In this document: piece after piece, positions 1 through 61,365 of the stretch | Position numbering within the stretch: the first letter of the stretch is position 1 | Layout of the letters: every line of letters starts with the position of its first letter | The notes under the pieces: generated by a model | Seen by the model: the letters and a program-made list of their open reading frames with translations, nothing else | The model's database searches: none | Told to the model about the DNA's origin: nothing | DNA from: Acidimicrobiia bacterium | Lineage (GTDB): Bacteria > Actinomycetota > Acidimicrobiia > Spongiisociales > JAHEDJ01 | DNA length: 61,365 nt | NCBI GenBank assembly: GCA_029210695.1 | Contig: JARGFH010000020.1 | Location: forward strand, 1 to 61,365 | Direction of reading: 5' to 3' | Translations under genes and position numbers: made by a program

Positions 1-76
1 ATCACTGGCGAGCAGGTGGTCCCATCCCCCTGGCGAAACTCATCTCAAGGTGGTCCCATCCCGCTGGCGGGCGACA
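1..76. mobile_element. Terminal inverted repeat region of an IS21-family-like insertion sequence (element body lies outside the window)
   Basis: 22-bp direct repeat aggtggtcccatccc(c/g)ctggcg at 14-35 and 48-69 plus a partial copy at 1-10. Ends in ...gcgACA (TGT on the minus strand). TGT termini with reiterated subterminal repeats are typical of IS21. Confidence 0.6.
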
Positions 77-112
77 CGTTGGGTCTTGCCCGGAATACAG
101 CCGACGCGGGAG

Positions 113-235
113 GGCTCAGTGGGCCGTGAGCAGTGGGCCGTGAGCAGTAGGCCGTTGGCAATACGCAATTAGCAATTGGCCCAGTAGGAAATGGGCGCCG
201 GCGGGCTCATGGCTATTGCCTATGGCCTGTAGCTG
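113..235. repeat. Degenerate heptamer/14-mer tandem repeats
   Basis: cagtgggccgtgag x2, then cagtaggccgttgg, caatacg caattag caattgg; a partly complementary tract ggctattgcctatggcctgtagct follows at ~211-234. Confidence 0.6.
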
Positions 236-377
236 AGTTGCGGGAAAACCCGTCGGTTGGCGGGAAATCAGTTGCGCTAGAGGATAAAGTCCTTACCTTG
301 CAGTCAGTGAGTCACGACGTTTAGAGTGTCGCCACCGCTAGCACGGTGATGAACGGGACTCGGGGGAGGCAAGGCAA

Positions 378-1406
378 GTGCGGTCAAGGTCAAGACGGTC
401 GGTCGAGTTGGCGCTGTTGACCGCGTTGCCCTTGCTTCTCGCTTCCTGCATCGAAGGCTCACCGCTCGACTCGCTCGACCCGCAGGGACCTGCGGCGCGT
501 CGAATCGACGAACTCGGGACCCCGGTTTTCTGGATTGCCGGAGTGATCCTCGCCATCGTTCTGGGCGGCATGACCTTCGCGATGATCCGCTATCGAGATC
601 GAGGCCAGGCTGATCCAAAGCAGATCCACGGCAACGCCAAGCTCGAGGTGCTCTGGACCGCCATTCCGATCATTCTCCTGGCGGGCCTCGCAGTACCCAC
701 CGTCCAGGCAATTTTCGACCTCACCGAATGCGATGCCGACGCCATGGAGGTCGACGTCATCGGCCATCAATGGTGGTTCGAGTACCGGTACCCGGAGGAG
801 GGCATCACAACGGCCAACGTCATGGTCATCCCGGCCGGCAAACAAGTCTGTCTCAACATGACCTCCGAAGACGTCCTGCACAACTTCTGGATTCCGAAAC
901 TCAACGGCAAGCGCTATCTGGTGCCGGGGCAGCAGACGTTGCTCACCCTCGAGGCCGACCAACCCGGCGAGTACTGGGGCCAATGCGGAGAGTTCTGTGG
1001 ACTGTCCCACGCCCTCATGCGGGCCAGGGTCAGAGCGGTCGGTCAGACCGACTACGAGGCGTGGGTAGCCAGGATGCAGCAACCGGCCACGCTTCCGGCC
1101 GATGGAACCCCTGCTGCAGCGGGCCTCGCCGAATTCAACGGGATTTGCAGCACGTGCCACGTGATCGAGGGTGTGAACCAAATCGACAAGCCGGTGGGGC
1201 CGAATTTGACCCACTTCGCCGATCCCTACCGCAATGTCTTTGCGGGCGCCTCACTCGACCGCACCGCCGAGCACATTGCAGAATGGCTGGCCGATCCACC
1301 CACCATCAAACCAGGATCGTTCATGCCGAACCTCAACCTGACCTCGGATGAGATCGACGTGCTCGTGGCATTCCTCCAAGGGCTCGACCCGACCAAGGGG
1401 AACTAA
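378..1406 (+). CDS. ctaC: Cytochrome c oxidase subunit II with fused C-terminal cytochrome c (caa3-type)
   Basis: Lipobox LLLASC, two TM helices, HQWWFEY, DVLHNFWIP, CuA motif CGEFCGLSHALM, C-terminal CSTCH...GPNLTH...KPGSFMP. Confidence 0.95.
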   Translation: MRSRSRRSVELALLTALPLLLASCIEGSPLDSLDPQGPAARRIDELGTPVFWIAGVILAIVLGGMTFAMIRYRDRGQADPKQIHGNAKLEVLWTAIPIILLAGLAVPTVQAIFDLTECDADAMEVDVIGHQWWFEYRYPEEGITTANVMVIPAGKQVCLNMTSEDVLHNFWIPKLNGKRYLVPGQQTLLTLEADQPGEYWGQCGEFCGLSHALMRARVRAVGQTDYEAWVARMQQPATLPADGTPAAAGLAEFNGICSTCHVIEGVNQIDKPVGPNLTHFADPYRNVFAGASLDRTAEHIAEWLADPPTIKPGSFMPNLNLTSDEIDVLVAFLQGLDPTKGN

Positions 1407-3376
1407 TGGCGAGCACCGCGGCTCCCGCCTCAACCATCTTCCGCCGGCCGAAGCAGACCTCCGGATGGATGAGCTGGCTCACAACGGTCGATCACAAGAA
1501 GATCGGCATCATGTACGGGTACTCGGCCTTCTTCTTCTTCATCCTGGGCGGCCTCGAAGCGCTGATTCTCCGGCTGCAGTTGGCGGGACCCAACGGCACC
1601 GTCCTCGATGCGAACGAGTACAACGCGATGTTCACGATGCACGGCACCACGATGATCTTCCTTTTCGTCATGCCGGTCGGCGCCGCCTTCTTCAACTACA
1701 TGATGCCGCTGATGATCGGCGCCAGAGACGTTGCCTTCCCCCGCTTGAACGCCCTCAGCTTCTGGATCTTCATCTTCGGTGGCATCTTCCTGTACTCCTC
1801 CTTCTTGTTCGGGACAACGGGACCGCCGGCGGGTGGCAACCTCCCGGGTGGTGCCACCGACGCCTCATGGCTGGGCAGCACGATCAACGGCGGGTGGTTC
1901 ATGTACCAGCCCAACGCCGGTCCGCGTTTCTCAACAGGAACGGTGCTCGACTTCGGAGCCATCGGACTCCAGATACTCGGTCTGGCTTCGCTGATCTCCG
2001 CGGTGAACTTCATAGCCACGATCTTCAACATGCGCGCCAAAGGTATGAAGTTGCTGCGGATGCCGGTGTTCGTCTGGATGACTCTGGTTGTGGCGTTCCT
2101 GCTGCTCTTCTCGCTGCCCATCATTGCCGTGGCTCTGTTCATGGTCACATTCGATCGCCAGTTGGGAACCCTTTTCTTCGACACATTCCAGGGTGGCGAT
2201 GCCATCCTCTGGCAGCACCTCTTCTGGTTGTTCGGTCATCCGGAGGTCTACATCCTCATTCTCCCGGCGATGGGGATCGTGTCCGAGACCTTGCCGGTGT
2301 TCTCCCGCAAGCCCCTCTTCGGCTATCCCGCCGTGGTGTTCGCCGGCGCCGCCATCGGGTTCCTCGGGTTCGGTGTATGGGCCCACCACATGTTCGCCTC
2401 GGGGATCACGCCGGTCGCCCAAGCCGCATTCGGGCTGGCAACAATGACGATCGCGGTGCCGACCGGCATCAAGATCTTCAACTGGATGGGAACCATGTGG
2501 ATGGGGAAGATCAAATTCACCACCCCGATGCTGTTCTCGCTCGGCTTCGTGGCCCTGTTCGTCATCGGCGGCCTGTCGGGCGTCACTCACTCGATCGTCC
2601 CCGCCGACTGGCAGCAGACCGACACCTACTACATCGTTGCGCACTTCCACTACGTGCTGTTCGGCGGCGCAATCTTCGGCATCTTCGCCGGCCTCTACTA
2701 CTGGTTCCCGAAGCTCACCGGCCGCATGCTGTCCGAGAAGCTCGGCAAGCTGCACTTCTGGCTCATGTTCATCGGGATGAACCTCACATTCGGACCCATG
2801 CACTGGCTCGGACTCCAGGGAATGGTCCGGCGCACGTGGAAGTATCCAGAGGAATACAACTTTGGGACCTGGAACATGGTCGTGACCGTCGGCGCCTACA
2901 CAATCGCGCTCTCGATCCTCGTGTTCATGATCAACTGGGTCAGGTCGAAGCGAAAGGGCGTCGAGTCCGGCATGGATCCCTGGGACGCCCGCACTATCGA
3001 GTGGAGTATCCCCAACCCGACCCCGGAGTGGAACTTCGGGGTGAATCCCGAAGTGCAGGCTCTCGACGATTGGTGGCACCGCAAGTACGACGAGAACGAA
3101 GAGGGACGCCCCGTCCGAAAGGCCGAGGCCGATGCCACAATCGCGCAGTTCCACGATCAGGGCGTGAACCCGCCCTCGCCGATCCACCTCCCCTCGCCGT
3201 CATATTTCCCGTTCCTGGCGGGCGCCGCGTTCCTCGCCATCGGATACGGCGTGGTCTACCACACGAGAGGATGGGGCCTCCCGCTGCTCGCCTTCGGCGT
3301 GATTCTGCTGTTGTCGTCGATGATCGGCTGGTCACTCGAACCCCTTGAAGAAGATCACGAGGAGGTGCACGCATGA
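1406..3376 (+). CDS. ctaD: Cytochrome c oxidase subunit I (A1-type heme-copper oxidase) with C-terminal two-TM extension
   Basis: TTVDHKKIG, HGTTMIF, WLFGHPEVY, VWAHHMF, VAHFHYV; TAATG coupling with ctaC. Confidence 0.97.
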   Translation: MASTAAPASTIFRRPKQTSGWMSWLTTVDHKKIGIMYGYSAFFFFILGGLEALILRLQLAGPNGTVLDANEYNAMFTMHGTTMIFLFVMPVGAAFFNYMMPLMIGARDVAFPRLNALSFWIFIFGGIFLYSSFLFGTTGPPAGGNLPGGATDASWLGSTINGGWFMYQPNAGPRFSTGTVLDFGAIGLQILGLASLISAVNFIATIFNMRAKGMKLLRMPVFVWMTLVVAFLLLFSLPIIAVALFMVTFDRQLGTLFFDTFQGGDAILWQHLFWLFGHPEVYILILPAMGIVSETLPVFSRKPLFGYPAVVFAGAAIGFLGFGVWAHHMFASGITPVAQAAFGLATMTIAVPTGIKIFNWMGTMWMGKIKFTTPMLFSLGFVALFVIGGLSGVTHSIVPADWQQTDTYYIVAHFHYVLFGGAIFGIFAGLYYWFPKLTGRMLSEKLGKLHFWLMFIGMNLTFGPMHWLGLQGMVRRTWKYPEEYNFGTWNMVVTVGAYTIALSILVFMINWVRSKRKGVESGMDPWDARTIEWSIPNPTPEWNFGVNPEVQALDDWWHRKYDENEEGRPVRKAEADATIAQFHDQGVNPPSPIHLPSPSYFPFLAGAAFLAIGYGVVYHTRGWGLPLLAFGVILLLSSMIGWSLEPLEEDHEEVHA

Positions 3377-3975
3377 GCGACATCGCTCACGATGAGCAGC
3401 TTCACGAGAGCACCGGGATCGAGACCAGGAAGCTCGCTATGTGGATCTTCCTTTCGAGCGAGTTCATGTTCTTCGGTGCACTCATCTCCAACTACCTGCT
3501 GTTCAAGGGCAGGGTCGGATATCCGGAGCCGTATCCGTCGGAAATGTTCGACATTCCGTTCACTTCGGTCAGTTCGTTCGTGCTGTTGATGAGTTCGCTG
3601 ACGATGGTGCTCGCCGACCATGCCATCCACCGGGACGATCAACGTGCGACGCGTACCTGGATTGTCGCAACGGCCCTCCTCGGCATGGTGTTCCTGTCCG
3701 GACAAGCGTTCGAGTTCACCGAGTTCGTTCTTCACGATCCACCGATGACGCTCTCCACCAACCCCGCCGCCTCCGCGTTCTTCACGCTCACCGGCTTCCA
3801 CGGCATGCACGTACTGATTGGCGTCATCATGCTGCTCACGCTCGCCGGCACCTCTTTTCGCAAAGGACGGCTCTCGACCGCGACCGGGCTCAACCTAGAG
3901 AGCGTCGCCCTCTACTGGCACTTTGTCGACATCATTTGGATCGTGATCTTCACGGTCGTCTATCTGATCAAGTAG
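3373..3975 (+). CDS. ctaE: Cytochrome c oxidase subunit III
   Basis: MWIFLSSEFMFF, LTGFHGMHV, LYWHFVDIIW; ATGA overlap. Confidence 0.95.
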   Translation: MSDIAHDEQLHESTGIETRKLAMWIFLSSEFMFFGALISNYLLFKGRVGYPEPYPSEMFDIPFTSVSSFVLLMSSLTMVLADHAIHRDDQRATRTWIVATALLGMVFLSGQAFEFTEFVLHDPPMTLSTNPAASAFFTLTGFHGMHVLIGVIMLLTLAGTSFRKGRLSTATGLNLESVALYWHFVDIIWIVIFTVVYLIK

Positions 3976-3985
3976 GGATCTCCGC

Positions 3986-4303
3986 ATGACCACCCACGCA
4001 CCAACCAAGCCGCACCCCAGCCCGAAGCAGTATGTGCAGATAGCTGTGATTCTGGCGGTGCTCACCGGCGTCGAAGTGGGCCTCTACTACATCGAACAAG
4101 CCGGGGTCTCGTCGGGGATCGTCTACCCGACGCTGATCGTTCTGGCCGCCCTCAAGTTCGTGATCGTCGTCGCCTTCTACATGCACGTCCGCTACGAGAA
4201 GAGCTTGATTGCCCGCTTCTTCACGGTGGGATTCGTCGGGGCTGTCATGTTGTACACGGTCGTTCTCGGCACCTTCGGCGTGCTCGCCGCCTTCGGCGGC
4301 TGA
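3986..4303 (+). CDS. ctaF: Cytochrome c oxidase subunit IV (COX4_pro-like)
   Basis: Three TM helices, LAVLTGVEV, KFVIVVAFYMHVRYE; last gene of the cox operon. Confidence 0.85.
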   Translation: MTTHAPTKPHPSPKQYVQIAVILAVLTGVEVGLYYIEQAGVSSGIVYPTLIVLAALKFVIVVAFYMHVRYEKSLIARFFTVGFVGAVMLYTVVLGTFGVLAAFGG

Positions 4304-4394
4304 GCAAGGGCACCCGGTCGCAAGCTCCAGGTTGCAGTTCCGGGCCTACCGCCGCCACCCACCGGCAAGAAAAGCCAGGGGTCGAGACGCCGGA

Positions 4395-5501
4395 CTACTC
4401 GCCGCGGACGACGACCACCAGGACAATGGCAACGACCACAGTCGCAATGCCAGCCAGTGCCGCGACAACCTCGGTATACCGGAGCTTGATGCTCGGGCGA
4501 TAGCCGCCCAGAAACGCAAAGAGCAAGATCCCCGCTGAGATGACAATGGCCAGCGCGGACGCCGCCTCATGAAACAGCAGGAACAAGGTAGCGATCAACG
4601 CGATCACTCCGGCCAGCACGAGGACCGAGACCAATGGCAGCAGCATCGACTGGGTGAGCCTCGTCCGTACCTCACCCGAATCTGCCGACTCCCCAGCTGA
4701 GAAACCGGCCGGTACTGCCGTCACATGCGCCAGCACGGCTGTGCCGGCCCCCAGCCCGGCACCGCCGATCACGAGCCACCACAGAGCCGTCACGACGGGG
4801 ATCGCCACGATGCCTTCGTCGATCGTCTCCATCCCCAGGGCTCCGGCGAGAACTCCCCCACCGATCGCGCCCAGCGCCAGTCCAATCAATGCGCCGAACC
4901 AGATACCCGATCCACCTACTACCGCCAACTCGGGGCGAAAGAAGGCAGGGCCGCGCCGTCCGAGAATGCCGAGAAACCCCCCGAATACCGCCGCCAGCAG
5001 CGCGGTCGCGATCACGATTGGGAGTATCTCGACCTGCACAACGGCTCGGAAACCCGTTCCCTGTTCCACAGCAGCGGCATTGTCCACGAGGAAGACCGCC
5101 GCCAGCCCGGCAGTAATGAGGCCGAAAAAGCCACCAGCGCCTGCACCCAGCGCGGCGGGAAGCCTCAACCGGCTCCCGAGCGGCGCCGGCTCAAAGGCGG
5201 GCAGTGCAGTTGCGACTGGTTGGAGAGCTTCAGCGGGGGCCGCGGTTGCGGGCTCTGAAACCTCGTCTCCGTCGTCTTCAACTGCATCGACGGGTGCGGG
5301 AACGGCGGATTCCGGCACTACGGCCGGGGCAGCTTTGGGTGCCTCCGGTGCGGCGACGCTGAAAGCAGATCCACTTGCCCAAGCTTCCAAAACCTGCTCG
5401 GCATCAATGCCCTGTGCAGCAGCCCGTGCGTCGACCGAACGCTGGATCAACGCTTCAGGTGCCCCCAGGGTGGCCGCAACCGCGGACAACAACTCGCTCA
5501 T
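4395..5501 (-). CDS. Hypothetical multi-pass membrane protein with soluble N-terminal domain and Ala/Pro/Glu linker
   Basis: ORF 4395..5594; more plausible start MSELLSAV at 5501; about 7 hydrophobic segments. Confidence 0.7.
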   Translation of the reverse strand: MSELLSAVAATLGAPEALIQRSVDARAAAQGIDAEQVLEAWASGSAFSVAAPEAPKAAPAVVPESAVPAPVDAVEDDGDEVSEPATAAPAEALQPVATALPAFEPAPLGSRLRLPAALGAGAGGFFGLITAGLAAVFLVDNAAAVEQGTGFRAVVQVEILPIVIATALLAAVFGGFLGILGRRGPAFFRPELAVVGGSGIWFGALIGLALGAIGGGVLAGALGMETIDEGIVAIPVVTALWWLVIGGAGLGAGTAVLAHVTAVPAGFSAGESADSGEVRTRLTQSMLLPLVSVLVLAGVIALIATLFLLFHEAASALAIVISAGILLFAFLGGYRPSIKLRYTEVVAALAGIATVVVAIVLVVVVRGE

Positions 5502-5566
5502 GGAGCCGGGATGATAGTGGAGTCGCGGGTCGCGGGTCGCGGGCACCTGGTACGTTGTACGTCCCC

Positions 5567-6448
5567 ATGCTCTCCGCACTCTGCTACGGATCACTCAACC
5601 CGGATCTCGTGCACCGGCTCGGTCGCTTTCCCGAGCCTGGAGACGATCTTCGCTCTTTGACGTCCCGCATGACTTACGGGGGAGGCGGCGCCAATCCGGC
5701 AGTGGCACTGGCTGCATGGGGAGCCAACGCCTCCGTACTGGGCAACACACTCGGAGACGATCCACTGGGGAGGTGGCTGATCGACGACCTGGCCGCCCGA
5801 GGTGTCGATATCTCGATGATCGACCTGTCCCACACAACGCAAACGCCACACTGCATCGTGCTCGTGGGTCCCGACGGCGAACGAACCATCATCTCGAGTG
5901 GCTACAGAACAGCCAGGTGGCAGGAGGTGTCTACCGACGTGTGGAAGGGAAGGTCGGTGGCCCTGGTGGACGCGTACTCTGCCGGCGCGGGGGCGGCGGT
6001 GATCGCCGATGCAGCAGATGCAGGTGTCCCGGCAGTTGGCATCGATGTGACGGGCCGGGCGGCAGCCCCGCTTCAGGTATGCGTGTGGTCGAGCCATGAG
6101 CACGCAGTGGAAGACGCGCTGGCCCTGTCTCGATCCGGGCCGGACGTAGTACTCACCAGCGGGCGGGAGGCGGCGGCCTGGTATCGAGCGGGAAACGAGC
6201 TGCATGCGGTGCGCCCACCCGAGGTCGAGGCGATCGACCCGACCGGGGCCGGTGACACTCTCGCCGCCATGGTGGCGTACGGCACAGGGTCTCGATGGGA
6301 GCCGGCACACACGCTGCGTATGGCCGTAGCGGCAGCCTCTCTAACGGTGGGGCTCGAGAGGGGCGATCCGATCCCGGATCTCGGCGCCATCACCTCACTG
6401 GCGGCGACGGTGGCTACCTCAGAACAAGACACGGATCCTTCCGTCTAG
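5567..6448 (+). CDS. PfkB/ribokinase-family carbohydrate kinase
   Basis: GGGGANPAVALAAWG, GDDPLG, DPTGAGDT signature; start MLSALCYGS. Confidence 0.9.
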   Translation: MLSALCYGSLNPDLVHRLGRFPEPGDDLRSLTSRMTYGGGGANPAVALAAWGANASVLGNTLGDDPLGRWLIDDLAARGVDISMIDLSHTTQTPHCIVLVGPDGERTIISSGYRTARWQEVSTDVWKGRSVALVDAYSAGAGAAVIADAADAGVPAVGIDVTGRAAAPLQVCVWSSHEHAVEDALALSRSGPDVVLTSGREAAAWYRAGNELHAVRPPEVEAIDPTGAGDTLAAMVAYGTGSRWEPAHTLRMAVAAASLTVGLERGDPIPDLGAITSLAATVATSEQDTDPSV

Positions 6449-6457
6449 CCTGCCCCT

Positions 6458-8971
6458 ATGCGTGCCATCGGTCGTACCCTATTTCGCTTGATCACCTTCC
6501 TGTTGATTGTCGGCCTCGTCGTCGGGGTCTTCGGTCTCTACCTCGTGCGGCGTTCGTACCCTGTAATCGAAGGCGACGTCCGTGTCGCCGGCCTCGATGC
6601 CCCGGTGGACATCATCCGGGACACAAACGGCATCCCACACGTCTACGCCTCGACCACCCACGACCTCTTCGTGGCGCAAGGGTACGTCCACGCCCAGGAT
6701 CGCTTCTGGCAGATGGACTTCTGGCGTCACATCGGACAGGGGCGTCTCGCCGAGCTATTCGGAAAATCGCAGGTCGAAAGCGACACTTTCCTCCGGTCAC
6801 TGGGGTTCACTCGCCTGTCCGAGTTGGAGTTCGCTGCCCTAGATGATGAGGCAAAGGAGATCCTCGAGGCCTACGCCGAAGGCGTCAATGCCTACCTCGC
6901 CGACCACGCCGGCACCAGGTTGTCGTTCGAATACGCAACTCTGGTCCTTCAGAATCGTGGCTACGAACCCGAACCGTGGGAACCAATCGATACGTTGTCG
7001 TGGGCGAGAATGATGTCGTGGGATCTCGGTGCCAACATGGGCTCCGAGATCGCCAGGGCGGTACTGGCGGGCACCTTGCCGCGCAGCCGCGTCGACGAGT
7101 TGTACCCGCCGTATTCGTCGGATCGGCCCTACGTTCTTCCGGAATCGTCACCGTATGCCGGCGGAGATCCTGCGACTGCCGATCCCGTCGCCGGGCTCAC
7201 GAACGCCAATCTGGCCGCCCTACTGGGTCCGGCGGCAACCTGGATCGAAACCCTCGATGCCCTGATCGGTCCATCCGGTGCAGAGGTAGGCTCGAACAAC
7301 TGGGTAGTGGCCGGCTCGAAGACGTCCACCGGTTTGCCGATCCTCGCCAACGACCCTCACCTCGGCATTCAAATGCCGTCCATCTGGTATGAAGTTGGTC
7401 TTCATTGCGACGGGGCCTGCCCCTTCGACGTCACCGGCTTTTCGTTCGCCGGTGTCCCGGGCGTCATCATCGGCCACAACGACCGGATCGCCTGGGGTGT
7501 CACCAACCTCGCCGCCGACACCCAGGATCTCTACATCGAACGCCTCAACCCGGAAAACCCCGACCAGTACGAAGCCAACGGAGAATGGGTCGACCTCGAG
7601 ATACGCACAGAGACGATCGGAATCGCCGGAACGACACCGAAAGAGATCCAGGTCAAATCAACGCGGCACGGACCGATCATCTCGGACCGGTACGGACCTC
7701 TGGAGGACTTCGGCAGCGAGGCTGGTATCGAGGTACCCATCAACTATGCGGTCGCGCTCAAGTGGACGGCCCTCGAACCATCCAGGCTCGTGCAAGCGGT
7801 GTTGAGCATCAACCAGGCCGCCAACTGGGAGGAGTTTCGCGAGGCAGTGAGTCGCTGGGACATCGCCGGACAGAATTTCGTGTATGCCGACATCGACGGC
7901 AACATCGGCTACCAGAGTTCAGGGCAGGTCCCCATTCGCTCGGCCGGGGACGGCCGATGGCCGGCGGCCGGCTGGGATGGAGCGACCGAGTGGACCGGAT
8001 TCATCCCGTTCGAGAGCATGCCGACCGTGTTGAACCCGCCGGAGGGTTTCCTGCACAGTGCCAACCAGCAGATCGCCGACGGCTCCTACCCGTTTTATCT
8101 GGCGTACGACCTCGACTACGGCTATCGGGGTGATCGAATCGTCGATGTGCTGACCGACGCGACTCAGGTCGACATTGCATTCATCGCAGATTTGCAGCGC
8201 GACAACCGCAACCTCGGTGCGGAAGAGGTGATCCCGGCACTGCTGGCGGTCCCGACCGACAAGCCACTCGTTGGAGATGCACAACACATCCTCAACGATT
8301 GGGCAACCGGCGACGCCTACCAGCAAGGCGCAGACCTCCCGGGGGCTGCCTTGTATGCCACGGTATGGAGACACCTGCTCCGGCTCACCTTCCACGATGA
8401 GATGCCGGAGCGATTCTGGCCAGATGGTGGGAGTCGCTGGTTCGAAGTTGTCAACGGCCTGCTTCAGCAACCAACCAATGCATGGTGGGATATCGCCTCC
8501 ACCTCAGATATTGAAGGTCGGGATGAGATCCTCGAGTTCGCCATCATCGCTGCGATGAACGAGTTGCGCGACGAACTCGGAGACGACCCGGCCGAATGGC
8601 GATGGGGTGATCTGCACGAGGCGACCTTCCGCAACGCGACATTTGGAGAGTCGGGGATTCCTCCCCTGGAATGGCTGTTCAATCGTGGACCTTACGCGGT
8701 GGGCGGAGGCGGATCGATCGTCAATGCCACGACCTGGGACGCCGCCGACGGTTATGAAGTCGTCGCACTGCCATCAATGCGGATGATCGTCGACCTGTCC
8801 AACTTCGAGCGGTCACGAACAATCCACCCGACCGGGCAATCCGGGCACATCTACCACCCCCATTACATCGATATGGCAGAGGCATGGGTGGTCAACGACC
8901 TCCACCCGATGCATTGGGATCGCGATGCGATCGAAGCGGATGCGGAGGGAACGCTGACGCTGAAGCCTTGA
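6458..8971 (+). CDS. Penicillin acylase family (Ntn-hydrolase) protein with N-terminal anchor
   Basis: IIRDTNGIPHVYA, GYVHAQDRFWQMD, beta-subunit start GSNNWVV, ANDPHL, GQSGH. Confidence 0.93.
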   Translation: MRAIGRTLFRLITFLLIVGLVVGVFGLYLVRRSYPVIEGDVRVAGLDAPVDIIRDTNGIPHVYASTTHDLFVAQGYVHAQDRFWQMDFWRHIGQGRLAELFGKSQVESDTFLRSLGFTRLSELEFAALDDEAKEILEAYAEGVNAYLADHAGTRLSFEYATLVLQNRGYEPEPWEPIDTLSWARMMSWDLGANMGSEIARAVLAGTLPRSRVDELYPPYSSDRPYVLPESSPYAGGDPATADPVAGLTNANLAALLGPAATWIETLDALIGPSGAEVGSNNWVVAGSKTSTGLPILANDPHLGIQMPSIWYEVGLHCDGACPFDVTGFSFAGVPGVIIGHNDRIAWGVTNLAADTQDLYIERLNPENPDQYEANGEWVDLEIRTETIGIAGTTPKEIQVKSTRHGPIISDRYGPLEDFGSEAGIEVPINYAVALKWTALEPSRLVQAVLSINQAANWEEFREAVSRWDIAGQNFVYADIDGNIGYQSSGQVPIRSAGDGRWPAAGWDGATEWTGFIPFESMPTVLNPPEGFLHSANQQIADGSYPFYLAYDLDYGYRGDRIVDVLTDATQVDIAFIADLQRDNRNLGAEEVIPALLAVPTDKPLVGDAQHILNDWATGDAYQQGADLPGAALYATVWRHLLRLTFHDEMPERFWPDGGSRWFEVVNGLLQQPTNAWWDIASTSDIEGRDEILEFAIIAAMNELRDELGDDPAEWRWGDLHEATFRNATFGESGIPPLEWLFNRGPYAVGGGGSIVNATTWDAADGYEVVALPSMRMIVDLSNFERSRTIHPTGQSGHIYHPHYIDMAEAWVVNDLHPMHWDRDAIEADAEGTLTLKP

Positions 8972-9086
8972 GAGCCGTGGGCGATAGGCGATAGGCAATA
9001 AGCAATCGTGGGATTCGGCGCTCGCGCAGGGCACCTGGCTGATGGTCCACGGCCCGCCCGCCCGGGAGATGCGCCATACTTGACTC

Positions 9087-9959
9087 ATGCGTGAGTACGA
9101 ATCCCAGCGACGGCCCGACCGAGAAGACGGCGCCTCAGGCCTGGCCGAGCGCCTCGATTCCCTGGGCATGGATTCGGTCGAGCGGGTGTTGCGGCGAGCG
9201 ATCCAGCTCCAGTTCGACGATGAGCACGGCCCGGACACCCTCAGTCCAGAACACATCGAGCGCATCGCCGGGGAGATCGGCATCGACCCTGCCCACGTCC
9301 GCCGGGCTCTCTTCGAGGAGGCCACCGCCTCCGAGCAAGTCGAAATGACACCTCTCGATCGGTTCCTGGCCCCGGTGCGCATGAAGGAGCGCACCATGGT
9401 CGTTGGTGACCTAGCCGAGGTCACCAACACGATCGACACCTGGCTCGAGAAGCACGAGGGCCTCCAGAAGCGGCGCCTGCATGGACACGGAATCGTATGG
9501 GAGAAGGATCCCTCGCCGGTCGCCTCGATTCGTATGGGACTCCACCTGGGCAAGGGCAGCGGAGCTTTGCGGGCGGTCGGACCGGTGACCAACCACGTTC
9601 ACAGCGTCGAACCCGGCAAGCATCTAGTCACACTCGAAGCCGACACCAGCATCATCGGGAAGACCGCCAAGGGTCTCCTGGCAGCCGGCGTCGGATTGTC
9701 GGTTGTGCTGGCGCTGGTACTCGGCATCATGGGCGCCGGTTGGGCGGCACTCGGCGGCGCGGCCGTGGCCCTCGCTGTGTTCGGTGGCATCGCCGTCACC
9801 ACGGCCAGACTGTGGGCCGGTCGCGTGCGCAACGGGCTCAGGCGTGCCCTCGACGCAATTCGCCTGCCCGATGTCAATCGTGTTCACGAGTCGATCTTCG
9901 ATCGGATCGAACGGGCCATCTCCAGCGCTCGCGGGCGCGACACCCGCTCCAAGTATTGA
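9087..9959 (+). CDS. Hypothetical membrane protein (two C-terminal TM helices)
   Basis: 290-aa ORF in a gene-sized gap; CATACT -10-like hexamer 6 nt before ATG. Confidence 0.7.
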   Translation: MREYESQRRPDREDGASGLAERLDSLGMDSVERVLRRAIQLQFDDEHGPDTLSPEHIERIAGEIGIDPAHVRRALFEEATASEQVEMTPLDRFLAPVRMKERTMVVGDLAEVTNTIDTWLEKHEGLQKRRLHGHGIVWEKDPSPVASIRMGLHLGKGSGALRAVGPVTNHVHSVEPGKHLVTLEADTSIIGKTAKGLLAAGVGLSVVLALVLGIMGAGWAALGGAAVALAVFGGIAVTTARLWAGRVRNGLRRALDAIRLPDVNRVHESIFDRIERAISSARGRDTRSKY

Positions 9960-10006
9960 ACCGGAGTCCGGCGGCGTACCATGGTGTTAACAGAAAGGCC
10001 GTCGCT

Positions 10007-10090
10007 GTGAAGAAGCTACTCATCCTCCTCGTCATAGGCGCCATCATCGCCCTCGCCGTCAAGAAGGGCTGCGCCGGCTCGACTCCATAG
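10007..10090 (+). CDS. Putative 27-aa single-TM small protein MKKLLILLVIGAIIALAVKKGCAGSTP
   Basis: GTG start preceded by agaaagg RBS; charged-hydrophobic-charged pattern; below the ORF-track cutoff. Confidence 0.5.
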   Translation: MKKLLILLVIGAIIALAVKKGCAGSTP

Positions 10091-10321
10091 GGCTGCCAGG
10101 GCCGACGCACGGACGGCTTCGACCCGAGTTCCGGAGACCGAGCGTCGGGTTCTGAACTGGGTGATCATGGATCGCCTGTGATCACTATCACAGCTGGCCG
10201 GGGGCATCGCCATCGGATCCCCCGGCGCCGTCCCGTTGCTCGAGAGGGTTTGACACACGTCCTGAAACTCCCCCGCCGGAGAGCGTAGGGTGAATCGCGT
10301 CACACCTTGAGGAGGTAGACC

Positions 10322-10960
10322 ATGGTCACGTCTTCCGAGCCCTTCGCAGCTCGCCTGGATATCGACTACCCCGAAACGCTCGACAGGTTCACGACGTTCT
10401 TTCGGCTGATCTGGATCATCCCGATCGCCATCATCCTTTCTCTGCTCACGGCAACCGGGAACGAAACGGTGGCCGAGACCGGTGAGCAGATCCAGAAGAC
10501 CGGCATGGGGATAACCGGTGGCCTGGCGCTGGCCACGATGCTGATGATCGTGTTCCGGATGCGGTACCCACGCTGGTGGTTCGACTTCGCCCGAGAGCTG
10601 ACCCGCTTCGGAGCGCGGGTCAGTGCCTATTTCTTCTTGCTCACCGATCAGTATCCTTCGACCGTTGACGAGCAAGCGGTGCACCTCGAGATCGATTACC
10701 CAGACGTGGAGCGAGACCTCAATCGCTGGCTGCCACTCGTGAAGTGGCTGCTGGCCATCCCCCACTACATAGTGCTCGCCGCGCTAGTTGCCATCGGGAT
10801 CATCGTCTGGATCATTGCCTGGTTCGCCATCCTCTTCACCGGACGCTATCCCCGCCCGCTCTTCGATTATCTGGTGGGCGTTGGCCGATGGGGACTGCGA
10901 GTGGATGCGTACGCGTTCCTGCTGGTTACCGACGAATATCCGCCGTTCAGCCTCAAATAG
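10322..10960 (+). CDS. DUF4389 domain membrane protein
   Basis: Duplicated motif RYPRWWFDF...LLTDQYP / GRYPRPLFDY...LVTDEYPPFSL; RBS gaggaggt. Confidence 0.85.
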   Translation: MVTSSEPFAARLDIDYPETLDRFTTFFRLIWIIPIAIILSLLTATGNETVAETGEQIQKTGMGITGGLALATMLMIVFRMRYPRWWFDFARELTRFGARVSAYFFLLTDQYPSTVDEQAVHLEIDYPDVERDLNRWLPLVKWLLAIPHYIVLAALVAIGIIVWIIAWFAILFTGRYPRPLFDYLVGVGRWGLRVDAYAFLLVTDEYPPFSLK

Positions 10961-10967
10961 GCCGTAT

Positions 10968-11888
10968 CTAGCCCCTGCCGCGCCCGAGGAAGGCCTCAAT
11001 AGCTCTGATCATGTGACCGGCGTGCGTGAGGGGAGCTTCATGGCGAGCTCCGACCAGTTCCACCACCTCTGGATGGCGCAGAAGTGAGGCCAGTTCGTAC
11101 TGGACTTCGGGAAACATCAATTGATCCTCGGTGTTGATGATCACCAGGGCCGGTTGTTCCAGTTTGCCGATCCACGGGCGGGCATCGAAGCGGTTGACGG
11201 CTGAACCTGCCTGCCAGTAGAGGTCGGGGTCCCGGTTCTGTAGCTGCCAGTGGGCCCAGCGCAGGTGCTTGGGAAGCACAGCCCCGACGTTCGATAGGTA
11301 ACCGGTTCTCGCCCGGGTACCTTCGGACCGGCTGAGGCGATCGAAAGCCCGAGCCAGCACGATCACTACCCCTCCTACGATCCGCTCGGCCGCCGAACGA
11401 GCCGGCCCGGCAGACGTGCCGGCCAGGATGAGCTTGTCGACTCGCTGCGGGTGCCGGTGGGCCAGTTCGAGGGCGGCCAGTCCGCCCATCGAGTATCCGG
11501 CGATGGAGGCCCGGTCGATTTCCAGCGCGGTCATGATGCCGGCCAGATCGTCGGCGAGGTCGGCGATTTCATAACGGGCACGCAGAAGATCCGACTTCCC
11601 GGTGTTCCGGCCGTCCGGCACGATCACCCGGTAGTTCTTGGCGAGCCTGCCGATCAACTTCCACCACACCACGAGACCGTGATCCCCCCAGCCGTGGACA
11701 AGCACCAGCGGCGGAGCTTCCGGGTTGCCGGCCTCCCGAACGAAGAACTCATTGTCTCCGACGAACACAGACCGCCCGGGCAGGCGGAAGGGGTGTTCTT
11801 GCGCTTCGGCCGCCTTCGGTTCCGGTTCCGGGCCGAGCAGCCGCCAGGCAACCCATGCCAGGAAGAGCCGCTTCATCCAGCGCATCAT
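10968..11888 (-). CDS. Alpha/beta fold hydrolase
   Basis: LVHGWG, nucleophile elbow GYSMGG, C-terminal D...GARHE. Confidence 0.9.
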
Positions 11889-12334
11889 TGTTGTGCGCCC
11901 AGCGCGTCACGGGCGAACACGTACTCCTCAACAGGCCGGCCTTCGATCAGGTGCTCCTGGATGATCCGTTCCATCACCTCGGTGGTGACCGACCGGTACC
12001 AGACGCCATCCGGATAGACGAGGGCAATGGGTCCTTGCTCACAGATGCGGAAGCAGTCGACCTTGGTCCTCAGCGCGACGGCCTCCCCGTCGGTCATCCC
12101 GCCCGGGGGCGGTTCGCCGATCGACCCCCGCCACGGCGGCGGCGCACTCGCCAACTCCAGGTCCTTCATGCGCCGCTTCGCGTACTCCCACACGCTCGAC
12201 GACTCCTCGTACGTCGAACAGCGCGGCGTCGTCTGTTCTGCGCACAGGAACAAGTGGCGACGCAATCCACCAATCGATAGCGCCGAGGCGATCTTCTGGA
12301 GCCGTTCATCGAGAAAGGGCAGTCGGTCACTCAT
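11885..12334 (-). CDS. Thioredoxin-like [2Fe-2S] ferredoxin
   Basis: [13 protein letters not shown] ... [24 protein letters not shown] ... IIQEHL. Confidence 0.85.
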
Positions 12335-12341
12335 GAGCCGT

Positions 12342-13529
12342 TCACGATACCGGTTTGGCGACGGGGTCTCGCCGGGTCTCAGGCACAAGGAACAGCACGC
12401 CGGCGGCGACCATCATGATCGACCCCGTCAGGAAGAAGCCGGCGGTGATGGCGCCGGTGTCGGCGATGAAGCCGAGCGCCAGTGGGCCCACTACGAATCC
12501 GAGATCTCCGGCCATCCGGTAGACGCCGACCGCAGAGCCTTCCAGGCCCGGCGGCGCAAGATCTCCCACCATCGCCGGAGGGGCGATGCCGGCCAGTCCT
12601 GCGGTTATTCCGAACACCATCGAGACGAACAGCAACCCGGTGAAGGATTCGAACATGCCGTATCCGGCTGTGGCCAGCGCGGCGGTCGCAAGACCGATCA
12701 GCGCCACCGGCTTCCCGCCGACCGAGTCGACGAGTCGCCCGGCCGGATTGACGATCAGGAGGTTGGTGAGGGCCGAGACGGAGAGCAAGATCCCTATGTC
12801 GCCTGCGCCGAATCCAAGCGACTGTTCTGCATAGAGGGGTAGGAGGGTAACCCTCGCACCTCCGCGCATGAACATCATCGAGAATCCCACCAGCATCAAG
12901 GCCAGATAGGTAGGCGAGCGAACAAGTCGCCGGGCCGCGGATACCACCTGCCGGGCACTCGTGGCTCTGGTCGGAAGATCCTCGATGAAGAACCAGGCAG
13001 ATACCGCGACGAGGCCCGCCAGGACCGAGTAGACCCAGAACGGGGTCCGGAAGTCGCCCAGTTCGGCGAGGAACCCACCGACGAATGGGCCGATCGCCAC
13101 GCCGACGAGCAAGCCGGTCTGATAGGCGGCCGTTGCCCGGCCGAGGCGCTCCCTCGGAGTGACCTGCAAGAGATACTGGAAGGCGGTGGTGGCGAAGATC
13201 GCCGAGCCGACCCCCTCGATGAAGCGCGACCCGAGCAGCACTGCATAGCTGGGTGCCAATGCGGCGGTCACGCTCGAGATAGCCAGAAGCGTCGTGCCCA
13301 GTACCGTGACTCTGCGGGCACCCCACCGATCACCCGCCATCCCACCGATCACACTGAAGAGAAGTCGGGCGACTGCAAATCCGGTGATCAGCGCCCCTGC
13401 CGCCGTGTACGAAACTCCGAACTCCAGCGCGTACAGAGGCAGAATCGGCGCAACGAGGGTGAGTCCGGCCATCACGAAGCCGACACTGATGGAGATGATC
13501 ACTATCTGACGAGAGACGGTGGACGGCAC
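12342..13529 (-). CDS. MFS transporter (DHA1-like)
   Basis: About 12 TM segments, [11 protein letters not shown] motif A, RFIEGVG. Confidence 0.9.
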
Positions 13530-13556
13530 TGCGGACCAGCCTAGGTGGGCGGCCCG

Positions 13557-14603
13557 TCAGCTCAGGAGGCGGATGCCCGCTCCGGCCACGATCGACCCGA
13601 TCACGGCCGCCGCTTCGGTCCGTTCGGCCTCGAGGGCGGCGAGGAGGAAGTCCAGACGATCGGGATGGACCGAGATCAGCAGGCCTCCCGACGTCTGTGC
13701 GTCTGCGAGGACATCTCTGAGTGGGGACCCGACATCGCCGAAATCCACGTGATCGATCACCGCAGACATATTCCGTTTCGACCCCCCCGGCAGGATGCCC
13801 TGCGTGGCGAGGTCGAGCACCCCTTCTATCAGTGGTACCGAGACGGCGTGGATCTCGGCGCCTACTTCCGCCGCCGATACCATCTCGTGTAGGTGGCCGA
13901 GCAGTCCGAAGCCGGTGACATCTGTCGCCGCGTTGACCCCGACCGACGTCATGGCTCGGGCAGCGCCCTCATTGAGGGCGGCCATGACCTCGATGGCCCG
14001 CCTCTCCACCCCGGGATCAACCCGGCCGTTCTTGATGGCCGTGGCGATGATGCCGGTGCCGAGCGGTTTGGTCAGGACGAGCACATCGCCGGGTTGGGAA
14101 CCGGAGTTGGTGACGAGGCGGTCGGGCTCCACGATCCCGGTTATGGCAAACCCGTACTTCGGTTCCGGATCGTCGATCGAGTGACCACCGACGAGCGTGC
14201 ATCCCGCCAGTTCGAGTACGGCTGCGCCGCCGGCGATCACCTCTTCGAGGAGGTCAAACGGCAGCGTGTCACGGGGCCAGCCGACCAGTTGCAGGGCGGT
14301 GAGTGGAGTCCCTCCCATCGCATACACGTCGGAAAGGGCGTTGGCAGCCGAAATACGGCCCCAATCGTACGGATCATCGACAACCGGGGTGAAGAAGTCG
14401 ACCGTCTGCACCAGGGCTGTTCCCCCGGGCGCGACGAAGACGGCAGCATCGTCGCTGGTTTCGAAGCCGACCAGGAGGTCCGGATGGCGGGTGACCGGTG
14501 AGTTTCGCAAACGGCGCAGGACCTGCGCCAGCTCGTCAGAACCGAGCTTGCACGCTCAGCCGCTTCCGTGCGAGTACTGGGTCAGACGCGGATTCAAGTC
14601 CAT
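13557..14603 (-). CDS. selD: Selenide, water dikinase (selenophosphate synthetase), selenocysteine-containing (Sec16), 348 aa
   Basis: RBS ggaggt, ATG at 14603, MDLNPRLTQYSHGSG-TGA-ACKLG in frame with the 13557..14510 ORF (DDAAV, QTVDFFTP, SDVYAMGG, GGHSI, TDVTGFGLLGHL, DAQTSGGLL). Confidence 0.95.
14513..14555 (-). promoter_or_regulatory. Candidate bacterial SECIS element(s) immediately 3' of the selD UGA
   Basis: mRNA hairpins AGCUCG-GUUCUGA-CGAGCU and GGCGCAG-GUC-CUGCGCC (14529-14513), both with G at the start of the apical loop. Confidence 0.6.
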
Positions 14604-14792
14604 CTCGGTCACCTCCTTCCTCGTCGCGAGTTGCGAGTTGCTGGTCGCGGGTCAGGATGCCAGTTTGGCACGGCCTGAGAATACGGCTGCCGTTTGCCTC
14701 TGGCCGCACTCGCCCGGTCTTGAGAAGCTGAACATGTCATGTCGCCATTTCGCCGCGCTCGAGGCTCTCAAGTAGTGAAGGGAGAGTCGCAG

Positions 14793-15257
14793 GTGCAGGC
14801 AGATGATGAGCAAGCCTTCACTCGTTTCGTCAAAGAGACGGAACCGCGGCTCTCATATGCGCTGGCCGCCGCCTACGGGCCAGAGGTCGGCGCGGATGCA
14901 ACCGCGGACGCTCTCACCTATGCCTGGGAGAACTGGGACAAGGTTCGGGTCATGAACAATCCGGCCGGATATCTCTACCGGGTCGGTCAGAGTCGCTCTC
15001 GGATCTACCGGCGGCCGCGCCTTCTGTTTCCGGGCGTGGCGCCGTCGGATGCTCACGATGTGGAACCCGGATTACCCGCTGCACTCGAGTCGCTCACCCG
15101 CAACCAGCGGGTGGCGGTTGTACTGCTCAATGCACTCGAATGGACCGAGCACGAGGCCGCCGAGTTCCTCGGGGTCTCCCGTTCGACCGTTCGCACCCAT
15201 GCAGAACGTGGATTGAACAGGCTGCGTGCCGCCCTGGAGGTGACGGTCGATGCATGA
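14793..15257 (+). CDS. ECF RNA polymerase sigma factor (SigE/RpoE-like)
   Basis: Region 2 (ADALTYAWENW...NPAGYLYRV) and region 4 (LTRNQRVAVVL...EAAEFLGVSRSTVRTHAERG); GTG start after aagggag, start uncertain. Confidence 0.88.
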   Translation: MQADDEQAFTRFVKETEPRLSYALAAAYGPEVGADATADALTYAWENWDKVRVMNNPAGYLYRVGQSRSRIYRRPRLLFPGVAPSDAHDVEPGLPAALESLTRNQRVAVVLLNALEWTEHEAAEFLGVSRSTVRTHAERGLNRLRAALEVTVDA

Positions 15258-16137
15258 CGTCGAGGTTCAACTCCGCACGTACTTGGATTCAACAGTCGAA
15301 CGGATCGACGCCGACGACGTGATAGCCGGAGCCCGGGCTACCCATCAGCTGAAGCGGTGGAACGCGGGGGTACGGCATCCGCTGCGTATCGCAGCCGCCG
15401 CCGCCACGCTCGTGACGGTCGCGATCAGCCTGGTTGTTGTCGGAGCATGGATGCTCGGAGAAGGCGTTCCTCGAATTGGAGAAGCCAACCCAACACCGAC
15501 AGCAACTGCCCCGGTAGCAACGACCGTTTGGCCGATCGCGCTCGCCGGAATCGCCGCGGCCACAGCAGTAATCGCGACCATGACGGTCAAGAAGAGAAAG
15601 GGGGGTTCCGTGGACACACTGGAACGCCAAACACCCGAGGTGCGGATCGAGCACCTCCGCAAATCGAATCGCGGCCTGATAATCGCGCTGGTTGTGACAG
15701 TACTGGCCCTGGCCGGCCTGGGCGGCTGGGTACTGTTCGACAAGGTGATCGACACCGGCATCGAAGCCGACGTCCAGGCGCTGCTGGACGACTTCCTCGC
15801 CAACGCCAACGCGGGCGATCTCGAGGCGAACACCGATCTGTACACATCCAGGGCGGCCTACATCGAGGGAGACGGCACCATCTACCCGGCGCAGGACATC
15901 CCCGCGCACTGGGCAGACCTCGAAAGCTCACTGGGGCAGTTCGCCGGTGAGCAACTCGGTGATCCGCTGATCATCGAGGATCCCGATGCCAATCGCTATT
16001 TCGTCTCCGTGCCGGGACAGATCGGCTGGGGACGGGACCCCTACTACAAGCACTTCATGACGTTCGTCCTCACCGAGGTCGATGGGGAACTGAAGATCAT
16101 CAGCCAGATGGTCAGTCCCCTCGACAAATGGCGCTAA
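15250..16137 (+). CDS. Putative anti-sigma/partner membrane protein with C-terminal NTF2/SnoaL-like domain
   Basis: Overlaps the sigma stop; three hydrophobic segments; C-terminal VQALLDDFLANANAGD...LYTSRA...DGELKIIS. Confidence 0.65.
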   Translation: MHDVEVQLRTYLDSTVERIDADDVIAGARATHQLKRWNAGVRHPLRIAAAAATLVTVAISLVVVGAWMLGEGVPRIGEANPTPTATAPVATTVWPIALAGIAAATAVIATMTVKKRKGGSVDTLERQTPEVRIEHLRKSNRGLIIALVVTVLALAGLGGWVLFDKVIDTGIEADVQALLDDFLANANAGDLEANTDLYTSRAAYIEGDGTIYPAQDIPAHWADLESSLGQFAGEQLGDPLIIEDPDANRYFVSVPGQIGWGRDPYYKHFMTFVLTEVDGELKIISQMVSPLDKWR

Positions 16138-16150
16138 TCCATCCTCTTCT

Positions 16151-16201
16151 CGTTCCTGCGTCAGAGCCAGGCGTCACGCGCCGAGAACTGGCGCAAGAAC
16201 G
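16151..16201. repeat. REP-like imperfect inverted repeat between convergent genes
   Basis: cgttcctgcgtcag ... ctggcgcaagaacg (12/14 complementary); related half-site at 61032-61044. Confidence 0.55.
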
Positions 16202-16213
16202 GGCAGGCGAGAC

Positions 16214-17131
16214 TCACCGGCCGGCGTCGAGCGGCACCTCCACCTCCGCTACCCCCCTCAGCTGAACCGACGCCACCGCCCCCACGATCAGGACCATGCC
16301 GGCAATCTGAAGAGAGGCCATCTTCTGGGCGAACATCATCCAGGCGGCGACGGCACCGATAACGGGTTCGGCGGTTGCGATGACGCCCACAAAACCGGCG
16401 GAGGCTCGCCGCAATGCCTGGAGTTCCAGCATGAAGGGAATCGCCGTTCCGATGATGCCCAGCCACGCCAACTCGACCCAGACCCTCGGCGACAGGTCGG
16501 TCGGAAAGGACCACACCGGCTGAATCACGGCCCACATGAGCGCCGAAATGGCGAATCCGTAGGCCATGATGCCTGAGGGCGGCATCGTCTGGCCGAGCCT
16601 TTCCCCGATAATCAGATACGCGGCGAACGTCAGCGCTGCTGCCAACCCGGCCCCGACCCCGATGAGGTCGATGTCGGATACCCGCCACACCTCAGCAATG
16701 AGACCGGTCCCGATCAGCGCCACGTATGCCGCCCACCAGGTCGACCGACGTATGAATTTTCGTTCAACCCATCTCATCCACAACAACACAACGATCGGCG
16801 CCAGGAACTGAAGCGTCATGCCGGGCCCCACGCCGATGCGGTCGACCGCCTCGTAGTACGCCGCGTTCACCGCCGTGAGACTCGCCCCGAACAGAAGCAA
16901 CAGGGTCCACGAGGCTCGTGCAGCCAGCTTTCCCCGATACCACGCGTACGGAAGCAGCACGACTACGGCCACCATCGCCCTCGACTGTGCCGCCCTTGCC
17001 GCGCTGATTTCGACGAGAGCGTCGCTGGCGATCGCGCCGCTCACGCCGAAGAGCAGCGCCGCGGTAAACGCGTACGCAAACGCCGAACCCCGGATGTTTG
17101 TCTCCTGCACGGGGCTATCCTGCCCCGCCAT
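16214..17131 (-). CDS. EamA/DMT family transporter
   Basis: About 10 TMs in two EamA repeats, LQFLAP, AEPVIG; start may be GTG at 17110. Confidence 0.88.
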   Translation of the reverse strand: MAGQDSPVQETNIRGSAFAYAFTAALLFGVSGAIASDALVEISAARAAQSRAMVAVVVLLPYAWYRGKLAARASWTLLLLFGASLTAVNAAYYEAVDRIGVGPGMTLQFLAPIVVLLWMRWVERKFIRRSTWWAAYVALIGTGLIAEVWRVSDIDLIGVGAGLAAALTFAAYLIIGERLGQTMPPSGIMAYGFAISALMWAVIQPVWSFPTDLSPRVWVELAWLGIIGTAIPFMLELQALRRASAGFVGVIATAEPVIGAVAAWMMFAQKMASLQIAGMVLIVGAVASVQLRGVAEVEVPLDAGR

Positions 17132-17606
17132 GACCGATCAGACCACTTGGCTCACTCCAACTGCGCACAAGAAACTCCAGGAGGAGTTCGAATCCCTCAC
17201 CACCGAGGGCCGCATACAAATCGAAGAACGCATCGCGGAAGCGCGCTCCCACGGCGATATCCGTGAGAATGCCGACTACGACGCGGCCAAGAACGAACAA
17301 GGAATGATGGAAGCGCGGATTCGCCAGTTGCGCCACCTGCTCGACACGGCCGAGATCCGTGAAGCTGAGGACAGCGGCGTTGTGCAGGTCGGCACGATCG
17401 TCACGATCGTCGATTCAGAAGGCGATTCGACGGAGTACTTCGTCGCGCCGACCGAAAACCGGGTACCCGGGTTTCTGCTCGCCTCACCCACCGGACCGCT
17501 CGGAAGTGCTCTCCTCGGTGCCGCGATCGGCGACGAGGTCAGCTACAAGGCGCCCGGCGGAACGTTCACCGTCACGGTGGAAGCCGTTCGACCCTTCGAA
17601 GCTTGA
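17130..17606 (+). CDS. greA: Transcription elongation factor GreA
   Basis: WLTPTAHKKLQEE...ARSHGDIRENADYDAAKNEQ...PLGSALLG. Confidence 0.95.
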   Translation: MTDQTTWLTPTAHKKLQEEFESLTTEGRIQIEERIAEARSHGDIRENADYDAAKNEQGMMEARIRQLRHLLDTAEIREAEDSGVVQVGTIVTIVDSEGDSTEYFVAPTENRVPGFLLASPTGPLGSALLGAAIGDEVSYKAPGGTFTVTVEAVRPFEA

Positions 17607-17733
17607 TGACCTGACCGGTTCTGGGTTCCAACACATCAGGGAGAGATACCCCGCCCGCCCGGGGCTAATGGCCGGAGGCCTCCAGCTGCCCGGTTAGCCT
17701 GAACCCGATCGACCACGGCTATGAGGCCCGCGT

Positions 17734-19143
17734 ATGAAACTCCGTCTCCACAGTCCCCGCGAGCTCGCCACCAGGCTCAGATTGAGCGCGCGCCGCAGCC
17801 CCGAGGAGGTAGAGGAATACCTCGATACACACCATGAGGAATGGGAAGCGCTAGCGGAAGCGGACCCGCACGATGCCGCCGACATCCTCGAAGAACTGGG
17901 CGAACAAGCGGCCACCGACCTCATCTCAGATCTCGATCCGGATGATGCCGCCGACGTCCTCGAGGAAATGCGGGACGACCTGGCCGCCGACATCCTCGAG
18001 GAGATGGACCCGGAGGACGCAGCTGATGTCCTCGGGGAGATGCCTGCAGACGAGGCAGTCGACATCATTCATCGCCTCGAACCGGAGGCGCGCAGACAAC
18101 TCATCGCCAAGCTCGAACCGTACTTCACCGATGAAGTCCGACAACTGCTCGGATATCCGACGGACACCGTCGGGGGTCATATGACCTCATCGTTCGCCTC
18201 GCTACCGCTCGGCATGACGGCAGGTGAGGCGATCGAGCGCATCCGGCAACTGAACGAAGAGCTCGAAGATCTCTCATACGTCTACATCGTCGATGACGAC
18301 CGCAAGCTCGTCGGTGTCTTGTCCTTCAGGGAACTGGTGTTCAATCGGCCGGGGGCCGGCCTCGCCGACGTGATGATCCCGAATCCCATCGGCGTCACTC
18401 CCCTCACCGATCGCGAAGACGCTGCAGAGCTGGCCCAGCGTTACCACCTCTTCAGCCTCCCCGTCGTCGACGACAGTGGGCGCTTGATCGGCCGGCTCCC
18501 GAATGAGGAAATAATGGAGGCAATCCAACTGGAGGCCTCCGAAGACTTTGCGCTGGCGACCGGTGCCGGTGCCCACGAGACGGTCTTCACGCCCGTGCTG
18601 GGCTCGGTTCGAATGCGGCTCCCCTGGCTCAGCCTCAACCTGTTGCTGGCACTCATCGTTACTTTTGTGATTGAACGACAGACCGGCATCATCGAAGCCG
18701 AGCCAATACTGGCTGCACTCATGCCGGTGATTGCGCTCCTGGGCGGAAACAGCGGGTTTCAAAGCCTGGCCGTAGTCATCAGAGCCCTCGCCACCGATGA
18801 TGTTCCCGGCACACAGGTGCTCGCCGTTCTCAGACGTCAGCTCGCCGTTGGACTGATGAACGGCGCCATCCTGGCGGTGATCGCCGGGACACTGGCGATG
18901 ACCCTCATCAACGCGGGTGTGTTTGATTCGAGCTCGTCGTCTTTTGCGGTCGGACTAGCCGTCAGCATTGCTGCCTTCGGGAACGTGACGATCGCGGGCT
19001 TCGCCGGATCGGGGATCCCATTGCTCTTGAGAAAGCTGGGACTCGATCCCGCCCAAGCGTCGAGCATCTTCCTGACCTTGATCACGGACGTAGTCGGTTT
19101 CGGCGGGTTCCTGGCCGTGGCAGCCCTGGTCCTCAGTTCGTGA
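17734..19143 (+). CDS. mgtE: Magnesium transporter MgtE
   Basis: Acidic N-domain repeats (DAADVLEEM), CBS pair, RLPWL, GGNSGFQ, GLDPAQAS, TDVVG. Confidence 0.93.
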   Translation: MKLRLHSPRELATRLRLSARRSPEEVEEYLDTHHEEWEALAEADPHDAADILEELGEQAATDLISDLDPDDAADVLEEMRDDLAADILEEMDPEDAADVLGEMPADEAVDIIHRLEPEARRQLIAKLEPYFTDEVRQLLGYPTDTVGGHMTSSFASLPLGMTAGEAIERIRQLNEELEDLSYVYIVDDDRKLVGVLSFRELVFNRPGAGLADVMIPNPIGVTPLTDREDAAELAQRYHLFSLPVVDDSGRLIGRLPNEEIMEAIQLEASEDFALATGAGAHETVFTPVLGSVRMRLPWLSLNLLLALIVTFVIERQTGIIEAEPILAALMPVIALLGGNSGFQSLAVVIRALATDDVPGTQVLAVLRRQLAVGLMNGAILAVIAGTLAMTLINAGVFDSSSSSFAVGLAVSIAAFGNVTIAGFAGSGIPLLLRKLGLDPAQASSIFLTLITDVVGFGGFLAVAALVLSS

Positions 19144-19166
19144 GTACCGGGTTGTAGGGTTCGCCG

Positions 19167-20762
19167 TTAGCCGGTCTTGCCGGGGAACTCCACGATGTCG
19201 GCAGTTCTCCTCATCAGTCGATCAACCTCGATCATCGCTCGCACGACATTGGCATCGAACCGGCTGCCGGCGTGGGAGCGCAGCTCGGCGAATGCCTGCT
19301 CCGGCACCATCCGCGGCCGGTGTGGGCGGTCGGACGTCATCGCGTCGTACGCATCTGCCACCAAAACGATTCTGGCGAACAGCGGGATGTCCGCTTCCTT
19401 CAGCCGGCGTGGATACCCCTCGCCGTCTAGTTGTTCGTGATGACACAACACGGCGTCTGCGACGTCTTCGTGCACGGCATCGGCAATCAGCTCGAATCCA
19501 CTGGCCGCATGCGCACGGATGACCGCCCAATCCTCATCGTTGAGTGATTCGGTCTTGAGCAACACCGAATCGGGAACGGCGAGCATTCCGACATCGTGGA
19601 GCAGGCCGGTCAATCTGAGCCGTTCGAGCTCGAAGACCTTCAGTTCCAGCACCGTTCCAATCTGGGTCGACAGCTCCGCAACCCGCACCGAGTGATCGGC
19701 CAGCCACGGCGCCCGCATGCGCAAGGCGGCGAGCAACGTTCCCACCACCGGCGTCATCGAGGTGAGCGACCGACCGGAGCCGGCGAATGCCGGCGCTCCA
19801 CCACTCAGTCTCGTGCAGTTCTTTCCCGCCCGCTTGGCCGAGTACAGCGCCCGGTCGGCGGCCTCGACCATGTCCTTGGGCGACTGTGCATCATGTGGGA
19901 AGACCGAAACACCGAGGCTGACCGTCACCTGCCCGACCCCAGACATGGGCTGGTCGGCAACGGCCAGACGGATACGCTCTGCCGCCTGGATCGCCCCTTC
20001 GGCATCCGTTTCCGGCATGATGATCCCGAACTCCTCACCACCAACGCGGCAGGCGATGTCGACCTCCCGGATCTGCCTCCGAAAAGCTTCCCCCATCCCC
20101 CGCAGCACAGCATCGCCGGTGCTGTGGCCGTAGTTGTCGTTGACCGCCTTGAAATCATCGATGTCTGCCATGACTACGGCCAGCGGACGGTCGTAGCGAC
20201 GGGCGCGCTCGAGTTCCTCACTCAGTCGATCGAAGAAGTATCCATGATTCTTGAGGCCGGTTAGCCAGTCGGTAACGGAGAGCGCTTGCAGTTGCGTGAC
20301 GGACTGTTCGAGCTCTTCGTTCCGCTCTCGCTCACGCTCGTAGAGCCGGCTGATTTCCTCGAGCACCGGTCTGCTGGCCTCCGCCGAGAGAAGGCCGGAA
20401 CCGCTGGAGACAGCCCGGATGGCGCCGATCAGATCCGCAGGTTTGCCTTTCACGACATAGGCGGCAGTGCCGGTAGACACCATCTCGCCGAGATGGGCCA
20501 CATCACCGAACGACGCGATCGCGACGATCTCGAGGCGTTGGGCCGAGAGGTCGCGCAGCCGTCTGGCCGCCGTAACAGCACCCATGCCCGGGAGTGCGAC
20601 GTCGATGACGGCCACAGTCGGGGACATGACGCGAGCGCGCTGGATCGCTTCCTCACCGGTGGAGGCTTCCACGACGACTTCGAAACCGGCTCCGACCAGC
20701 ACACTCGCGGTGGCGGCTCGGGCCGTTGCATCGTCATCGACGAGCATCACTCGAATGTCCAG
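19167..20762 (-). CDS. Response-regulator diguanylate cyclase/phosphodiesterase (REC-GGDEF-HD-GYP)
   Basis: REC (VDDD...IDVALP...YVVK), DWLTGL, I-site REVD, GGEEF, LLHDVG, HHEQLDGEGYP; probable CTG start at 20762 after GGAGG (track start GTG 20750). Confidence 0.9.
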   Translation of the reverse strand: MDIRVMLVDDDATARAATASVLVGAGFEVVVEASTGEEAIQRARVMSPTVAVIDVALPGMGAVTAARRLRDLSAQRLEIVAIASFGDVAHLGEMVSTGTAAYVVKGKPADLIGAIRAVSSGSGLLSAEASRPVLEEISRLYERERERNEELEQSVTQLQALSVTDWLTGLKNHGYFFDRLSEELERARRYDRPLAVVMADIDDFKAVNDNYGHSTGDAVLRGMGEAFRRQIREVDIACRVGGEEFGIIMPETDAEGAIQAAERIRLAVADQPMSGVGQVTVSLGVSVFPHDAQSPKDMVEAADRALYSAKRAGKNCTRLSGGAPAFAGSGRSLTSMTPVVGTLLAALRMRAPWLADHSVRVAELSTQIGTVLELKVFELERLRLTGLLHDVGMLAVPDSVLLKTESLNDEDWAVIRAHAASGFELIADAVHEDVADAVLCHHEQLDGEGYPRRLKEADIPLFARIVLVADAYDAMTSDRPHRPRMVPEQAFAELRSHAGSRFDANVVRAMIEVDRLMRRTADIVEFPGKTG

Positions 20763-20795
20763 GGCGGTCCTCCGCGTCGATAGCTTCTGTATTCC

Positions 20796-20823
20796 TATCG
20801 GCGCGAAACCGGAGGTCGTTGAG
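20796..20823 (-). promoter_or_regulatory. Putative sigma-28 (FliA/WhiG-type) promoter
   Basis: Minus strand CTCA-N17-GCCGATA upstream of the c-di-GMP gene. Confidence 0.45.
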
Positions 20824-20828
20824 GAACT

Positions 20829-21365
20829 CTATGAACCGATCTCGTAGCCTGGCACATCCTGGAATGGTCCCTCAAAGGAGACCGACGTTCCGTCGACGAG
20901 TTTCAGCAAATAGTGGGCGTCGAGGTCGGCCTTCTGGTCGTCGGTGAGATCGGCCGGGTCGGCGAGCACGAGCTCGAGCACCGACGGGTCGTCGATCACA
21001 TGTGCTTCAGCGACGGGCCCGAACGTGTCGACGACGTCGAGAATCACCTGTTCGAGCTCGTGATCGGTGACACCACTGCCGTCGTCATCCAGGACGATCA
21101 CGAGGAGATCACCGTTGTCACCGGGACTCCGATGCACGACCTCGTAGGTCGGCAGCGCAGCTACTTCCGACGTCGTGGTTGTCGATCCATCGTTGCTTCC
21201 AGGCGTGTCTACGCCGCCCGAGTCACCGGAGGTATCACCGCTCAGGACGCTGGTGGTCGTCGCCGACGCCTCATCTGCGAGCGTCGTCGTGCTCTCGTCG
21301 TCCCCGCTACAAGCTGCTCCTGCAAGGACGGCGATGAGAAATGGGATCAGGAATCGTATGCGCAT
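20829..21365 (-). CDS. Acidic Thr/Ser-rich lipoprotein
   Basis: GGAGG RBS, MRIRFLIPFLIAVLAGAAC lipoprotein signal, T/S-rich linker. Confidence 0.8.
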   Translation of the reverse strand: MRIRFLIPFLIAVLAGAACSGDDESTTTLADEASATTTSVLSGDTSGDSGGVDTPGSNDGSTTTTSEVAALPTYEVVHRSPGDNGDLLVIVLDDDGSGVTDHELEQVILDVVDTFGPVAEAHVIDDPSVLELVLADPADLTDDQKADLDAHYLLKLVDGTSVSFEGPFQDVPGYEIGS

Positions 21366-21437
21366 GACCCTCCAACGTACACGACCATCGCCAAAGTTCC
21401 CCATCAACCGACGAACAGGCAGGGTAAGATCTGACAG

Positions 21438-22748
21438 GTGAGGCGGATTTGCTGGGAATTCGTGCTGGTTGTGCTCGTATTGGCTGCATCGACGGGTCCC
21501 GTCGTCGCGCAGGAAGCAACTACGGATCTCCCGACCTGCGCGCCGGTCACGCTGGAAGACCTGTTTCCCGAGTTGTACGGACCGGAGGCAATCCCCGCCG
21601 ATGATCCAACTGCTGAGGTCCCTCCGGTTGAAGAACCGCCCACGGATGTACCCCCGGTAGAAGAGACCCCGGTAGAAGAGACCCCGGCAGAAGAGGCCCC
21701 GGCAGAAGCTCCCCCCATCGAGGAACCGGCTGAGCCGGCCTGCACACCGTTCGTCTACAACCTCGTCTACCCGGTGGCCGGGAAATCTGTGGCCGTATCC
21801 TCGTTCGGCGCGGACCGCTCCGATCACCAGCACGCCGGCAACGATGTCGCGGCAGCGTCTCTCACCCCGGTAGTGGCGGCGGCGAACGGCCGCGTTTCCT
21901 GGGTGGCTCCGGAATGCTGCGCGCTGGCCATCCGCCATGACGACGGCTGGACCACCTGGTACATCCACCTCAACAACGATACGTTCGGCACGGATGACGG
22001 CCTCGGATGGGGCATCGCGCCCGGCCTGGCGGTCGACACGGTGGTTACGGCCGGACAAATTATCGGCTGGGTCGGCGATTCCGGCAATGCCGAAGACTCG
22101 CAACCACACCTTCATTTCGAGTTGCGGGATCCGTCGGGAACTGCCGTCGACCCGGCGCCCAGCCTCTCGGCAGGAAGTCGGCCGACTGAGATCCAGGACT
22201 TCCGCGGCCCATTCGCCGACGACGATGGAAGCCCGTTTGCAGAGGCGATCTCGACCCTGACCTCGGTGGGTCTTCTCACGGGATGTGGCGATGACCCGGC
22301 CGCCTTCTGCCCGGATACGCCAATAAGCGGCCTCGAGATCGCCACTCTGGTGGAGCGCATCACCGACCTGGACATCACCGACGTGCGGCTGGCGAGAAGT
22401 CCGGAAGGTCCCTGGCAAGACAGGTTGAGAAGCAGGACCGGTTTCGTCCGGCCGCCACGGGCGTTGTCGTCGTGCGCGCTCAAAGCATTCTGCACCAACG
22501 ACCTCATCACCTTCGAGGATCTGAGAGAGCTGGCGGCCCTCCTGCTGGAAATGAACACGACCGAACTCGATACGCTCATGACCGTCGAGGATCTGGCCGG
22601 TTCGCTGTTGGAGCAGAGCGACGGCAGCACTCCGCTCGCCTACTGCAGCCCCTCTCTCACCCGGTACGTTACGAATGGAGAAATGGCAGAGATGATTGCC
22701 AGGGCGCTGGGAATGGTCGGCCCACCGCCATGTGATCAGATCGAGTGA
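21438..22748 (+). CDS. M23 family peptidoglycan endopeptidase with Pro/Glu linker and SLH-like domain
   Basis: Signal peptide, (P/V)EE(T/A)P repeats, HAGND (HxxxD), YIHLNND, PHLHFE, FADDDGSPFAEAI...GLLTGC...FCPD. Confidence 0.85.
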   Translation: MRRICWEFVLVVLVLAASTGPVVAQEATTDLPTCAPVTLEDLFPELYGPEAIPADDPTAEVPPVEEPPTDVPPVEETPVEETPAEEAPAEAPPIEEPAEPACTPFVYNLVYPVAGKSVAVSSFGADRSDHQHAGNDVAAASLTPVVAAANGRVSWVAPECCALAIRHDDGWTTWYIHLNNDTFGTDDGLGWGIAPGLAVDTVVTAGQIIGWVGDSGNAEDSQPHLHFELRDPSGTAVDPAPSLSAGSRPTEIQDFRGPFADDDGSPFAEAISTLTSVGLLTGCGDDPAAFCPDTPISGLEIATLVERITDLDITDVRLARSPEGPWQDRLRSRTGFVRPPRALSSCALKAFCTNDLITFEDLRELAALLLEMNTTELDTLMTVEDLAGSLLEQSDGSTPLAYCSPSLTRYVTNGEMAEMIARALGMVGPPPCDQIE

Positions 22749-23569
22749 GTAGCTGCCAGGACCCGTTCCCTGAACGCGGCGCCCAACGCTCGAGTGACCG
22801 GCCCGCCGGCGAATCTGCGCTCCCCGACCCGGCTGACCGACGTCACCTCTTTCACGGTCGACAGGACGAAGAACTCCTGCGCGCGATCGAGTCGCTCCGT
22901 CGGGAAACGGCCCTGGCGCACTTTTATGCCCAGGTCGGCCGCTACCTCCAGGGTCACCGTTCGGGTGATCGAGCTGAGAATGCCAAGGTCGAGTGACGGG
23001 GTCTCAACTACTCCATCGACGACCCAGCCGACCGAATTCGTCGGGCCCTCGAGCATGATCCCTTCCCTACTGACCAGCAATGCGTCGTCGAATCCTGCCG
23101 ACTTCGCCATGCGCACGGATGCCATGTTCGGTCCGTATGAGAGGCCCTTCACTCCTGCCAGCTTCCAGGGGAACCCTCCGGAATGCCAGGGGGCCGATAT
23201 CTCAACGAGCGTGATGGAGGACGGGAGGAGGGGCAGTTCCTCCCAAAAGACGATCAGCCTGGGCGGGGCGTCGATGTGTACATCCGTTCCGCCCCGGGTG
23301 GCGATGACCCGCACCACACAATCCCCGCCGTCGGCGGCGGCTGTCTCTACCCAATCGGCGATCAAGCTTCGATCCGGCAGCATCGTCCCCATACCGAGCA
23401 CGGCCGCGCTGTTCATGAGCCGATCCAGGTGAGCATCTACGGCGAAGGCGACGCCGTCGTACGACCGGAGAGCCTCAAAACAGCCGTCACCTCGCACGAC
23501 CCCCCAGTCGAACACGGAGATAGAGGCAGTGACGGGGTCGACCTCTTTGCCGTCTATCAGAACTCGCAT
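22736..23569 (-). CDS. Class IV PLP aminotransferase (IlvE/PabC/D-amino-acid transaminase-like)
   Basis: DWGVVRGDGCFE, HLDRL, VKGLSY, EGPTNS, LSSITR. Confidence 0.88.
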   Translation of the reverse strand: MRVLIDGKEVDPVTASISVFDWGVVRGDGCFEALRSYDGVAFAVDAHLDRLMNSAAVLGMGTMLPDRSLIADWVETAAADGGDCVVRVIATRGGTDVHIDAPPRLIVFWEELPLLPSSITLVEISAPWHSGGFPWKLAGVKGLSYGPNMASVRMAKSAGFDDALLVSREGIMLEGPTNSVGWVVDGVVETPSLDLGILSSITRTVTLEVAADLGIKVRQGRFPTERLDRAQEFFVLSTVKEVTSVSRVGERRFAGGPVTRALGAAFRERVLAATHSI

Positions 23570-23678
23570 GCGGGAGAGGCTAGCCGGTGGGAGAAAGGCA
23601 GCAGGCCGCAAGTCATCGGCCCTCCGGAGTTGGTTGAGGCAGTCGGGGCCGCGCGGATTCTCAGTGTGTCCGAAGTCG

Positions 23679-25388
23679 CTAACGGCCCTGGTAGCCGTTC
23701 GTGATCGGGAGCCTGCGGTCCTTTCCGAACGCCTTGGTCGTGATCTTCACACCCGGCGCCGCCTGCCGCCGCTTGTACTCGTTCTGATCCACCAGACGGG
23801 CGACTCGGGCAACAACGTCCGGGGCGAAGCCACGGGCAACTACACCGGCCACCGACAGGTCGTCCTCGACGTATCCACGCAGAATCCCGTCCAACTCGTC
23901 GTAATCGGGAAGGCTGTCGCTATCCAGTTGGCCGGGTCGCAACTCGGCAGACGGCGGTTTCTCGATGATGGAAGGAGGGATCACCTCACGCTCGGTGTTG
24001 CGCCATGCGGCCAAGCGATAGACAAGGGTCTTCAAGACGTCTTTCAGGACCGCGTAGCCGCCTGCCATGTCCCCGTAGAGAGTGGCATAGCCGACGGCCA
24101 TCTCGGACTTGTTGCCGGTCGCCACGACCATTCCTCCGAACTTGTTCGAGACCGCCATGAGGATGGCCCCCCGGATACGGGCCTGCAGGTTCTCCTCGGC
24201 CACTCCAAACGGCTCACCGGCAAACACCGGCTTCAGCGTTTGTAGATAGGCCTCGAACACGTCGTCCATCGGCACGACCTCAAAGCGAATCCCCAATCGT
24301 TCGGCCAGGTCACGCGAGTCGGTAACCGAACCTTCGGAGCTGAAGCGAGAGGGCATTGAGATCCCCAACACCTGCTCCGGCCCAAGGGCGTCTGCGGCGA
24401 GGGCTGCGGTCAGTGCCGAATCGATGCCTCCTGAGAGTCCGATTACCACATGGTGGAAACCGTTCTTGCGAACATAGTCCCGCAGTCCAACCACAAGCGC
24501 CCCGTACACCTCCGCCTCGGGTGGGTCGAGTAGCGGGACCGGTGCAAGCGGTTCGAGTGGGCGACGTTCGGCCCGGCCGGATGAGATCGAGTCGATGACG
24601 CGACTCGATCGCCGCTCGGAGATCGGCACGTCGACCACAAAGAAGTGCTCGACGAACTGGGGCGCCCGGTAGAGGACGGTCCCGTCGGCGGCCAGCACGA
24701 GACTGGCACCGTCGAAGACGAGCTCGTCCTGCCCCCCGACCTGATTGACGTATACGAGCGGAACGCCCGCCTCGAGCGTGCGCTGCCGCAACATCGCTTC
24801 GCGCTCGGTGGCTTTGCCGTAATGGAAGGGCGAGGCGTTGATGTTCAGCAACACCTGTGCGCCGCCGGCTGCCTGGTGCGCCGGAGGCCCGGCGGCAACC
24901 CAGATGTCCTCACATACGGATACACCGGCTGCAACTCCGTCCAATCCCCACAGGGCAGCTCCATTGCCCCCCCGGATGAAGTAGCGGGTCTCGTCGAAAA
25001 CGCCGTAGTCGGGCAGCAGGACCTTGTGATACACCCCCCGTACCGCACCGTCGTACAGAAGCCCCGCCGCATTGGCGAGCGTTCGCTCGATAGCATCGCT
25101 GGTGGCAATCCGCCCGACTACGACCCGGTCTACGAATCCGAGCAGCGTCACCGTTCGGCGAGAAGCCGATGCCAGTCGGTGGAGCACTTCGAGGTTGGCG
25201 TCGATGAATCCCTGGCGCAACAACAGATCCTCCGGCGGGTAGCCGGTGATGGCGAGCTCAGGCAGAACCAACACGTCGGCGTGCTGTTCCTCCGCTTTCG
25301 CCATCGCACTTAGGATCTTCTCCTCGTTGCCGGGGAGGTCGCCCACTACCAGATCGAGTTGCGCACCCGCTACGCGAAGGTTTTGCAT
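23679..25388 (-). CDS. nadE: Glutamine-dependent NAD+ synthetase
   Basis: CN-hydrolase PEL...YPPEDL, CEDIW; SGGIDS, ENLQARIRG, GNKSE, PPSAEL, EYKRRQ. Confidence 0.97.
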   Translation of the reverse strand: MQNLRVAGAQLDLVVGDLPGNEEKILSAMAKAEEQHADVLVLPELAITGYPPEDLLLRQGFIDANLEVLHRLASASRRTVTLLGFVDRVVVGRIATSDAIERTLANAAGLLYDGAVRGVYHKVLLPDYGVFDETRYFIRGGNGAALWGLDGVAAGVSVCEDIWVAAGPPAHQAAGGAQVLLNINASPFHYGKATEREAMLRQRTLEAGVPLVYVNQVGGQDELVFDGASLVLAADGTVLYRAPQFVEHFFVVDVPISERRSSRVIDSISSGRAERRPLEPLAPVPLLDPPEAEVYGALVVGLRDYVRKNGFHHVVIGLSGGIDSALTAALAADALGPEQVLGISMPSRFSSEGSVTDSRDLAERLGIRFEVVPMDDVFEAYLQTLKPVFAGEPFGVAEENLQARIRGAILMAVSNKFGGMVVATGNKSEMAVGYATLYGDMAGGYAVLKDVLKTLVYRLAAWRNTEREVIPPSIIEKPPSAELRPGQLDSDSLPDYDELDGILRGYVEDDLSVAGVVARGFAPDVVARVARLVDQNEYKRRQAAPGVKITTKAFGKDRRLPITNGYQGR

Positions 25389-25429
25389 AGGCGTAGCTTA
25401 GGAACGAGTCAACCAACGCAAAGGCAGGA

Positions 25430-28357
25430 ATGCACGGCGACAGGTCACCATCGCGATACGGCATCTGGCCTGAACTGGTCCCGCTCCTGGCGCAGGCCGG
25501 GTGGCTCACCAACGGTGTGGTCTGCGAACCGGCCGTCCCCCTGTTGCGGGCCGTCCGTTCGGGGCCCGATCCGGAGGGAGCGCTCGAGCGCATCGCTGCC
25601 ATCCTCGATCGAGATCCGGGGGTCGCCGCCAGGGCGCTGGCGGACCTCCAGTTCGGTCTGGCGCTGGTGGCAGTGGCGGGGGCCAGTCGCGTTCTCTCCC
25701 AGCGAATACTCAATGAGCCGAGCATGCTGCCGGGACCCACCGATGGCCGACCTCCGCAGCCGGGCTTGGCCGACACGCAGGCCGATGCACTCCGCGCGGT
25801 GCGGCGCTTCGTTCAGGCCTCGATGCTCGGAATCGCCGTGCGCGACCTCATGGGCTACGACGACCTCGTCGCCGTCGGTCGAGAGCTGGCGGAGCTGGCC
25901 GATCGGGCGGCGGCGCTCGCACTCGAATCCGCCCATCGGGAAGTGCGCACCACGCCGCGCTACGCCGATCTGCCTCCTGTTCCCATCGCGATCGTTGCCA
26001 TGGGGAAGTGGGGTGGCCTAGAGCTCAACTATTCCTCGGATATCGACGTCCTGTTCGTTCACAGCAATCCCCCGTCCATGGATGTGGGGCGAGCAGCCGA
26101 CTACGCCGGGCGAGTCTGCGCCACCTTCATGGCGACCCTCTCCCAGATCACCTCCGAAGGCGCCGCCTATCGGGTCGACGCCGATCTACGACCCGAAGGG
26201 AAGAACGGTCCCCTGGTGCGCGACGTGGACTCGTACCGGGCCTACTACGAGCGCTGGGCCAGCACCTGGGAATTCCAGGCGCTCATCAAGGCGCGTCCGG
26301 CGGCCGGCGATATTGCCCTCGGTGCTTCCTTCCTCGCCGCTATCGAGCCTTTTGTCTATCCCGAGACACTCGACCCGTCGGCCGTGCGAGAGGTCCGGGA
26401 GATGAAGGGACGCATCGAGGGGCGGGCCGCCGAGCAGGGGGTTGACGAAGCGGAGATCAAGCGTGGAATCGGGGGAATCCGGGACGTCGAATTCGCAGTG
26501 CAACTACTGCAACTGGTGCATGGGAGATTCGATGCCAACTTGCGTTCGCCGAACACGCTGAGAACCCTTCACACACTCGCCGACGAAGGGTATGTCGGCC
26601 GGCCGGACGCGGAGGCGATGGCGACTGCATACGTGTGGTTGCGCACACTCGAGCACCGGATCCAGCTGGTGGACCTTCGCCAAACCCACATGCTCCCCGA
26701 ATCCACCCCGGAGCGCGAACGTCTCGCCAAGGCGATGACCTACCGGGACGGCGCCACCGGATCGGCCCTCGCCTCATTCGAGCATGATCTGGTCACACAC
26801 CGGAGCGTGGTGCGAACCATTCACGAGCGTCTCTTCTACCGCCCGCTACTCGAGGCCTTTGCCGCCTCACCGACGGTTGCCCTCACCGCCGAAGGTGCGG
26901 CTCGCCAGCTTTCGGCACTCGGGTTCAGAGACGTCGCCGGGGCGCGTCGCGCAGTGGTGGATCTAACCACCGGCCTGTCCAGGCGTTCCAAGCTGATGCA
27001 GCAAACGCTCCCGTTGTTGCTTGAGTGGCTGTCACGCTCGCCGGATCCGGATCTCGGTCTGGAGCAACTCCGGGTTCTGGTCACGACCACGAAAGACAAC
27101 ACCCCGCTCATTGCAGTACTTCGTGACAACCCGGTAGCTGCGGAGCGACTCTGCTATCTGCTCGGCGCAAGCCGCGTGGCCGGTCGGTTCATCGACCGCA
27201 TCCCGCGCATCCTCCCGGAACTCGGTGACGACATTCGCATCCGCCGACCCATGAACCCAACGGAAGTGACAAGAGACGCAGTCGAGTACGTCATGTTGCG
27301 TCCGACCTATGACCGCCGATTGAACGCATTGCGGAGATACGTGCGCAGCGCAACGCTGCGCATCATCGCCAGGGATCTGCTCGACTTGAGCGGGGAGCAA
27401 TTGCCGGCCAGGGAGCTCGCCGACCTGGCAGACGGAGCCGTCGCCGCCGCCTTGCAGGTGGCCGGGGACGAATTCGCGGATACACCAAATGCCGGGCTCT
27501 CTTTCTCAGTCATTGCCATGGGCAAATGGGGGGGCCGGTCGCTCGACTACCCATCTGATCTCGATGTTCTCTTTGTCTACGACGCCCCCGAAGATCTCCA
27601 CGGAGAGCCCGCTCGCCAAGCTGCCGATGAACTCGCCCGCCGGTTCAGCGCCGCGCTGGGAAAGGTGACCCAGGAGGGCATTGCCTTCAGAATCGATCCG
27701 GGGCTGCGACCAGAGGGCAAGGACGGTCCACTCGCCCGCACACTGGACGGATACCGGCAATATTACGAACGCTGGTCGGCGGTCTGGGAACATCAGGCGC
27801 TCATTAGGGCGCGTTGTGCCGGCGGCGACCCTGAACTGGGCGAACGTTTCGTTGCCATGGCAGGCGTATTCGCATTTCCGGATCACCTCTCATCGGAGGC
27901 CGTCCGCGAGATCCGAACAATGAAGGCTCGCATCGAAGCCGAGCGGATACCTCCAGGTGAGGATCCCGATTTCCATTTCAAATTGGGCAGAGGAGGTCTC
28001 GTCGATATCGAGTTTCTCGTCCAACTGCTGCAGATGCGCGGCGGAGCGTTGGTGCCGGCACTGCGCGCCCCGGCGACGCTCGTGGCTATCGCCGGCGCCG
28101 TCGACGCCGATCTGCTGAGTGCTCAGGAAGGCGACAGCCTCACAGCCGCCCACCAGTTCTGCACGAAGATCCGCAACCGCCTCTACATCCAGACGGGCCG
28201 GGACATCGGCTCGCTGCCGACCGACCCGACCGAGCTTGCCCGCCTTGCTTTGTCACTCGGCTATCGAGGAGGCTCGGTCGGCAAGCTGCGTGAGGACTAC
28301 CGCCGGGTGACACGCCGGGCCCGTCGGGTCTTCGAACGACGTTTCTATGAGGATTGA
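25430..28357 (+). CDS. glnE: Bifunctional glutamine synthetase adenylyltransferase/adenylyl-removing enzyme
   Basis: Two NT domains: MGKWGGLELNYSSDIDV...LRPEGKNG and MGKWGGRSLDYPSDLDV...LRPEGKDG; KLGRGGLVDIEF. Confidence 0.95.
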   Translation: MHGDRSPSRYGIWPELVPLLAQAGWLTNGVVCEPAVPLLRAVRSGPDPEGALERIAAILDRDPGVAARALADLQFGLALVAVAGASRVLSQRILNEPSMLPGPTDGRPPQPGLADTQADALRAVRRFVQASMLGIAVRDLMGYDDLVAVGRELAELADRAAALALESAHREVRTTPRYADLPPVPIAIVAMGKWGGLELNYSSDIDVLFVHSNPPSMDVGRAADYAGRVCATFMATLSQITSEGAAYRVDADLRPEGKNGPLVRDVDSYRAYYERWASTWEFQALIKARPAAGDIALGASFLAAIEPFVYPETLDPSAVREVREMKGRIEGRAAEQGVDEAEIKRGIGGIRDVEFAVQLLQLVHGRFDANLRSPNTLRTLHTLADEGYVGRPDAEAMATAYVWLRTLEHRIQLVDLRQTHMLPESTPERERLAKAMTYRDGATGSALASFEHDLVTHRSVVRTIHERLFYRPLLEAFAASPTVALTAEGAARQLSALGFRDVAGARRAVVDLTTGLSRRSKLMQQTLPLLLEWLSRSPDPDLGLEQLRVLVTTTKDNTPLIAVLRDNPVAAERLCYLLGASRVAGRFIDRIPRILPELGDDIRIRRPMNPTEVTRDAVEYVMLRPTYDRRLNALRRYVRSATLRIIARDLLDLSGEQLPARELADLADGAVAAALQVAGDEFADTPNAGLSFSVIAMGKWGGRSLDYPSDLDVLFVYDAPEDLHGEPARQAADELARRFSAALGKVTQEGIAFRIDPGLRPEGKDGPLARTLDGYRQYYERWSAVWEHQALIRARCAGGDPELGERFVAMAGVFAFPDHLSSEAVREIRTMKARIEAERIPPGEDPDFHFKLGRGGLVDIEFLVQLLQMRGGALVPALRAPATLVAIAGAVDADLLSAQEGDSLTAAHQFCTKIRNRLYIQTGRDIGSLPTDPTELARLALSLGYRGGSVGKLREDYRRVTRRARRVFERRFYED

Positions 28358-28444
28358 GTCCGGCGACGCGGGCCGATCACGAAGCCGATACCATTGTGCC
28401 CCCGCCGGTTCTGTCACCCCGTCGGCGCGGTCAGGAAGGCAGCG

Positions 28445-29620
28445 ATGAATACCGATGTGAAGCGACTCCAGAAGATCGTCCGCGCGATCGCGCCGACCGC
28501 CATTGATCTCCGCAGGAAAATCCACGCGAATCCCGAACTGGGGAATGCAGAGCACGAAACGACCGCGTTGGTCGATGCGACCCTCCGCGACATCGGTATC
28601 CGGCCTCGAGTTCGACTCGGGCACACCGGTCTGACGGCTGATCTTGGAGAAGACGGCACCATGGTCGGGTTCCGTGCAGATCTCGACGCGTTGCCGATCA
28701 GCGAGGCGACAGGGCTTTCGTTTGCCTCGACCAACCCCGGCGTGATGCATGCGTGCGGACACGACGGCCACACCGCCATTGGCCTCGGCATTGCCCTCGT
28801 ACTTTCGGAGTACGGGAAGTTGCCGGGGAGGGTCCGATTCATATTCCAGCCTGCTGAGGAGATTTTCCCGGGTGGTGCTTTCGACATGGTGCGCGAGGGC
28901 GTGGTCGAAGACGTCTCTGCGCTGATTGCCTTTCATATGGACCCGACGCTGGCCGCCGGAAAGGTAGGCCTCAAGATTGGAGCCATCACCAGTTCGTCTG
29001 ATCGCTTCGAGATCACAATCAGCGGACCAGGCGGTCATACCGCCCGACCTCATGAGACGGTCGACGCCGTATACGCCGCCGGACGGGTCGTCACCGAACT
29101 GCCGACCCTCCTCAACCGAACGCTCGATGCCAGGACGCCGATGTCGCTCGTGTTCGGGACGATCCACGGAGGTAAGGCCGACAACGTCATACCAACCACC
29201 GTGACAATGACGGGAACCGTTCGCATCCTGGACAGGGACACCTGGGATTCAATGCCGGATCGGGTGCAGACGCTTGTGCGGGAGATCGTGGCACCGGTCC
29301 ACGCCACCGCCGATGTGCACTACCAACGAGGAATACCACCGGTGATCAACGACGCCAGCGTGCTGTCCGAGGTCGAGTTCGCCATTCACGAAGTACTCGG
29401 GACTCAGGCCATCGCGGCCACGCATGCCAGCCTCGGCGCTGAGGATTTCGCTCGCTTCCTCGATCTCGTCCCCGGAGCGTTGCTGCGACTCGGTTCCGCG
29501 GGCCATGACGAGAAGGTCGACCTGCACTCCGCCGCATTCGACATCAACGAAGACGCGATCGAGCACGGGATCCTGATCGGAGCGGCGAGCCTGCTGCGGC
29601 TGATGCAGTGCAAGTGGTAA
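28445..29620 (+). CDS. M20D family amidohydrolase
   Basis: HANPEL, RADLDALP, MHACGHDGH, FQPAEE, GGHTARPH, AEDF. Confidence 0.93.
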   Translation: MNTDVKRLQKIVRAIAPTAIDLRRKIHANPELGNAEHETTALVDATLRDIGIRPRVRLGHTGLTADLGEDGTMVGFRADLDALPISEATGLSFASTNPGVMHACGHDGHTAIGLGIALVLSEYGKLPGRVRFIFQPAEEIFPGGAFDMVREGVVEDVSALIAFHMDPTLAAGKVGLKIGAITSSSDRFEITISGPGGHTARPHETVDAVYAAGRVVTELPTLLNRTLDARTPMSLVFGTIHGGKADNVIPTTVTMTGTVRILDRDTWDSMPDRVQTLVREIVAPVHATADVHYQRGIPPVINDASVLSEVEFAIHEVLGTQAIAATHASLGAEDFARFLDLVPGALLRLGSAGHDEKVDLHSAAFDINEDAIEHGILIGAASLLRLMQCKW

Positions 29621-29733
29621 CGAACCGCGTTGCCCTTCGAACCGCCCGTCAGGGCTATGTCGGATGGCGATCGGGCCTGCCGAACCTCATAACCTAGAAC
29701 CCAGAACTGGCTCCAGGTACTAGGTACTTGGTG

Positions 29734-30756
29734 TCAATCGGCCAGCTTGAAGCCCTCTGCGGACAGAGCATCGCTCAGAGCTTCCGCTTCGCCGGGGCGA
29801 ACAGAAAGCGTCAAGACACCTCCACCGCCTTGCGGTCCGTGGCGAAGTTGGAGGTCACGCACATCAACGGAGCTGAGGGCGAGGGCGCGACCGACCGCGG
29901 CGAGTTCGCCGGGATGGTCTTCGAGAATCACCCGGACCGCCATGACCGGCGGAGCAAGTGTCCGGCGCAAGTCCCTCGCTCGCTCGAGGAATTGCATGAC
30001 GCTCGACTCCGACTCCACATCGTCTGCGATGCCGTCGAGGCGGTGCGCAAAGCTCCGGAGTTCGGAAACCACCGCCGATCGGTTCTCTCCCAGCAACTCC
30101 GACCACAGCGCCGGATCTGACAATGCCACCCGAGTCAAGTCGCGGAAGCTACCGGCGGCCAGGGGAAGAGCCTCGGTATGGCGCTCGGCCTCGCCGAGCA
30201 AGGTGGCGGCTAGAACCTGCGGGAGGTGACTGACGATCGCCACGGCCAGATCGTGATCGGCGGCAGACATGCGAACCGGATTTGCGCCCAACGACACAAT
30301 GAGATCCTCCACCCGGCTGAGATCGTCGGAGCCGGCACCGTCCTCGACGACGACCCAGCTTGCCCCACGAAACAAGGCACCCGAAGCGGCACCCGGACCC
30401 GACTGTTCGCGACCGGCCATCGGGTGGGTACCGACGAAATGATCGAGATGGTTCGCCACCCGGCAGATCGGGTCCTTCACGCCGGCAACGTCGATCACGA
30501 GCGCATCTGTGGAGAGGTCGCCGATAGTGGTAATGACGGCGCGAGGTGGACCGGCCAGCACGATCAAGCCAGCACCCTGGATCGCAGCAACCATCGATCG
30601 GGCGGAGGCATCGAGCGCACCTACCTCGAGTGCGGTGGTGAGCGCTGAGTCGTCCGGGTCCCAACCCGTCACCTTCCATCCGATTTGCCGCAGCGCCAGG
30701 CCGATTGAAGCACCGATCAAACCCGTTCCGACCACGGCCGCCGATCGAACCGTCAC
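29734..30756 (-). CDS. tyrA: Prephenate dehydrogenase with C-terminal ACT domain
   Basis: GTGLIGAS, DVAGVK, HPMAGRE, HDLAVAIVSHLPQ, FRDLTRVA, DHPGELA; GTGA overlap with aroF. Confidence 0.93.
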   Translation of the reverse strand: MTVRSAAVVGTGLIGASIGLALRQIGWKVTGWDPDDSALTTALEVGALDASARSMVAAIQGAGLIVLAGPPRAVITTIGDLSTDALVIDVAGVKDPICRVANHLDHFVGTHPMAGREQSGPGAASGALFRGASWVVVEDGAGSDDLSRVEDLIVSLGANPVRMSAADHDLAVAIVSHLPQVLAATLLGEAERHTEALPLAAGSFRDLTRVALSDPALWSELLGENRSAVVSELRSFAHRLDGIADDVESESSVMQFLERARDLRRTLAPPVMAVRVILEDHPGELAAVGRALALSSVDVRDLQLRHGPQGGGGVLTLSVRPGEAEALSDALSAEGFKLAD

Positions 30757-31775
30757 CCCTGGAGACCGACCGCCGCAACCAGCTTGCGGATCGACACCAT
30801 CAACTCGGCGAACTCTTCGGGCAGCAGGGCCTGGGCTCCATCGACTTTGGCGAGTTCTGGATCGGGATGAACATCGACCATGAACCCGTCGGCGCCGGCC
30901 GCCACCGCCACCTTCGAGAGTGGAGCGACGAGATAGCGATGACCGGCTGCGTGGGACGGATCGACGATCACAGGGAGATGAGAAAGACTCTTCAGAATCG
31001 GCACCGCCGTGATGTCCAGGGTGTTGCGCGCCGCGGTCTCGAAGGTCCGAATGCCGCGCTCGACCATGATGATCTCGTGGTTGCCCTCCTTGTAGATGTA
31101 CTCGGCGGCGTTCAACCATTCCTCGATCGTGGCGGTGAACCCTCGTTTGAGCATCACCGGCCTGGCTTGCCGTCCCACCTCGGTGAGCAGCGTGTAGTTG
31201 GCCATGTTGCGGGTCCCAACCCGGAGGATGTCGGCATATGAGGACAACAGCTCGATGTCGCGCGGGTCGAGTATTTCTGCCACGAACGGCATGTCGAATT
31301 CTTCACGGGCTTCGGCCAGCATCTCGAGTCCGGCTTCGCCGAGGCCCTGAAACGAGTACGGCGAAGTGCGGGGTTTGAACGCATCGCCGCGCAGGACCGT
31401 CGCCCCTGCCTTCTTCACAGCCTCGGCGGCCCTGAACAGGAGGTCGCGGCTCTCAACCGCACACGGGCCTGCAATCGCAGTGAAGGTCCCGCCACCGATT
31501 GCGACGCCGCGCACATCGATCACCGTGTCTTCCTCCTGGAAATCCCGGCTCACGAATTTGAAAGGTTTGAGAACGGGGACGGCTCGCTCGACACCGGACA
31601 TCGCTTCCCAGGGGAGCTGCTGGATGAGGACGCGATCGCCGAGTGCTCCGATGACAGTCCTCAGTCGACCCTCAGAGATGTGGGCCTGCGAGTCGATGCT
31701 CTCCAAACGCTCGACGACGTGGGCGATGTCGGCAGGGGTCGCGTCTTTCTTCATGACGATGATCATGGCGCTCAT
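30753..31775 (-). CDS. aroF: DAHP synthase class I-beta with N-terminal regulatory domain
   Basis: IAGPCAVES, FKPRTSPYSFQG, ERGIRTFE, DPSH; start may be 31766. Confidence 0.95.
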   Translation of the reverse strand: MSAMIIVMKKDATPADIAHVVERLESIDSQAHISEGRLRTVIGALGDRVLIQQLPWEAMSGVERAVPVLKPFKFVSRDFQEEDTVIDVRGVAIGGGTFTAIAGPCAVESRDLLFRAAEAVKKAGATVLRGDAFKPRTSPYSFQGLGEAGLEMLAEAREEFDMPFVAEILDPRDIELLSSYADILRVGTRNMANYTLLTEVGRQARPVMLKRGFTATIEEWLNAAEYIYKEGNHEIIMVERGIRTFETAARNTLDITAVPILKSLSHLPVIVDPSHAAGHRYLVAPLSKVAVAAGADGFMVDVHPDPELAKVDGAQALLPEEFAELMVSIRKLVAAVGLQG

Positions 31776-32056
31776 TGTCGCAGCGTTTCATCACCTGCGG
31801 GATCGCCGAACCCGCCGTCGGCCAGTGCCAGGGTCCGGATGGTCGCTCGATCCGGCAGCGCCGCCCGGAGCCCCTCAGCCACTTCATCGACAACGCCTGG
31901 ATCCCACAGGCTGAACAACACAGCACCGGTTTCATCGCCACCGAACAGTGCCATCCGGCACTGGGGGTCTTCAATGAATTCGTCGGTCAACTCCTGCAGC
32001 CAATCGGCCGGTAGGTCGGGAGGTGACTCGAGTAAGAGCGCTCGCATCTGCGGCAT
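31772..32056 (-). CDS. Hypothetical protein
   Basis: 94-aa ORF with ATGA overlap into aroF. Confidence 0.6.
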   Translation of the reverse strand: MPQMRALLLESPPDLPADWLQELTDEFIEDPQCRMALFGGDETGAVLFSLWDPGVVDEVAEGLRAALPDRATIRTLALADGGFGDPAGDETLRQ

Positions 32057-32103
32057 GGTAACGACCGAATGAACACGTCGTCCGGACACGTACACTTCAG
32101 CGC

Positions 32104-33051
32104 ATGAGGCGGATCATGGTAACGGGAGCGGCGACGTGGACGGGCGGCCGCCTCATTCAAAGGCTCGAGGGGCAACCCGATGTCGAGGTCATCGCAGTTG
32201 ACGAGTTGCGTCCGAGCGTCGAGTTCGACTCGCCGATGCACGAGCTGGCCATCGACGAACTCGAGTTCGCTCACTTCTTCCTGGACGCCCGGCCACAGGC
32301 GTTGGTTCATCTGCAAGCAGTCGATAGGGCGGCGATCCTCGGGCGAGAGAAATCGCACAGCCGCGTGGTCATGGGCGCACATGGATTGTTCGGCGCCCTG
32401 CAGCGATGCACAACCGTCGAGACGGTCGTCATGAAGTCTGACTCCGCGTTCTACGGATCGGGGCCAAGGCAACCGTCCATCGTGACCGAGTCAACCGAGC
32501 CGAGACGCACGGCCAGCGCCCACACCAGAAGCATCCGTGATATCGAGGAGCTCCTCGCCGAGGTCGCCGGCGACCTTCCCGATGTGACATTCACGACGCT
32601 GCGCTTCGCCCCCATCCTCGGAGCGGAGATCGGGAATCCGATCAGTCGATACCTCCAACTGCCAGTAGTACCAACCCTCCTGGGGTATGACCCGCGGATG
32701 CAGGTCATCTTCGAAGAGGACGCAGTCTCGGCCATCCTGCATGCGGTGGCCCGGCCGGTTCCCGGGACCTTCAATATCGCCGCGGATGGTCAGCTCTATC
32801 TCAGCCGCATCCTCAGGTTGGGCCGTCGTATCGCCCAACCGCTCCCCGCACCGCAGCATCGGGCAGCTATGCGGGCGCTCCGCGCACTCGGCAATCCATT
32901 CCCCGGCAACCTCGAGGATTACCTTCGAAACGGCCGCGTCATGGACACGACACTGATGAAAGATTCGTTCGGGTGGAGGCCAAAGCTCACCGCTCGGCAA
33001 GCCGTCCTGGCGGGCTATGGACGCGTCCGCAGTCCCGGGACATCGTCGTGA
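32104..33051 (+). CDS. NAD-dependent epimerase/dehydratase (Rv0501/GalE2-like)
   Basis: MVTGAATWTG Rossmann start, LRFAPILG, VPTLLGYDPRMQ; paired with an acyltransferase. Confidence 0.85.
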   Translation: MRRIMVTGAATWTGGRLIQRLEGQPDVEVIAVDELRPSVEFDSPMHELAIDELEFAHFFLDARPQALVHLQAVDRAAILGREKSHSRVVMGAHGLFGALQRCTTVETVVMKSDSAFYGSGPRQPSIVTESTEPRRTASAHTRSIRDIEELLAEVAGDLPDVTFTTLRFAPILGAEIGNPISRYLQLPVVPTLLGYDPRMQVIFEEDAVSAILHAVARPVPGTFNIAADGQLYLSRILRLGRRIAQPLPAPQHRAAMRALRALGNPFPGNLEDYLRNGRVMDTTLMKDSFGWRPKLTARQAVLAGYGRVRSPGTSS

Positions 33052-34247
33052 GCGACTCAATCTCCGGTCTGCTCGGACGTTTGAGCCGCGACGAACTCAG
33101 AGCATTCGCCCGCGCCGCAGAGATCCGCGGGCGCTCGACGATGACGAAAGAACAGCTGATTGCTGCGCTCCAACCGGTACTGCAGCCCCCGCCCAAGCAG
33201 TCAGAGACTGTGCGGGCATCGATGCCGTCACTCCCGGACCTGTCCGATGCACGCCGCCGACGGATTTCCGCCGGCCATCGATTCGAATGGATGGTCGACC
33301 CGCGCAGATCGTGCACGCTCCGGACTATCGAGGGTTTCTCCTGTGGCCTCCCGGCCATTGCCGAACAGGAACGTTGTGCACTCCATGGGGGCGTGGACAT
33401 ATCCGACCTGGCGGTGCCGGCCGCCGGCCATCTCGGGGCAGATACCTGGCCCGCCCTGATCCGCCATCTCCTACTTGCTTCATACGACAACGATGCCCTC
33501 GGGCTCGACCCCGTCGTCTCCGAGATGATCTGGCACATCGCCAATTTCCTCTACTTCGAATACTTCAGGGTGGAAGTCGAAGGAATCGAGAACGTGCCGA
33601 CCAAGGGAGCAGGAGTCCTGGTCAGCAACCACGCCGGCGCCTTCATCCCCTACGACGGGATGATGCTGCAACTCGCCGTCGTCAACGAGGCCGCGCTCCC
33701 CAGGCGGGTACGCGTGGTCGGGACCGAGATCCTCAACCTCGTTCCGTTCCTTTCACACCTCTACCGAAAGGCAGGGGCGGCCTTTGCCAGTAAAGAGGAC
33801 GCCCGCTGGGTACTCAACCACGGCTATCTGCTCGGTGCCTTTCCTGAGGGAGTTCCGGCCTTCCAGAAACCGCACGCCGAGGCATACCAGCTCCGCAGGT
33901 TCGGCCGGGGAGGGTTCGCCGCGCTGGCTATCGAAGCTGGAGCTCCGATCATCCCGGTCGCCATCGTCGGATCTGAAGATGTCCACCCCGCACTCTTCAG
34001 CTCTCGCCGCCTGGCTCAGTTGTTCAAGTTGTTCTTCCCACAGCAGCGGGTAGAGGAGATCGGTGTATTTCTCAACCCGATTCCTCTGCCGGTCAAGTGG
34101 CGGATCAGGTTCCTCGAGCCCATCGAGATGCCCGACCCCGGCGCCCCGACCGATCGGCTCACCGTTCTCGAGATAGCCGAGCAGACTCGTGAGGTCATTC
34201 AGCGTGCGCTCGATGACATGCTGGAGGACCGCGGTTCGGTCTTCTGA
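33048..34247 (+). CDS. Lysophospholipid acyltransferase (Rv0502-like) with N-terminal Rho_N-like and CCCH modules
   Basis: YFRVEVEGIENVP, SNHAG...YDG, FPEG, RFGRGGF, PIIPVAIVG; GTGA overlap. Confidence 0.88.
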   Translation: MSDSISGLLGRLSRDELRAFARAAEIRGRSTMTKEQLIAALQPVLQPPPKQSETVRASMPSLPDLSDARRRRISAGHRFEWMVDPRRSCTLRTIEGFSCGLPAIAEQERCALHGGVDISDLAVPAAGHLGADTWPALIRHLLLASYDNDALGLDPVVSEMIWHIANFLYFEYFRVEVEGIENVPTKGAGVLVSNHAGAFIPYDGMMLQLAVVNEAALPRRVRVVGTEILNLVPFLSHLYRKAGAAFASKEDARWVLNHGYLLGAFPEGVPAFQKPHAEAYQLRRFGRGGFAALAIEAGAPIIPVAIVGSEDVHPALFSSRRLAQLFKLFFPQQRVEEIGVFLNPIPLPVKWRIRFLEPIEMPDPGAPTDRLTVLEIAEQTREVIQRALDDMLEDRGSVF

Positions 34248-34299
34248 ACCGCTTCGGATGCAATTCACGGCCGGGTAGGGTCTCGTCGAACCTGGGCGC

Positions 34300-34333
34300 T
34301 TGCAATAGTTAGCGGTCTGCGTTATATTGCTAA
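34300..34333 (+). promoter_or_regulatory. Housekeeping-sigma promoter for a leaderless XRE regulator, overlapped by inverted repeats
   Basis: TTGCAA (34300-05), 17 bp, TATATT (34323-28), GTG at 34335; GCAATA...TATTGC and TTAGC...GCTAA inverted repeats. Confidence 0.6.
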
Positions 34334-34334
34334 T

Positions 34335-34718
34335 GTGAGTGAGAAACAGGAAGAGAACTCGGGCATAGGCGAGCTCGGGGCGTTCATCCGCCAGCAACGT
34401 GAACGTTCCAAGATGTCACTTCGAAGACTGGCCGACCGGGCGGGGATTTCGAATCCCTACCTCAGTCAGATCGAACGAGGACTACGGAAACCTTCCGCCG
34501 AAATCCTGAAGTCGCTCGCACGGGAGTTGTCGATCCAGGCGGAATCGATGTACGTGAGGGCAGGATTGCTCGACGAAGGCTTCGCACCCCCGACGGTTGT
34601 CGAGGCGGTCGAGGCAGACCCGACGTTGAGCATCCGCCACAAACAAGTATTGCTCGACCTCTACCGGACTCTCATCGAGGCCGGTGGGATCGAGCCGGAC
34701 AATAAGGAGACACCATGA
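34335..34718 (+). CDS. XRE-family HTH regulator (Rv0474/MLDSR-like)
   Basis: LGAFIRQQR...SLRRLADRAGISNPYLSQIERGLRKPSAEIL...YVRAGLL...KQVLLDLY. Confidence 0.9.
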   Translation: MSEKQEENSGIGELGAFIRQQRERSKMSLRRLADRAGISNPYLSQIERGLRKPSAEILKSLARELSIQAESMYVRAGLLDEGFAPPTVVEAVEADPTLSIRHKQVLLDLYRTLIEAGGIEPDNKETP

Positions 34719-35281
34719 TCGAAACGAAGAAGGCGTTCTACGCCGCCGTCGGCGCCCCGCTGGTCGGTTTGAAGCGGACCGGTGATGCACTTAAGGATCT
34801 CTCGGACAAGCTGACCGAACGGTTTGGCGACGTCAGCGAGAAGCTCACCGATGATGCTCGCAAGGAGTTCGACCTCTGGGCCGACGAAGGAGAGAAGCTC
34901 ATCGGCAAGATCTCCGAGCAGAAGGTCGTTGAAGACCTGAGTGCCCGGGTCGATCTCGACGAGATCCAGGAGCGCGTCGGCAAGCTGCGGGACCAACTCG
35001 AGGACATCCTCACCTCCTGGCGCGAGTCGTTCTCACCCGGTGAGACGATCGAGAAGCCGGTGATCGAGGTCGAGAAGAAGCCGGCCGCCAAGACCGCCGC
35101 CGCGCGCAAGCCGGCTGCCAAGACGGCTCCCGCCAGGAAGCCTGCTGCCAAGAAGGCTCCAGCCACGAAACCTGCCGCCAAGAAGCCGGCAGCTGCGGCC
35201 AAGAAGCCGACCGTCAAGGCAACTGCAGCCAAGAAGCCCGTCGCCAAGAAGCCGGCTGCCAAGGCAACTGCAGCCAAGTAG
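34715..35281 (+). CDS. HBHA/TadA/MLDS-like protein with Lys-Ala-Pro-rich C-terminal repeats
   Basis: FYAAVGA N-terminus, amphipathic coiled coil, KKPAAK repeats; ATGA-coupled to the Rv0474-like regulator. Confidence 0.7.
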   Translation: MIETKKAFYAAVGAPLVGLKRTGDALKDLSDKLTERFGDVSEKLTDDARKEFDLWADEGEKLIGKISEQKVVEDLSARVDLDEIQERVGKLRDQLEDILTSWRESFSPGETIEKPVIEVEKKPAAKTAAARKPAAKTAPARKPAAKKAPATKPAAKKPAAAAKKPTVKATAAKKPVAKKPAAKATAAK

Positions 35282-35303
35282 CAGACCATCTCGGCTTGAA
35301 CAT

Positions 35304-35332
35304 AGTTGAGGGCCCCTCAGGGGCCCTCAACT
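35304..35332. terminator. Hairpin terminator between convergent genes
   Basis: Perfect 13-bp stem agttgagggcccc-tca-ggggccctcaact. Confidence 0.75.
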
Positions 35333-35382
35333 CGTTTGGGCGCCGATGGCCGGTCCGGTTTCAGACGGCCGGGGGCCCGATT

Positions 35383-35787
35383 TCAATGCTTGACCAGCGG
35401 ATCGAGGTCTTTGGCGAACTCGATCCAGCGTGACACCATCGATTCGGTGGGCAGCCGCCGAACGAGCTTCTTCTTCTCGTTGATCTCGACCATCTTGTTC
35501 GTGAGAGAGGCTGCATTTCGGCGGCGAAGTTCCTTGATGGTGTCGACACCGGCAGCCTCGAGCAGATCGGAGTACTCGCCTCCGATCCCTTTACATCGCA
35601 TCAAGTCGGCGCGGTTGATCCATTCGAGGATCTGCTTCTCGGAAAAACCGGTGGCGGCAGCCAATGCCTTGCGCCCGTTGCGATCTGCAGCTCGCTTCAT
35701 GAGCGCTTCGGTTGTTCTTATCCCGTTCTTCCTCAGCTTCGTAGCAGTGCGCTGAGCGATCCCCTCAACGGCGTCGATTGACGGCAC
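35383..35787 (-). CDS. DUF4332 domain (HhH) protein
   Basis: VEGIA...LEWINRADLMRCKGIGGEYSDLLEAAGVDTIKELRRRNA...VRRLP. Confidence 0.88.
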   Translation of the reverse strand: MPSIDAVEGIAQRTATKLRKNGIRTTEALMKRAADRNGRKALAAATGFSEKQILEWINRADLMRCKGIGGEYSDLLEAAGVDTIKELRRRNAASLTNKMVEINEKKKLVRRLPTESMVSRWIEFAKDLDPLVKH

Positions 35788-35885
35788 TCCCGCTCCTCTC
35801 CCGATATCTCATCGAGTCAGCTCCCCGCCGCAGCGGGGGTTACTCTCGTCGGCCAGCCTACCGAGTTCGCCTGCCACCTTGCTCG

Positions 35886-36476
35886 TCACTTGCGTGGTTG
35901 GAGCTCAGCAACGTCGTCCTGGGTGTCGACGTCGCGGGGCGGCATGTGCTCGACCCAGACCTCGCGCACCCATTCCGGGTGGGCCTGCAGGAGCCGTTGA
36001 GCTCCGGTGTCGCCTTCGAGGCTCATCAGGCGGGTCCACAGTGAGCGGTCGACGATGACCGGGTTCGACCACGTGTACCGGTACCTGGGAACAATGGCCG
36101 GCCGTTTCTCTCGTTTGAGCACGGTGAGCATCTCTGCGACAACGTCTGCGCGAATCTCGGGCTGGTCGCCCATCGCAATCAAGACCTTGTCGGCTCGCGA
36201 ATCCCTCAACAGGGAGTCCAGACCCACCCGAAGCGACGAGGCCATGCCTTCCTCGTACTCCTCGTTGATCACCACAGCCGAATCGCCAAAGTCGACACCA
36301 TCGAGCACCGCCTCGGCTTCGTGACCGATCACAACCCAGATCTCATCGAATCCAAACGATCGCGTGCGCTCAATGACGTGTCCGAGCAACGTTCCTTCGC
36401 CCCATGGAAGCAATTGCTTGGACGACCCCAGACGGGTGGAAGAGCCTGCAGCGAGAATGAGCGCGGCGACCGACAT
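35886..36476 (-). CDS. mocA: Molybdenum cofactor cytidylyltransferase (MocA/YgfJ-like NTP transferase)
   Basis: ILAAGSSTRLGSSKQLL, GMASSL, GDQP, GDTGA, DVDT; adjacent to xdhC. Confidence 0.8.
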   Translation of the reverse strand: MSVAALILAAGSSTRLGSSKQLLPWGEGTLLGHVIERTRSFGFDEIWVVIGHEAEAVLDGVDFGDSAVVINEEYEEGMASSLRVGLDSLLRDSRADKVLIAMGDQPEIRADVVAEMLTVLKREKRPAIVPRYRYTWSNPVIVDRSLWTRLMSLEGDTGAQRLLQAHPEWVREVWVEHMPPRDVDTQDDVAELQPRK

Positions 36477-36531
36477 CGAATCCTTCAGGTGTGACGAGGC
36501 ACCACTATACGGCCGGCGCAACCACCCGGAA

Positions 36532-37584
36532 TCAGCCGGCTGATGGCAGGCTCGACGATCCGGCCGTGCCGGTGGCGTGCCGGACGAGGACCATTTCAGC
36601 CAGAATCTCCACAGCCGTTTCTCGTGCGCCGTTGGCCCCGAGATCGAGTCCGATTGGCCCGTGGATTCTTGCCAGCGTTGCAGGCGGGATTCCCTCACCG
36701 GCCAGGCGTTCCAGTCGCTTGGCGTGGGTCTTGCGGCTTCCCATCGCGCCCAGATATCGAACCCCCCGGGCGAGTGCAGCCCGGACCACAGGATCCTCGT
36801 ATTTGGGATCGTGCGACAGCACCACCACGAACGTACGGTCATCAAAGGCCAGTTGATCAACGGCTTCCTCGGGCCAGGCGGTGATGATTTGCCCGGCGTC
36901 GGGGAACCGATCTGGAGTCGTGAACGCCGAACGCGGGTCACACACAATCACTGAGAAACCGACGCGGGCTGCCAGCGCACTCAGAGCCTGGCCGATTTCG
37001 ACTGCACCGAAGATCACCAACCTCGGCGGTGGAGCAACGGGTTCGACGAACACTTCACTCCCGGCCACCGACGTGATCGTGGGATGCTCGGTGTCCATCA
37101 CGATCCGGACCGCGGGCAGGATCGCCTCCACAACTTCCGCGGGGAGGTCCGCTGCGATCAGGCCGAGTTCGTGGTCAAAAACACCCCGTGTTCCTGCACC
37201 GGGCCCGTCGACGACGGAGGCGAGCGCCCCGGACCGCTGAGAAGCAACAAATCGCCCGACCTCGTCGATTCGAAACCGCTCGATGAACACATCGATAACG
37301 CCGCCACAGGACAACCCGACCTCGAACGCAGCCTCATCCGATATGCCGTAGCCGACGAGCTTGCTTTGGCCGCTCTCGAGCACTTGCTCGGCATGTAGGA
37401 ACACGTCGTTCTCGACGCACCCTCCCGAGACGGAGCCTTCCATGTCCCCGGCGGACGACACCAGGAATCTGCTGCCGAGCGGACGGGGCGCCGGACCCTG
37501 AACGCGAACGAGAGTGGCGGCCGCCACGGCCTTCCCTTCGGATTCCCACCGCCGGGCCACCTCGAGGCTCCGTGCGAGGTTCAC
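36532..37584 (-). CDS. xdhC: XdhC/CoxI family molybdoenzyme maturation factor
   Basis: APRPLGS, GSVSGGCVE, VGLSCGG, LSHDPKYE, YLGAMGSRKT, PIGLDLG. Confidence 0.9.
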   Translation of the reverse strand: MNLARSLEVARRWESEGKAVAAATLVRVQGPAPRPLGSRFLVSSAGDMEGSVSGGCVENDVFLHAEQVLESGQSKLVGYGISDEAAFEVGLSCGGVIDVFIERFRIDEVGRFVASQRSGALASVVDGPGAGTRGVFDHELGLIAADLPAEVVEAILPAVRIVMDTEHPTITSVAGSEVFVEPVAPPPRLVIFGAVEIGQALSALAARVGFSVIVCDPRSAFTTPDRFPDAGQIITAWPEEAVDQLAFDDRTFVVVLSHDPKYEDPVVRAALARGVRYLGAMGSRKTHAKRLERLAGEGIPPATLARIHGPIGLDLGANGARETAVEILAEMVLVRHATGTAGSSSLPSAG

Positions 37585-37589
37585 CCGGA

Positions 37590-38795
37590 TCAGTCCTCGA
37601 GGAGATGATCGGGGACGTGGTTCCACTCGAAGTGACCGCCGTCCGTGTAGGTCCAGCCGCCACCCCAGGCAAATCCCCACTTCTGAAAGATGGCGGCGAT
37701 ATCAGGATCCATGCCGATCCGGCCCCCATAGGGGTTGTCGTTCGGATTGATGTCGATGGCTATGCCCCACGTGTGGCGGGAGACCGCGCCCCCCTTGTCC
37801 CCCCCACGGATCAAGCGCGGGTTGTAGCAGCCGCCGGCGATCTGGAAGTCCTGCCGGTCGATGTGTGCCCATAGGCCCTCATTGATGAGTTCATCGATAG
37901 CGGAGCGCAGATAAGGGACGACGACGCGATGGCAGCGAAAGGGTCCGAGTAGTGGGAGGGTGACGTTGACGATGTTCGCGTCTTTCCATGCCTGCTCGAT
38001 CACGACCCGGTCGCCGTCACCGGTGGGCCGGTAGGAGAACTCACCGAACTTCTCTTTCACGAGCACCGTCGGCATGACCCCATCCGGATCGGCCGGATCG
38101 TCACCACTCGAAATCCTCAGTCTGATGTCGGGAAGGCGTGTCCAGAGATCGATCACGATTTCGTCCTGAGCTCGAAATCCCCATACAGCCATCGACGACT
38201 TGCGCTCGAATCCAAAGGACGCCGCGATGGCTTCTGAGAAGACGAGTTCGCTCCACCAGATGGACTCATCCGGGGCGATGGCGCCCACGACCAACCGCTG
38301 TCTCGAGCCGTCCCATCCGACGAATTCGACATCGTCGCCGACCTGCGCGCCGCGCAGATTCGCAGACGTCTCACCAAATACGACCGTGCCCGCCCGCAGC
38401 GCGGCGGCGACGTCCCCGCCGATCAGCGGCGCGGACCGGCCCGGGTCGATCGCCAGCGAAGACATGGGGATGAAGTAGCCGGGCTCGGGCTCCTGTACGA
38501 CGAATCCGGATCGATAGACGCCGGTGAGCTGAATCGTCCCACGATGGAGCGCAACCGATCGGGCACCGTGCTCTGCCGCCACGCCGACGACCGCCAGTTC
38601 GGCTTCTGTTGAGAGTCCGCCCGGCTCGTAGACGCCGATCACCGCGGATCCCGGGGTCCCGCTGGCGGCGACCGCGGGAGTCAGAGGGAGGCCGAGAACC
38701 ATCGTCAGCACCATCGCAACGACAAACTTCGCACGTGAGTAGACGCCCACCGGATGGGCGAAGACAATCGCCCCGGCTGAAGTCCCGAGTTTCAC
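37590..38795 (-). CDS. M15 family metallopeptidase (D-Ala-D-Ala carboxypeptidase-like), exported
   Basis: C-terminal SRHTWGIAIDIN...GFAWGGGW..DGGHFE; signal-like segment; TACGCT 6 nt before GTG 38795, start uncertain. Confidence 0.8.
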   Translation of the reverse strand: MKLGTSAGAIVFAHPVGVYSRAKFVVAMVLTMVLGLPLTPAVAASGTPGSAVIGVYEPGGLSTEAELAVVGVAAEHGARSVALHRGTIQLTGVYRSGFVVQEPEPGYFIPMSSLAIDPGRSAPLIGGDVAAALRAGTVVFGETSANLRGAQVGDDVEFVGWDGSRQRLVVGAIAPDESIWWSELVFSEAIAASFGFERKSSMAVWGFRAQDEIVIDLWTRLPDIRLRISSGDDPADPDGVMPTVLVKEKFGEFSYRPTGDGDRVVIEQAWKDANIVNVTLPLLGPFRCHRVVVPYLRSAIDELINEGLWAHIDRQDFQIAGGCYNPRLIRGGDKGGAVSRHTWGIAIDINPNDNPYGGRIGMDPDIAAIFQKWGFAWGGGWTYTDGGHFEWNHVPDHLLED

Positions 38796-38840
38796 AGTGC
38801 CAGCGTACCCTCCACTCGGTCGCCAACAGCAGTTTTCTCG

Positions 38841-38944
38841 GCAATACAAGAGCGCGAAAACGCACCACAGCATTGCGCAGAAAAGGTCAAGGAGATTCCC
38901 AGCAATACAAGAGCGCGAAAACGCACTACAGCATTGCGGAGAAA
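38841..38944. repeat. Two 43-bp direct copies of an imperfect palindromic (REP-like) element
   Basis: gcaatacaagagcgcgaaaacgcac(c/t)acagcattgcg(c/g)agaaa at 38841-38883 and 38902-38944. Confidence 0.8.
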
Positions 38945-38948
38945 GTGT

Positions 38949-40148
38949 CTAGCGCAGCTGGAACCGGGCGACCGTTTCAACGTGGAATGTCTGCGGGAAC
39001 ATGTCGACCGGAACCGCGTAGTCGAGGTCGTAGCCAACCTCCCCGAGCAGCCGGGCATCACGGGCCAGGCTGGCGGGATCACAGGCAACGTATGCGATGG
39101 TGCGCGGGGTCGACCTGGTGATGGAGGCAACGCCGTCGGCCCCCAGACCCGATCTGGGTGGATCACAGACGACCACCGTCCACTCACCCCGGTTGATTCC
39201 TCCATCAACCGTCGAAGCCACGACCTCCACCTCGATGCCGGCCGTTCCGCGGTTGTGAACGAGATCGTCGACGGCCATTCCTGCCGACTCGACCGCCAGC
39301 ACGCGTCCTGCGCTCCGCCCCACCGTCAGGCTGAAAAGGCCGCCGCCGGCATACGCATCGAGGAGTGTGTCAGCAGGCGCAACGTCGAGGGCAGCACCAA
39401 CCAGGTCGACCAGGACTTCCGCCCCGGCAGTGTTGTTCTGGAAAAAGGCGGAAGCCGTGACCCGGAACGTCGTATCACCAATCGTCTCTCTGAGAAAGGG
39501 AGCGCCGCCAATCGGTTCGGGGCGACCCCGCCTGACCCTGCACACCGGGAACGACCACTGGTGTGCAGCCTCAGGGACGGGACCCGACACCACTGCCAAC
39601 CGATCACCCGTGTTGATCCCGGCCCGAAGAGTGACCCGATGCATCGGACTGAGGTCGCCCATTTCATCGAGCATGGCGCGGAGTGGTTCGGCCAGCAGCG
39701 GGCACCCGTCCAGCATCTCGAGTTCGCGGCTGCGCCGACGGTGCAGAGCGGGTCGACCTTGCTGAACGCGGAAGTCCATTCGATTTCGATAGGCGAATGC
39801 CGGACCGGGAGTCACCGTCTGGCGAACGTCGGGATCGTCGATCTTCCCGAGGTGGCGCAGCTGACCGATGACAACATCGCGTTTCCACACCGCCTGGATC
39901 TCACGGGCGGCATACTGCCACTGACACCCACCGCAGCGACCGAAGTGCCGGCAGGCCGGGACTATTCGATCTCCGGAAGGCTCCACGATCGATACAAGTG
40001 CGGCTCGCGACCAGGAGTTGCGCTCTTCGAGGATTTCGACGTCGACGACTTCCCCTGGAAAAGCACCGTCCACAAATACAGCCTTTCCGTCGAGGCGGCC
40101 GACGGCCTCCCCTCCGTGCGCGATGTCGTGAATGCGGATGGTGGTCAG
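38949..40148 (-). CDS. TRAM-domain RNA (uracil-5)-methyltransferase, RlmD/RumA family
   Basis: IAHGGEAVG, CRHFGRCGGCQWQ, YRNR, FFQNN, DAYAGGG, DPPRSG, YVACDP, DMFPQTFHVE; probable CTG start overlapping the upstream TGA. Confidence 0.9.
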   Translation of the reverse strand: MTTIRIHDIAHGGEAVGRLDGKAVFVDGAFPGEVVDVEILEERNSWSRAALVSIVEPSGDRIVPACRHFGRCGGCQWQYAAREIQAVWKRDVVIGQLRHLGKIDDPDVRQTVTPGPAFAYRNRMDFRVQQGRPALHRRRSRELEMLDGCPLLAEPLRAMLDEMGDLSPMHRVTLRAGINTGDRLAVVSGPVPEAAHQWSFPVCRVRRGRPEPIGGAPFLRETIGDTTFRVTASAFFQNNTAGAEVLVDLVGAALDVAPADTLLDAYAGGGLFSLTVGRSAGRVLAVESAGMAVDDLVHNRGTAGIEVEVVASTVDGGINRGEWTVVVCDPPRSGLGADGVASITRSTPRTIAYVACDPASLARDARLLGEVGYDLDYAVPVDMFPQTFHVETVARFQLR

Positions 40149-40597
40149 GGCAACACCTCGTCGAGAATCTCCACCAGCGAACCCTGCAGCCACGACAAAT
40201 AGTCGAAGAGCGCCTGGTCCGATTCCTGCTCGACACCGCCGGGTAGCTCTGCTCGCGCTGCTTGCACGAGACGCGCTTCGGTCAAAACCCGCAACCACGC
40301 CTCCGCCTCCGCGGTGGAAAGCACAACGCCTTCGACGCCTCCTTCCACAGTCAGTGCGAAGGCGGATCGATCGGCCGCCCGACCGTGCTGCAGTTCGCTC
40401 GCCAGAAGCCGGCAGAACTCGGCGTCGGCTTCGTCATCCAATGGATACGCCCGCAAAGACAGGCGGGCGGCTGCCGGATCCGGGTCGAACTTGCCGACGG
40501 AATCGAGCAAGGCCGGGACGAGTGACAGCAACTCGACTTCCCAGGGGGCCAGCGTCATCCGGACCCCACCCGCACACGGCGCAAAGGGTTCACTCAT
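40145..40597 (-). CDS. DUF2017 family protein
   Basis: DPAAARL..RAYP...AEAWLRVLTEARL...YLSWLQGSLVE; follows clpS as in Actinobacteria. Confidence 0.8.
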   Translation of the reverse strand: MSEPFAPCAGGVRMTLAPWEVELLSLVPALLDSVGKFDPDPAAARLSLRAYPLDDEADAEFCRLLASELQHGRAADRSAFALTVEGGVEGVVLSTAEAEAWLRVLTEARLVQAARAELPGGVEQESDQALFDYLSWLQGSLVEILDEVLP

Positions 40598-40824
40598 GCC
40601 CGCTCCAGCGTTGCGTCGAGGCCATGGAACCGCAGCCGGAAGCAGGTCAGTTCAACGTGCTCGCGTGCACCGGCGGCCACGGTGGCCCTCCCGCGCCGGT
40701 GGATGTCGAGCATCAGCGAAGTGGCATCGCTCCTGGTCAGATTGAGAAGGCGCCTGAACACATAGGCAACGTAGGCGGTCAGATTGACCTCGTCGTTCCA
40801 CACGATCACATTCCACGTTTCCAT
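40594..40824 (-). CDS. clpS: ATP-dependent Clp protease adaptor ClpS (short form)
   Basis: WNVIVWNDEVNLTAYV...LMLDIHRRGRATV...GLDATLE. Confidence 0.85.
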   Translation of the reverse strand: METWNVIVWNDEVNLTAYVAYVFRRLLNLTRSDATSLMLDIHRRGRATVAAGAREHVELTCFRLRFHGLDATLERA

Positions 40825-40866
40825 ACCGCGACGCTAGTGGAGAAGTCGCGGGTCGCGGGTCGCCGG

Positions 40867-41157
40867 TTACGCCGGCGAGATCGGGTCCCACCGGAACTCG
40901 TCCACCGGCGACACAGCCGCAGGCGTCTCGCCACCGCTCGCACTCGTGACTCGCGACTCACGACCGGCGACCCTCGACTCATTGATCCAATTCTCGAAGT
41001 CGACGCGCGCCACCCGCCATTCCCTCCCGAACTTGACGGCAGGAAGACGGCCGGAACGCAGCACACTGGTCACGACGAAGGTCGACACGTCCATGTAGTC
41101 ACAGATATCGGCGACCGACAGCCACTCTTTGGCAATAGCAACCTCAATGCGATCCAT
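40867..41157 (-). CDS. Excisionase-like HTH (HTH_17) DNA-binding protein
   Basis: WLSVADICDYMDVS....LRSGRLPAVKFGREWRVARVDFENWI. Confidence 0.8.
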   Translation of the reverse strand: MDRIEVAIAKEWLSVADICDYMDVSTFVVTSVLRSGRLPAVKFGREWRVARVDFENWINESRVAGRESRVTSASGGETPAAVSPVDEFRWDPISPA

Positions 41158-41289
41158 GGCGCCAAGCGTATTCCCGCAGGCGACTCCCCGGCAAGCAGCG
41201 TCGACTTCGCGAAAACTCACCTTCACTCATCGCCTCACATGCACTGTTGAATATCGTATTCTATCGCTACTAGACCAAGGATACGCAAC

Positions 41290-41598
41290 ATGGATCCGTT
41301 GAGACATCCCGACCTCATCGAAGTATCTCGGCACCTTCGCCGGCAATGGGAACGAGTTGTCGAGGCCGAACAGGCGGCCGCCCGGGCAACGTGGTTACGC
41401 CGACGTTCGCTGAGAGACCGCCTGATCGACGCTGAAGACCGTCGAGAACACACAACCCTTTGGTGCCTTGACGGCCGCTCCCCCGCCGGCCTCGTGCATG
41501 CCGTTGGTTCTGATCATGTCGTGCTACTCACAGGTGATCGGAGCCGTTTCGTCCTCCTGCACCAGATCGTCGCGGCGGGATTCGAAGACGCCGAATGA
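41290..41598 (+). CDS. Hypothetical protein
   Basis: aagga RBS; 102 aa ending in the first repeat unit. Confidence 0.7.
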   Translation: MDPLRHPDLIEVSRHLRRQWERVVEAEQAAARATWLRRRSLRDRLIDAEDRREHTTLWCLDGRSPAGLVHAVGSDHVVLLTGDRSRFVLLHQIVAAGFEDAE

Positions 41599-41740
41599 AA
41601 TCCGAAGACGCCGAATGAAATCCGAAGACGCCGAATGAAATCCGAAGACGCCGAATGAAATCCGAGAACGCCGAATGAAATCCGAGAACGCCGAATGAAA
41701 TCCGAAGACGCCGAATGAAATCCGAGAACGCCGAATGAAC
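41581..41740 (+). repeat. 8 x 20-bp tandem repeat tccga(ag/ga)acgccgaatgaaa encoding seven ATGA-coupled heptapeptide ORFs
   Basis: Units start every 20 bp from 41581; variant order D,D,D,D,N,N,D,N; ATG at 41595+20n. Confidence 0.97.
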
Positions 41741-42769
41741 CGCCCACGTATGGCCACGGTCCTCTCGGCGCGGGAATGGGAGCCGAGGCTGGTCGATGCA
41801 GCCAGACGCGACCCGATCGTGCGGATCGTGCGCAGGGCATATGAACCACAAGACCTGGAGCGGGCCGCACCCCTCGACATCGTGGTGGTTGGATCCGAAA
41901 CCTCGTGGATAACGTCCAATCGCATCCGTTCGATACGTCGGAGCGGAACGCACGTCATCGGCATCTATCCAACCGGCGACGGACCGGGACACGAACTCCT
42001 TCGTCGTGGCGGCGTCGACGTCGCATTGCCGGACACAACCACCCCGGAGGACCTGCTGGCTACGGCTTCATCAGTGGCGGCTCAGACCCTGGCAGCCGTC
42101 AGCAGGGGTCGGCTCATCTCGGTCACCGGCCCAAGAGGGGCTCCCGGTCGAACGGAAATCGCCGTCTCCGTCGCGCACGCCATCGCCGAACGCACCTCGA
42201 CCGCCATCGTCGACCTCGACACCGAAGCCCCAGGAATCACCTTCCGGCTGGGGTTGGAACCGGGCTCAAGCCTCATCGACACGGTCGACACCATCCGCAC
42301 GACGGATCGACTCGTGGCACGCACCGCCGGCCGGAACCTGACGGCGATCGGTGGACCCGTCCCACTCCGGACCGACCTCTCAGTCAAACCCGGAATCGCC
42401 GAACTCCTCGACGCCGTCCTGGCCGCATTCCCGGTCACCGTTGCAGATATCGGGCCGTGGAGGCCGGATCACACGATCCTGGCCACCAGCGACGCGGCCA
42501 TCGTCGTATGCAACGCCTCCCCCATGAGTCTCATCAGAGCCGCTCACTTCGTCCGCGACTGGGAGGGGCCGATTCCATACGTTGTCATCAACCGAGTCGC
42601 ACCCGGGCAGGACGAGGACATCCTCCGCTCTGCGCGAAGAGCCCTGGGATTGGAGCCGCACACCCTCATTCCTGAGCTCGCCAATATCGATGGTCGAGAC
42701 GGGCCGGTACTCCGGCATTCCCTTGATTCCCTCGCAATCGACCTCCTCGCCGGCCCGCTCGATCTATGA
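41735..42769 (+). CDS. CpaE/TadZ/Ssd-like protein (receiver-like domain plus deviant MinD/ParA P-loop)
   Basis: LISVTGPRGAPGRT, IVDLD, VADIG, VVINRV. Confidence 0.7.
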   Translation: MNRPRMATVLSAREWEPRLVDAARRDPIVRIVRRAYEPQDLERAAPLDIVVVGSETSWITSNRIRSIRRSGTHVIGIYPTGDGPGHELLRRGGVDVALPDTTTPEDLLATASSVAAQTLAAVSRGRLISVTGPRGAPGRTEIAVSVAHAIAERTSTAIVDLDTEAPGITFRLGLEPGSSLIDTVDTIRTTDRLVARTAGRNLTAIGGPVPLRTDLSVKPGIAELLDAVLAAFPVTVADIGPWRPDHTILATSDAAIVVCNASPMSLIRAAHFVRDWEGPIPYVVINRVAPGQDEDILRSARRALGLEPHTLIPELANIDGRDGPVLRHSLDSLAIDLLAGPLDL

Positions 42770-42776
42770 TCGGCGA

Positions 42777-42812
42777 CGGTCCGGAGTCCCAACTTCAAGG
42801 GCCGTTGGACCC
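42777..42812. promoter_or_regulatory. Tandem DosR/DevR-like operator boxes
   Basis: CGGTCCGGAGTCCC (42777-90) and GGGCCGTTGGACCC (42799-812), 22 bp apart; TACGGT -10 at 42836. Confidence 0.55.
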
Positions 42813-42891
42813 TGTACCGCCGTGACCTGTGGCAATACGGTGAGGGGCGGAGAGGAACAACTCAACTACATCGGGAGCCGCTGTGGCAGGA

Positions 42892-43365
42892 ATGAGCCGT
42901 CGGACGTTTTTGAGTCGCGCCACCGCCTCGATCGTCGGTGGGATCGGCGCCCTGATGGGAATACCGACCGTCGCCTACCTCATTTCTCCCGCCAAAGCTC
43001 GCGGTGGTCTCGGCGTCGAGGCAATCCCACTCGGACCGATCAGCAAAGTCCCCATCGGGGAACCCACCCTCTTCAAAGCAACCATTGAGCGCAAGACCGG
43101 GTGGGTCACACAAGCCGAGGAGCTGGCCTTCTACGTCTCCACCGACGACGGCCGCAACTTCACGGCCATGTCCAACGTCTGTACACACCTGGGATGCCGG
43201 GTGCGTTGGGTCGACGACGAGGAGGAGTTCTTCTGTCCGTGCCACAACGCCGTCTTCTCGAAGACGGGCACCGTTGTGTCAGGTCCACCTCCCAGGGCTC
43301 TCGACCAATACGAGCTTTCCGTTGAGGACGGCCAGCTCTTCGTTGTGGGAAAGATCGAAGCATGA
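42892..43365 (+). CDS. qcrA: Rieske iron-sulfur subunit of quinol:cytochrome c reductase (complex 1)
   Basis: Tat signal SRRTFL, CTHLGC...CPCHNAVF, GPPPRAL. Confidence 0.92.
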   Translation: MSRRTFLSRATASIVGGIGALMGIPTVAYLISPAKARGGLGVEAIPLGPISKVPIGEPTLFKATIERKTGWVTQAEELAFYVSTDDGRNFTAMSNVCTHLGCRVRWVDDEEEFFCPCHNAVFSKTGTVVSGPPPRALDQYELSVEDGQLFVVGKIEA

Positions 43366-44054
43366 TCGAGAAGGTCAGCGCCTGGTTCGAGGAGCGGATG
43401 GGATGGAAGCCGATATGGAAGGCGCTGGCCCTCCGCAATATCCCCAAGGTCAACTGGTTGTACACGCTGGGTAGCGCCACGCTCCTGGTCACGGTGAACC
43501 AGATTCTGACCGGCATCCTTCTCACCATCTACTACGTGCCGAGTCCGCAGGATGCCTACAACAGCGTTGCCTTCATAACGAACGAAATCACGGCCGGCTG
43601 GCTCATCAGAGGTCTGCATCACTGGGGGGCCAGCGCCATGGTCGTCCTGGCCGGACTCCACATGCTGCGTGTAGTTTTCCACGGCGCCTACAAGTTCCCC
43701 CGCGAGATCACCTGGTTCACGGGACTCGGCCTCCTCGCCGTCACGATGGCCTTCGGTTTCACCGGGTACCTGCTGCCGTGGGATCAGAAGGCCTACTGGG
43801 CCACGACCGTTGGTACCCGAATGCTGGAGGTCACACCCGTCATCGGCGACTGGCTCCTCCGGATCGCCCGCGGCGGTGAAGAACTGTCGGCGGTGACCCT
43901 GACCCGGTTCTACGGGACTCATGTATGGGTGCTCCCCTCGGTGCTCTTGATACTCCTGGGGATCCATATGTTCCTCGTCGTCCGGATCGGTATCAGCGCA
44001 CCTCCCACTGCTGAAGAGGCGGCTGAAGAGCCCGATGTGGAGGTCGAGGCATGA
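43362..44054 (+). CDS. qcrB: Cytochrome b6-type (split, N-terminal) subunit, complex 1
   Basis: GWLIRGLHHWGAS...LHMLRV, GYLLPWDQKAYWA, FYGTH-x14-H. Confidence 0.92.
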   Translation: MIEKVSAWFEERMGWKPIWKALALRNIPKVNWLYTLGSATLLVTVNQILTGILLTIYYVPSPQDAYNSVAFITNEITAGWLIRGLHHWGASAMVVLAGLHMLRVVFHGAYKFPREITWFTGLGLLAVTMAFGFTGYLLPWDQKAYWATTVGTRMLEVTPVIGDWLLRIARGGEELSAVTLTRFYGTHVWVLPSVLLILLGIHMFLVVRIGISAPPTAEEAAEEPDVEVEA

Positions 44055-46438
44055 AACCGGAGGATCGCGCCGAGTACCTAGAGGAGTACGCCAAGGACAA
44101 GAAGAAAGGGATTCCGTTCTTTCCGGATGCGGTGTTCAAGGACGTCCTGGTTGCCCTCATCGTCCTCATCGTCCTAATCGGTCTCGCCTACTTCGGTGGC
44201 GCGCCCCTGGACGAACGCGCCGACCCATCGGATTCCGAATACACCCCTCGACCCGAGTGGTACTTCCTCTGGCTCTTCCAACTGCTCAAGTATTTCCCCG
44301 GCAACCTCGAGTTCGTCGGCGTCATCCTCCTGCCCGCCCTCGGATTCGCCGTTCTCTTCGCCATGCCGTACCTGGACAGGACCAAGCTCCGACACTTCCG
44401 TAGCCGCAACTGGGTGATGGCATCAACCGGCGTCGCCGTGGTAGCCATGGGGTTTCTCACCGTCCAGTCCATCCGGGAAACCCCGGCACCGGCCGACGTG
44501 ACCGGCGCCATCAACGCCGCCGCTCTCTTCACCGAGAATTGCTCCGTGTGCCACGGCACTTCCATCGATGTCCCGATCGGGATCAATCTGCATGAGACGA
44601 TTGCAGGTGGCCACGAGGGAATGCCCGCCTTCGCGGCCACCCTGTCCACCGACGAAATCGACGCCCTGGCAGGTTTCCTGGTGTCGCCTCAGGGCGGGGC
44701 GATCTTCACCGCCAACTGTGCCGCGTGCCATGATTCGAGTGACCTCGCCGCCGCCAGCCCATTCGAACTCCAGAACGCCCTGAACCTGGGCACGGGCTAT
44801 GCGCCCCACACCGGCCTCGACATCCCCGAATGGTCCGAGTTCCTCTTTGGTCCGGACCGCACCGCGCTCCTCAACTTCCTACTCGCTCCGGACGGGCAGC
44901 GCCTCTATACGCTCTATTGCTCGGAGTGCCACGGAAACTCGATCAGTTGGGACGGCGGGCGAGACGAACTCGAGGCCATCATCCGCCAGGGCGGCAACCA
45001 CCTCGACATGACCCAATGGCGGGACGTCCTGCCGGAAGACCAGATCACCGAACTGGCCCTGTTTGTCTACGAACCATCTGCAGCTCCCCAAGGCGAGCAA
45101 CTGTTTGCACAGCACTGCTCGAGCTGTCACGGTGTTCGCGTGCCGAGCGCTCCCGACATCGAGACCGCCTACAACATCATCGCCGACGGCGCAGAACACC
45201 GCTCGATGCCCCTGTGGGGAGATGTCCTCACAGAGGAACAACTCACCGCACTCACCACCTACACCCTCGAAGCCAGTCGCGGCACCCCGATCCTCATCGG
45301 TCAGCAACTGTTCGGCCGATTGTGTTCGTCCTGCCACGGCGATTTCGGGGAAGGCGGGCCGAACCCCTCGGATCCGGTCAATATCATCGCCCCGATCAGC
45401 ACAGCGTTGTATCTGGAGACTCGCGACGATCTCACGCTGCGGGCGATCATCTCGAGGGGACAACCCGATCAGGGCATGTCGCCGTTCCTCGAGAGCGAGG
45501 GCGGACCGCTCACCGAGGACGAGGTCGAAGCCCTGGTGGCCTTCCTCCGTTCGTGGCAGGCAGACCCACCGGTAGAGTTCCCGCCGGATCTCGTCCGCGG
45601 GCCGGTCGCAGGAGGGAGTACACAGGTGTACACCGCTTTCTGCGCTCAATGCCACGGCATGGACGGTGCGGGCGGACCGGGCTTGGTCGGACCCTCATTG
45701 GTCTCGGCAGACTTCCAGGATTCCTTCACGGATGAGCAACTCCACGAGGCCATCGACCTCGGCCATGCTGCCACTTCTATGATCGCCTGGGGCGAGGTCC
45801 TCACCGCCGATCAGATCCAGGGACTCGTCGACCACATCCGCTCGCTGGGCGGACGCGGAGCGATTGAGACGATCGTCTACGCACGCGACATTGCACCGAT
45901 ATTCCAGGCATCGTGCGCCGGTTGTCACGGAACGTCCGGAGGGTGGGATGCCGCCACCATGGAGTCGGTCATCGAGAGCGGGGACAGCGGTGCGGCCGTC
46001 GTGCCCGGCGATCCCGACGGGAGTATCCTGATGCAGCGCCTCCTCGGCGAGGGTAACTTGATGCCACCCGGCGGAGCGCTGCCGGATGCCCAGATCACAT
46101 TGATCGAACAGTGGATCGCCGGAGGAGCAACCACCGAGGTGACGGTCGGCGACGAACAGGCAACCGGCGACTACACCTGGACGAAGGATGTGCTCCCGAT
46201 TCTGCAGGCCAGTTGTGCTTCGTGCCACGGGTCAGCCGGCGGGTGGGACGCATCCACCTACAGCTCAACGATCAACAGCGGAAGAAGCGGCCCGGCCGTG
46301 GTACCGGGCGATGCCGATAAGAGCACGATGATCCAGCGACTGCTTCGCAATGGCGCCCTCATGCCGCCGGGGACTCCCCTGCCCGAAGAACAGATCGCCA
46401 TCCTGATCTACTGGGTAAACAGTGGAGCCAAGGAGTAG
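44051..46438 (+). CDS. Cytochrome b subunit IV (PEWY) fused to eight c-type cytochrome domains
   Basis: PFFPD...PRPEWYF, 3 TMs, then CSVCH, CAACH, CSECH, CSSCH, CSSCH, CAQCH, CAGCH, CASCH; the last two are Planctomycete-cytochrome-like (VVPGD...MPP...WI). Confidence 0.9.
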   Translation: MKPEDRAEYLEEYAKDKKKGIPFFPDAVFKDVLVALIVLIVLIGLAYFGGAPLDERADPSDSEYTPRPEWYFLWLFQLLKYFPGNLEFVGVILLPALGFAVLFAMPYLDRTKLRHFRSRNWVMASTGVAVVAMGFLTVQSIRETPAPADVTGAINAAALFTENCSVCHGTSIDVPIGINLHETIAGGHEGMPAFAATLSTDEIDALAGFLVSPQGGAIFTANCAACHDSSDLAAASPFELQNALNLGTGYAPHTGLDIPEWSEFLFGPDRTALLNFLLAPDGQRLYTLYCSECHGNSISWDGGRDELEAIIRQGGNHLDMTQWRDVLPEDQITELALFVYEPSAAPQGEQLFAQHCSSCHGVRVPSAPDIETAYNIIADGAEHRSMPLWGDVLTEEQLTALTTYTLEASRGTPILIGQQLFGRLCSSCHGDFGEGGPNPSDPVNIIAPISTALYLETRDDLTLRAIISRGQPDQGMSPFLESEGGPLTEDEVEALVAFLRSWQADPPVEFPPDLVRGPVAGGSTQVYTAFCAQCHGMDGAGGPGLVGPSLVSADFQDSFTDEQLHEAIDLGHAATSMIAWGEVLTADQIQGLVDHIRSLGGRGAIETIVYARDIAPIFQASCAGCHGTSGGWDAATMESVIESGDSGAAVVPGDPDGSILMQRLLGEGNLMPPGGALPDAQITLIEQWIAGGATTEVTVGDEQATGDYTWTKDVLPILQASCASCHGSAGGWDASTYSSTINSGRSGPAVVPGDADKSTMIQRLLRNGALMPPGTPLPEEQIAILIYWVNSGAKE

Positions 46439-46442
46439 AAGA

Positions 46443-46580
46443 GGTTCTGGAAAAAAAGAGGTTCTGGGTTCTAGGTTTTAGGTTCTGGTTCTCGAGGGCT
46501 GGGCATTGGGTATCTCACGCTGCTGAGGTTGGGGAGCCAATTGCCAATTGCCAGTTGTCCAATTGCCGATCGCCAGCCAC
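46443..46580. repeat. Degenerate heptamer tandem tracts
   Basis: ggttctg ggttcta ggtttta ggttct; gccaatt gccaatt gccagtt gtccaatt gccgatc. Confidence 0.6.
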
Positions 46581-46628
46581 ACGGAGCACAGGAACTGGCG
46601 ATACCTCGATGGCCCGTCTTCGGGAATC

Positions 46629-46681
46629 TGACACTTTGACCCAAAGTACGAGCCGTTCGGCCCGGGGCGAATAAACGTCCC
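46629..46681. promoter_or_regulatory. Cluster of DosR/DevR-like boxes
   Basis: TGACACTTTGACCC (46629), GAGCCGTTCGGCCC (46650; 21 bp spacing), CGAATAAACGTCCC (46668). Confidence 0.5.
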
Positions 46682-46765
46682 GTCGGGTCGGTTTGCTACT
46701 CTCCTTCGCACCCCGGCCGCGTGCGGGGACTGGCGCAGTAGGGTGTCGACGACGGAGCATCTGGT

Positions 46766-48562
46766 ATGGAGAAACTTCATTTCTTCGACGAGAACATCCC
46801 CTGTCTCGCCGCCTGTCCTGTCAACACGAATGCCGGCATGTACGTCGCCGCCATCGCAGACGGACAGGATGAACTGGCCTACCTGACTGCTCGCCTCCCC
46901 AATCCGTTTGCGTCCGTCTGCGGACGGGTTTGTGCGGCTCCCTGCGAGGACGCTTGTCGCCGCGGCGAAATCGACAAGCCCATTGCCATTCGGGCACTCA
47001 AGCGGTTCGTCACCGATCAATTCGGTGTGGAAGCGGGCATGGACACCTACAAGCAGGTCGCCGCTCCCCCACTCGAGTCGCGACCACAGAGCGTCGGTAT
47101 CGTCGGAGGGGGCCCGGCCGGCCTGGCTGCCGCCCACGACCTCCGCCGTCTCGGCTACGCCGTCACCCTGTATGAAGCCACCGGGCAACTCGGCGGCATG
47201 ATGCTGCTCGGGATCCCCGAGTACCGCCTGGATCGATCCCTTCTGGCGGCGGAGATCAAAGCCATCACCGATCTGGGTGTTGAGGTGCGTTTGAACACGA
47301 AACTCGGCGAAGGCATCACACTCGACGACGCCCGCCGACGCCACGATGCGGTATTCGTGGCTATTGGGGCGACCCTGGGGCGCGGCCTCGACCTCGAAGG
47401 CCACGACGCAGACGGGGTCTTGAAGGCGATCGAGTATCTCATCAACGCCAACCAGGGTTTTGCTACCGAGGTCGGCCAGAAGGTCGTCGTGATCGGTGGC
47501 GGCGACGTGGCGATGGATGCCGCCAGGACCGCCCTGCGAGCTGCAACATACGATGAGATTGCCCGCCGCCACGCTGAATACGACGAAGAGGACGGGCGCT
47601 CTTCAATGACCGAAGCCCTCGACGTTGCCCGAACGGCTGCGCGGACGGGCGCCCAGGACATCACCATCATGTCCCTGGAGGCCAAACACGAAATGCCGGC
47701 CTCGGAGTTCGAGGTCGAAGAAGCGGAGCACGAGGACATCAAGTTCGTCAACCGCCGCGGCCCCGCCCGGATCCTCACCGCAGATGGCAAGGTCACCGGC
47801 ATAGAGACGATCGGGGTCACGCGCGTATTCGACGAGAACGGCCGCTTCTCTCCTGAATTCGATGACGCCGATCGAGTGACGCTAGAGGCCGACACAATCA
47901 TCATGGCGATCGGCCAGGCCATCGACGTTGAGGCGCTGGGGGCGAATGGTCCGGAGCTCAGTCCTCGCAAGACCATCCAGGTGGGTGACGACAGCCTGGC
48001 GACTTCACTTCCGATGGTATGGGCCGGTGGCGACGCGGCCAGAGGCCCGCGCACCCTCATCGACGCGATAGCAGACGGCCGGATCGCGGCCCGTGAGATC
48101 CACGAGGCATTCGGTGGCAGCTTCGCCGAGCAAGATGCCGGAACCATGGTGCAGCTTGACCAATTCCACCGTCTCGACGACGTCTACGACCGGGTCCCCC
48201 GGGTCGCCGTACCCACGCTGCCGACCGACCGGCGCATCGGTCTGGCAGAAGTCGAAACAGGGTTCACCATCGAAGAGGCCAGGTGTGAGGCACAGAGGTG
48301 TCTGCGCTGCTTCGCCAACATCCTCCTCGACACGGACATCTGTGTGCTGTGCGCGCTGTGCGCCGACGTCTGCCCGCTCGACCTGATCTCGCTGGTGCCT
48401 TCTGAGGACATTCACCCGGACGAGGCGGGTGGCACGGCATTAATGTTGAACGAGCAGAGCTGCATCCGCTGCGCGCTGTGCATAGAGCGATGCCCGACGG
48501 ATGCGTTGTCGATGGGGCTATGGACCGGAGTGGGAGTGCCGACCTTGGGAGCACGGGTATGA
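46766..48562 (+). CDS. FAD/Fe-S oxidoreductase of the GltD/NfnB/DsrL family with C-terminal 2x[4Fe-4S] ferredoxin
   Basis: PCLAACP...CGRVCAAPCEDAC, GGGPAG, GIPEYRL, GGGDVAMD, AGGD, RCLRC, CVLCALCADVCP, CIRCALCIERCP. Confidence 0.9.
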   Translation: MEKLHFFDENIPCLAACPVNTNAGMYVAAIADGQDELAYLTARLPNPFASVCGRVCAAPCEDACRRGEIDKPIAIRALKRFVTDQFGVEAGMDTYKQVAAPPLESRPQSVGIVGGGPAGLAAAHDLRRLGYAVTLYEATGQLGGMMLLGIPEYRLDRSLLAAEIKAITDLGVEVRLNTKLGEGITLDDARRRHDAVFVAIGATLGRGLDLEGHDADGVLKAIEYLINANQGFATEVGQKVVVIGGGDVAMDAARTALRAATYDEIARRHAEYDEEDGRSSMTEALDVARTAARTGAQDITIMSLEAKHEMPASEFEVEEAEHEDIKFVNRRGPARILTADGKVTGIETIGVTRVFDENGRFSPEFDDADRVTLEADTIIMAIGQAIDVEALGANGPELSPRKTIQVGDDSLATSLPMVWAGGDAARGPRTLIDAIADGRIAAREIHEAFGGSFAEQDAGTMVQLDQFHRLDDVYDRVPRVAVPTLPTDRRIGLAEVETGFTIEEARCEAQRCLRCFANILLDTDICVLCALCADVCPLDLISLVPSEDIHPDEAGGTALMLNEQSCIRCALCIERCPTDALSMGLWTGVGVPTLGARV

Positions 48563-49296
48563 CGTTGGGACAACGAATCCGCGAGAGCATCATTGGTCGT
48601 TCGATCTGGCGTGCCACCGACCGAACCACTGAACGCGATCAGGCGGCCGGACACTGGGCGAACTTCTTCCTGCACATCTATCCGGTGAAGGTGCGCCGAA
48701 AGGAGATCACGTTCCGCTACTCCTGGTATCTCGGTGTGGCGTCGCTGGTCCTGTTCGGATCTCTTCTAGTGTCGGGCATCTACCTGATGTTCTTCTACGT
48801 CCCGTCGCCTGCCCAGGCCTACGGCGACATCCTCAACCTGCAGACCCGGGTGGCTTTCGGCCAGTACATCCGTAACGTCCACCGCTGGTCGGCTCACCTC
48901 ATGGTGCTGGTCGTCGCCGCGCACATGGCAAGGGTGTTTTACCGGGGCGCCTACAAGAAACCGCGTGAATTCAACTGGGGTGTCGGCGTCATCCTCCTCG
49001 TGCTCACGCTGCTCCTTTCCTTCACCGGCTACCTGCTCCCCTGGGACCAGCTCGCCTACTGGGCTGTCACGGTCGGCACCGAGATGGCCGCCTTCGTCCC
49101 GCTGATCGGAGACACCGTCAAGGAGATGATGCTGGGTGGGCCGGTAGTTGCATCGTCGACGCTGCTGCGGTTCTACGTTCTGCATGTCGCCGTGCTACCC
49201 ACGGCCGTCGTCCTCCTCATCACGATCCATTTGTGGAGATGGCGCAAAGACAGCATGCTCGACGCGGCGAAGGAGGGTGTTGATGTCGACGCCTAG
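48559..49296 (+). CDS. Cytochrome b6-type (split, N-terminal) subunit, complex 2
   Basis: FFLHIYP, RNVHRWSAH...HMARVF, GYLLPWDQLAYWA, FYVLH-x14-H; ATGA-coupled to the flavoprotein. Confidence 0.92.
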   Translation: MTLGQRIRESIIGRSIWRATDRTTERDQAAGHWANFFLHIYPVKVRRKEITFRYSWYLGVASLVLFGSLLVSGIYLMFFYVPSPAQAYGDILNLQTRVAFGQYIRNVHRWSAHLMVLVVAAHMARVFYRGAYKKPREFNWGVGVILLVLTLLLSFTGYLLPWDQLAYWAVTVGTEMAAFVPLIGDTVKEMMLGGPVVASSTLLRFYVLHVAVLPTAVVLLITIHLWRWRKDSMLDAAKEGVDVDA

Positions 49297-49819
49297 ACCC
49301 GATCAGGAGAATCCTGAGATCATCGCCGGACAACGGGTGCTCGGGGTTGTTCCCGGCAAGCCACCCGGCGGCGACCGCAAGGTTCTGAGCGAGCAGGAGC
49401 CGGTCATGGTCTGGCCGCATCTGCTCGTCCGCCACGCCGTGGCGGCGCTGGTGGTCATCGCCGTCGTTCTGGTTCTCGCCATCTTCTTCGATGCCCCGCT
49501 ACGTGAGATCGCCAACCCCACACTGACGCCGAACCCGGAGAAAGCCCCCTGGTATTTCGCGGCGCTCCAGGAACTGCTGGCGTTGTTCCACCCGCTGGTG
49601 GCCGGTGTGCTGGTTCCGGGCGCCATCGTCCTCGGGCTCTTCGCGCTTCCATACGTCGACAGGACTTCTACGATCGAGCCACGTTTCCGCAAGGTGGCGG
49701 TGGCGACCTTCACGATCTTCATGGTCGTGTGGATAATCCTGACGATTATCGGATTCGCCTTCCGCGGCCCCAACTGGGGTTGGGTGTGGCCCTGGCAAGA
49801 GTGGTACGGAGAGTTATGA
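49283..49819 (+). CDS. Cytochrome b subunit IV-like, complex 2 (APWY variant)
   Basis: VWPHLL, DAPLREIANP, PNPEKAPWYF..LQELL, LPYVD, FRGPNW. Confidence 0.88.
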   Translation: MSTPRPDQENPEIIAGQRVLGVVPGKPPGGDRKVLSEQEPVMVWPHLLVRHAVAALVVIAVVLVLAIFFDAPLREIANPTLTPNPEKAPWYFAALQELLALFHPLVAGVLVPGAIVLGLFALPYVDRTSTIEPRFRKVAVATFTIFMVVWIILTIIGFAFRGPNWGWVWPWQEWYGEL

Positions 49820-50322
49820 GCAACGGAATCGGTCGGAGAGAATTCCTGTCCAGGGCCTGGAAGTGGGGAGCGGCCCTCATCGGCGTCGCCGGGGGCTGGA
49901 CCACCTGGGACATCCTGCAGCCCCGGATCACCGGAGGGTTCGGTGGGATCATCAAGACAAAGGCAGCCGACACGGTGCCGGACGCCACCGTCGAATCCAT
50001 CCGCGCCGCCAGAACCTACCTCACCAGGATCGACGGTGAGGTCGTAGCCCTCTCCGAGAAGTGTCCGCACCTCGGTTGCCGGGTGCCGTGGTGCGATTCG
50101 TCCGGACAATTCGAGTGCCCGTGCCACGGATCGGTCTTCAACCGGGCGGGCGAGTACCGCTCAGGACCGACCCCGCGCGGAATGGACCGCTACGAGTTCG
50201 AGACGATCGACGGCATCGTCTACGTCGACACCGGAACACTGATATCCGGACCGGCGATCGGTGTGGAGACCCTCAACGAACCCGTACGAGGGCCATCGTG
50301 TGAGGACAGCTCGCATGGGTGA
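49816..50322 (+). CDS. Rieske iron-sulfur subunit, complex 2
   Basis: Tat GRREFL, CPHLGC...CPCHGSVF, GPTPRGMD. Confidence 0.92.
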   Translation: MSNGIGRREFLSRAWKWGAALIGVAGGWTTWDILQPRITGGFGGIIKTKAADTVPDATVESIRAARTYLTRIDGEVVALSEKCPHLGCRVPWCDSSGQFECPCHGSVFNRAGEYRSGPTPRGMDRYEFETIDGIVYVDTGTLISGPAIGVETLNEPVRGPSCEDSSHG

Positions 50323-50779
50323 GCGACCGGTTGATCAGGAACTCGAGCAATCGACCGTCAAGTGGATGCAAGCCGGACTGGCCCTGATGGTCGTCCTGGT
50401 GCTGGCCTTCCCGGCCTACCGGCTGCTGGAACCCACCAACCGTGAGGAGGCGCGTCAGCTACTGACGGAGGAGCTGGCTGCGCAGGGCGAGGAACTGTTC
50501 GTCGGCCAGTGCGCCGCCTGCCACGGCGAAAACGGGCTGGACGGACAAATCGGTCCGTCGTTGAACTCGAAGCAGTTCCTCGAAGCCGCCACCGACGCCC
50601 AGATCATCAGCCTCGTCTCGGTCGGCGTCCCGGGCTCCCAGATGGGCGCCTACTCGATCGACTTCGGCGGTCCACTGACCCTGGAGCAAATCACGGGCAT
50701 CGCGACCTACTTGCGCTCGCTGGAAGAAGACGCCCCGGACAACCCGGACTGGCGAGCAGTCGTGGAACCGGGGAACTAG
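50315..50779 (+). CDS. Membrane-anchored monoheme cytochrome c
   Basis: One TM, CAACH, GPSLN, GSQM. Confidence 0.88.
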   Translation: MGERPVDQELEQSTVKWMQAGLALMVVLVLAFPAYRLLEPTNREEARQLLTEELAAQGEELFVGQCAACHGENGLDGQIGPSLNSKQFLEAATDAQIISLVSVGVPGSQMGAYSIDFGGPLTLEQITGIATYLRSLEEDAPDNPDWRAVVEPGN

Positions 50780-51186
50780 TCGCGAGTTCCTAGTCGCGAG
50801 TTACTAGTCGCCCCCTCACGCGTTTCTCCCCCGCTGAAGCTCGCGACACGCGACCCTCTCTCCGTGAGGGGAGAACACGTCAACCCAAACCCGCGACCCC
50901 CAACGCGTTTCTCCCCCGCCGAAACGGGGGAGATGCCGAATCCACGAGGCAGAGGGGCCACCCGCCACACGCGACCCGCGACCCGCTCGAGGCAGAAGGG
51001 CACTCGCGACGCACAGCCCCCCTCCCCTCCAGTCGCTCCGCTCCCTCCAGGACTCCCCCCACTCCGTGAGGAGAGAACACATCAAACGACCCGCCACCCC
51101 CCAATGGGCACTCGCGACACGCGACCCGCGACTCGCGACCCTCTCGAGGCAGAGGGGGCCACCCGCGACCCGCGACCCGCGACTCG
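50778..51186. repeat. Mosaic of REP-like hairpins and (g/a)cgcgac heptamers between convergent operons
   Basis: tctcccccg-ccgaaa-cgggggaga (50910-33); tccgtgaggRgagaacacRtcaa at 50861 and 51063; repeated gaggcaga(g/a)ggg; cgcgacc/cgcgact runs. Confidence 0.75.
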
Positions 51187-51609
51187 CTACGCGTCCGTCG
51201 GGACCTCGTAGGGGTGGCCTTCGTCCTCAGGTGCTTGATACTGCTCGTCGTGTTTGACGACCAGTTGGTCGCTGCGGAATACGTCACCGTCCCAGGCGCC
51301 CTCGACGATCGCACCGACGCCCTCGCGGAACAGCTCCGGCGGAGCTCCCTCGTGCACGACGTGCACTTCATGGGCGCCGTCCGACACCGTGAACTCCACT
51401 CCGTCGGCGGTGGCCACCAGCGTCCCGGCTTCGACCTGACCGCCGAGTCGGAACCGCTCACCATCGGGGAATTGGGCCCTCTGCTCGACCGCCTCGTTGG
51501 GCGTCAAGTAGTAGACGAGGTTCTCGCCGAGGCTGAGAAACACCATCCATCCGATGATCACGACGATCGCTCCGATGGCGGGTAGTACGAACCAGCGATA
51601 TCGAGTCAT
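51187..51609 (-). CDS. ccmE: Heme chaperone CcmE
   Basis: NLVYYLTP, RLGGQV, PELFREG, KHDEQY (HxxxY). Confidence 0.95.
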   Translation of the reverse strand: MTRYRWFVLPAIGAIVVIIGWMVFLSLGENLVYYLTPNEAVEQRAQFPDGERFRLGGQVEAGTLVATADGVEFTVSDGAHEVHVVHEGAPPELFREGVGAIVEGAWDGDVFRSDQLVVKHDEQYQAPEDEGHPYEVPTDA

Positions 51610-51610
51610 G

Positions 51611-51724
51611 TCAGCCCTCCACCCGGCGGCGGACGCTACGCAAGCGCACCGTCAAAAACGCCGCATATCCGATCATGAAGCCGTACACCACTGTGTAGGC
51701 AACAACGACCCATCCGTTAGACAT
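51611..51724 (-). CDS. ccmD: CcmD-like small membrane protein (37 aa)
   Basis: MSNGWVVVAYTVVYGFMIGYAAFLTVRLRSVRRR; between ccmC and ccmE. Confidence 0.7.
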   Translation of the reverse strand: MSNGWVVVAYTVVYGFMIGYAAFLTVRLRSVRRRVEG

Positions 51725-52442
51725 CACGCACCTTCTCGAGATTGGGAGCCGTGATAGCGGCACCGGCGGGGGTGGCATCAGCGGCGGCGGACTGTTCTTC
51801 GAGTTCTTCCTCGCCCCTGGCAATGGCCGTCTTGACGCTCATGAAAGCGAGATAGACCACAGTGAAGGCTCCGACGTTGCTGAGCAACGCCAGCAGGATC
51901 TCCCCATCGATCGGAGAGTCCGGTCGCACCACCGTGATCCCCTGGTGCAGCGTGCGCACGATGATCACCGAAACGTACGACAGCGGCACGAGGAAGAAGG
52001 CGACGATGCCCAGCACCGCGGATCTCGTCGCCCGCATGGCCGGGTCGGGAATGCTGCGGCGCAAGGCCAGGTACCCGAGGTAGACAAAGAACATGAGGGC
52101 GGTCGTCATCATGCGGGCGTCGCCCCAGTCCCAGAACGTCCCCCACACCGGGTAACCCCAGATCATGCCGGTCATGAGCGCCAGTGCGGTAAAGAACACA
52201 CCGACCGAAACGCTCGACTCGGCAATTCGATCGTAAACGGGCTTGCGTCTCGCCAGCCACAGGATCGAGGCGCCGAACGTCACGAGAAACGAGAGGTAGG
52301 CAAGCCACGCAGAAGGAACGTGGACGTACATGATGCGGGTGTATTCGCCCTGCAACTGATCGAGCGGCGCCTGGCCACCGAAGTAGAAGCCGACCAGAAC
52401 CGCCGCCAGGGCGGTCAACCCGAGTATTCGATGTCTATTCAA
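51717..52442 (-). CDS. ccmC: Heme exporter protein C
   Basis: IMYVHVPSAW, WWD motif WGYPVWGTFWDWGDARM, RTLHQ. Confidence 0.93.
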   Translation of the reverse strand: MNRHRILGLTALAAVLVGFYFGGQAPLDQLQGEYTRIMYVHVPSAWLAYLSFLVTFGASILWLARRKPVYDRIAESSVSVGVFFTALALMTGMIWGYPVWGTFWDWGDARMMTTALMFFVYLGYLALRRSIPDPAMRATRSAVLGIVAFFLVPLSYVSVIIVRTLHQGITVVRPDSPIDGEILLALLSNVGAFTVVYLAFMSVKTAIARGEEELEEQSAAADATPAGAAITAPNLEKVRDV

Positions 52443-53119
52443 CGTGAGGCCTCCTCGAGAAATCGGGCGGTCAGCACACCTACCACTGCCAGCCCGAGTA
52501 CCACGGCAAGTAGCAGAAGGATGGGAGTGAGGATACTTGACTTCTGCGCCAACGCTTCATACGTCTGTGATGCTCCGACGAGCAACGGGAGAGCCAGTGG
52601 TGCCACCAGCAGCGGTGCCAGCGTGTTGCGAGAGCGCAGACCGGCGGTGATACCGGAGGCGAGCGTGCCGATGAGCGCCAGGCCGACGGCCATCAGCACA
52701 AGGACCAGGATCAGGATCGCCCACCCGTCTACCGGGTCCGGGTTGTAGAGGATGATGGTGGCGGGAGCGAGCACTCCTTCGAACACGAGCAACAGGAGGA
52801 AGCTCGCCACCACCCTGCCTGCGAACTGCGCGGCCGGGTCAACGCCGAGCAACACCATCATCTCGCGATTGGCCGCGCTTTCCGTGGCCGACTGTCGAAA
52901 GGTGACCAGCATCCCGAACAGCAGGGTCACGACCCAGAACATTCCGGGTCCGATCGAGGCGATGAGGGGCCGGTCGGTTCCAATTGCCAGCGGAATGAGG
53001 AGCAGTGCAACCGCTCCAAACGGGATGGTGATGTTCAGGACCTCGCCGGTTCGGCCCTCGACCCGCAGATCCTTCAGAACGATCTCGTATGCCTGACCCC
53101 AGAACGATGGACCGCTCAT
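52439..53119 (-). CDS. ccmB: Heme exporter protein B
   Basis: KDLRVEGR, PGMFWV, LAPLLVAPLALP; between ccmA and ccmC. Confidence 0.88.
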   Translation of the reverse strand: MSGPSFWGQAYEIVLKDLRVEGRTGEVLNITIPFGAVALLLIPLAIGTDRPLIASIGPGMFWVVTLLFGMLVTFRQSATESAANREMMVLLGVDPAAQFAGRVVASFLLLLVFEGVLAPATIILYNPDPVDGWAILILVLVLMAVGLALIGTLASGITAGLRSRNTLAPLLVAPLALPLLVGASQTYEALAQKSSILTPILLLLAVVLGLAVVGVLTARFLEEASR

Positions 53120-53772
53120 CGTGACCTCCCCGCGATCACGGTCCCACCGGTCAGCTCATAGGTCGATTGCACCAGCGGCAACATGCGGTCGAGTTCGTGC
53201 GAAACGAAGACGGCGGCGCCGCCGCGCGAACGGACGTTGTCGACCACGGCGTCGACCAGCTGCGCGGCTTCCCGATCTAGTCCGGCGTGGGCCTCGTCGA
53301 GCAGCAGTAGATCCGGCCTGGTCAGAATCACCCTGGCGAACTCCACGCGTCGCTGCATCCCATGCGACGACTGCTCCGCCCGCCGGTGTTTCGCCCCACC
53401 CAGCCCGACCACGTCGAGCATCTCATCCACCCGCTCGTCTGTATGACCCGACAACCGGGCGACGAAGGAGAGGTTCTCACGCAGGGTCAACTGCGGGTAG
53501 AGCGCCGGCTGATGGCCGATGAGGGCGATCCGGCGCCGGATCGCATAAGCGGTCGATTCGCCCATCTCGGTACCGAACACCGCCACCGACCCCTCCGTCG
53601 GTCGCAGCAAAGTGGCCAGCACCCGCAGCAGCGTCGACTTGCCGGAACCATTCGGCCCGACGATCCCGGCTGCTTCTCCGGACGGCACCGCCAGTTCCAC
53701 GCCTTTCAATACCGGAACCCGGCCGTATCGAACGGCGACGCCGTGCAGCTGCACTGTGGGAGGTGTGGACAT
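53116..53772 (-). CDS. ccmA: Heme ABC exporter ATP-binding protein
   Basis: GPNGSGKST, IGHQPALYPQLT, SSHGMQRR, LLLDE, VSH. Confidence 0.88.
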   Translation of the reverse strand: MSTPPTVQLHGVAVRYGRVPVLKGVELAVPSGEAAGIVGPNGSGKSTLLRVLATLLRPTEGSVAVFGTEMGESTAYAIRRRIALIGHQPALYPQLTLRENLSFVARLSGHTDERVDEMLDVVGLGGAKHRRAEQSSHGMQRRVEFARVILTRPDLLLLDEAHAGLDREAAQLVDAVVDNVRSRGGAAVFVSHELDRMLPLVQSTYELTGGTVIAGRSR

Positions 53773-53889
53773 GACAGACGAGTGTACGCCCGCAGCCCCC
53801 GGCGCCGAAACGCGCGCCCGGGTTGCCACCACCTGCTGCCTCCCGTTCATCACCTTCCTAGGTTTCCATGAGCTGGTTTCCACCAGGCA

Positions 53890-53926
53890 GGGCCCAAGGA
53901 CACCGGTGCGCGAGGACTTTGCGCTG
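53890..53926. promoter_or_regulatory. DosR/DevR-like boxes in the divergent ccm promoter region
   Basis: GGGCCCAAGGACAC (53890) and AGGACTTTGCGCTG (53913); TATCCT at 53950. Confidence 0.4.
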
Positions 53927-54042
53927 TTGGTGTGTTTCCGATATACCCGTATCCTCTGGAATGAGAAACGGGGGACCGACCCTGAATCGCCGCTGAAACG
54001 GCTCATTCAAACGGTGATCCCCATGGAGGAAGGCACAGCACA

Positions 54043-56082
54043 ATGAACGCGACCCTCGGATATCTCTCGATCCTCGCCGCAGTGGTGGGAGCGCTCGGTA
54101 TCACCGTGCGGGGTTTCATCGCCATGCGAGATCCGGAGCGGGCGAACAAGGGGTATCTGGGGTTGCCCGTCATCCTGTTCTTGTCCGGAGCCGTCGGCGC
54201 AATATTCTTCCTGGAACTCGGGCTCCTCACCGACGACTTCTCGATCAAGTACATCGCCAACAACTCGTCATCCACCACCCCGTTTCTCTTCAAGTTCGCT
54301 TCGGGATGGGCATCCCTGGAGGGATCGATCGTGTTGTGGGGCCTGGTTCTGGCCGGCTTCACATTCGCCGTGTACGCGCGGTTCTTCCGTAGCCAAACCG
54401 GCGACCGGCTCGCAGCCGGTGCTCTGGCGATCATGGGTCTCATCTCCCTCTACTTCTTCGGGCTGATGGCCACGATCTCCGACCCCTTCGCCCGCTGCGT
54501 ACAAACGTTCAGCGACGGGGTCGGTTGCGTGACCGGCGAGAACGCGATTCTCGCCAACGTGATCTCCTCCCCGATCGAAGGGCGCGGTGCCAACGCACTG
54601 CTCCAGAACCACTGGCTCATGGCGCTGCATCCCCCAACGCTCTACGTCGGCTATGTCGGGCTGAGCGTCCCCTTTGCGTTTGCCATCTCGGCGCTCATCC
54701 TTCGGACGACCGGGGCGGACTGGCTGACCCGGACCCGTAATTGGACGGTGTTCGCCTGGATGTTCCTCACCGCCGGCATCGTGCTCGGTGGGCTCTGGTC
54801 GTATGAAGTGCTCGGCTGGGGCGGTTACTGGGCGTGGGATCCGGTTGAGAATGCCTCCTTCATGCCGTGGCTGGTAGCGACGGCCTTCTTGCACTCGTCG
54901 GTCGTACAGGCCAGGCGCGGGATGCTGCAATCGTGGAACTTCGTCCTCGTGATCACCACCTTCGCCCTCACGATTCTCGGTACCTTCTTGACCCGCTCCG
55001 GAGTGATCGTCTCGGTCCACAGCTTCTCTCAATCCGCCATCGGGCCGGCCCTGTTGATCTTCCTGGTGGTCGTGCTGCTGGGATCGCTCGGGCTCTTCGC
55101 CACCCGCGCCCACACCATCGCCTCTTCGCCCCGGCTCGATTCGCTCAGCAGCCGGGAAGGGGTGTTCTTGTTCAACAACCTTCTCCTGACGGTGTTCGCG
55201 TTCATGGTGCTGACCGGGACGCTCTACCCGCTCTTCGTCGAGGCGTTCTCCAACTCGACGGTGGGCGTCGGACGTCCATTCTTCGATCGCATGGCGATCC
55301 CGCTGTCCTTCCTCTTGTTGCTGGCGATGGGGATCGGACCGGTCTCGCCCTACCGGGCGGCGAGTGCCCGAGTCGTCTGGGAGCGGATTCGCTGGCCTTT
55401 CCGGGTGGCCCTCGGTGCCGCGGCGCTGGCCGTCGTGTTCGGCTACGGGAATTCGTTCCTGCTGCTCGGTGTCCTGACCGCGGTATTCGTCATGGGTGTG
55501 ATCATCCACAACCTCTACAACTCGGCCGGGATCCGGGCAGGCAAGCTCGGCATTGGACGGAGACAGGCTGCCGTACGGATCATGCGTGGCGACCCGCACT
55601 ACTGGGGCGGGCAGATCTCCCACCTGGGTGTCGCAATCCTGGCGCTGGGCATCGCCTTCTCTGCGAATTTGTCGGAGACGGCCACGATTTCTATCGACGC
55701 CGGCGACACCGTCAACTTCGCCGGATTCGAGGTGACCTATGAGGAGGCGTTCAGCCGGCAGGAACCCGGCCGGTTTGTCACCGGTGCAGACATCACCGTG
55801 ACCCGGGAGGGGTCGGTCGTCGGCAAGTACCAGCCACGCCTCAACCAGTACGGGAACACCCGCGAGTCCATCGCCACCCCGGAGGTCGACACAATGTTCA
55901 CCGGCGATCTCTACCTCTCACTCCGCAGTATCGATCCTTCCACCGTGGTCCTCGAGGTCTACTGGTTCCCGTTCATCTGGTTGATCTGGGTGGGTGGGTT
56001 CCTGGCGGCTGCGGCCGGAGTCTGGGGATTCGCAGTCAAGAAGCCCGAGCGGTCGATCGTGCCGGACGACACCCGTGTCTGA
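54043..56082 (+). CDS. ccmF: Heme lyase CcmF
   Basis: WASLEGS, LLQNH.LMALHPP.LY.GY, WSYEVLGWGGYWAWDPVENAS, TRSG..SVHSF. Confidence 0.96.
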   Translation: MNATLGYLSILAAVVGALGITVRGFIAMRDPERANKGYLGLPVILFLSGAVGAIFFLELGLLTDDFSIKYIANNSSSTTPFLFKFASGWASLEGSIVLWGLVLAGFTFAVYARFFRSQTGDRLAAGALAIMGLISLYFFGLMATISDPFARCVQTFSDGVGCVTGENAILANVISSPIEGRGANALLQNHWLMALHPPTLYVGYVGLSVPFAFAISALILRTTGADWLTRTRNWTVFAWMFLTAGIVLGGLWSYEVLGWGGYWAWDPVENASFMPWLVATAFLHSSVVQARRGMLQSWNFVLVITTFALTILGTFLTRSGVIVSVHSFSQSAIGPALLIFLVVVLLGSLGLFATRAHTIASSPRLDSLSSREGVFLFNNLLLTVFAFMVLTGTLYPLFVEAFSNSTVGVGRPFFDRMAIPLSFLLLLAMGIGPVSPYRAASARVVWERIRWPFRVALGAAALAVVFGYGNSFLLLGVLTAVFVMGVIIHNLYNSAGIRAGKLGIGRRQAAVRIMRGDPHYWGGQISHLGVAILALGIAFSANLSETATISIDAGDTVNFAGFEVTYEEAFSRQEPGRFVTGADITVTREGSVVGKYQPRLNQYGNTRESIATPEVDTMFTGDLYLSLRSIDPSTVVLEVYWFPFIWLIWVGGFLAAAAGVWGFAVKKPERSIVPDDTRV

Positions 56083-56488
56083 TTCGATCCGCAAAATCGT
56101 GGCGGCCGTGGTGACCATCGGCCTGGCGGTCGTTGTCGTGGTCGGTCTCGTCCAGGGCGACCGTACGGATGAAGATCGAGCCCGGTCTATCGGCAGTCGG
56201 GTCAAGTGCCCGGTCTGCCAGGGCGTCGCTATCGCCGATTCACCGTCCGAAACTGCCAGGGCGATGATGGACGTCGTCGAAGAGCGAATCGCAGACGGGT
56301 GGTCCGACCGGCAGATCATCGACTACTTCTCCGAGCGGTACACCGACAGCATCGTCATCGACCCACCGTTCTCCGGGAACACTCTGCTCGTCTGGCTGCT
56401 CCCGATCCTGGCAGTAGTCGCAGGCTTCTTCATGATCTTCTCCCGGCGCAAGACGCCGGTGCCAAAAACCGATGAGGTGAAACAGTGA
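56075..56488 (+). CDS. ccmH: Cytochrome c biogenesis protein CcmH/CcmL
   Basis: VKCPVCQGVAIADS, YFSERY, LVWLLP. Confidence 0.9.
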   Translation: MSDSIRKIVAAVVTIGLAVVVVVGLVQGDRTDEDRARSIGSRVKCPVCQGVAIADSPSETARAMMDVVEERIADGWSDRQIIDYFSERYTDSIVIDPPFSGNTLLVWLLPILAVVAGFFMIFSRRKTPVPKTDEVKQ

Positions 56489-57330
56489 GCAACTTCAACC
56501 AGGAGTCGTACGACCGAGCCGCCGCCCGCAAGGAACTCGCCCTGACCGATCTCGAAGAACTGGCCCAGCAGGTGGAAGACGGTGAGATCGACGCAGCCAC
56601 CGCGGCAGGACTCCGGAGCGGCTACGAGGCTGAACTTGGCGCGGCCGAGGCCGAACTGGCCACACTCGGCCCACCGCCAGCCCGCAAGAAGTCGCCCGCC
56701 TCGGCTCAGGCGCCGGGTTCGACCAAACGAGCTCCGAGCGAGACGGGGCAGCCTGCCGGGAAATCGAGCGACCTCAATACGCGCCTGCTGGTCGGCGCCG
56801 GAATTCTCATCGTCGCCCTCGTCGTGATTCTCATCTCGGTGCAGAATTCGGCACAGCCGGATCCGGCCGCGGTGGGCACCCAGGTGACAACCGCAAGCGG
56901 CGAGGGCCCCTGCGCGGAACTGGCCGGCGCGTTGACCAATCACTCCGACAACGGCTTTCGTCTGGCGCTGGCCGATTGCTACGCAGACGTCGGAGACGCC
57001 ATGTCGGCGATCGAGCATTACCGGGCCGTCGCCGAGGCCGAAGGCGCCACCGACGGCGAGGTAGCCCGGGCCAACGTGGGACTCGGTTTTCTCAACCTCC
57101 AAATCGGAGAGCTCACCAAGGCTGCCGACTACATGCGCCTGGCACTCGAGCGCGACGCCGCCAATATCGAAGCTCAGTACTTCCTGGGCATGATGCTGGT
57201 CTACGACCTCGGCGACCCGGCCGCAGGGGCCCCCTACTTGGAATCGGTACTCGCCACGCCCGATTTGCCGGAGACCGTGGTTCTCGAAATCCAGGCGGCG
57301 CTCGACGTCGCAGCGGGCGAAGGCTCATGA
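56485..57330 (+). CDS. ccmI: CcmI/CycH-like TPR protein
   Basis: LEELAQQVEDGEID, one TM, C-terminal TPR-like helices; position in the ccm operon. Confidence 0.65.
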   Translation: MSNFNQESYDRAAARKELALTDLEELAQQVEDGEIDAATAAGLRSGYEAELGAAEAELATLGPPPARKKSPASAQAPGSTKRAPSETGQPAGKSSDLNTRLLVGAGILIVALVVILISVQNSAQPDPAAVGTQVTTASGEGPCAELAGALTNHSDNGFRLALADCYADVGDAMSAIEHYRAVAEAEGATDGEVARANVGLGFLNLQIGELTKAADYMRLALERDAANIEAQYFLGMMLVYDLGDPAAGAPYLESVLATPDLPETVVLEIQAALDVAAGEGS

Positions 57331-57929
57331 CCGATACCGACCTCGCCGTCGAGCCGACCCCGGACGCTCAGCAACGCAATCTCAAACTGTGGATAACCAC
57401 CGGCATCGCGGCAGTTGCGTTCATCGCGCTGGCGCTCGTGTTCAACAGCCGGTTCGGCGTTGACCCCCGGGTCGTCGAATCCCCGCTCATCGGGAAACCC
57501 GCCCCGAACGTCGAACTTGAGGTTCTCGAGCAGGACGCCATCTCCGGCCCCATGTCCATCTCGGAACTTCGCGGCAGTGTGGTTGTCGTCAACTTCTTTG
57601 CCTCGTGGTGCATCCCCGCCTGTCGCGACGAGCACCCCCATCTCACTGCGGCCGCCGCCGACTACGCCGACCGGGGCGCGCGATTCATTGGAATAGCCAC
57701 CAGCGACGCGCCGGACGACACTCGCAGGTTCCTGGACGCGCTCGGGTGGGGAACCAACTACACCTATCTCAACGACCCCGATGCCAGGGCCGGGGTCGAG
57801 TTCGGCACGTTCGGAGTTCCGGAGACGTTCGTGATCGACCGGGAGGGGCTCGTCACGCACAAATTCACAGGCCCGGTCACATACGATGAACTGGTGGTCG
57901 AGTTGGAGAAGGCGTTGGCGGGCTCATGA
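57327..57929 (+). CDS. ccmG: TlpA/DsbE/CcmG thiol-disulfide oxidoreductase
   Basis: SPLIGKPAP, VVNFFASWCIPACRDE, GVPETFVID. Confidence 0.85.
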   Translation: MTDTDLAVEPTPDAQQRNLKLWITTGIAAVAFIALALVFNSRFGVDPRVVESPLIGKPAPNVELEVLEQDAISGPMSISELRGSVVVVNFFASWCIPACRDEHPHLTAAAADYADRGARFIGIATSDAPDDTRRFLDALGWGTNYTYLNDPDARAGVEFGTFGVPETFVIDREGLVTHKFTGPVTYDELVVELEKALAGS

Positions 57930-57939
57930 TGGGGTGCCC

Positions 57940-57975
57940 GGGACACCTGGCCCCACGGTCGGGGAACTAGGCTCC
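57940..57975. promoter_or_regulatory. Tandem DosR/DevR-like boxes
   Basis: GGGACACCTGGCCC (57940) and GGGAACTAGGCTCC (57962). Confidence 0.5.
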
Positions 57976-58038
57976 TATGCGCCGCCGGAAGGTCGGACGA
58001 ACATGGGTCCGGCGTAGGATCCTGTAGGGGAGACAGGG

Positions 58039-58731
58039 ATGCAGAGAACAAACGAGCTGACACGCACGGTCCTGCGACTGGCCTGGTTGACTCTTTTGAC
58101 TCTCGCATGGGTGTTGTGGACGAGTCAGGCGGCCGCCCACGCCCAGGAACTCCCCGGACGAGATGATCCGTTCTGGAAGACCGACACCTGCCTCGGCTGC
58201 CATCAGCAGTCGGACTTGTCCGTGAAACTGCCATCCGACGAGACGCTGCGACTGGTCGTATATAGAGGCGAGTACGAAGATTCAGTGCATGGTCGAACAG
58301 GAGTGGCCTGCCGCAACTGTCATCTTGACATCACCGGTGTCCCTCACCCTGATCTCACCGCCGGAAGCCTGGTCGAGTTCTCAGAACAGCAAGCCAGCTC
58401 CTGCGAGATGTGTCACCGGGATCACTACGGCAAAGTGGCAGACGAACTGCATGAGGAGTCTGGTGGTTTGTTGTGCTTCGAGTGTCATGATCCGCACACA
58501 ACCGGCAGCACTGACTCGGTATCGACTGAGGTTCAAGCTTCCTGCAACGCATGCCACTCCGGGAGTATCGAGATTCCTGCACAGGGGATTCACGCCGCGG
58601 CCGAGGTCCCGGTCCCGGAGACCACGAGCGGTGTCACGATCCTGCTCATTCTCGGCGGGATCTTTGTCGGTTTCGTCGTCCTCGTCTGGTTGGCGACGGT
58701 GGCCTGGCGCGTTGTGCGCGATCGAAGCTGA
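58039..58731 (+). CDS. Pentaheme c-type cytochrome with signal peptide and C-terminal membrane anchor
   Basis: CLGCH, CRNCH, CEMCH, CFECH, CNACH; AHA-Q cleavage; C-terminal TM. Confidence 0.9.
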   Translation: MQRTNELTRTVLRLAWLTLLTLAWVLWTSQAAAHAQELPGRDDPFWKTDTCLGCHQQSDLSVKLPSDETLRLVVYRGEYEDSVHGRTGVACRNCHLDITGVPHPDLTAGSLVEFSEQQASSCEMCHRDHYGKVADELHEESGGLLCFECHDPHTTGSTDSVSTEVQASCNACHSGSIEIPAQGIHAAAEVPVPETTSGVTILLILGGIFVGFVVLVWLATVAWRVVRDRS

Positions 58732-58791
58732 TCCGGCTCGGTCCCCTACGTTGCCTTGTAGCAATTCCCAAGCTCGTGCGCCCTTTCACAT

Positions 58792-58805
58792 GGGTCGAAT
58801 GACCC
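58792..58805. promoter_or_regulatory. Palindromic DosR/DevR-like box
   Basis: GGGTC-GAAT-GACCC; weaker boxes at 58732 and 58770. Confidence 0.55.
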
Positions 58806-58872
58806 TACGCGATTTGCGCGCGGATCCGTCATTATGTCGGTACACGAGTCGAGTAGCTCCCGGGGAGGAAGC

Positions 58873-60987
58873 ATGAGTCGATTTCGACACACACGCCTGG
58901 TTGTGCTTGTCGCCCTGCTGATGGTCTTGGCGGCCTGCACGAGCAGCGCCGACGACACCACCACCACTACGGGTGCGGAAGGGGCAACACCAACCACAGC
59001 TCCGCCGGCCGGCGAGCCGGTGGAATCCGAGCTCGTGGTTCCGTTCCTGGCCGCCTGGGTCGGATCTGGTCACAACAACGACACGGCTGAAGCGTTCGTG
59101 CACTGGAACGAGGACGACCCCCAGCTCATTCCGACCAGTTGCGCGAAGTGCCACAGCACCCCCGGTCACCTCGACTTCCTCGGAGCAGACGGCAGCCCGT
59201 TCGGCAGCGTTGAAGCCGACGCGGCGATCGGGACCACAATCCAATGCGAGGCGTGCCACAACGATGTCACGATTTCTCTGGACAGCGTCGTGATGCCGTC
59301 GGGCCTCGAGCTCACCGGCCTCGGCGACGAATCCCGTTGCATGAACTGCCACCAGGGCCGTGAGTCCAAGATCAGCGTGGACGCTTCGATCACCGAAGCG
59401 GGCGTCGAAGAGGACACCGTCTCCGAAGACCTGGGTTTCCGAAACATCCACTACTTCGCGGCCGCCGCCACCAAATACGGCACCGAAGCCAAGGGTGGTT
59501 ATGAGTACGAGGGCAAGACCTACGATGCGTTCTTCGTCCACGTCGAGGGATACTCGACCTGTATTCAGTGCCACGATCCCCACACGCTGGAACTGAAGAT
59601 CGCCGAATGCTCGACGTGCCACACCGGTGTCGCCACGATCGAGGATCTCCGCGATGTCCGCATGCCGGGATCACTCGTCGACTTCGACGGAGACGGCGAC
59701 CTCGAAGAGGGCATCTACTACGAACTCGAGGGCGTGCGGGAGCTGCTGCTTCAGGCCATTGAGGCCTACGCCTCCGAGGTGGCGGGAACCGGCATCACCT
59801 ACGACGCCAATGCCTACCCGTACTTCTTCGATGAGGCCGGCGAGCGATTCGCCGCCTGGACCCCGCGCCTCCTCAAAGCCGCGTACAACTATCAGGTTTC
59901 CCTCAAGGACCCGGGAGCGTTCGCCCACGGCGGCAAGTACATCCTGGAGTTGATGTACGACTCGATCGAGAACCTCAACGAAGCCATCTCGTCGCCCATC
60001 GACATGACGGCGATGCACCGCATCGACCACGGGCACTTCGCCGGGTCTGAGGAAGCCTTCCGACACTGGGACGAGGACGGCGCAGTGCCTGCATCTTGTT
60101 CGCGCTGCCACTCCACGGAGGGCCTGCCGCTGTACCTGCAGGAAGGCGTGACGATCACCCAGCCGACTTCCAACGGGTTCAACTGCTCGACGTGCCACGA
60201 CAGCACGAGCGAGTGGACCCGGTATGAAGTGCTCGACGTCACCTTCCCGAGCGGAGCAACAGTCGACAGCGGCGACGCCAACACCAACCTCTGCATGAGC
60301 TGCCATCAGGGCCGTGAGTCTGGTTCCAGCGTTGATCGCCGAATCGGCGACACGGGGCCCGACTCGGTCAGCGACGCACTGGGATTTGTCAACGTGCACT
60401 ACCTGCCGGCGGGTGCCACCCTTTTCGGTAGCGAAGCTGCGGGTGGCTACCAGTACGCCGGACAGACGTATGCCGGAGCCAACGACCACCCGATCGCCAC
60501 GTGCACGGGTTGCCACAGTTCCCACACGCTCCAGGTTCAGGTTGAGGCCTGCGGAGGTTGCCATCAGGGGACGAACTCCGAAGAGGACCTGAAGGACATC
60601 CGGATCACTGCCGGCGACTTCGATGGTGACGGCGACGAGGCCGAGGGCATCGCCGATGAAATCACCACGATGCGCGAAGCGCTGCTGACGGCGATGCAGG
60701 CGTATGCCTCCTCGACAGAGGGCCTTCAGCCGATCGTGTACGACGCCCACGCCTATCCGTACTTCTTTACCGACCTCAACGGTGACGGAAGCGCAAGCCC
60801 CGACGAGGCGAACTTCGGCAACCAGTACGCCACCTGGACGCCGCGCCTGCTTAGGGCTGCCTACAACTACCAGTACGCAACGAAGGACCCGGGCGGCTTC
60901 GCCCACAACCCGGCCTACGTGCTCGAGTTGCTATACGACTCACTGGCGGACATCGGCGCCGACGTGACGGGATTGACCAGGCCGTAG
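58873..60987 (+). CDS. Decaheme c-type cytochrome lipoprotein (2 x pentaheme internal repeat; OmcB-like polyheme)
   Basis: GGAGG RBS, lipobox LAAC, Thr-rich linker; CAKCH, CEACH, CMNCH, CIQCH, CSTCH / CSRCH, CSTCH, CMSCH, CTGCH, CGGCH. Confidence 0.92.
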   Translation: MSRFRHTRLVVLVALLMVLAACTSSADDTTTTTGAEGATPTTAPPAGEPVESELVVPFLAAWVGSGHNNDTAEAFVHWNEDDPQLIPTSCAKCHSTPGHLDFLGADGSPFGSVEADAAIGTTIQCEACHNDVTISLDSVVMPSGLELTGLGDESRCMNCHQGRESKISVDASITEAGVEEDTVSEDLGFRNIHYFAAAATKYGTEAKGGYEYEGKTYDAFFVHVEGYSTCIQCHDPHTLELKIAECSTCHTGVATIEDLRDVRMPGSLVDFDGDGDLEEGIYYELEGVRELLLQAIEAYASEVAGTGITYDANAYPYFFDEAGERFAAWTPRLLKAAYNYQVSLKDPGAFAHGGKYILELMYDSIENLNEAISSPIDMTAMHRIDHGHFAGSEEAFRHWDEDGAVPASCSRCHSTEGLPLYLQEGVTITQPTSNGFNCSTCHDSTSEWTRYEVLDVTFPSGATVDSGDANTNLCMSCHQGRESGSSVDRRIGDTGPDSVSDALGFVNVHYLPAGATLFGSEAAGGYQYAGQTYAGANDHPIATCTGCHSSHTLQVQVEACGGCHQGTNSEEDLKDIRITAGDFDGDGDEAEGIADEITTMREALLTAMQAYASSTEGLQPIVYDAHAYPYFFTDLNGDGSASPDEANFGNQYATWTPRLLRAAYNYQYATKDPGGFAHNPAYVLELLYDSLADIGADVTGLTRP

Positions 60988-60994
60988 CGACAAG

Positions 60995-61027
60995 GGGGGC
61001 CGGGCACACACCCGGCCCCCTCATTTT
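60995..61027 (+). terminator. Intrinsic terminator
   Basis: gggggccggg-cacaca-cccggccccc followed by tcatttt. Confidence 0.8.
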
Positions 61028-61108
61028 CACCCGTTCTTGCGTCACTTTGGGGCGGTGGTTTCAAGGGTTGGCCGCGACGAGTTTGTTTAGTTGTTCGGCT
61101 GGGGTTTC

Positions 61109-61288
61109 TGAATCGCCCTGGGTTTCTTGGAGACTCTTTACCTTGGAAGCGAGGATGGAGTTATGTCAAAGAAACTGCAGGCGCCGACGAACCGTCGGTA
61201 TACCCGGGAGCAGAAGGATCAGGCGGTGCGTCTGGTCCGGAAGTTGCGGGCAGAGACGGGTGAGCGGTATGGGGCGGTGAAGCGTGTC
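61109..61288 (+). mobile_element. IS3-family (IS6110-like) left end with truncated OrfA
   Basis: IRL TGAATCGCCCTGG...GGAGACT; OrfA from 61163 MSKKLQAPTNRRYTREQKDQAVRLV...GAVKRV, then similarity is lost. Confidence 0.8.
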
Positions 61289-61365
61289 CCCTCTGTGTCA
61301 ACGTTTCGTGAGACGGGTCGTGTAGGTGTATCACTGTGTTGAGAGGGCGGGATGGGAGAATCCCT
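61289..61365. mobile_element. Possible end of a second IS interrupting the IS3 element
   Basis: Abrupt loss of OrfA similarity at ctctgtgtcaacgtttcgtgagacggg; window end. Confidence 0.35.

Follow-up and report, generated by a model that had tools for sequence, protein, structure and literature searches.

Split cytochrome b of two Rieske/cytochrome b clades has been reported from Acidimicrobiia and Rubrobacteria in the study that describes the APWY clade (PMC4122944), and short cytochrome b with the sequence TLGS is found in Rubrobacter and Conexibacter (PMC5600118). Two other kinds of described system are close to the locus studied here: the anammox Rieske/cytochrome b complexes, for which NfnABC and FwdF are the templates reported for Kuenenia Kuste4570 (PMC12954380), and the ext/Cbc6 cluster of Geobacter, in which a same-clade cytochrome b (ExtP) occurs with multihaem cytochromes and an outer-membrane conduit (PMC5877670). 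An earlier note on a 61,365-bp contig of an uncultured, Gram-positive-type Acidimicrobiia bacterium (JARGFH010000020.1; all of it is here called the window) described 18 kb of this DNA as a self-contained electron-transfer island with no characterised counterpart, which overlooks the anammox and Geobacter systems. It also set the locus against the fused cytochrome b of typical Actinobacteria, although split cytochrome b of both clades had already been reported. Here, we show that the modules of the locus are of kinds already noted and are separate; they are found together in this genus only, and are not one self-contained new machine.

Results

Pfam confirmed the gene identities across positions 42777 to 60987 (Table 1), and the two split Rieske/cytochrome b operons (R/b-1 and R/b-2), the NfnB-like flavoprotein, the Ccm genes and the penta- and decahaem cytochromes listed in the earlier note are real. 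Its count of 24 CxxCH motifs is exact (8+1+5+10, in the octahaem subunit IV, monohaem c, pentahaem and decahaem, respectively), and the remaining 32 ORFs of the window, 11,655 aa altogether, hold a single CxxCH. Its statement that the island has no catalytic terminal reductase also holds, given that Pfam detected no enzyme-type terminal reductase between 42777 and 60987; eight long opposite-strand or alternative ORFs had no Pfam family. A caa3 oxidase is encoded in the window, and the genome (97.85% complete) encodes a NarG-like enzyme elsewhere and a third Rieske/cytochrome b complex, whose dihaem c subunit is present in 50 of 61 relatives. No Omp85/BamA was found in the genome, consistent with the monoderm cell assumed earlier.

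Table 1 Features of the 18-kb region and the contig end (coordinates in the window).
Feature	Coordinates	Strand	Basis
Rieske1, R/b-1 iron-sulfur subunit	42883..43365	+	Pfam Rieske 7.6e-12
Short (b6-like) cytochrome b, R/b-1	43362..44054	+	Pfam Cytochrome_B 8.7e-50
Subunit IV (PetD-like) with eight class-I cytochrome c domains, R/b-1	44051..46438	+	Pfam Cytochrom_B_C, 7 Cytochrome_CBB3 stretches, PSCyt1
Spacer between Rieske/cytochrome b operons, 327 bp	46439..46765	.	7-bp tandem repeats
NfnB/GltD-like FAD/NAD(P) flavoprotein, cytoplasmic	46766..48562	+	Pfam Fer4_20, Pyr_redox_2; C-terminal 2x[4Fe-4S]
Short cytochrome b, R/b-2	48559..49296 (start and end approximate)	+	Pfam b6-like
Subunit IV, R/b-2	49283..49819 (approximate)	+	Pfam Cytochrom_B_C 1.6e-11 on longer ORF
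Rieske2, R/b-2 iron-sulfur subunit	49816..50322 (approximate)	+	Pfam
Monohaem class-I cytochrome c, membrane-anchored, R/b-2	50315..50779 (approximate)	+	Pfam Cytochrome_CBB3/Cytochrom_C
Repeat-rich spacer	50780..51186	.	7- and 14-bp tandem repeats
CcmE haem chaperone	51187..51609	-	Pfam CcmE 3.4e-26
Candidate CcmD, 37 aa	51611..51724	-	One hydrophobic helix, basic tail
CcmC	51717..52442	-	Pfam Cytochrom_C_asm 9.5e-26
CcmB	52439..53119	-	Pfam CcmB 4.1e-26
CcmA ABC ATPase	53116..53772	-	Pfam ABC_tran 3.9e-34
CcmF haem lyase	54043..56082	+	Pfam CcmF_C 3e-65, Cytochrom_C_asm
CcmH, CxxC motif	55994..56488 (start uncertain)	+	Pfam CcmH 3.3e-28
TPR protein in CcmI position	56485..57330	+	TPR matches all below Pfam cut-offs
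CcmG-like membrane-anchored thioredoxin, WCxxC	57327..57929	+	Pfam AhpC-TSA/Redoxin
Pentahaem c-type cytochrome	58039..58731	+	5 CxxCH; Pfam Cytochrome_C7, Paired_CXXCH
Decahaem lipoprotein	58834..60987	+	10 CxxCH
Tail: terminator-like hairpin, small ORF 61127-61342, contig end	60988..61365	.	Small ORF without family match

R/b-1 is a complex of the 'PEWY-cyt c' type. Its Rieske protein has a Tat-type N-terminus, lacks the Ser/Tyr hydrogen-bond donors in box II and has a b6f Rieske as its top PDB sequence match (8hn2, 1.5e-18); its gene overlaps the next by ATGA, and stop and start codons overlap in both Rieske/cytochrome b operons. In the cytochrome b the haem-cn CxGG motif is replaced by TLGS, and subunit IV combines a PEWY Qo motif with eight CxxCH motifs and a Met-containing motif in seven of its eight class-I domains. 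This subunit IV-multihaem fusion is present in 16 of 61 relatives, and the flavoprotein module is carried by 14 of these 16 genomes, compared with 25 of 61 overall. In three or four families R/b-1 lies near Ccm genes, the decahaem gene and ImcH-like and CbcL-like quinol dehydrogenases: it abuts a 6h-11h-Rrf2-10h-8h-TPR-NHL block in genomes G011 and G022, and ccmFHIG with a decahaem-like gene in G016 and G037, and a 19 kb span of G013 holds R/b-1, an ImcH-like gene, a CbcL-like pair and the decahaem. The octahaem complex is found near genes for multihaems or for Ccm in other families as well, which makes the path from quinol to the outside proposed earlier plausible, but not as a single conduit that includes the flavoprotein input. 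His/Met class-I haems are expected to have a higher potential than bis-His multihaems, and since the tail of R/b-1 is made of His/Met class-I haems, it is not obvious that electrons could simply run downhill from R/b-1 to the multihaems.

R/b-2 is the 'APWY', 'subfamily G' or anammox-type NAD(P)-linked complex, a type already noted in the literature. The flavoprotein is encoded by the first gene of its operon and is translationally coupled, its stop overlapping the next start, and all four gene junctions of the operon overlap. It has a 2-cluster domain at the N-terminus and a polyferredoxin-like domain at the C-terminus, matches NfnABC (9bov/9bp5, 2.8e-88) and, over residues 515-585, FwdF (5t5i_F, 8.5e-19) in the PDB, and retains 16 Cys across 13 orthologues. 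The cytochrome b has no haem-cn cysteine and scores 260.5 bits against the NCBIfam ExtP model, below the cut-off of 290; its N-terminal extension with an invariant His39 and its C-terminal W-R-x-R-K-D are present in all 21 aligned flavoprotein-linked cytochromes b. Subunit IV carries the APWY Qo motif, and the monohaem cytochrome c has one CxxCH and an N-terminal hydrophobic helix. Rieske2 has a Tat-type N-terminus and the Ser donor in box II; its PDB matches are 9rk3 (Kuenenia Kustd1480, 1e-14), 9rk4 (9.1e-13) and 8hn2 (1e-12), the margin of 9rk3 over the b6f Rieske being small (1e-14 versus 1e-12).

Of 61 genomes of the order, 25, this one included, have a full-length orthologue of the flavoprotein (64-97% identity), and in all 16 fetched loci with downstream DNA the gene is followed directly by cytochrome b, subunit IV, Rieske and cytochrome c. 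In other families this five-gene unit has no adjoining multihaem or ccm genes (12/12 loci). A 40-45% identical flavoprotein in Acidobacteriota and Kryptoniota is followed by Rieske, cytochrome b and subunit IV in 15/15 loci with downstream DNA, and its only partners there are Rieske/cytochrome b genes. Two more loci, titled Acidimicrobiia/Actinomycetota, retain the gene order of the window, and Rieske/cytochrome b genes are absent from all 58 other NfnB/GltD-like loci (<=38% identity; those not truncated at the flavoprotein gene). The earlier note had the flavoprotein feed a surface conduit as a common input; its place at the head of the R/b-2 operon and the independence of the unit in the 12 other-family loci contradict this role.

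Nor are the two complexes 'twins', as they share 45% identity in cytochrome b and 36% in Rieske and differ in their Qo motifs (PEWY versus APWY). Wherever a locus of the genus includes upstream DNA, R/b-1 adjoins the flavoprotein (5/5), which it does in 0/12 loci of other families; in this synteny survey the adjacency of R/b-1 and R/b-2 is thus limited to the genus, and the R/b-2 module is kept separately across the order. The 3′ ~120 bp of the spacer between the operons is kept within the genus, and the repeat-rich spacer after R/b-2 is variable in length there (130 bp in G001, 557 bp in G004). The five upstream regions have no common 9- or 10-mer at <=1 mismatch, and their ten common 8-mers are within the range of 100 shuffles (mean 6.5, maximum 24), so that the shared operator motif claimed before each unit is not confirmed; with the motif search empty, low-oxygen induction is unsupported.

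These patterns bear on the proposal of one integrated conduit, in which NAD(P)H/ferredoxin electrons from the flavoprotein and menaquinol electrons from both complexes would reach the surface multihaems under low oxygen. Consistent with it are the contiguity of all parts in 6/6 same-genus genomes, the flavoprotein module in 14/16 genomes with R/b-1 and the Geobacter precedent of ExtP. However, no multihaem or ccm genes accompany flavoprotein-R/b-2 in the 12 other-family and 15 other-phylum loci, R/b-1 is absent from 11 of the 25 genomes with flavoprotein-R/b-2, the operons are separated by 327 bp with no common upstream motif found, and the decahaem of G025 has its own quinol dehydrogenases without R/b-1. 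Such a conduit is decidedly unlikely.

The Ccm genes are housekeeping: System I, earlier regarded as unusual, is the norm of the class (CcmE in 229/251 genomes, ResB in 12/251) and the only cytochrome c maturation system found in the genome. Pfam supports ccmA, B, C and E of the proposed ccmABCDE, and ccmD is only a 37-aa candidate with no Pfam family, which three other genomes of the genus have in the corresponding position with 78-95% identity. CcmA likely starts at 53772 according to an orthologue alignment, the longest ORF extending to 54006. From the proposed ccmF-H-I-G, F, H and the G-like gene (with an ATGA overlap) stand, and 'CcmI' is a TPR protein with sub-threshold Pfam matches, its place beside CcmH and CcmG being kept in other families.

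The multihaem proteins are supported as extracytoplasmic and membrane-tethered, but a lipobox is present in just one of the two presumed lipoproteins, the decahaem, whereas the pentahaem combines a signal peptide with a membrane helix at its C-terminus (hydrophobic segment 192-210). The decahaem is built from two halves of five haems each, and a Thr-rich linker follows its lipobox. A profile search gave no PDB relative, and in an alignment of 31 sequences its family keeps 10 motifs invariant, together with 12 more His that are invariant or nearly so. It occurs in 11 of 61 relatives, nine of which also carry R/b-1, and lies a few kb from ImcH-like and cytochrome b/2-haem genes in G022, G011 and G025, the last without R/b-1. 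The locus is not self-contained, given that the window, a whole contig, ends 378 bp 3′ of the decahaem gene and the cluster goes on in the sister genome G001 of the same genus, with genes for cytochromes of 6 to 11 haems, for NHL and Rrf2 proteins, for quinol dehydrogenases and for haem biosynthesis. In the genome studied here, the DNA homologous to this continuation is on contig C170, and synteny with G001 puts C170 after C94, a join taken from the sister genome rather than from assembly. The continuation would encode cytochromes with 6, 8, 10 and 11 haems, NHL and TPR proteins, an Rrf2 regulator, a CbcL-like pair made up of a 9-haem protein and a cytochrome b, and an ImcH-like protein with 7 haems, followed by genes for haem biosynthesis. 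The conserved neighbours of the decahaem are dedicated ImcH-like and CbcL-like quinol dehydrogenases outside 42777-60987.

In a reading without extracellular electron transfer, the multihaems and both complexes would respire or detoxify soluble substrates in an ordinary, periplasm-like way (N-/S-oxyanions, selenite, or oxygen via caa3, for example), with the proximity of ccm and haem genes reflecting cofactor supply. The ccm and haem-biosynthesis genes that flank the cluster, the caa3 oxidase and NarG-like enzyme, and the naming of a Geobacter relative in the R/b-2 cytochrome b clade for selenite/tellurite reduction would fit. Yet the His of the decahaem family suffice for bis-His ligation of ten haems, the family has no CxxCK or other catalytic-type motif, the cluster has no catalytic reductase gene, and a Thr-linker lipoprotein with NHL, TPR, ImcH-like and CbcL-like proteins is a set typical of clusters for extracellular electron transfer. 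We regard this reading as quite unlikely.

Electrons could instead flow inward, from extracellular Fe(II), Mn(II), reduced humics or a cathode through the surface multihaems and octahaem tail to caa3, and uphill via a reversed R/b-1, with R/b-2 or the flavoprotein supplying NAD(P)H. Eight class-I tail haems, seven with Met motifs, fit a high-potential carrier between multihaems and oxidase, the caa3 oxidase is encoded in the window, and reverse running has been proposed for APWY-clade complexes (PMC4122944). The complex near the multihaems is, however, the PEWY one, the ImcH-like and CbcL-like modules of Geobacter are outward quinol oxidases (bioRxiv 10.1101/2021.04.15.440034), and the 97.85% complete genome yielded no RuBisCO large subunit, which makes CBB autotrophy unlikely. 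Inward flow is therefore rather unlikely.

Discussion

The 18 kb is probably a genus-specific juxtaposition of four separable things, namely R/b-2, R/b-1, Ccm and the start of a multihaem cluster, in which R/b-1 and the multihaems most likely form a branched system from menaquinol to extracytoplasmic acceptors. From gene content, operon structure, conservation and co-location we infer physical complexes, a direction of electron flow and acceptors as follows. The eight class-I haems on subunit IV of R/b-1 would lie at the outside of the membrane, R/b-1 belonging by function with the multihaem set, and a much larger cluster would open with the genes of the pentahaem and the decahaem. Together, R/b-1 and this cluster would offer a monoderm cell three alternative quinol-oxidising entry points, and Ccm would serve every c-type cytochrome of the genome.

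R/b-2 is most likely an independent NAD(P)-linked bc complex beside the branched system. The association of R/b-1 with the flavoprotein is weak evidence of a functional link, as the genomes are close kin, and such a link between R/b-1 and R/b-2 could exist. On the cytoplasmic side, the FAD/Fe-S subunit most likely docks at the n-side of the cytochrome b dimer. Menaquinol would be oxidised at Qo. Rieske2 and the monohaem c would hand one electron on to a high-potential acceptor, for instance the caa3 oxidase, and the other would reach NAD(P)+ by way of the b haems and the Fe-S chain; flow in the opposite direction, from NAD(P)H to the b haems and quinone, may also occur.

R/b-2 differs from the complexes of Kuenenia in its monohaem c and in the absence of the haem-cn cysteine. 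The likeness of its cytochrome b and flavoprotein to theirs is drawn from PDB matches and the published description (PMC12954380) rather than from direct alignment: the best PDB matches of the flavoprotein are the same two templates as those of Kuste4570, and His39 and W-R-x-R-K-D of the cytochrome b resemble the His and Arg/Lys around the extra haem b in the AlphaFold3 models of Kuenenia.

Gene content of the cluster

The window is one entire contig of a 3.9-Mb genome (181 contigs, 97.85% complete), in which genes were identified by GC3-guided ORF calling and Pfam searches. Its cluster contains a Rieske/cytochrome b complex whose subunit IV is fused to eight class-I c haems (R/b-1) and a five-gene operon that joins a second such complex to a flavoprotein (R/b-2). 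The neighbourhood that R/b-1 forms with an ImcH-like gene, CbcL-like genes and a decahaem cytochrome recurs in monoderm Acidimicrobiia and is a new form of known extracellular electron-transfer systems. The interpretation in the earlier note holds in part, where the octahaem complex and the multihaems are concerned, and is wrong on self-containment, the role of the flavoprotein, the rarity of System I and the lack of precedent.

The gene inventory and haem count of that note were correct: the cluster holds 24 CxxCH motifs (8+1+5+10), compared with a single one in the 11,655 aa that the window's 32 remaining ORFs encode. What the note observed is real, and chance is far from explaining it. Within both Rieske/cytochrome b operons each stop codon overlaps the next start codon, and eight long shadow ORFs gave no family match. 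Both the pentahaem and the decahaem protein had been read as lipoproteins, which fits the decahaem protein (a lipobox, then a Thr-rich linker) but not the pentahaem protein, which has a signal peptide, a C-terminal membrane helix and no lipobox. For the ccmABCDE set, ccmA, B, C and E were recovered, and ccmD is a 37-aa candidate that is 78–95% conserved in three same-genus genomes and has no family match. The two complexes, described as twins, are distant paralogues with 45% identity between their cytochromes b and 36% between their Rieske proteins.

A shared operator motif before each unit could not be recovered: no 9- or 10-mer (up to one mismatch) is common to all five upstream regions, and 10 shared 8-mers were observed, where 100 shuffles gave 6.5 on average and 24 at most. 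Upstream of the flavoprotein gene, a block conserved at genus level corresponds to coding DNA in other families. No Rfam RNA family was found within 41000–61365.

Features of the window and of related loci. Coordinates are those of the window unless a fetched locus (L) or the contig (C) of another genome (G) is named; G001 and G004 are of the same genus.
Feature	Location	Strand	Description
caa3-type oxidase operon	378-4303		Subunit II with fused cytochrome c, then I, III, IV; 40 kb upstream of the cluster
Response regulator	19167-20750	-	GGDEF and HD-GYP-type domains; the window's only obvious signalling gene, away from the cluster
20-bp tandem repeat	41583-41739		7.8 copies, 95% matches; directly upstream of the ParA/CpaE-like ATPase gene
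ParA/CpaE-like ATPase gene	41735-42769		Precedes R/b-1 in all same-genus loci
R/b-1 operon	First in the 42.8-61.0 kb cluster		Rieske1, short cytochrome b, subunit IV fused to c-type domains (795 aa)
Spacer between R/b-1 and R/b-2	Repeats at 46459-46575		327 bp; filled with short 7- to 15-bp tandem repeats
R/b-2 operon			Flavoprotein (598 aa), short cytochrome b, subunit IV, Rieske2, monohaem c
Spacer after R/b-2	Repeats at 50775-51187		407 bp, repeat-rich (7- to 15-bp tandem repeats); 130 bp in G001, 557 bp in G004
ccm genes, first group		-	ccmE, ccmD candidate, ccmC, ccmB, ccmA
ccm genes, second group		+	ccmF, ccmH, TPR protein, ccmG
Multihaem genes	End of the cluster		Pentahaem, then decahaem
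Small ORF	61127-61342		After the decahaem gene
AbiEi-like gene	L059:2933-4048		At the same junction in G001
ISL3 transposase	L063:8780-10060		Contig C170, inside the multihaem block, in this genome only
Subunit IV of the C109 complex	L064:5481-7178		About 390-residue Ala/Pro-rich, internally repeated N-terminal extension, with a run of unknown bases within
Cytochrome b fusion on C115	L065:4480-6711		743 aa
Two-helix C-terminal membrane module	L044:4303-4989; L050:62-961 (reverse strand); L065:863-1684		Conserved; ends VQD...G.W...LR.LQ
In-frame TGA in subunit IV-multihaem match	G011:C9; G040:C17
In-frame TAG in subunit IV-multihaem match	G037:C23; G031:C94; G027:C62
In-frame TAA in subunit IV-multihaem match	G005:C16

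Continuation beyond the contig end

Contrary to the earlier note, the cluster is not self-contained: the contig stops 378 bp past the decahaem gene, and the homologous contig of G001 runs on. There, the decahaem gene is followed by the AbiEi-like gene, 6-haem and 11-haem cytochromes, an Rrf2 regulator and further 10-haem-class cytochromes, and later in the block by TPR and NHL proteins and a 9-haem cytochrome with an FdnI/cytochrome b561-like protein bearing two c haems. In the genome studied here these continuation genes sit in reverse order on another contig (C170), with 87–91% DNA identity to G001, and next to them lie a three-helix NapC/NirT-like protein (6 CxxCH and 1 CxxxxCH) and then haem-biosynthesis genes. 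Two further genomes of the genus, G002 and G004, have the decahaem gene directly followed by the 9-haem gene, the cytochrome b/2-haem gene, the NapC-like gene and haem biosynthesis. The ImcH-like (NapC/NirT-like) and CbcL-like (9-haem plus cytochrome b/2-haem) modules, on C170 here and contiguous in G001, G002 and G004, are conserved neighbours of the decahaem gene. With at least 16 ORFs that each have three CxxCH or more, this genome does not fit the premise that such bacteria have few multihaems. A weak Mutator-transposase-like ORF lies at the end of C170, and it is probably the interruption of the cluster by mobile or defence-type genes that accounts for the contig break.

The flavoprotein and the R/b-2 operon

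The flavoprotein, taken in the earlier note as the input of the conduit, opens the R/b-2 operon. In the order sample, 25 of 61 genomes have full-length orthologues (64–97% identity), a tally that takes in the genome studied here and the unpublished genomes G010 and G021. Seventeen loci were fetched, and in all 16 with downstream DNA the flavoprotein gene is directly followed by cytochrome b, subunit IV, Rieske and monohaem c genes. R/b-1 lies upstream of this unit in 5/5 same-genus loci with upstream DNA and in one further locus (L066). Flanking R/b-1, ccm and multihaem genes are confined to the genus and are absent from all 12 loci of six other families, which argues against a role of the flavoprotein as conduit input. 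A profile scan of species-representative genomes beyond the order yielded 79 loci. Fifteen of these, from Acidobacteriota and Ca. Kryptoniota, have a full-length flavoprotein of 40–45% identity, and Rieske, cytochrome b and subunit IV genes come immediately after it; two others, titled Acidimicrobiia/Actinomycetota, have the gene order of the window, four more are cut at the flavoprotein gene, and such neighbours are absent from the remaining 58 (≤38% identity, NfnB/GltD-like).

Thirteen orthologues retain all 16 of the cysteines by which the flavoprotein binds its clusters. Its closest solved structures are the NfnB-like part of NfnABC (9bov/9bp5, 2.8e-88), then NfnB and GltD, and the nearest solved relative of residues 515–585 is the polyferredoxin FwdF (5t5i). 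For Rieske2 the top PDB sequence match is Kustd1480 (9rk3, 1e-14), narrowly before 9rk4 and b6f Rieske proteins. In an alignment of 21 flavoprotein-linked cytochromes b, the family of the R/b-2 cytochrome b (cyt b2), two features are invariant: His39, which lies in an N-terminal extension, and a W-R-x-R-K-D motif near the C-terminus, with R227, R229 and K230 as its basic residues. The haem-cn cysteine is absent in all 21, with W, A or F at that position. The Qo motif of subunit IV2 is APWY (...KAPWYF...).

In other families a small gene is translationally coupled upstream of the flavoprotein gene, and its product is a two-helix anchor with or without a monohaem c. This genus lacks the gene, and a homologue lies on contig C115 beside another oxidase. 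The conserved two-helix module listed in the table is found fused to the monohaem cytochrome c that other families encode ahead of the flavoprotein operon, to a NarI-like cytochrome b and to the cytochrome c beside the C115 oxidase, and it may be a docking or anchor module.

R/b-1 and its multihaem neighbourhood

In R/b-1, subunit IV1 has a PEWY motif at residue 68 ahead of its fused class-I c domains, and cyt b1 has TLGS instead of CxGG. The subunit IV–multihaem fusion is found in 16/61 relatives and in 6 of the 251 genomes of the class sample, the decahaem protein in 11/61 and 5/251, respectively, and the 11-haem protein in 3/251; nine of the 11 decahaem genomes also have R/b-1. In other families, R/b-1 abuts the block of 6-haem, 11-haem, Rrf2, 10-haem, 8-haem, TPR and NHL genes in two genomes (G011 and G022), and ccmFHIG with a half-length decahaem-like gene in two others (G016 and G037). 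In G013, R/b-1, the NapC-like, cytochrome b/2-haem and 9-haem genes and the decahaem gene all fall within 19 kb. The NapC-like and cytochrome b/2-haem genes lie a few kb from the decahaem gene in G022, G011 and G025, the last of which has ccmFHIG beside them and gave no R/b-1 match with the query used. Co-location with ImcH-like, CbcL-like and decahaem genes recurs in several Acidimicrobiia families for this bc complex and its long tail of class-I haems.

Both protein families are well represented in metagenomes. Among the proteins scored, 1,589 metagenomic proteins match the fusion at E ≤ 1e-10, with forms of about 700 aa (52–55% identity) common and some named from Anaerolineales; the one orthologue of this length in which motifs were counted, from G013, has 7 CxxCH. 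One in-frame stop is flagged inside the subunit IV–multihaem matches of six relatives (see table), and these stops may be read-through gene boundaries, assembly errors or recoding. The decahaem family comprises 5,142 metagenomic proteins at E ≤ 1e-5 among those scored, and some relatives at 60–66% identity are named from Promineifilaceae, Ardenticatenaceae and Ca. Abyssubacteria. Ten CxxCH are invariant across the family and twelve more His are invariant or nearly so, enough for bis-His ligation throughout, so that the protein looks like a wire and not an enzyme. Its profile gave only chance matches to PDB sequences (E ≥ 0.55), and thus no sequence-detectable solved relative. The ESM Atlas gave only unnamed or "cytochrome c3 family" clusters, and the decahaem protein scored below the cut-offs for the MtrC/OmcA family (TIGR03507, 27.3 versus 209.3 bits) and for Pfam MtrC-MtrF_II-IV (23.1 versus 30 bits).

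These distributions bear on the proposal that all parts form one integrated conduit. Each same-genus genome examined has all of the parts in one contiguous stretch, and the flavoprotein module is present in 14 of the 16 R/b-1 genomes compared with 25/61 overall. However, the genomes with both R/b-1 and the flavoprotein are closely related, and beyond the genus the modules are not linked, which makes a single integrated conduit quite improbable.

Cytochrome maturation and other respiratory complexes

System I maturation had been regarded as unusual for this host. In the class sample, CcmE is present in 229/251 genomes (G283 counted) and ResB, of System II, in 12/251, with 9 of the 12 ResB matches strong and these confined to three families; ResB was not found in the genome studied here. 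System I is therefore the norm of the class, and the ccm locus serves every c-type cytochrome of the cell, including the cytochrome c domain of caa3 subunit II at the start of the window. Pfam matches exceed the cut-off for CcmA, B, C, E, F and H and for the thioredoxin-like CcmG, and the TPR protein at the CcmI position scores below its cut-offs. Omp85/BamA was not found in the genome, which fits the monoderm cell type assumed previously.

Contig C109 carries a third Rieske/cytochrome b operon. Its cytochrome b is 52% identical to cyt b2 and has CLGG as haem-cn motif, and its other genes encode a subunit IV of 565 aa, a Rieske protein and a dihaem c. The dihaem c is found in 50/61 relatives (G010 and G021 again counted), hence this is the common bc complex of the order, and R/b-1 and R/b-2 are accessory. 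The C109 operon is closely followed by a gene that was judged Rex-like by visual inspection of the encoded N-terminus. The fourth cytochrome b, on C115, directly follows haem-copper oxidase-like genes. It is fused to a 2x[4Fe-4S] domain, an FlpD/MvhD-like domain and a class-I cytochrome c, an unusual architecture. The genome also has a NarG-like gene, on C126, and RuBisCO, which would hint at autotrophy, was not found in it.

Proposed electron flow

A serine in box II raises the potential of other Rieske proteins; Rieske2 has this serine, and Rieske1 is without Ser/Tyr donors. We propose that R/b-2 would oxidize menaquinol and that Rieske2, followed by the monohaem c, would hand one electron to a sink of high potential. 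This sink is probably the caa3 oxidase, a plausible one for bc complexes. The second electron would pass from the b haems along the chain of Fe-S clusters to FAD and NAD(P)+, or the flow would be reversed. R/b-1 would likewise oxidize menaquinol, loading its eight-haem tail at the outer face. It could provide, with the ImcH-like and CbcL-like modules, three alternative entries from the quinone pool into an extracytoplasmic multihaem network. These entries would echo the potential-dependent use of ImcH, CbcL and CbcBA described for Geobacter (bioRxiv 10.1101/2021.04.15.440034), and R/b-1 with its multihaems would echo Geobacter ext/Cbc6, a Rieske/cytochrome b unit of this clade with multihaems (PMC5877670).

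Outward transfer to insoluble or high-potential acceptors is tentatively favoured as the direction. Inward or oxidase-directed flow is less favoured, with the His/Met character of the octahaem tail haems speaking for it. A further-reaching reading would describe a monoderm actinobacterium that runs extracytoplasmic electron transfer by three alternative menaquinol oxidases tuned to the potential of the acceptor. One of these would be a proton-motive Q-cycle bc complex with an eight-haem His/Met tail bridging the wall zone to surface multihaems, and the neighbouring flavoprotein-bc complex would drive NAD(P)+ reduction from quinol by the same high-potential outlet; the genus-specific fusion of the modules in one locus would then be a real redox hub and not chance adjacency. 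Taken as a whole, we consider this further reading unlikely.

Comparison with known systems

The earlier note knew of no characterized system of this kind, and the literature contains precedents for the modules: anammox Rieske/cytochrome b complexes (PMC12954380), the APWY and PEWY-cyt c clades (PMC4122944) and Geobacter ext/Cbc6 (PMC5877670). The parts are already noted there, each module adding a new member to a kind on record, and neither R/b-2 nor the R/b-1 neighbourhood is categorically new. No description of this cluster in Acidimicrobiia was found in the literature listings and abstracts searched or in the excerpted text of PMC12175321.

The closest counterparts of R/b-2 are the anammox complexes Kustd1480-1485 and Kuste4569-4574 of Kuenenia stuttgartiensis, Rieske/cytochrome b complexes with an NAD(P) oxidoreductase subunit (PMC12954380). 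As in these, a split b6-like cytochrome b, subunit IV, a Rieske protein and a cytoplasmic NfnB-like FAD/Fe-S subunit are encoded in one operon, and the flavoprotein matches both structural relatives of the Kuenenia subunit (NfnABC 9bp5 and FwdF 5t5i). The N-terminal His and C-terminal basic residues of cyt b2 may, likened by description, resemble the N-terminal His and basic residues modelled in Kuenenia around an extra haem b proposed at the dimer interface (PMC12954380). Unlike the Kuenenia complexes, R/b-2 has a monohaem instead of a hexa- or octahaem c subunit (the octahaem protein here belongs to R/b-1), no haem-cn CxGG cysteine in cyt b2 and no HAO-like partner, and its host, which is no anammox bacterium, has an oxidase. 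That an NAD(P)-linked Rieske/cytochrome b complex may form NAD(P)H by bifurcating quinol electrons is a long-standing proposal of anammox research. R/b-2 would place such a complex in a heterotroph-type, oxidase-encoding genome, and its compact five-gene operon with a simple monohaem outlet could make it a simpler test object than the anammox complexes.

Clade assignments of these cytochromes b are drawn from motifs, architecture and model scores and are to that extent provisional. Kao and Hunte 2014 defined the APWY clade, uncharacterized, and the PEWY-cyt c clade, and already placed split cytochromes b of Rubrobacteridae and the acidimicrobial Ilumatobacter in them (PMC4122944). Cytochrome b subfamilies G and D are further counterparts: large NAD(P)-binding Fe-S proteins accompany the short cytochromes b of subfamily G in many lineages, and TLGS in place of CxGG is reported in Rubrobacter and Conexibacter (Dibrova et al. 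2017, PMC5600118). R/b-2 shares APWY with the first clade, R/b-1 shares PEWY and fused class-I c domains with the second, and cyt b1 shares TLGS with Rubrobacter and Conexibacter. In contrast to "a class I cyt c domain" in the description of the PEWY-cyt c clade, R/b-1 has eight fused c domains. On the APWY, subfamily G and Kustd1480 likenesses, R/b-2 is a further member of a kind noted in the literature and uncharacterized there, and the clade-member lists of PMC4122944 and PMC5600118 may already include close relatives of these genes.

The Geobacter sulfurreducens extHIJKLMNOPQS/Cbc6 cluster encodes a Rieske protein (ExtO), a short cytochrome b (ExtP) and a subunit IV-like membrane protein (ExtQ) (PMC5877670), along with 12-, 10-, 5- and 4-haem cytochromes, one a lipoprotein (PMC5877670; bioRxiv 10.1101/2021.04.15.440034). 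The window likewise has a Rieske protein, short cytochrome b and subunit IV clustered with multihaems. The scores remain below the NCBIfam equivalog cut-offs, at 260.5 bits for cyt b2 and 225.5 for cyt b1 against 290 for ExtP, and at 58.4 bits for subunit IV against 150 for ExtQ. The window differs in having no porin, rhodanese or selenoprotein, in its monoderm cell and in its flavoprotein, none being among the ext gene products listed in the extracts of PMC5877670. Selenite reduction, suggested by the ExtP name, was rejected, given that the model scores all three short cytochromes b of the genome at 225–305 bits and is hence a generic clade model.

Geobacter ImcH (7 haems) and CbcL (dihaem b plus 9 haems) are inner-membrane quinol oxidoreductases, and the use of ImcH, CbcL and CbcBA depends on redox potential (bioRxiv 10.1101/2021.04.15.440034). 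The likeness of the modules beyond the window is at the domain level only: the three-helix protein with 6 CxxCH, 1 CxxxxCH and a NapC/NirT region is ImcH-like, and the 9-haem protein adjoining an FdnI/cytochrome b561-like protein is CbcL-like, although this module differs in being split in two genes and in the two extra c haems of its cytochrome b.

The mechanisms of extracellular electron transfer in monoderms are poorly known. Carlson reportedly described multihaem-based transfer in a monoderm, Thermincola potens, in 2012. Other cases are Ardenticatena maritima (PMC5808234) and multihaem-rich Coriobacteriales and Anaerolineales (PMC7399161), and the extracts of these two sources describe no Rieske/cytochrome b complex as a part of such pathways. 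The surface cytochrome of Ardenticatena maritima is a 7-haem protein, and the excerpted description holds no link to the decahaem family. Like those pathways, the cluster combines a monoderm host, membrane- or lipid-anchored multihaems and the absence of a porin, and its decahaem family is 60–66% identical to proteins named from Chloroflexota. The recurrent R/b-1 neighbourhood and these close relatives point to what may be a shared extracellular electron-transfer toolkit in monoderms.

Follow-up and report, generated by a model that had tools for sequence, protein, structure and literature searches.

Translationally coupled genes for an NfnB/StnC-like Fe-S flavoprotein and a Rieske/cytochrome b complex lacking the heme cN cysteine in Acidimicrobiia

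The window, a stretch of 61,365 nucleotides from Acidimicrobiia bacterium (GCA_029210695.1, contig JARGFH010000020.1, positions 1-61,365, forward strand), contains at 46766..50779 an operon that joins a cytoplasmic Fe-S flavoprotein to a Rieske/cytochrome b complex. Operons of this kind are already known from the anammox complexes and from cytochrome b subfamily G. What appears to be new, judged from the sequences, is a clade in which the heme cN cysteine is missing and the Glu ligand has given way to an Arg-His pair; the anammox complexes differ in both respects. Also new are a ferredoxin-only paralog in Acidimicrobiia with the ferredoxin in the flavoprotein's slot, and a ba3 oxidase operon flanking some of the loci of the same order. 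With slightly less than even confidence we propose that the complex oxidizes quinol and that the two electrons part ways, one reaching O2 by way of cytochrome c and the other reaching NAD+ along an Fe-S wire.

Five overlapping open reading frames, all on the + strand, make up the locus (Table 1), and the genes, their order and the ATGA coupling of flavoprotein to cytochrome b6 were found where the initial annotation had placed them. Pfam assigns a 598 aa flavoprotein (GltD/Fer4_20, Pyr_redox_2 and 2x4Fe-4S), Cytochrome_B (245 aa), Cytochrom_B_C (178 aa), a Rieske protein (168 aa) and a monoheme cytochrome c (154 aa), the start of which is best placed at ATG 50315. ATGA overlaps join flavoprotein to cytochrome b and subunit IV to Rieske; cytochrome b and subunit IV overlap by 14 nt, Rieske and cytochrome c by 8 nt.

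Table 1. Genes and diagnostic positions of the operon (window coordinates).
Feature	Coordinates	Strand	Basis
Cytoplasmic Fe-S flavoprotein, 598 aa	46766..48562	+	Pfam PF14691, PF07992, PF12838; PDB matches; AF2 fold
Cytochrome b6-like subunit, four helices	48559..49296	+	Pfam; heme b ligands His108, His122, His209, His224 all present
Subunit IV, three hydrophobic helices	49283..49819	+	Pfam; Qo motif APWY at 49544-49555
Rieske protein, Tat-type, membrane-anchored	49816..50322	+	Pfam; RREF; Ser/Phe potential-tuning pair
Monoheme cytochrome c, membrane-anchored	50315..50779	+	One TM helix, one CxxCH
Lys79 of flavoprotein, fourth position of FAD-proximal cluster (with Cys17, Cys56, Cys60)	47000..47002	+	Aligns to StnC K170
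SLE at YRR (2'-phosphate) position of flavoprotein	47672..47680	+	Alignment; DsrL rule of PMC7596348
RCLRC of flavoprotein, residues 511-515	48296..48310	+	Permuted N-terminal NfnB segment
C-terminal 2x[4Fe-4S] domain of flavoprotein	48314..48523	+	Homologous to stand-alone ferredoxin of paralogous operon
His39 of cytochrome b, candidate ligand of dimer-interface heme b	48673..48675	+	Invariance and spacing
YLGV in cytochrome b, replacing heme cN attachment motif CxGG	48727..48738	+	Alignment to 6rqf_I
Arg50-His51 of subunit IV	49430..49435	+	Alignment; His51 at heme cN Glu-ligand position

The arrangement is not due to chance. The linkage, on whose conservation the initial annotation had made its proposal depend, holds in 21 of 25 loci of the genome scan, the other four running into a contig edge, and in all 40 further loci that were fetched. 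Throughout the class, and in other Actinomycetota too, the genes remain linked and translationally coupled, in agreement with the actinobacterial host assumed before. Adjacency with overlapping codons persists over lineages that are ~50% identical, which argues against a flavoprotein that is merely co-expressed and loosely or not at all attached, as a soluble NADH:ferredoxin-type or redox-sensing partner, while a conventional Q-cycle operates in the membrane part. Although partner-less members of the Rieske/cytochrome b subfamily exist, co-migration of the subunits is reported for the Kuenenia complexes in PMC12954380, and a ferredoxin domain recurs in the same slot in a paralog; we regard loose attachment as distinctly improbable.

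This paralog, common in Acidimicrobiia, keeps heme cN and has as its partner a stand-alone ferredoxin alone, homologous to the C-terminal domain of the flavoprotein. The ferredoxin occupies the flavoprotein's gene slot upstream of cytochrome b (19/19 loci), so that the 2x[4Fe-4S] domain emerges as a regular companion of cytochrome b of this type. In the flavoprotein, where Arg568 and Arg575 of the domain are invariant, we propose that it serves as a docking and wire module. The genome investigated encodes two further Rieske/cytochrome b operons, one of them this cN-bearing, ferredoxin-only paralog.

The body of the flavoprotein has a circularly permuted GltD/NfnB-type fold for FAD and NAD(H) ahead of the C-terminal domain; Pfam and alignment recover the N-terminal Fe-S region, the Rossmann folds, RCLRC and 2x[4Fe-4S] that had been described initially. 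Four Fe-S clusters are predicted. The best PDB sequence matches are 9bov_A, 8oh5_C and 9n5u_A, and the AF2 model (pLDDT 76.7) finds 9bov_A as its top fold match (Z 33.7, rmsd 7.3, 510 aligned), nearest to the non-bifurcating StnC/NfnABC arms. The RCLRC segment is the permuted N-terminal piece of NfnB/GltD, with 15 of 28 residues identical to residues 30-57 of the genome's own NfnB; its C512 and C515, invariant in 58/58 aligned orthologues, may complete the distal cluster together with Cys13 and Cys64. As already noted from the sequence, a signal peptide is missing: the N-terminus has neither a twin-arginine motif nor a hydrophobic stretch, and hydropathy peaks only in the Cys-rich segment at residue 525. 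The SLE pointed out earlier was found at residues 303-305, where StnC and NfnABC carry YRR, and the position reads S/A/T-L-E in all 58 aligned orthologues. Since S/T-L-E belongs to the motif set of NAD-using DsrL-1 enzymes (PMC7596348), the flavoprotein probably prefers NAD(H), as had been suspected.

The flavin-based bifurcation considered in the initial annotation fares less well. In that scheme the electron pair of NADH would be divided at the FAD, one share going to the complex and the other to ferredoxin or a similar low-potential acceptor. The NfnB fold would fit, as would R154, present in 58/58 orthologues and equivalent to NfnB R201, the Arg expected to hydrogen-bond FAD N5. That Arg is, however, also present in non-bifurcating StnC according to PMC10482914. 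Lys79 (K in 58/58) aligns with StnC K170, whereas NfnB, including the genome's own, has Glu. Within the five-gene operon neither an NfnA gene nor a HydBC-type partner was found, and a single Fe-S exit path would lead away from the flavin; matches to the NfnA-type PF10418 lie on other contigs only, one of them adjoining its own NfnB. Double bifurcation is thus very improbable.

Alignment of cytochrome b to 6rqf_I places Tyr at b6 Cys35 and Val at Gly38. The heme cN Cys is absent in 61/61 loci of the clade and present in 19/19 paralog loci. At the Glu-ligand site of subunit IV the clade has His in 60 of 61 loci (one not covered) and the paralog Glu in 18 of 19 (one not recovered); the His was observed exclusively in flavoprotein-linked or truncated loci (70/70) and in none of the ferredoxin-only or partner-less ones. 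In a quick tree built without named subfamily-G reference sequences, the clade comes out as a single group (29 rows, SH-aLRT 100). Seven flavoprotein-linked loci retain cN and Glu, hence the loss of cN is not needed for the flavoprotein partnership. Eight cN-less loci have no flavoprotein or ferredoxin immediately upstream; in one of these (L128) it is found one gene further on. Neither the heme cN loss nor the ferredoxin-only paralog had been mentioned in the initial annotation.

The His39 equivalent of cytochrome b is His in 160/160 subfamily loci and may ligate a dimer-interface heme b such as that modelled for the Kuenenia complexes (PMC12954380). Compared by spacing only, the distance from His39 to Arg is 190 in the window's protein, whereas a long-loop relative has 204, the value of both Kuenenia proteins (PMC12954380).

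In the mechanism that we tentatively prefer, an NAD(H)-specific, non-bifurcating flavoprotein would dock via its C-terminal ferredoxin domain on an APWY Rieske/cytochrome b6-type complex, and the sole bifurcation would be the ordinary one of quinol, presumably menaquinol, at Qp. A Rieske cluster of high potential and then the monoheme cytochrome c would hand the first electron on to an oxygen reductase, which in many relatives is of the ba3 type; the second would pass over bP, bN, possibly the His39-ligated heme, the four Fe-S clusters and FAD to NAD+. Since the clade has lost heme cN together with its Glu ligand, the second electron would not return to quinone. The net reaction, quinol-driven NAD+ reduction, would run near equilibrium and be reversible, and could serve reverse electron flow or a Q-cycle extended through complex I at low oxygen. 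NAD+ reduction is in accordance with the match to Kuenenia in fold, buried Lys and Rieske type, and with the strong sink that the ba3 operon offers beside some same-order loci. Among PDB entries the Rieske protein is closest to two from Kuenenia, 9rk3 and 9rk4, and it shares the Ser/Phe pair of Kustd1480, for which +335 mV was measured (PMC12954380). The potential-raising Ser, replaced by Ala in the neighbouring PEWY complex, weighs less, since it is found in the ferredoxin-only paralog too and is therefore a subfamily trait. NAD+ reduction is further disfavoured by the cN-less loci without adjoining partner and the flavoprotein-linked loci keeping cN. A rough energy balance is marginal, with ~400 meV gained against ~400 meV spent, and the literature consulted on complexes of this kind reports no measured activity.

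The loss of cN is no proof of a closed Qn site, as bc1 complexes reduce quinone without this heme. By alignment the His51 position corresponds to b6f Phe40 and to the bc1 Qi-site Asp, so that His51 and Arg229 could bind quinone. This leads to the main rival, an NADH inlet: the flavoprotein would oxidize NADH, and the Fe-S wire would carry the electrons to heme bN and on to a Qn site that lacks cN, has been remodelled along bc1 lines and uses His51 to bind quinone. The complex would then combine the roles of NDH-2 and complex III, or else provide the second Qn electron of Mitchell's original Q-cycle. Electron flow would be downhill, Arg50 and His51 are invariant and fall on the bc1 Qi Asp/Lys positions, cN-less relatives occur without adjoining flavoprotein, and the host looks, from its genes, like a heterotroph with O2 and nitrate respiration. 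Heterotrophs have a smaller need for reverse electron flow, and RuBisCO was looked for in the genome and not found. Electron entry from the N-side into b6f is a mechanism discussed in PMC7908018, but the proposed entry point, heme cN, is what the clade has lost. An inlet would also waste the complex I span, an argument made for Kuenenia too in PMC12954380. The genome encodes complex I and NDH-2 in addition to the two further Rieske/cytochrome b operons, which would make another plain NADH inlet redundant. Upstream of 57 loci, where many stretches are coding, Rex-like sites are not enriched. We consider the inlet unlikely on balance, though well worth keeping in view.

The ba3 oxidase operon flanks the five genes in 14 of 36 loci of the same order. 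It is missing in the window itself and, within ~3.5 kb, in 15/15 loci of other orders, which counts against NAD+ reduction. Multiheme cytochromes and ccm genes adjoin the operon in this genus. A confurcation at Qp, in which reduced periplasmic cytochrome c and NADH electrons together reduce menaquinone, could draw on such cytochromes and on PMC4122944, which associates APWY with reverse operation and thereby also speaks against NAD+ reduction. This link is, however, a single proposal for Geobacter, and APWY (residues 88-91 of subunit IV; 42/42, 18/18 and 16/16 in three aligned sets) is likewise carried by the common Acidimicrobiia paralog. With an O2 reductase as the neighbour that is conserved, a sink and not a donor, confurcation seems improbable.

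Taken further, quinol-driven NAD+ reduction would mean that complex III of an actinobacterial lineage has become a quinol:NAD+/cytochrome c oxidoreductase devoted to this reaction, without any quinone-reduction site. With heme cN deleted and the Qn pocket plugged by Arg-His, or holding a His-ligated heme, all low-potential electrons would leave the membrane via the dimer-interface heme and the Fe-S wire to NAD+; the Q-cycle would be closed through complex I, with a higher proton yield per O2 at the ba3 oxidase. In most Acidimicrobiia, moreover, the standard complex III would possess a cytoplasmic 2x[4Fe-4S] subunit that has escaped notice, as well as a fifth heme, and thereby an N-side electron port. 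This joint reading is doubtful, more so than the inlet.

For anammox it is a standing proposal that the low-potential electron from quinol bifurcation allows a Rieske/cytochrome b complex to reduce NAD(P)+; the literature consulted supports it with Rieske potentials and models only. NAD(P)+ reduction is argued in PMC12954380, where preventing menaquinone reduction at heme cN is named as the larger problem; leakage at this site is the main objection, and the clade described here is a natural variant without cN. With cN absent, five small subunits free of multiheme or HAO parts, and the cN-bearing paralog in the same genome as a built-in control, the question of NAD+ reduction from quinol becomes cleaner to test. 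The paralog also suggests that a widespread class of actinobacteria has a cytoplasmic Fe-S subunit in its standard complex III.

Among known flavoproteins, DsrL (type 1A) shares the domain order (N-terminal Fe-S, FAD/NAD Rossmann folds, linker, C-terminal 2x[4Fe-4S]; PMC7596348), the NAD-type motif and a ~30-aa insertion in the NAD-binding domain. The flavoprotein belongs instead to a ~600-aa family with its own ferredoxin signature and is linked to cytochrome b; assignment as DsrL was rejected, since a TIGR02064 search of the 97.85% complete genome gave 0 matches to dsrA. NfnB/NfnL resembles the flavoprotein in its GltD-type FAD/NAD(P) fold, its pair of N-domain clusters and a conserved Arg near FAD, and differs from it by Glu for Lys, YRR for SLE, unpermuted topology, the lack of the extra ferredoxin domain and its NfnA partner. 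Closest in sequence and fold are StnC (Sporomusa Stn) and NfnA of Bfu-type NfnABC, in which 2x[4Fe-4S] comes after a permuted GltD-like FAD domain and the proximal cluster has a Lys. These are longer (963-1178 against 598 aa) and possess an N-terminal [2Fe-2S], a NuoG/FdhF-like extension and a HydBC partner, all missing here. The non-bifurcating FAD of StnC feeds a separate bifurcating module; here the SLE is NAD-type and the partner module would be a quinol-bifurcating membrane complex.

By its motifs and the motif table in the PMC5600118 supplement, the complex would be placed in subfamily G, the APWY clade of PMC4122944. It has APWY, four heme-b His, Rieske and c-type genes, and an adjoining gene for a Cys-rich NAD(P)-binding oxidoreductase, as found near subfamily-G cytochrome b genes in many other cases according to PMC5600118. 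The supplement of that paper includes CxGG-less members, and an Acidimicrobiia entry in it, Ilumatobacter, reads CLGG, with the cN motif present as in the paralog. The window's cytochrome b, short yet without CxGG, goes against the length/motif correlation given there, and the accessible parts of PMC5600118 and PMC4122944 contain no description of an Arg-His subunit IV.

The anammox kinship proposed in the initial annotation is borne out by shared fold relatives, the buried Lys and the Rieske matches. Like the present operon, Kuenenia stuttgartiensis Kustd1480-1485 and Kuste4569-4574 encode split cytochrome b6 and subunit IV, a Ser-type Rieske and an in-operon NfnABC-like oxidoreductase that has four Fe-S clusters, the FAD-proximal one with a buried Lys (PMC12954380), and whose top fold relatives are the same (NfnABC 9bov/9bp5 and FwdF 5t5i); the dimer-interface His may correspond to His39. 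In contrast, Kuenenia has CMGG and a Glu-ligated heme cN, a five-helix subunit IV, and hexa/octaheme c with an HAO-like subunit, whereas the complex described here lacks the cN Cys, carries His for Glu, combines a three-helix subunit IV with a monoheme c, and belongs to a host with O2 and nitrate respiration, its operon often lying beside a ba3 oxidase.

The five genes named in the initial annotation, namely flavoprotein, cytochrome b6-like protein, subunit IV, Rieske protein and cytochrome c, were all borne out at their places by ORF and Pfam analysis, with overlaps at all four junctions (ATGA, 14 nt, ATGA and 8 nt in gene order). The flavoprotein is free of export signals, in agreement with the missing signal peptide noted there, and a twin-arginine motif occurs on the Rieske protein. 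Rex- and CRP-like sites upstream of 57 flavoprotein genes gave matches no better than shuffles. FNR-like sites (up to 2 mismatches) were detected at scattered positions in 7/57 upstream regions vs 14/285 shuffled ones, and the promoter and terminator scan remained at chance level.

Coordinates of the operon genes and of further features (plain numbers, window; L070 and L071, fetched loci on contigs C109 and C115 of the same genome)
Feature	Position	Strand	Basis
Flavoprotein, 598 aa	46766-48562	+	ORF + Pfam
Cytochrome b6-like	48559-49296	+	ORF + Pfam
Subunit IV	49283-49819	+	ORF + Pfam
Rieske protein	49816-50322	+	ORF + Pfam
Monoheme cytochrome c	50315-50779	+	ORF + Pfam
Acidic insertion in flavoprotein NAD-binding domain	47543-47629
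Repeat-rich intergenic stretch directly after operon	50780-51200
20-bp tandem repeat, ~8 copies	41580-41740
PEWY operon	42883-46438
ccm-like cytochrome c maturation genes, then two multiheme cytochromes c	51187-60987		named by eye from translations (ccm-like genes)
A-type heme-copper oxidase operon (subunit II with c-heme motif, subunits I, III)	378-3975
Membrane protein with Ala-rich module	4395-5594
Paralog operon	L070:4214-9478
Paralog subunit IV with Ala-rich module	L070:5481-7178
Cytochrome neighbouring paralog, with Ala-rich module	L070:1082-2122
ba3-type oxidase operon with membrane cytochrome c	L071:2863-8708

By sequence as well as by fold, the closest solved structures of the flavoprotein are the GltD-like arms of NfnABC (9bov, 9n5u) and StnC (8oh5), with NfnB behind them (model pLDDT 76.7; Z 33.7, rmsd 7.3 and 510 aligned positions in the fold comparison). 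The RCLRC segment corresponds to the N terminus of NfnB, displaced here to a position after the Rossmann folds, and 15/28 of its residues are identical to those in the NfnB of the same genome. From this relocation we infer four Fe−S clusters, which would be held by Cys17/56/60 with Lys79, by Cys13/64/512/515 and, for the remaining two, by the ferredoxin domain. Lys79 is invariant (58/58 aligned) and equivalent to K170 of StnC, whereas NfnB has Glu there; the FAD of StnC was shown to be non-bifurcating although the Arg of NfnB is kept there (PMC10482914). The same 58/58 sequences read S/A/T-L-E where YRR is expected, so that by the rule given for DsrL in PMC7596348, where the motif at this position tells NAD(H) use, the NAD preference proposed in the initial annotation is probable. 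Its suggestion of flavin-based bifurcation was not sustained: besides the StnC-type Lys79 the operon contains no NfnA gene, the NfnA of the genome being located beside its own NfnB on contig C181. The flavoprotein thus appears to be of the non-bifurcating type, and bifurcation at its flavin, to which the kinship with NfnB could point, is highly improbable. An assignment as DsrL was likewise discarded, as dsrA was not found in the 97.85% complete genome. The NAD-binding domain also carries an acidic insertion of ~30 aa, variable in sequence and of low pLDDT, which recalls one reported for DsrL-1A and is partly duplicated in the relative L021.

The operon is real and conserved. Scanning of the genome collection revealed the cytochrome b orthologue directly downstream of the flavoprotein in 21/25 loci, the remaining 4 ending at a contig edge. 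Window cytochrome b was matched in 273/301 genomes of the class. The top 52 matches represent 51 genomes, the own genome among them, and fall into two identity groups: one of 70–95% identity, mostly from the same order, and one of 55–60% from other orders, in which cytochrome b and subunit IV are fused. In 40/40 loci fetched (of 51 non-own matches) the flavoprotein lies directly upstream; one was cut by a contig end. These counts establish the linkage, whose lack of conservation would, according to the initial annotation, have spoken against a joint complex. Across the phylum, the flavoprotein was found at E 1e-120 or better in 15/301 genomes, 10 of them outside the class, and cytochrome b adjoins it in all 12 loci looked at from this search (those 10 and 2 repeats). 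Nearly all relatives carrying names are Acidimicrobiia or Actinomycetota genomes. Neighbouring clusters in the ESM Atlas are mostly Acidobacteriota, a search of 50% clusters returned many proteins of ~600 aa with 33–46% identity and the same C-terminal ferredoxin signature, and of 10 distant homologues looked at, the one that carried a taxon belongs to Nitrospinota.

Since the high-scoring type occurs in only ~51/301 genomes, a role as standard complex III of Acidimicrobiia was rejected. The PEWY operon directly upstream is also not part of the system, because it is adjacent only in relatives with at least 89% flavoprotein identity. This unrelated operon shows the PEWY motif and no CxGG, and its subunit IV is a fusion protein whose c-type domain contains eight CxxCH motifs.

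Most of the 273/301 genomes with a cytochrome b match are accounted for by a paralog (gene context was inspected in 40 loci of the high-scoring type and 19 of the paralog). It forms the lower tier of cytochrome b matches at ~50–59% identity. Most of the class has it once per genome, and the present genome carries its copy on contig C109. Its gene order is that of the window operon, and its first slot is occupied by a stand-alone ferredoxin homologous to flavoprotein residues ~517–586, and sharing their two-Arg motif at the second cluster, in all 19 loci of this small sample of the lower tier. The 2x[4Fe-4S] domain therefore presents itself as the probable standing partner of cytochrome b, and the flavin body as an apparently optional part. 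The copy on C109 comprises ferredoxin, a cytochrome b that reads CLGG, a Glu-bearing subunit IV, Rieske protein and cytochrome c; a Rex-like regulator, nuo genes and a divergent COX1-family gene are its neighbours, in a layout shared by 19/19 loci checked. An Ala-rich repeated N-terminal module recurs in its subunit IV, where the assembly contains an N run, in the neighbouring cytochrome and in a membrane protein of the window. A complex prediction with two copies each of cytochrome b and subunit IV and flavoprotein residues 500–598 scored 0.19 vs a mark of 0.32, with controls not folded, and so speaks neither for nor against binding. That the flavoprotein is a loose partner, not firmly attached to the membrane complex, we consider quite improbable; the conserved linkage argues against it.

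The N-side quinone site was compared using the description of b6f heme cn in PMC7908018. Tyr57 and Val60 of cytochrome b align with Cys35 and Gly38 of b6, and His51 of subunit IV with Phe40 of b6f and the Qi Asp of bc1. No Cys is present at the cN position in 61/61 flavoprotein-linked Acidimicrobiia loci (two being repeats of others), and the His occurs in 60/61, one being not covered. Ferredoxin-only loci, in contrast, have Cys in 19/19 and Glu in 18/19 (one not recovered). In Kuenenia, the cytochrome b proteins have CMGG (PMC5600118, supplement) and cN is Glu-ligated (PMC12954380). Hence the alignments point towards an N-side site that was rebuilt in the flavoprotein-linked clade. The best 80 of 596 metagenome loci give a broader picture that runs partly against a simple rule of cN loss. 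Among them, Cys is absent in 24 of 31 flavoprotein-linked loci and present in 12 of 13 ferredoxin-only loci; 8 of 10 loci with neither gene directly upstream lack it (in one of these 8, L128, the flavoprotein lies a gene farther away), and the other 26 loci were too short to class. As CLGG is kept in 7/31 flavoprotein-linked loci, linkage does not require cN loss. The Arg-His form is one clade in a quick tree (29/90 rows, SH-aLRT 100), calculated without the Kuenenia flavoprotein and cytochrome b; its root is unreliable owing to a long-branch outgroup, and the order of fusion vs loss of the flavin body is not readable from it. This form was never seen without flavoprotein where flanks allowed, and, the kin not being independent, it counts as one evolutionary event.

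NADP-type YRR was found in 6/6 visible cN-keeping flavoprotein-linked loci (L106, L107, L108, L111, L119, L122), which form one clade and thus also represent one event rather than a statistic; xLE occurs in 20/22 visible cN-less ones. In four loci (L131, L135, L114, L117) a cN-less, Glu-bearing fused cytochrome b stands without a ferredoxin or flavoprotein beside it; in L131 and L135 it is followed by a gene for a heptaheme cytochrome and by genes resembling those of a cbb3-type oxidase (by eye).

His39 of cytochrome b is invariant in 160/160 loci. PMC12954380 models a fifth heme between two cytochrome b monomers, with a ligand His 204 residues before the helix-D Arg. With a spacing of 190 in window cytochrome b and 204 in a long-loop relative, His39 is, on this indirect evidence, probably the counterpart of this His.

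The window Rieske protein shares the Ser/Phe pair of Kustd1480, measured at +335 mV (PMC12954380), and its best PDB matches are two Kuenenia Rieske structures. The potential-raising Ser is also found on the paralog's Rieske protein and is absent from that of the PEWY neighbour. At least 2.5 kb of upstream sequence was available for 36 same-order loci: a ba3-type oxidase operon in divergent orientation is present in 14 of them, and a membrane cytochrome c gene upstream in 22. In other orders the count was 0/15, many of these loci having flanks of only ~3.5 kb. In this genome the block is located on C115 and includes a cytochrome b/4Fe-4S/MvhD-like/cytochrome c fusion protein; in many relatives it is the immediate neighbour of the flavoprotein operon, and its first gene is that of the cytochrome c. 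The genome encodes three COX1-family genes, complex I, NDH-2, NarGHI, NfnAB and NiFe hydrogenase; RuBisCO was not found at 97.85% completeness. Contigs C126, C103, C181, C99, C127 and C110 carry NarGHI with NarK transporters, a formate dehydrogenase with in-frame TGA and NuoF-like partner, NfnAB, the sulfhydrogenase-like NiFe hydrogenase, NDH-2 and a YgfK/xanthine dehydrogenase cluster, a facultative respiratory and fermentative toolkit.

As a best, if tentative, reading we propose bifurcation of quinol at Qp. The high-potential electron would pass via cytochrome c to O2, and the low-potential one via bP, bN and perhaps the interface heme to the four Fe−S clusters, FAD and NAD+; docking, cofactors, potentials and direction of flow are all inferred. 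Menaquinone has a potential of about −70 mV, and a membrane potential of about 150 mV was assumed. Together with −320 mV for NAD and +335 mV for the Kuenenia Rieske protein (PMC12954380), these general values yield a gain and a cost of ~400 meV each, so the reaction should be near equilibrium and reversible. Operation in reverse, by confurcation, is improbable. Menaquinone reduction at heme cN is named in PMC12954380 as the main obstacle to the proposed scheme in anammox; the clade described here lacks this heme. The main rival, an inlet for NADH electrons to a rebuilt Qn site, we regard as less likely than the best reading but more likely than reversal.

A description of an actinobacterial flavoprotein complex, of the Arg-His swap or of the ferredoxin-only paralog was not found in the literature searched, which excluded most subscription journals and the operon drawings of a supplementary tree figure. 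The kind itself is already known: according to PMC5600118, which also lists members without CxGG, subfamily-G cytochrome b genes have oxidoreductases of this type nearby in anammox and in many further cases, and PMC4122944 defines the APWY clade, split actinobacterial cytochrome b included. The window operon is a variant of this kind, unsurprising as such, and offers a clean test of a still open question in bioenergetics. As far as can be judged from sequence, it works like the anammox complexes Kustd1480–1485 and Kuste4569–4574, but lacks their cN and multiheme features, and its flavoprotein is neither NfnB nor DsrL.
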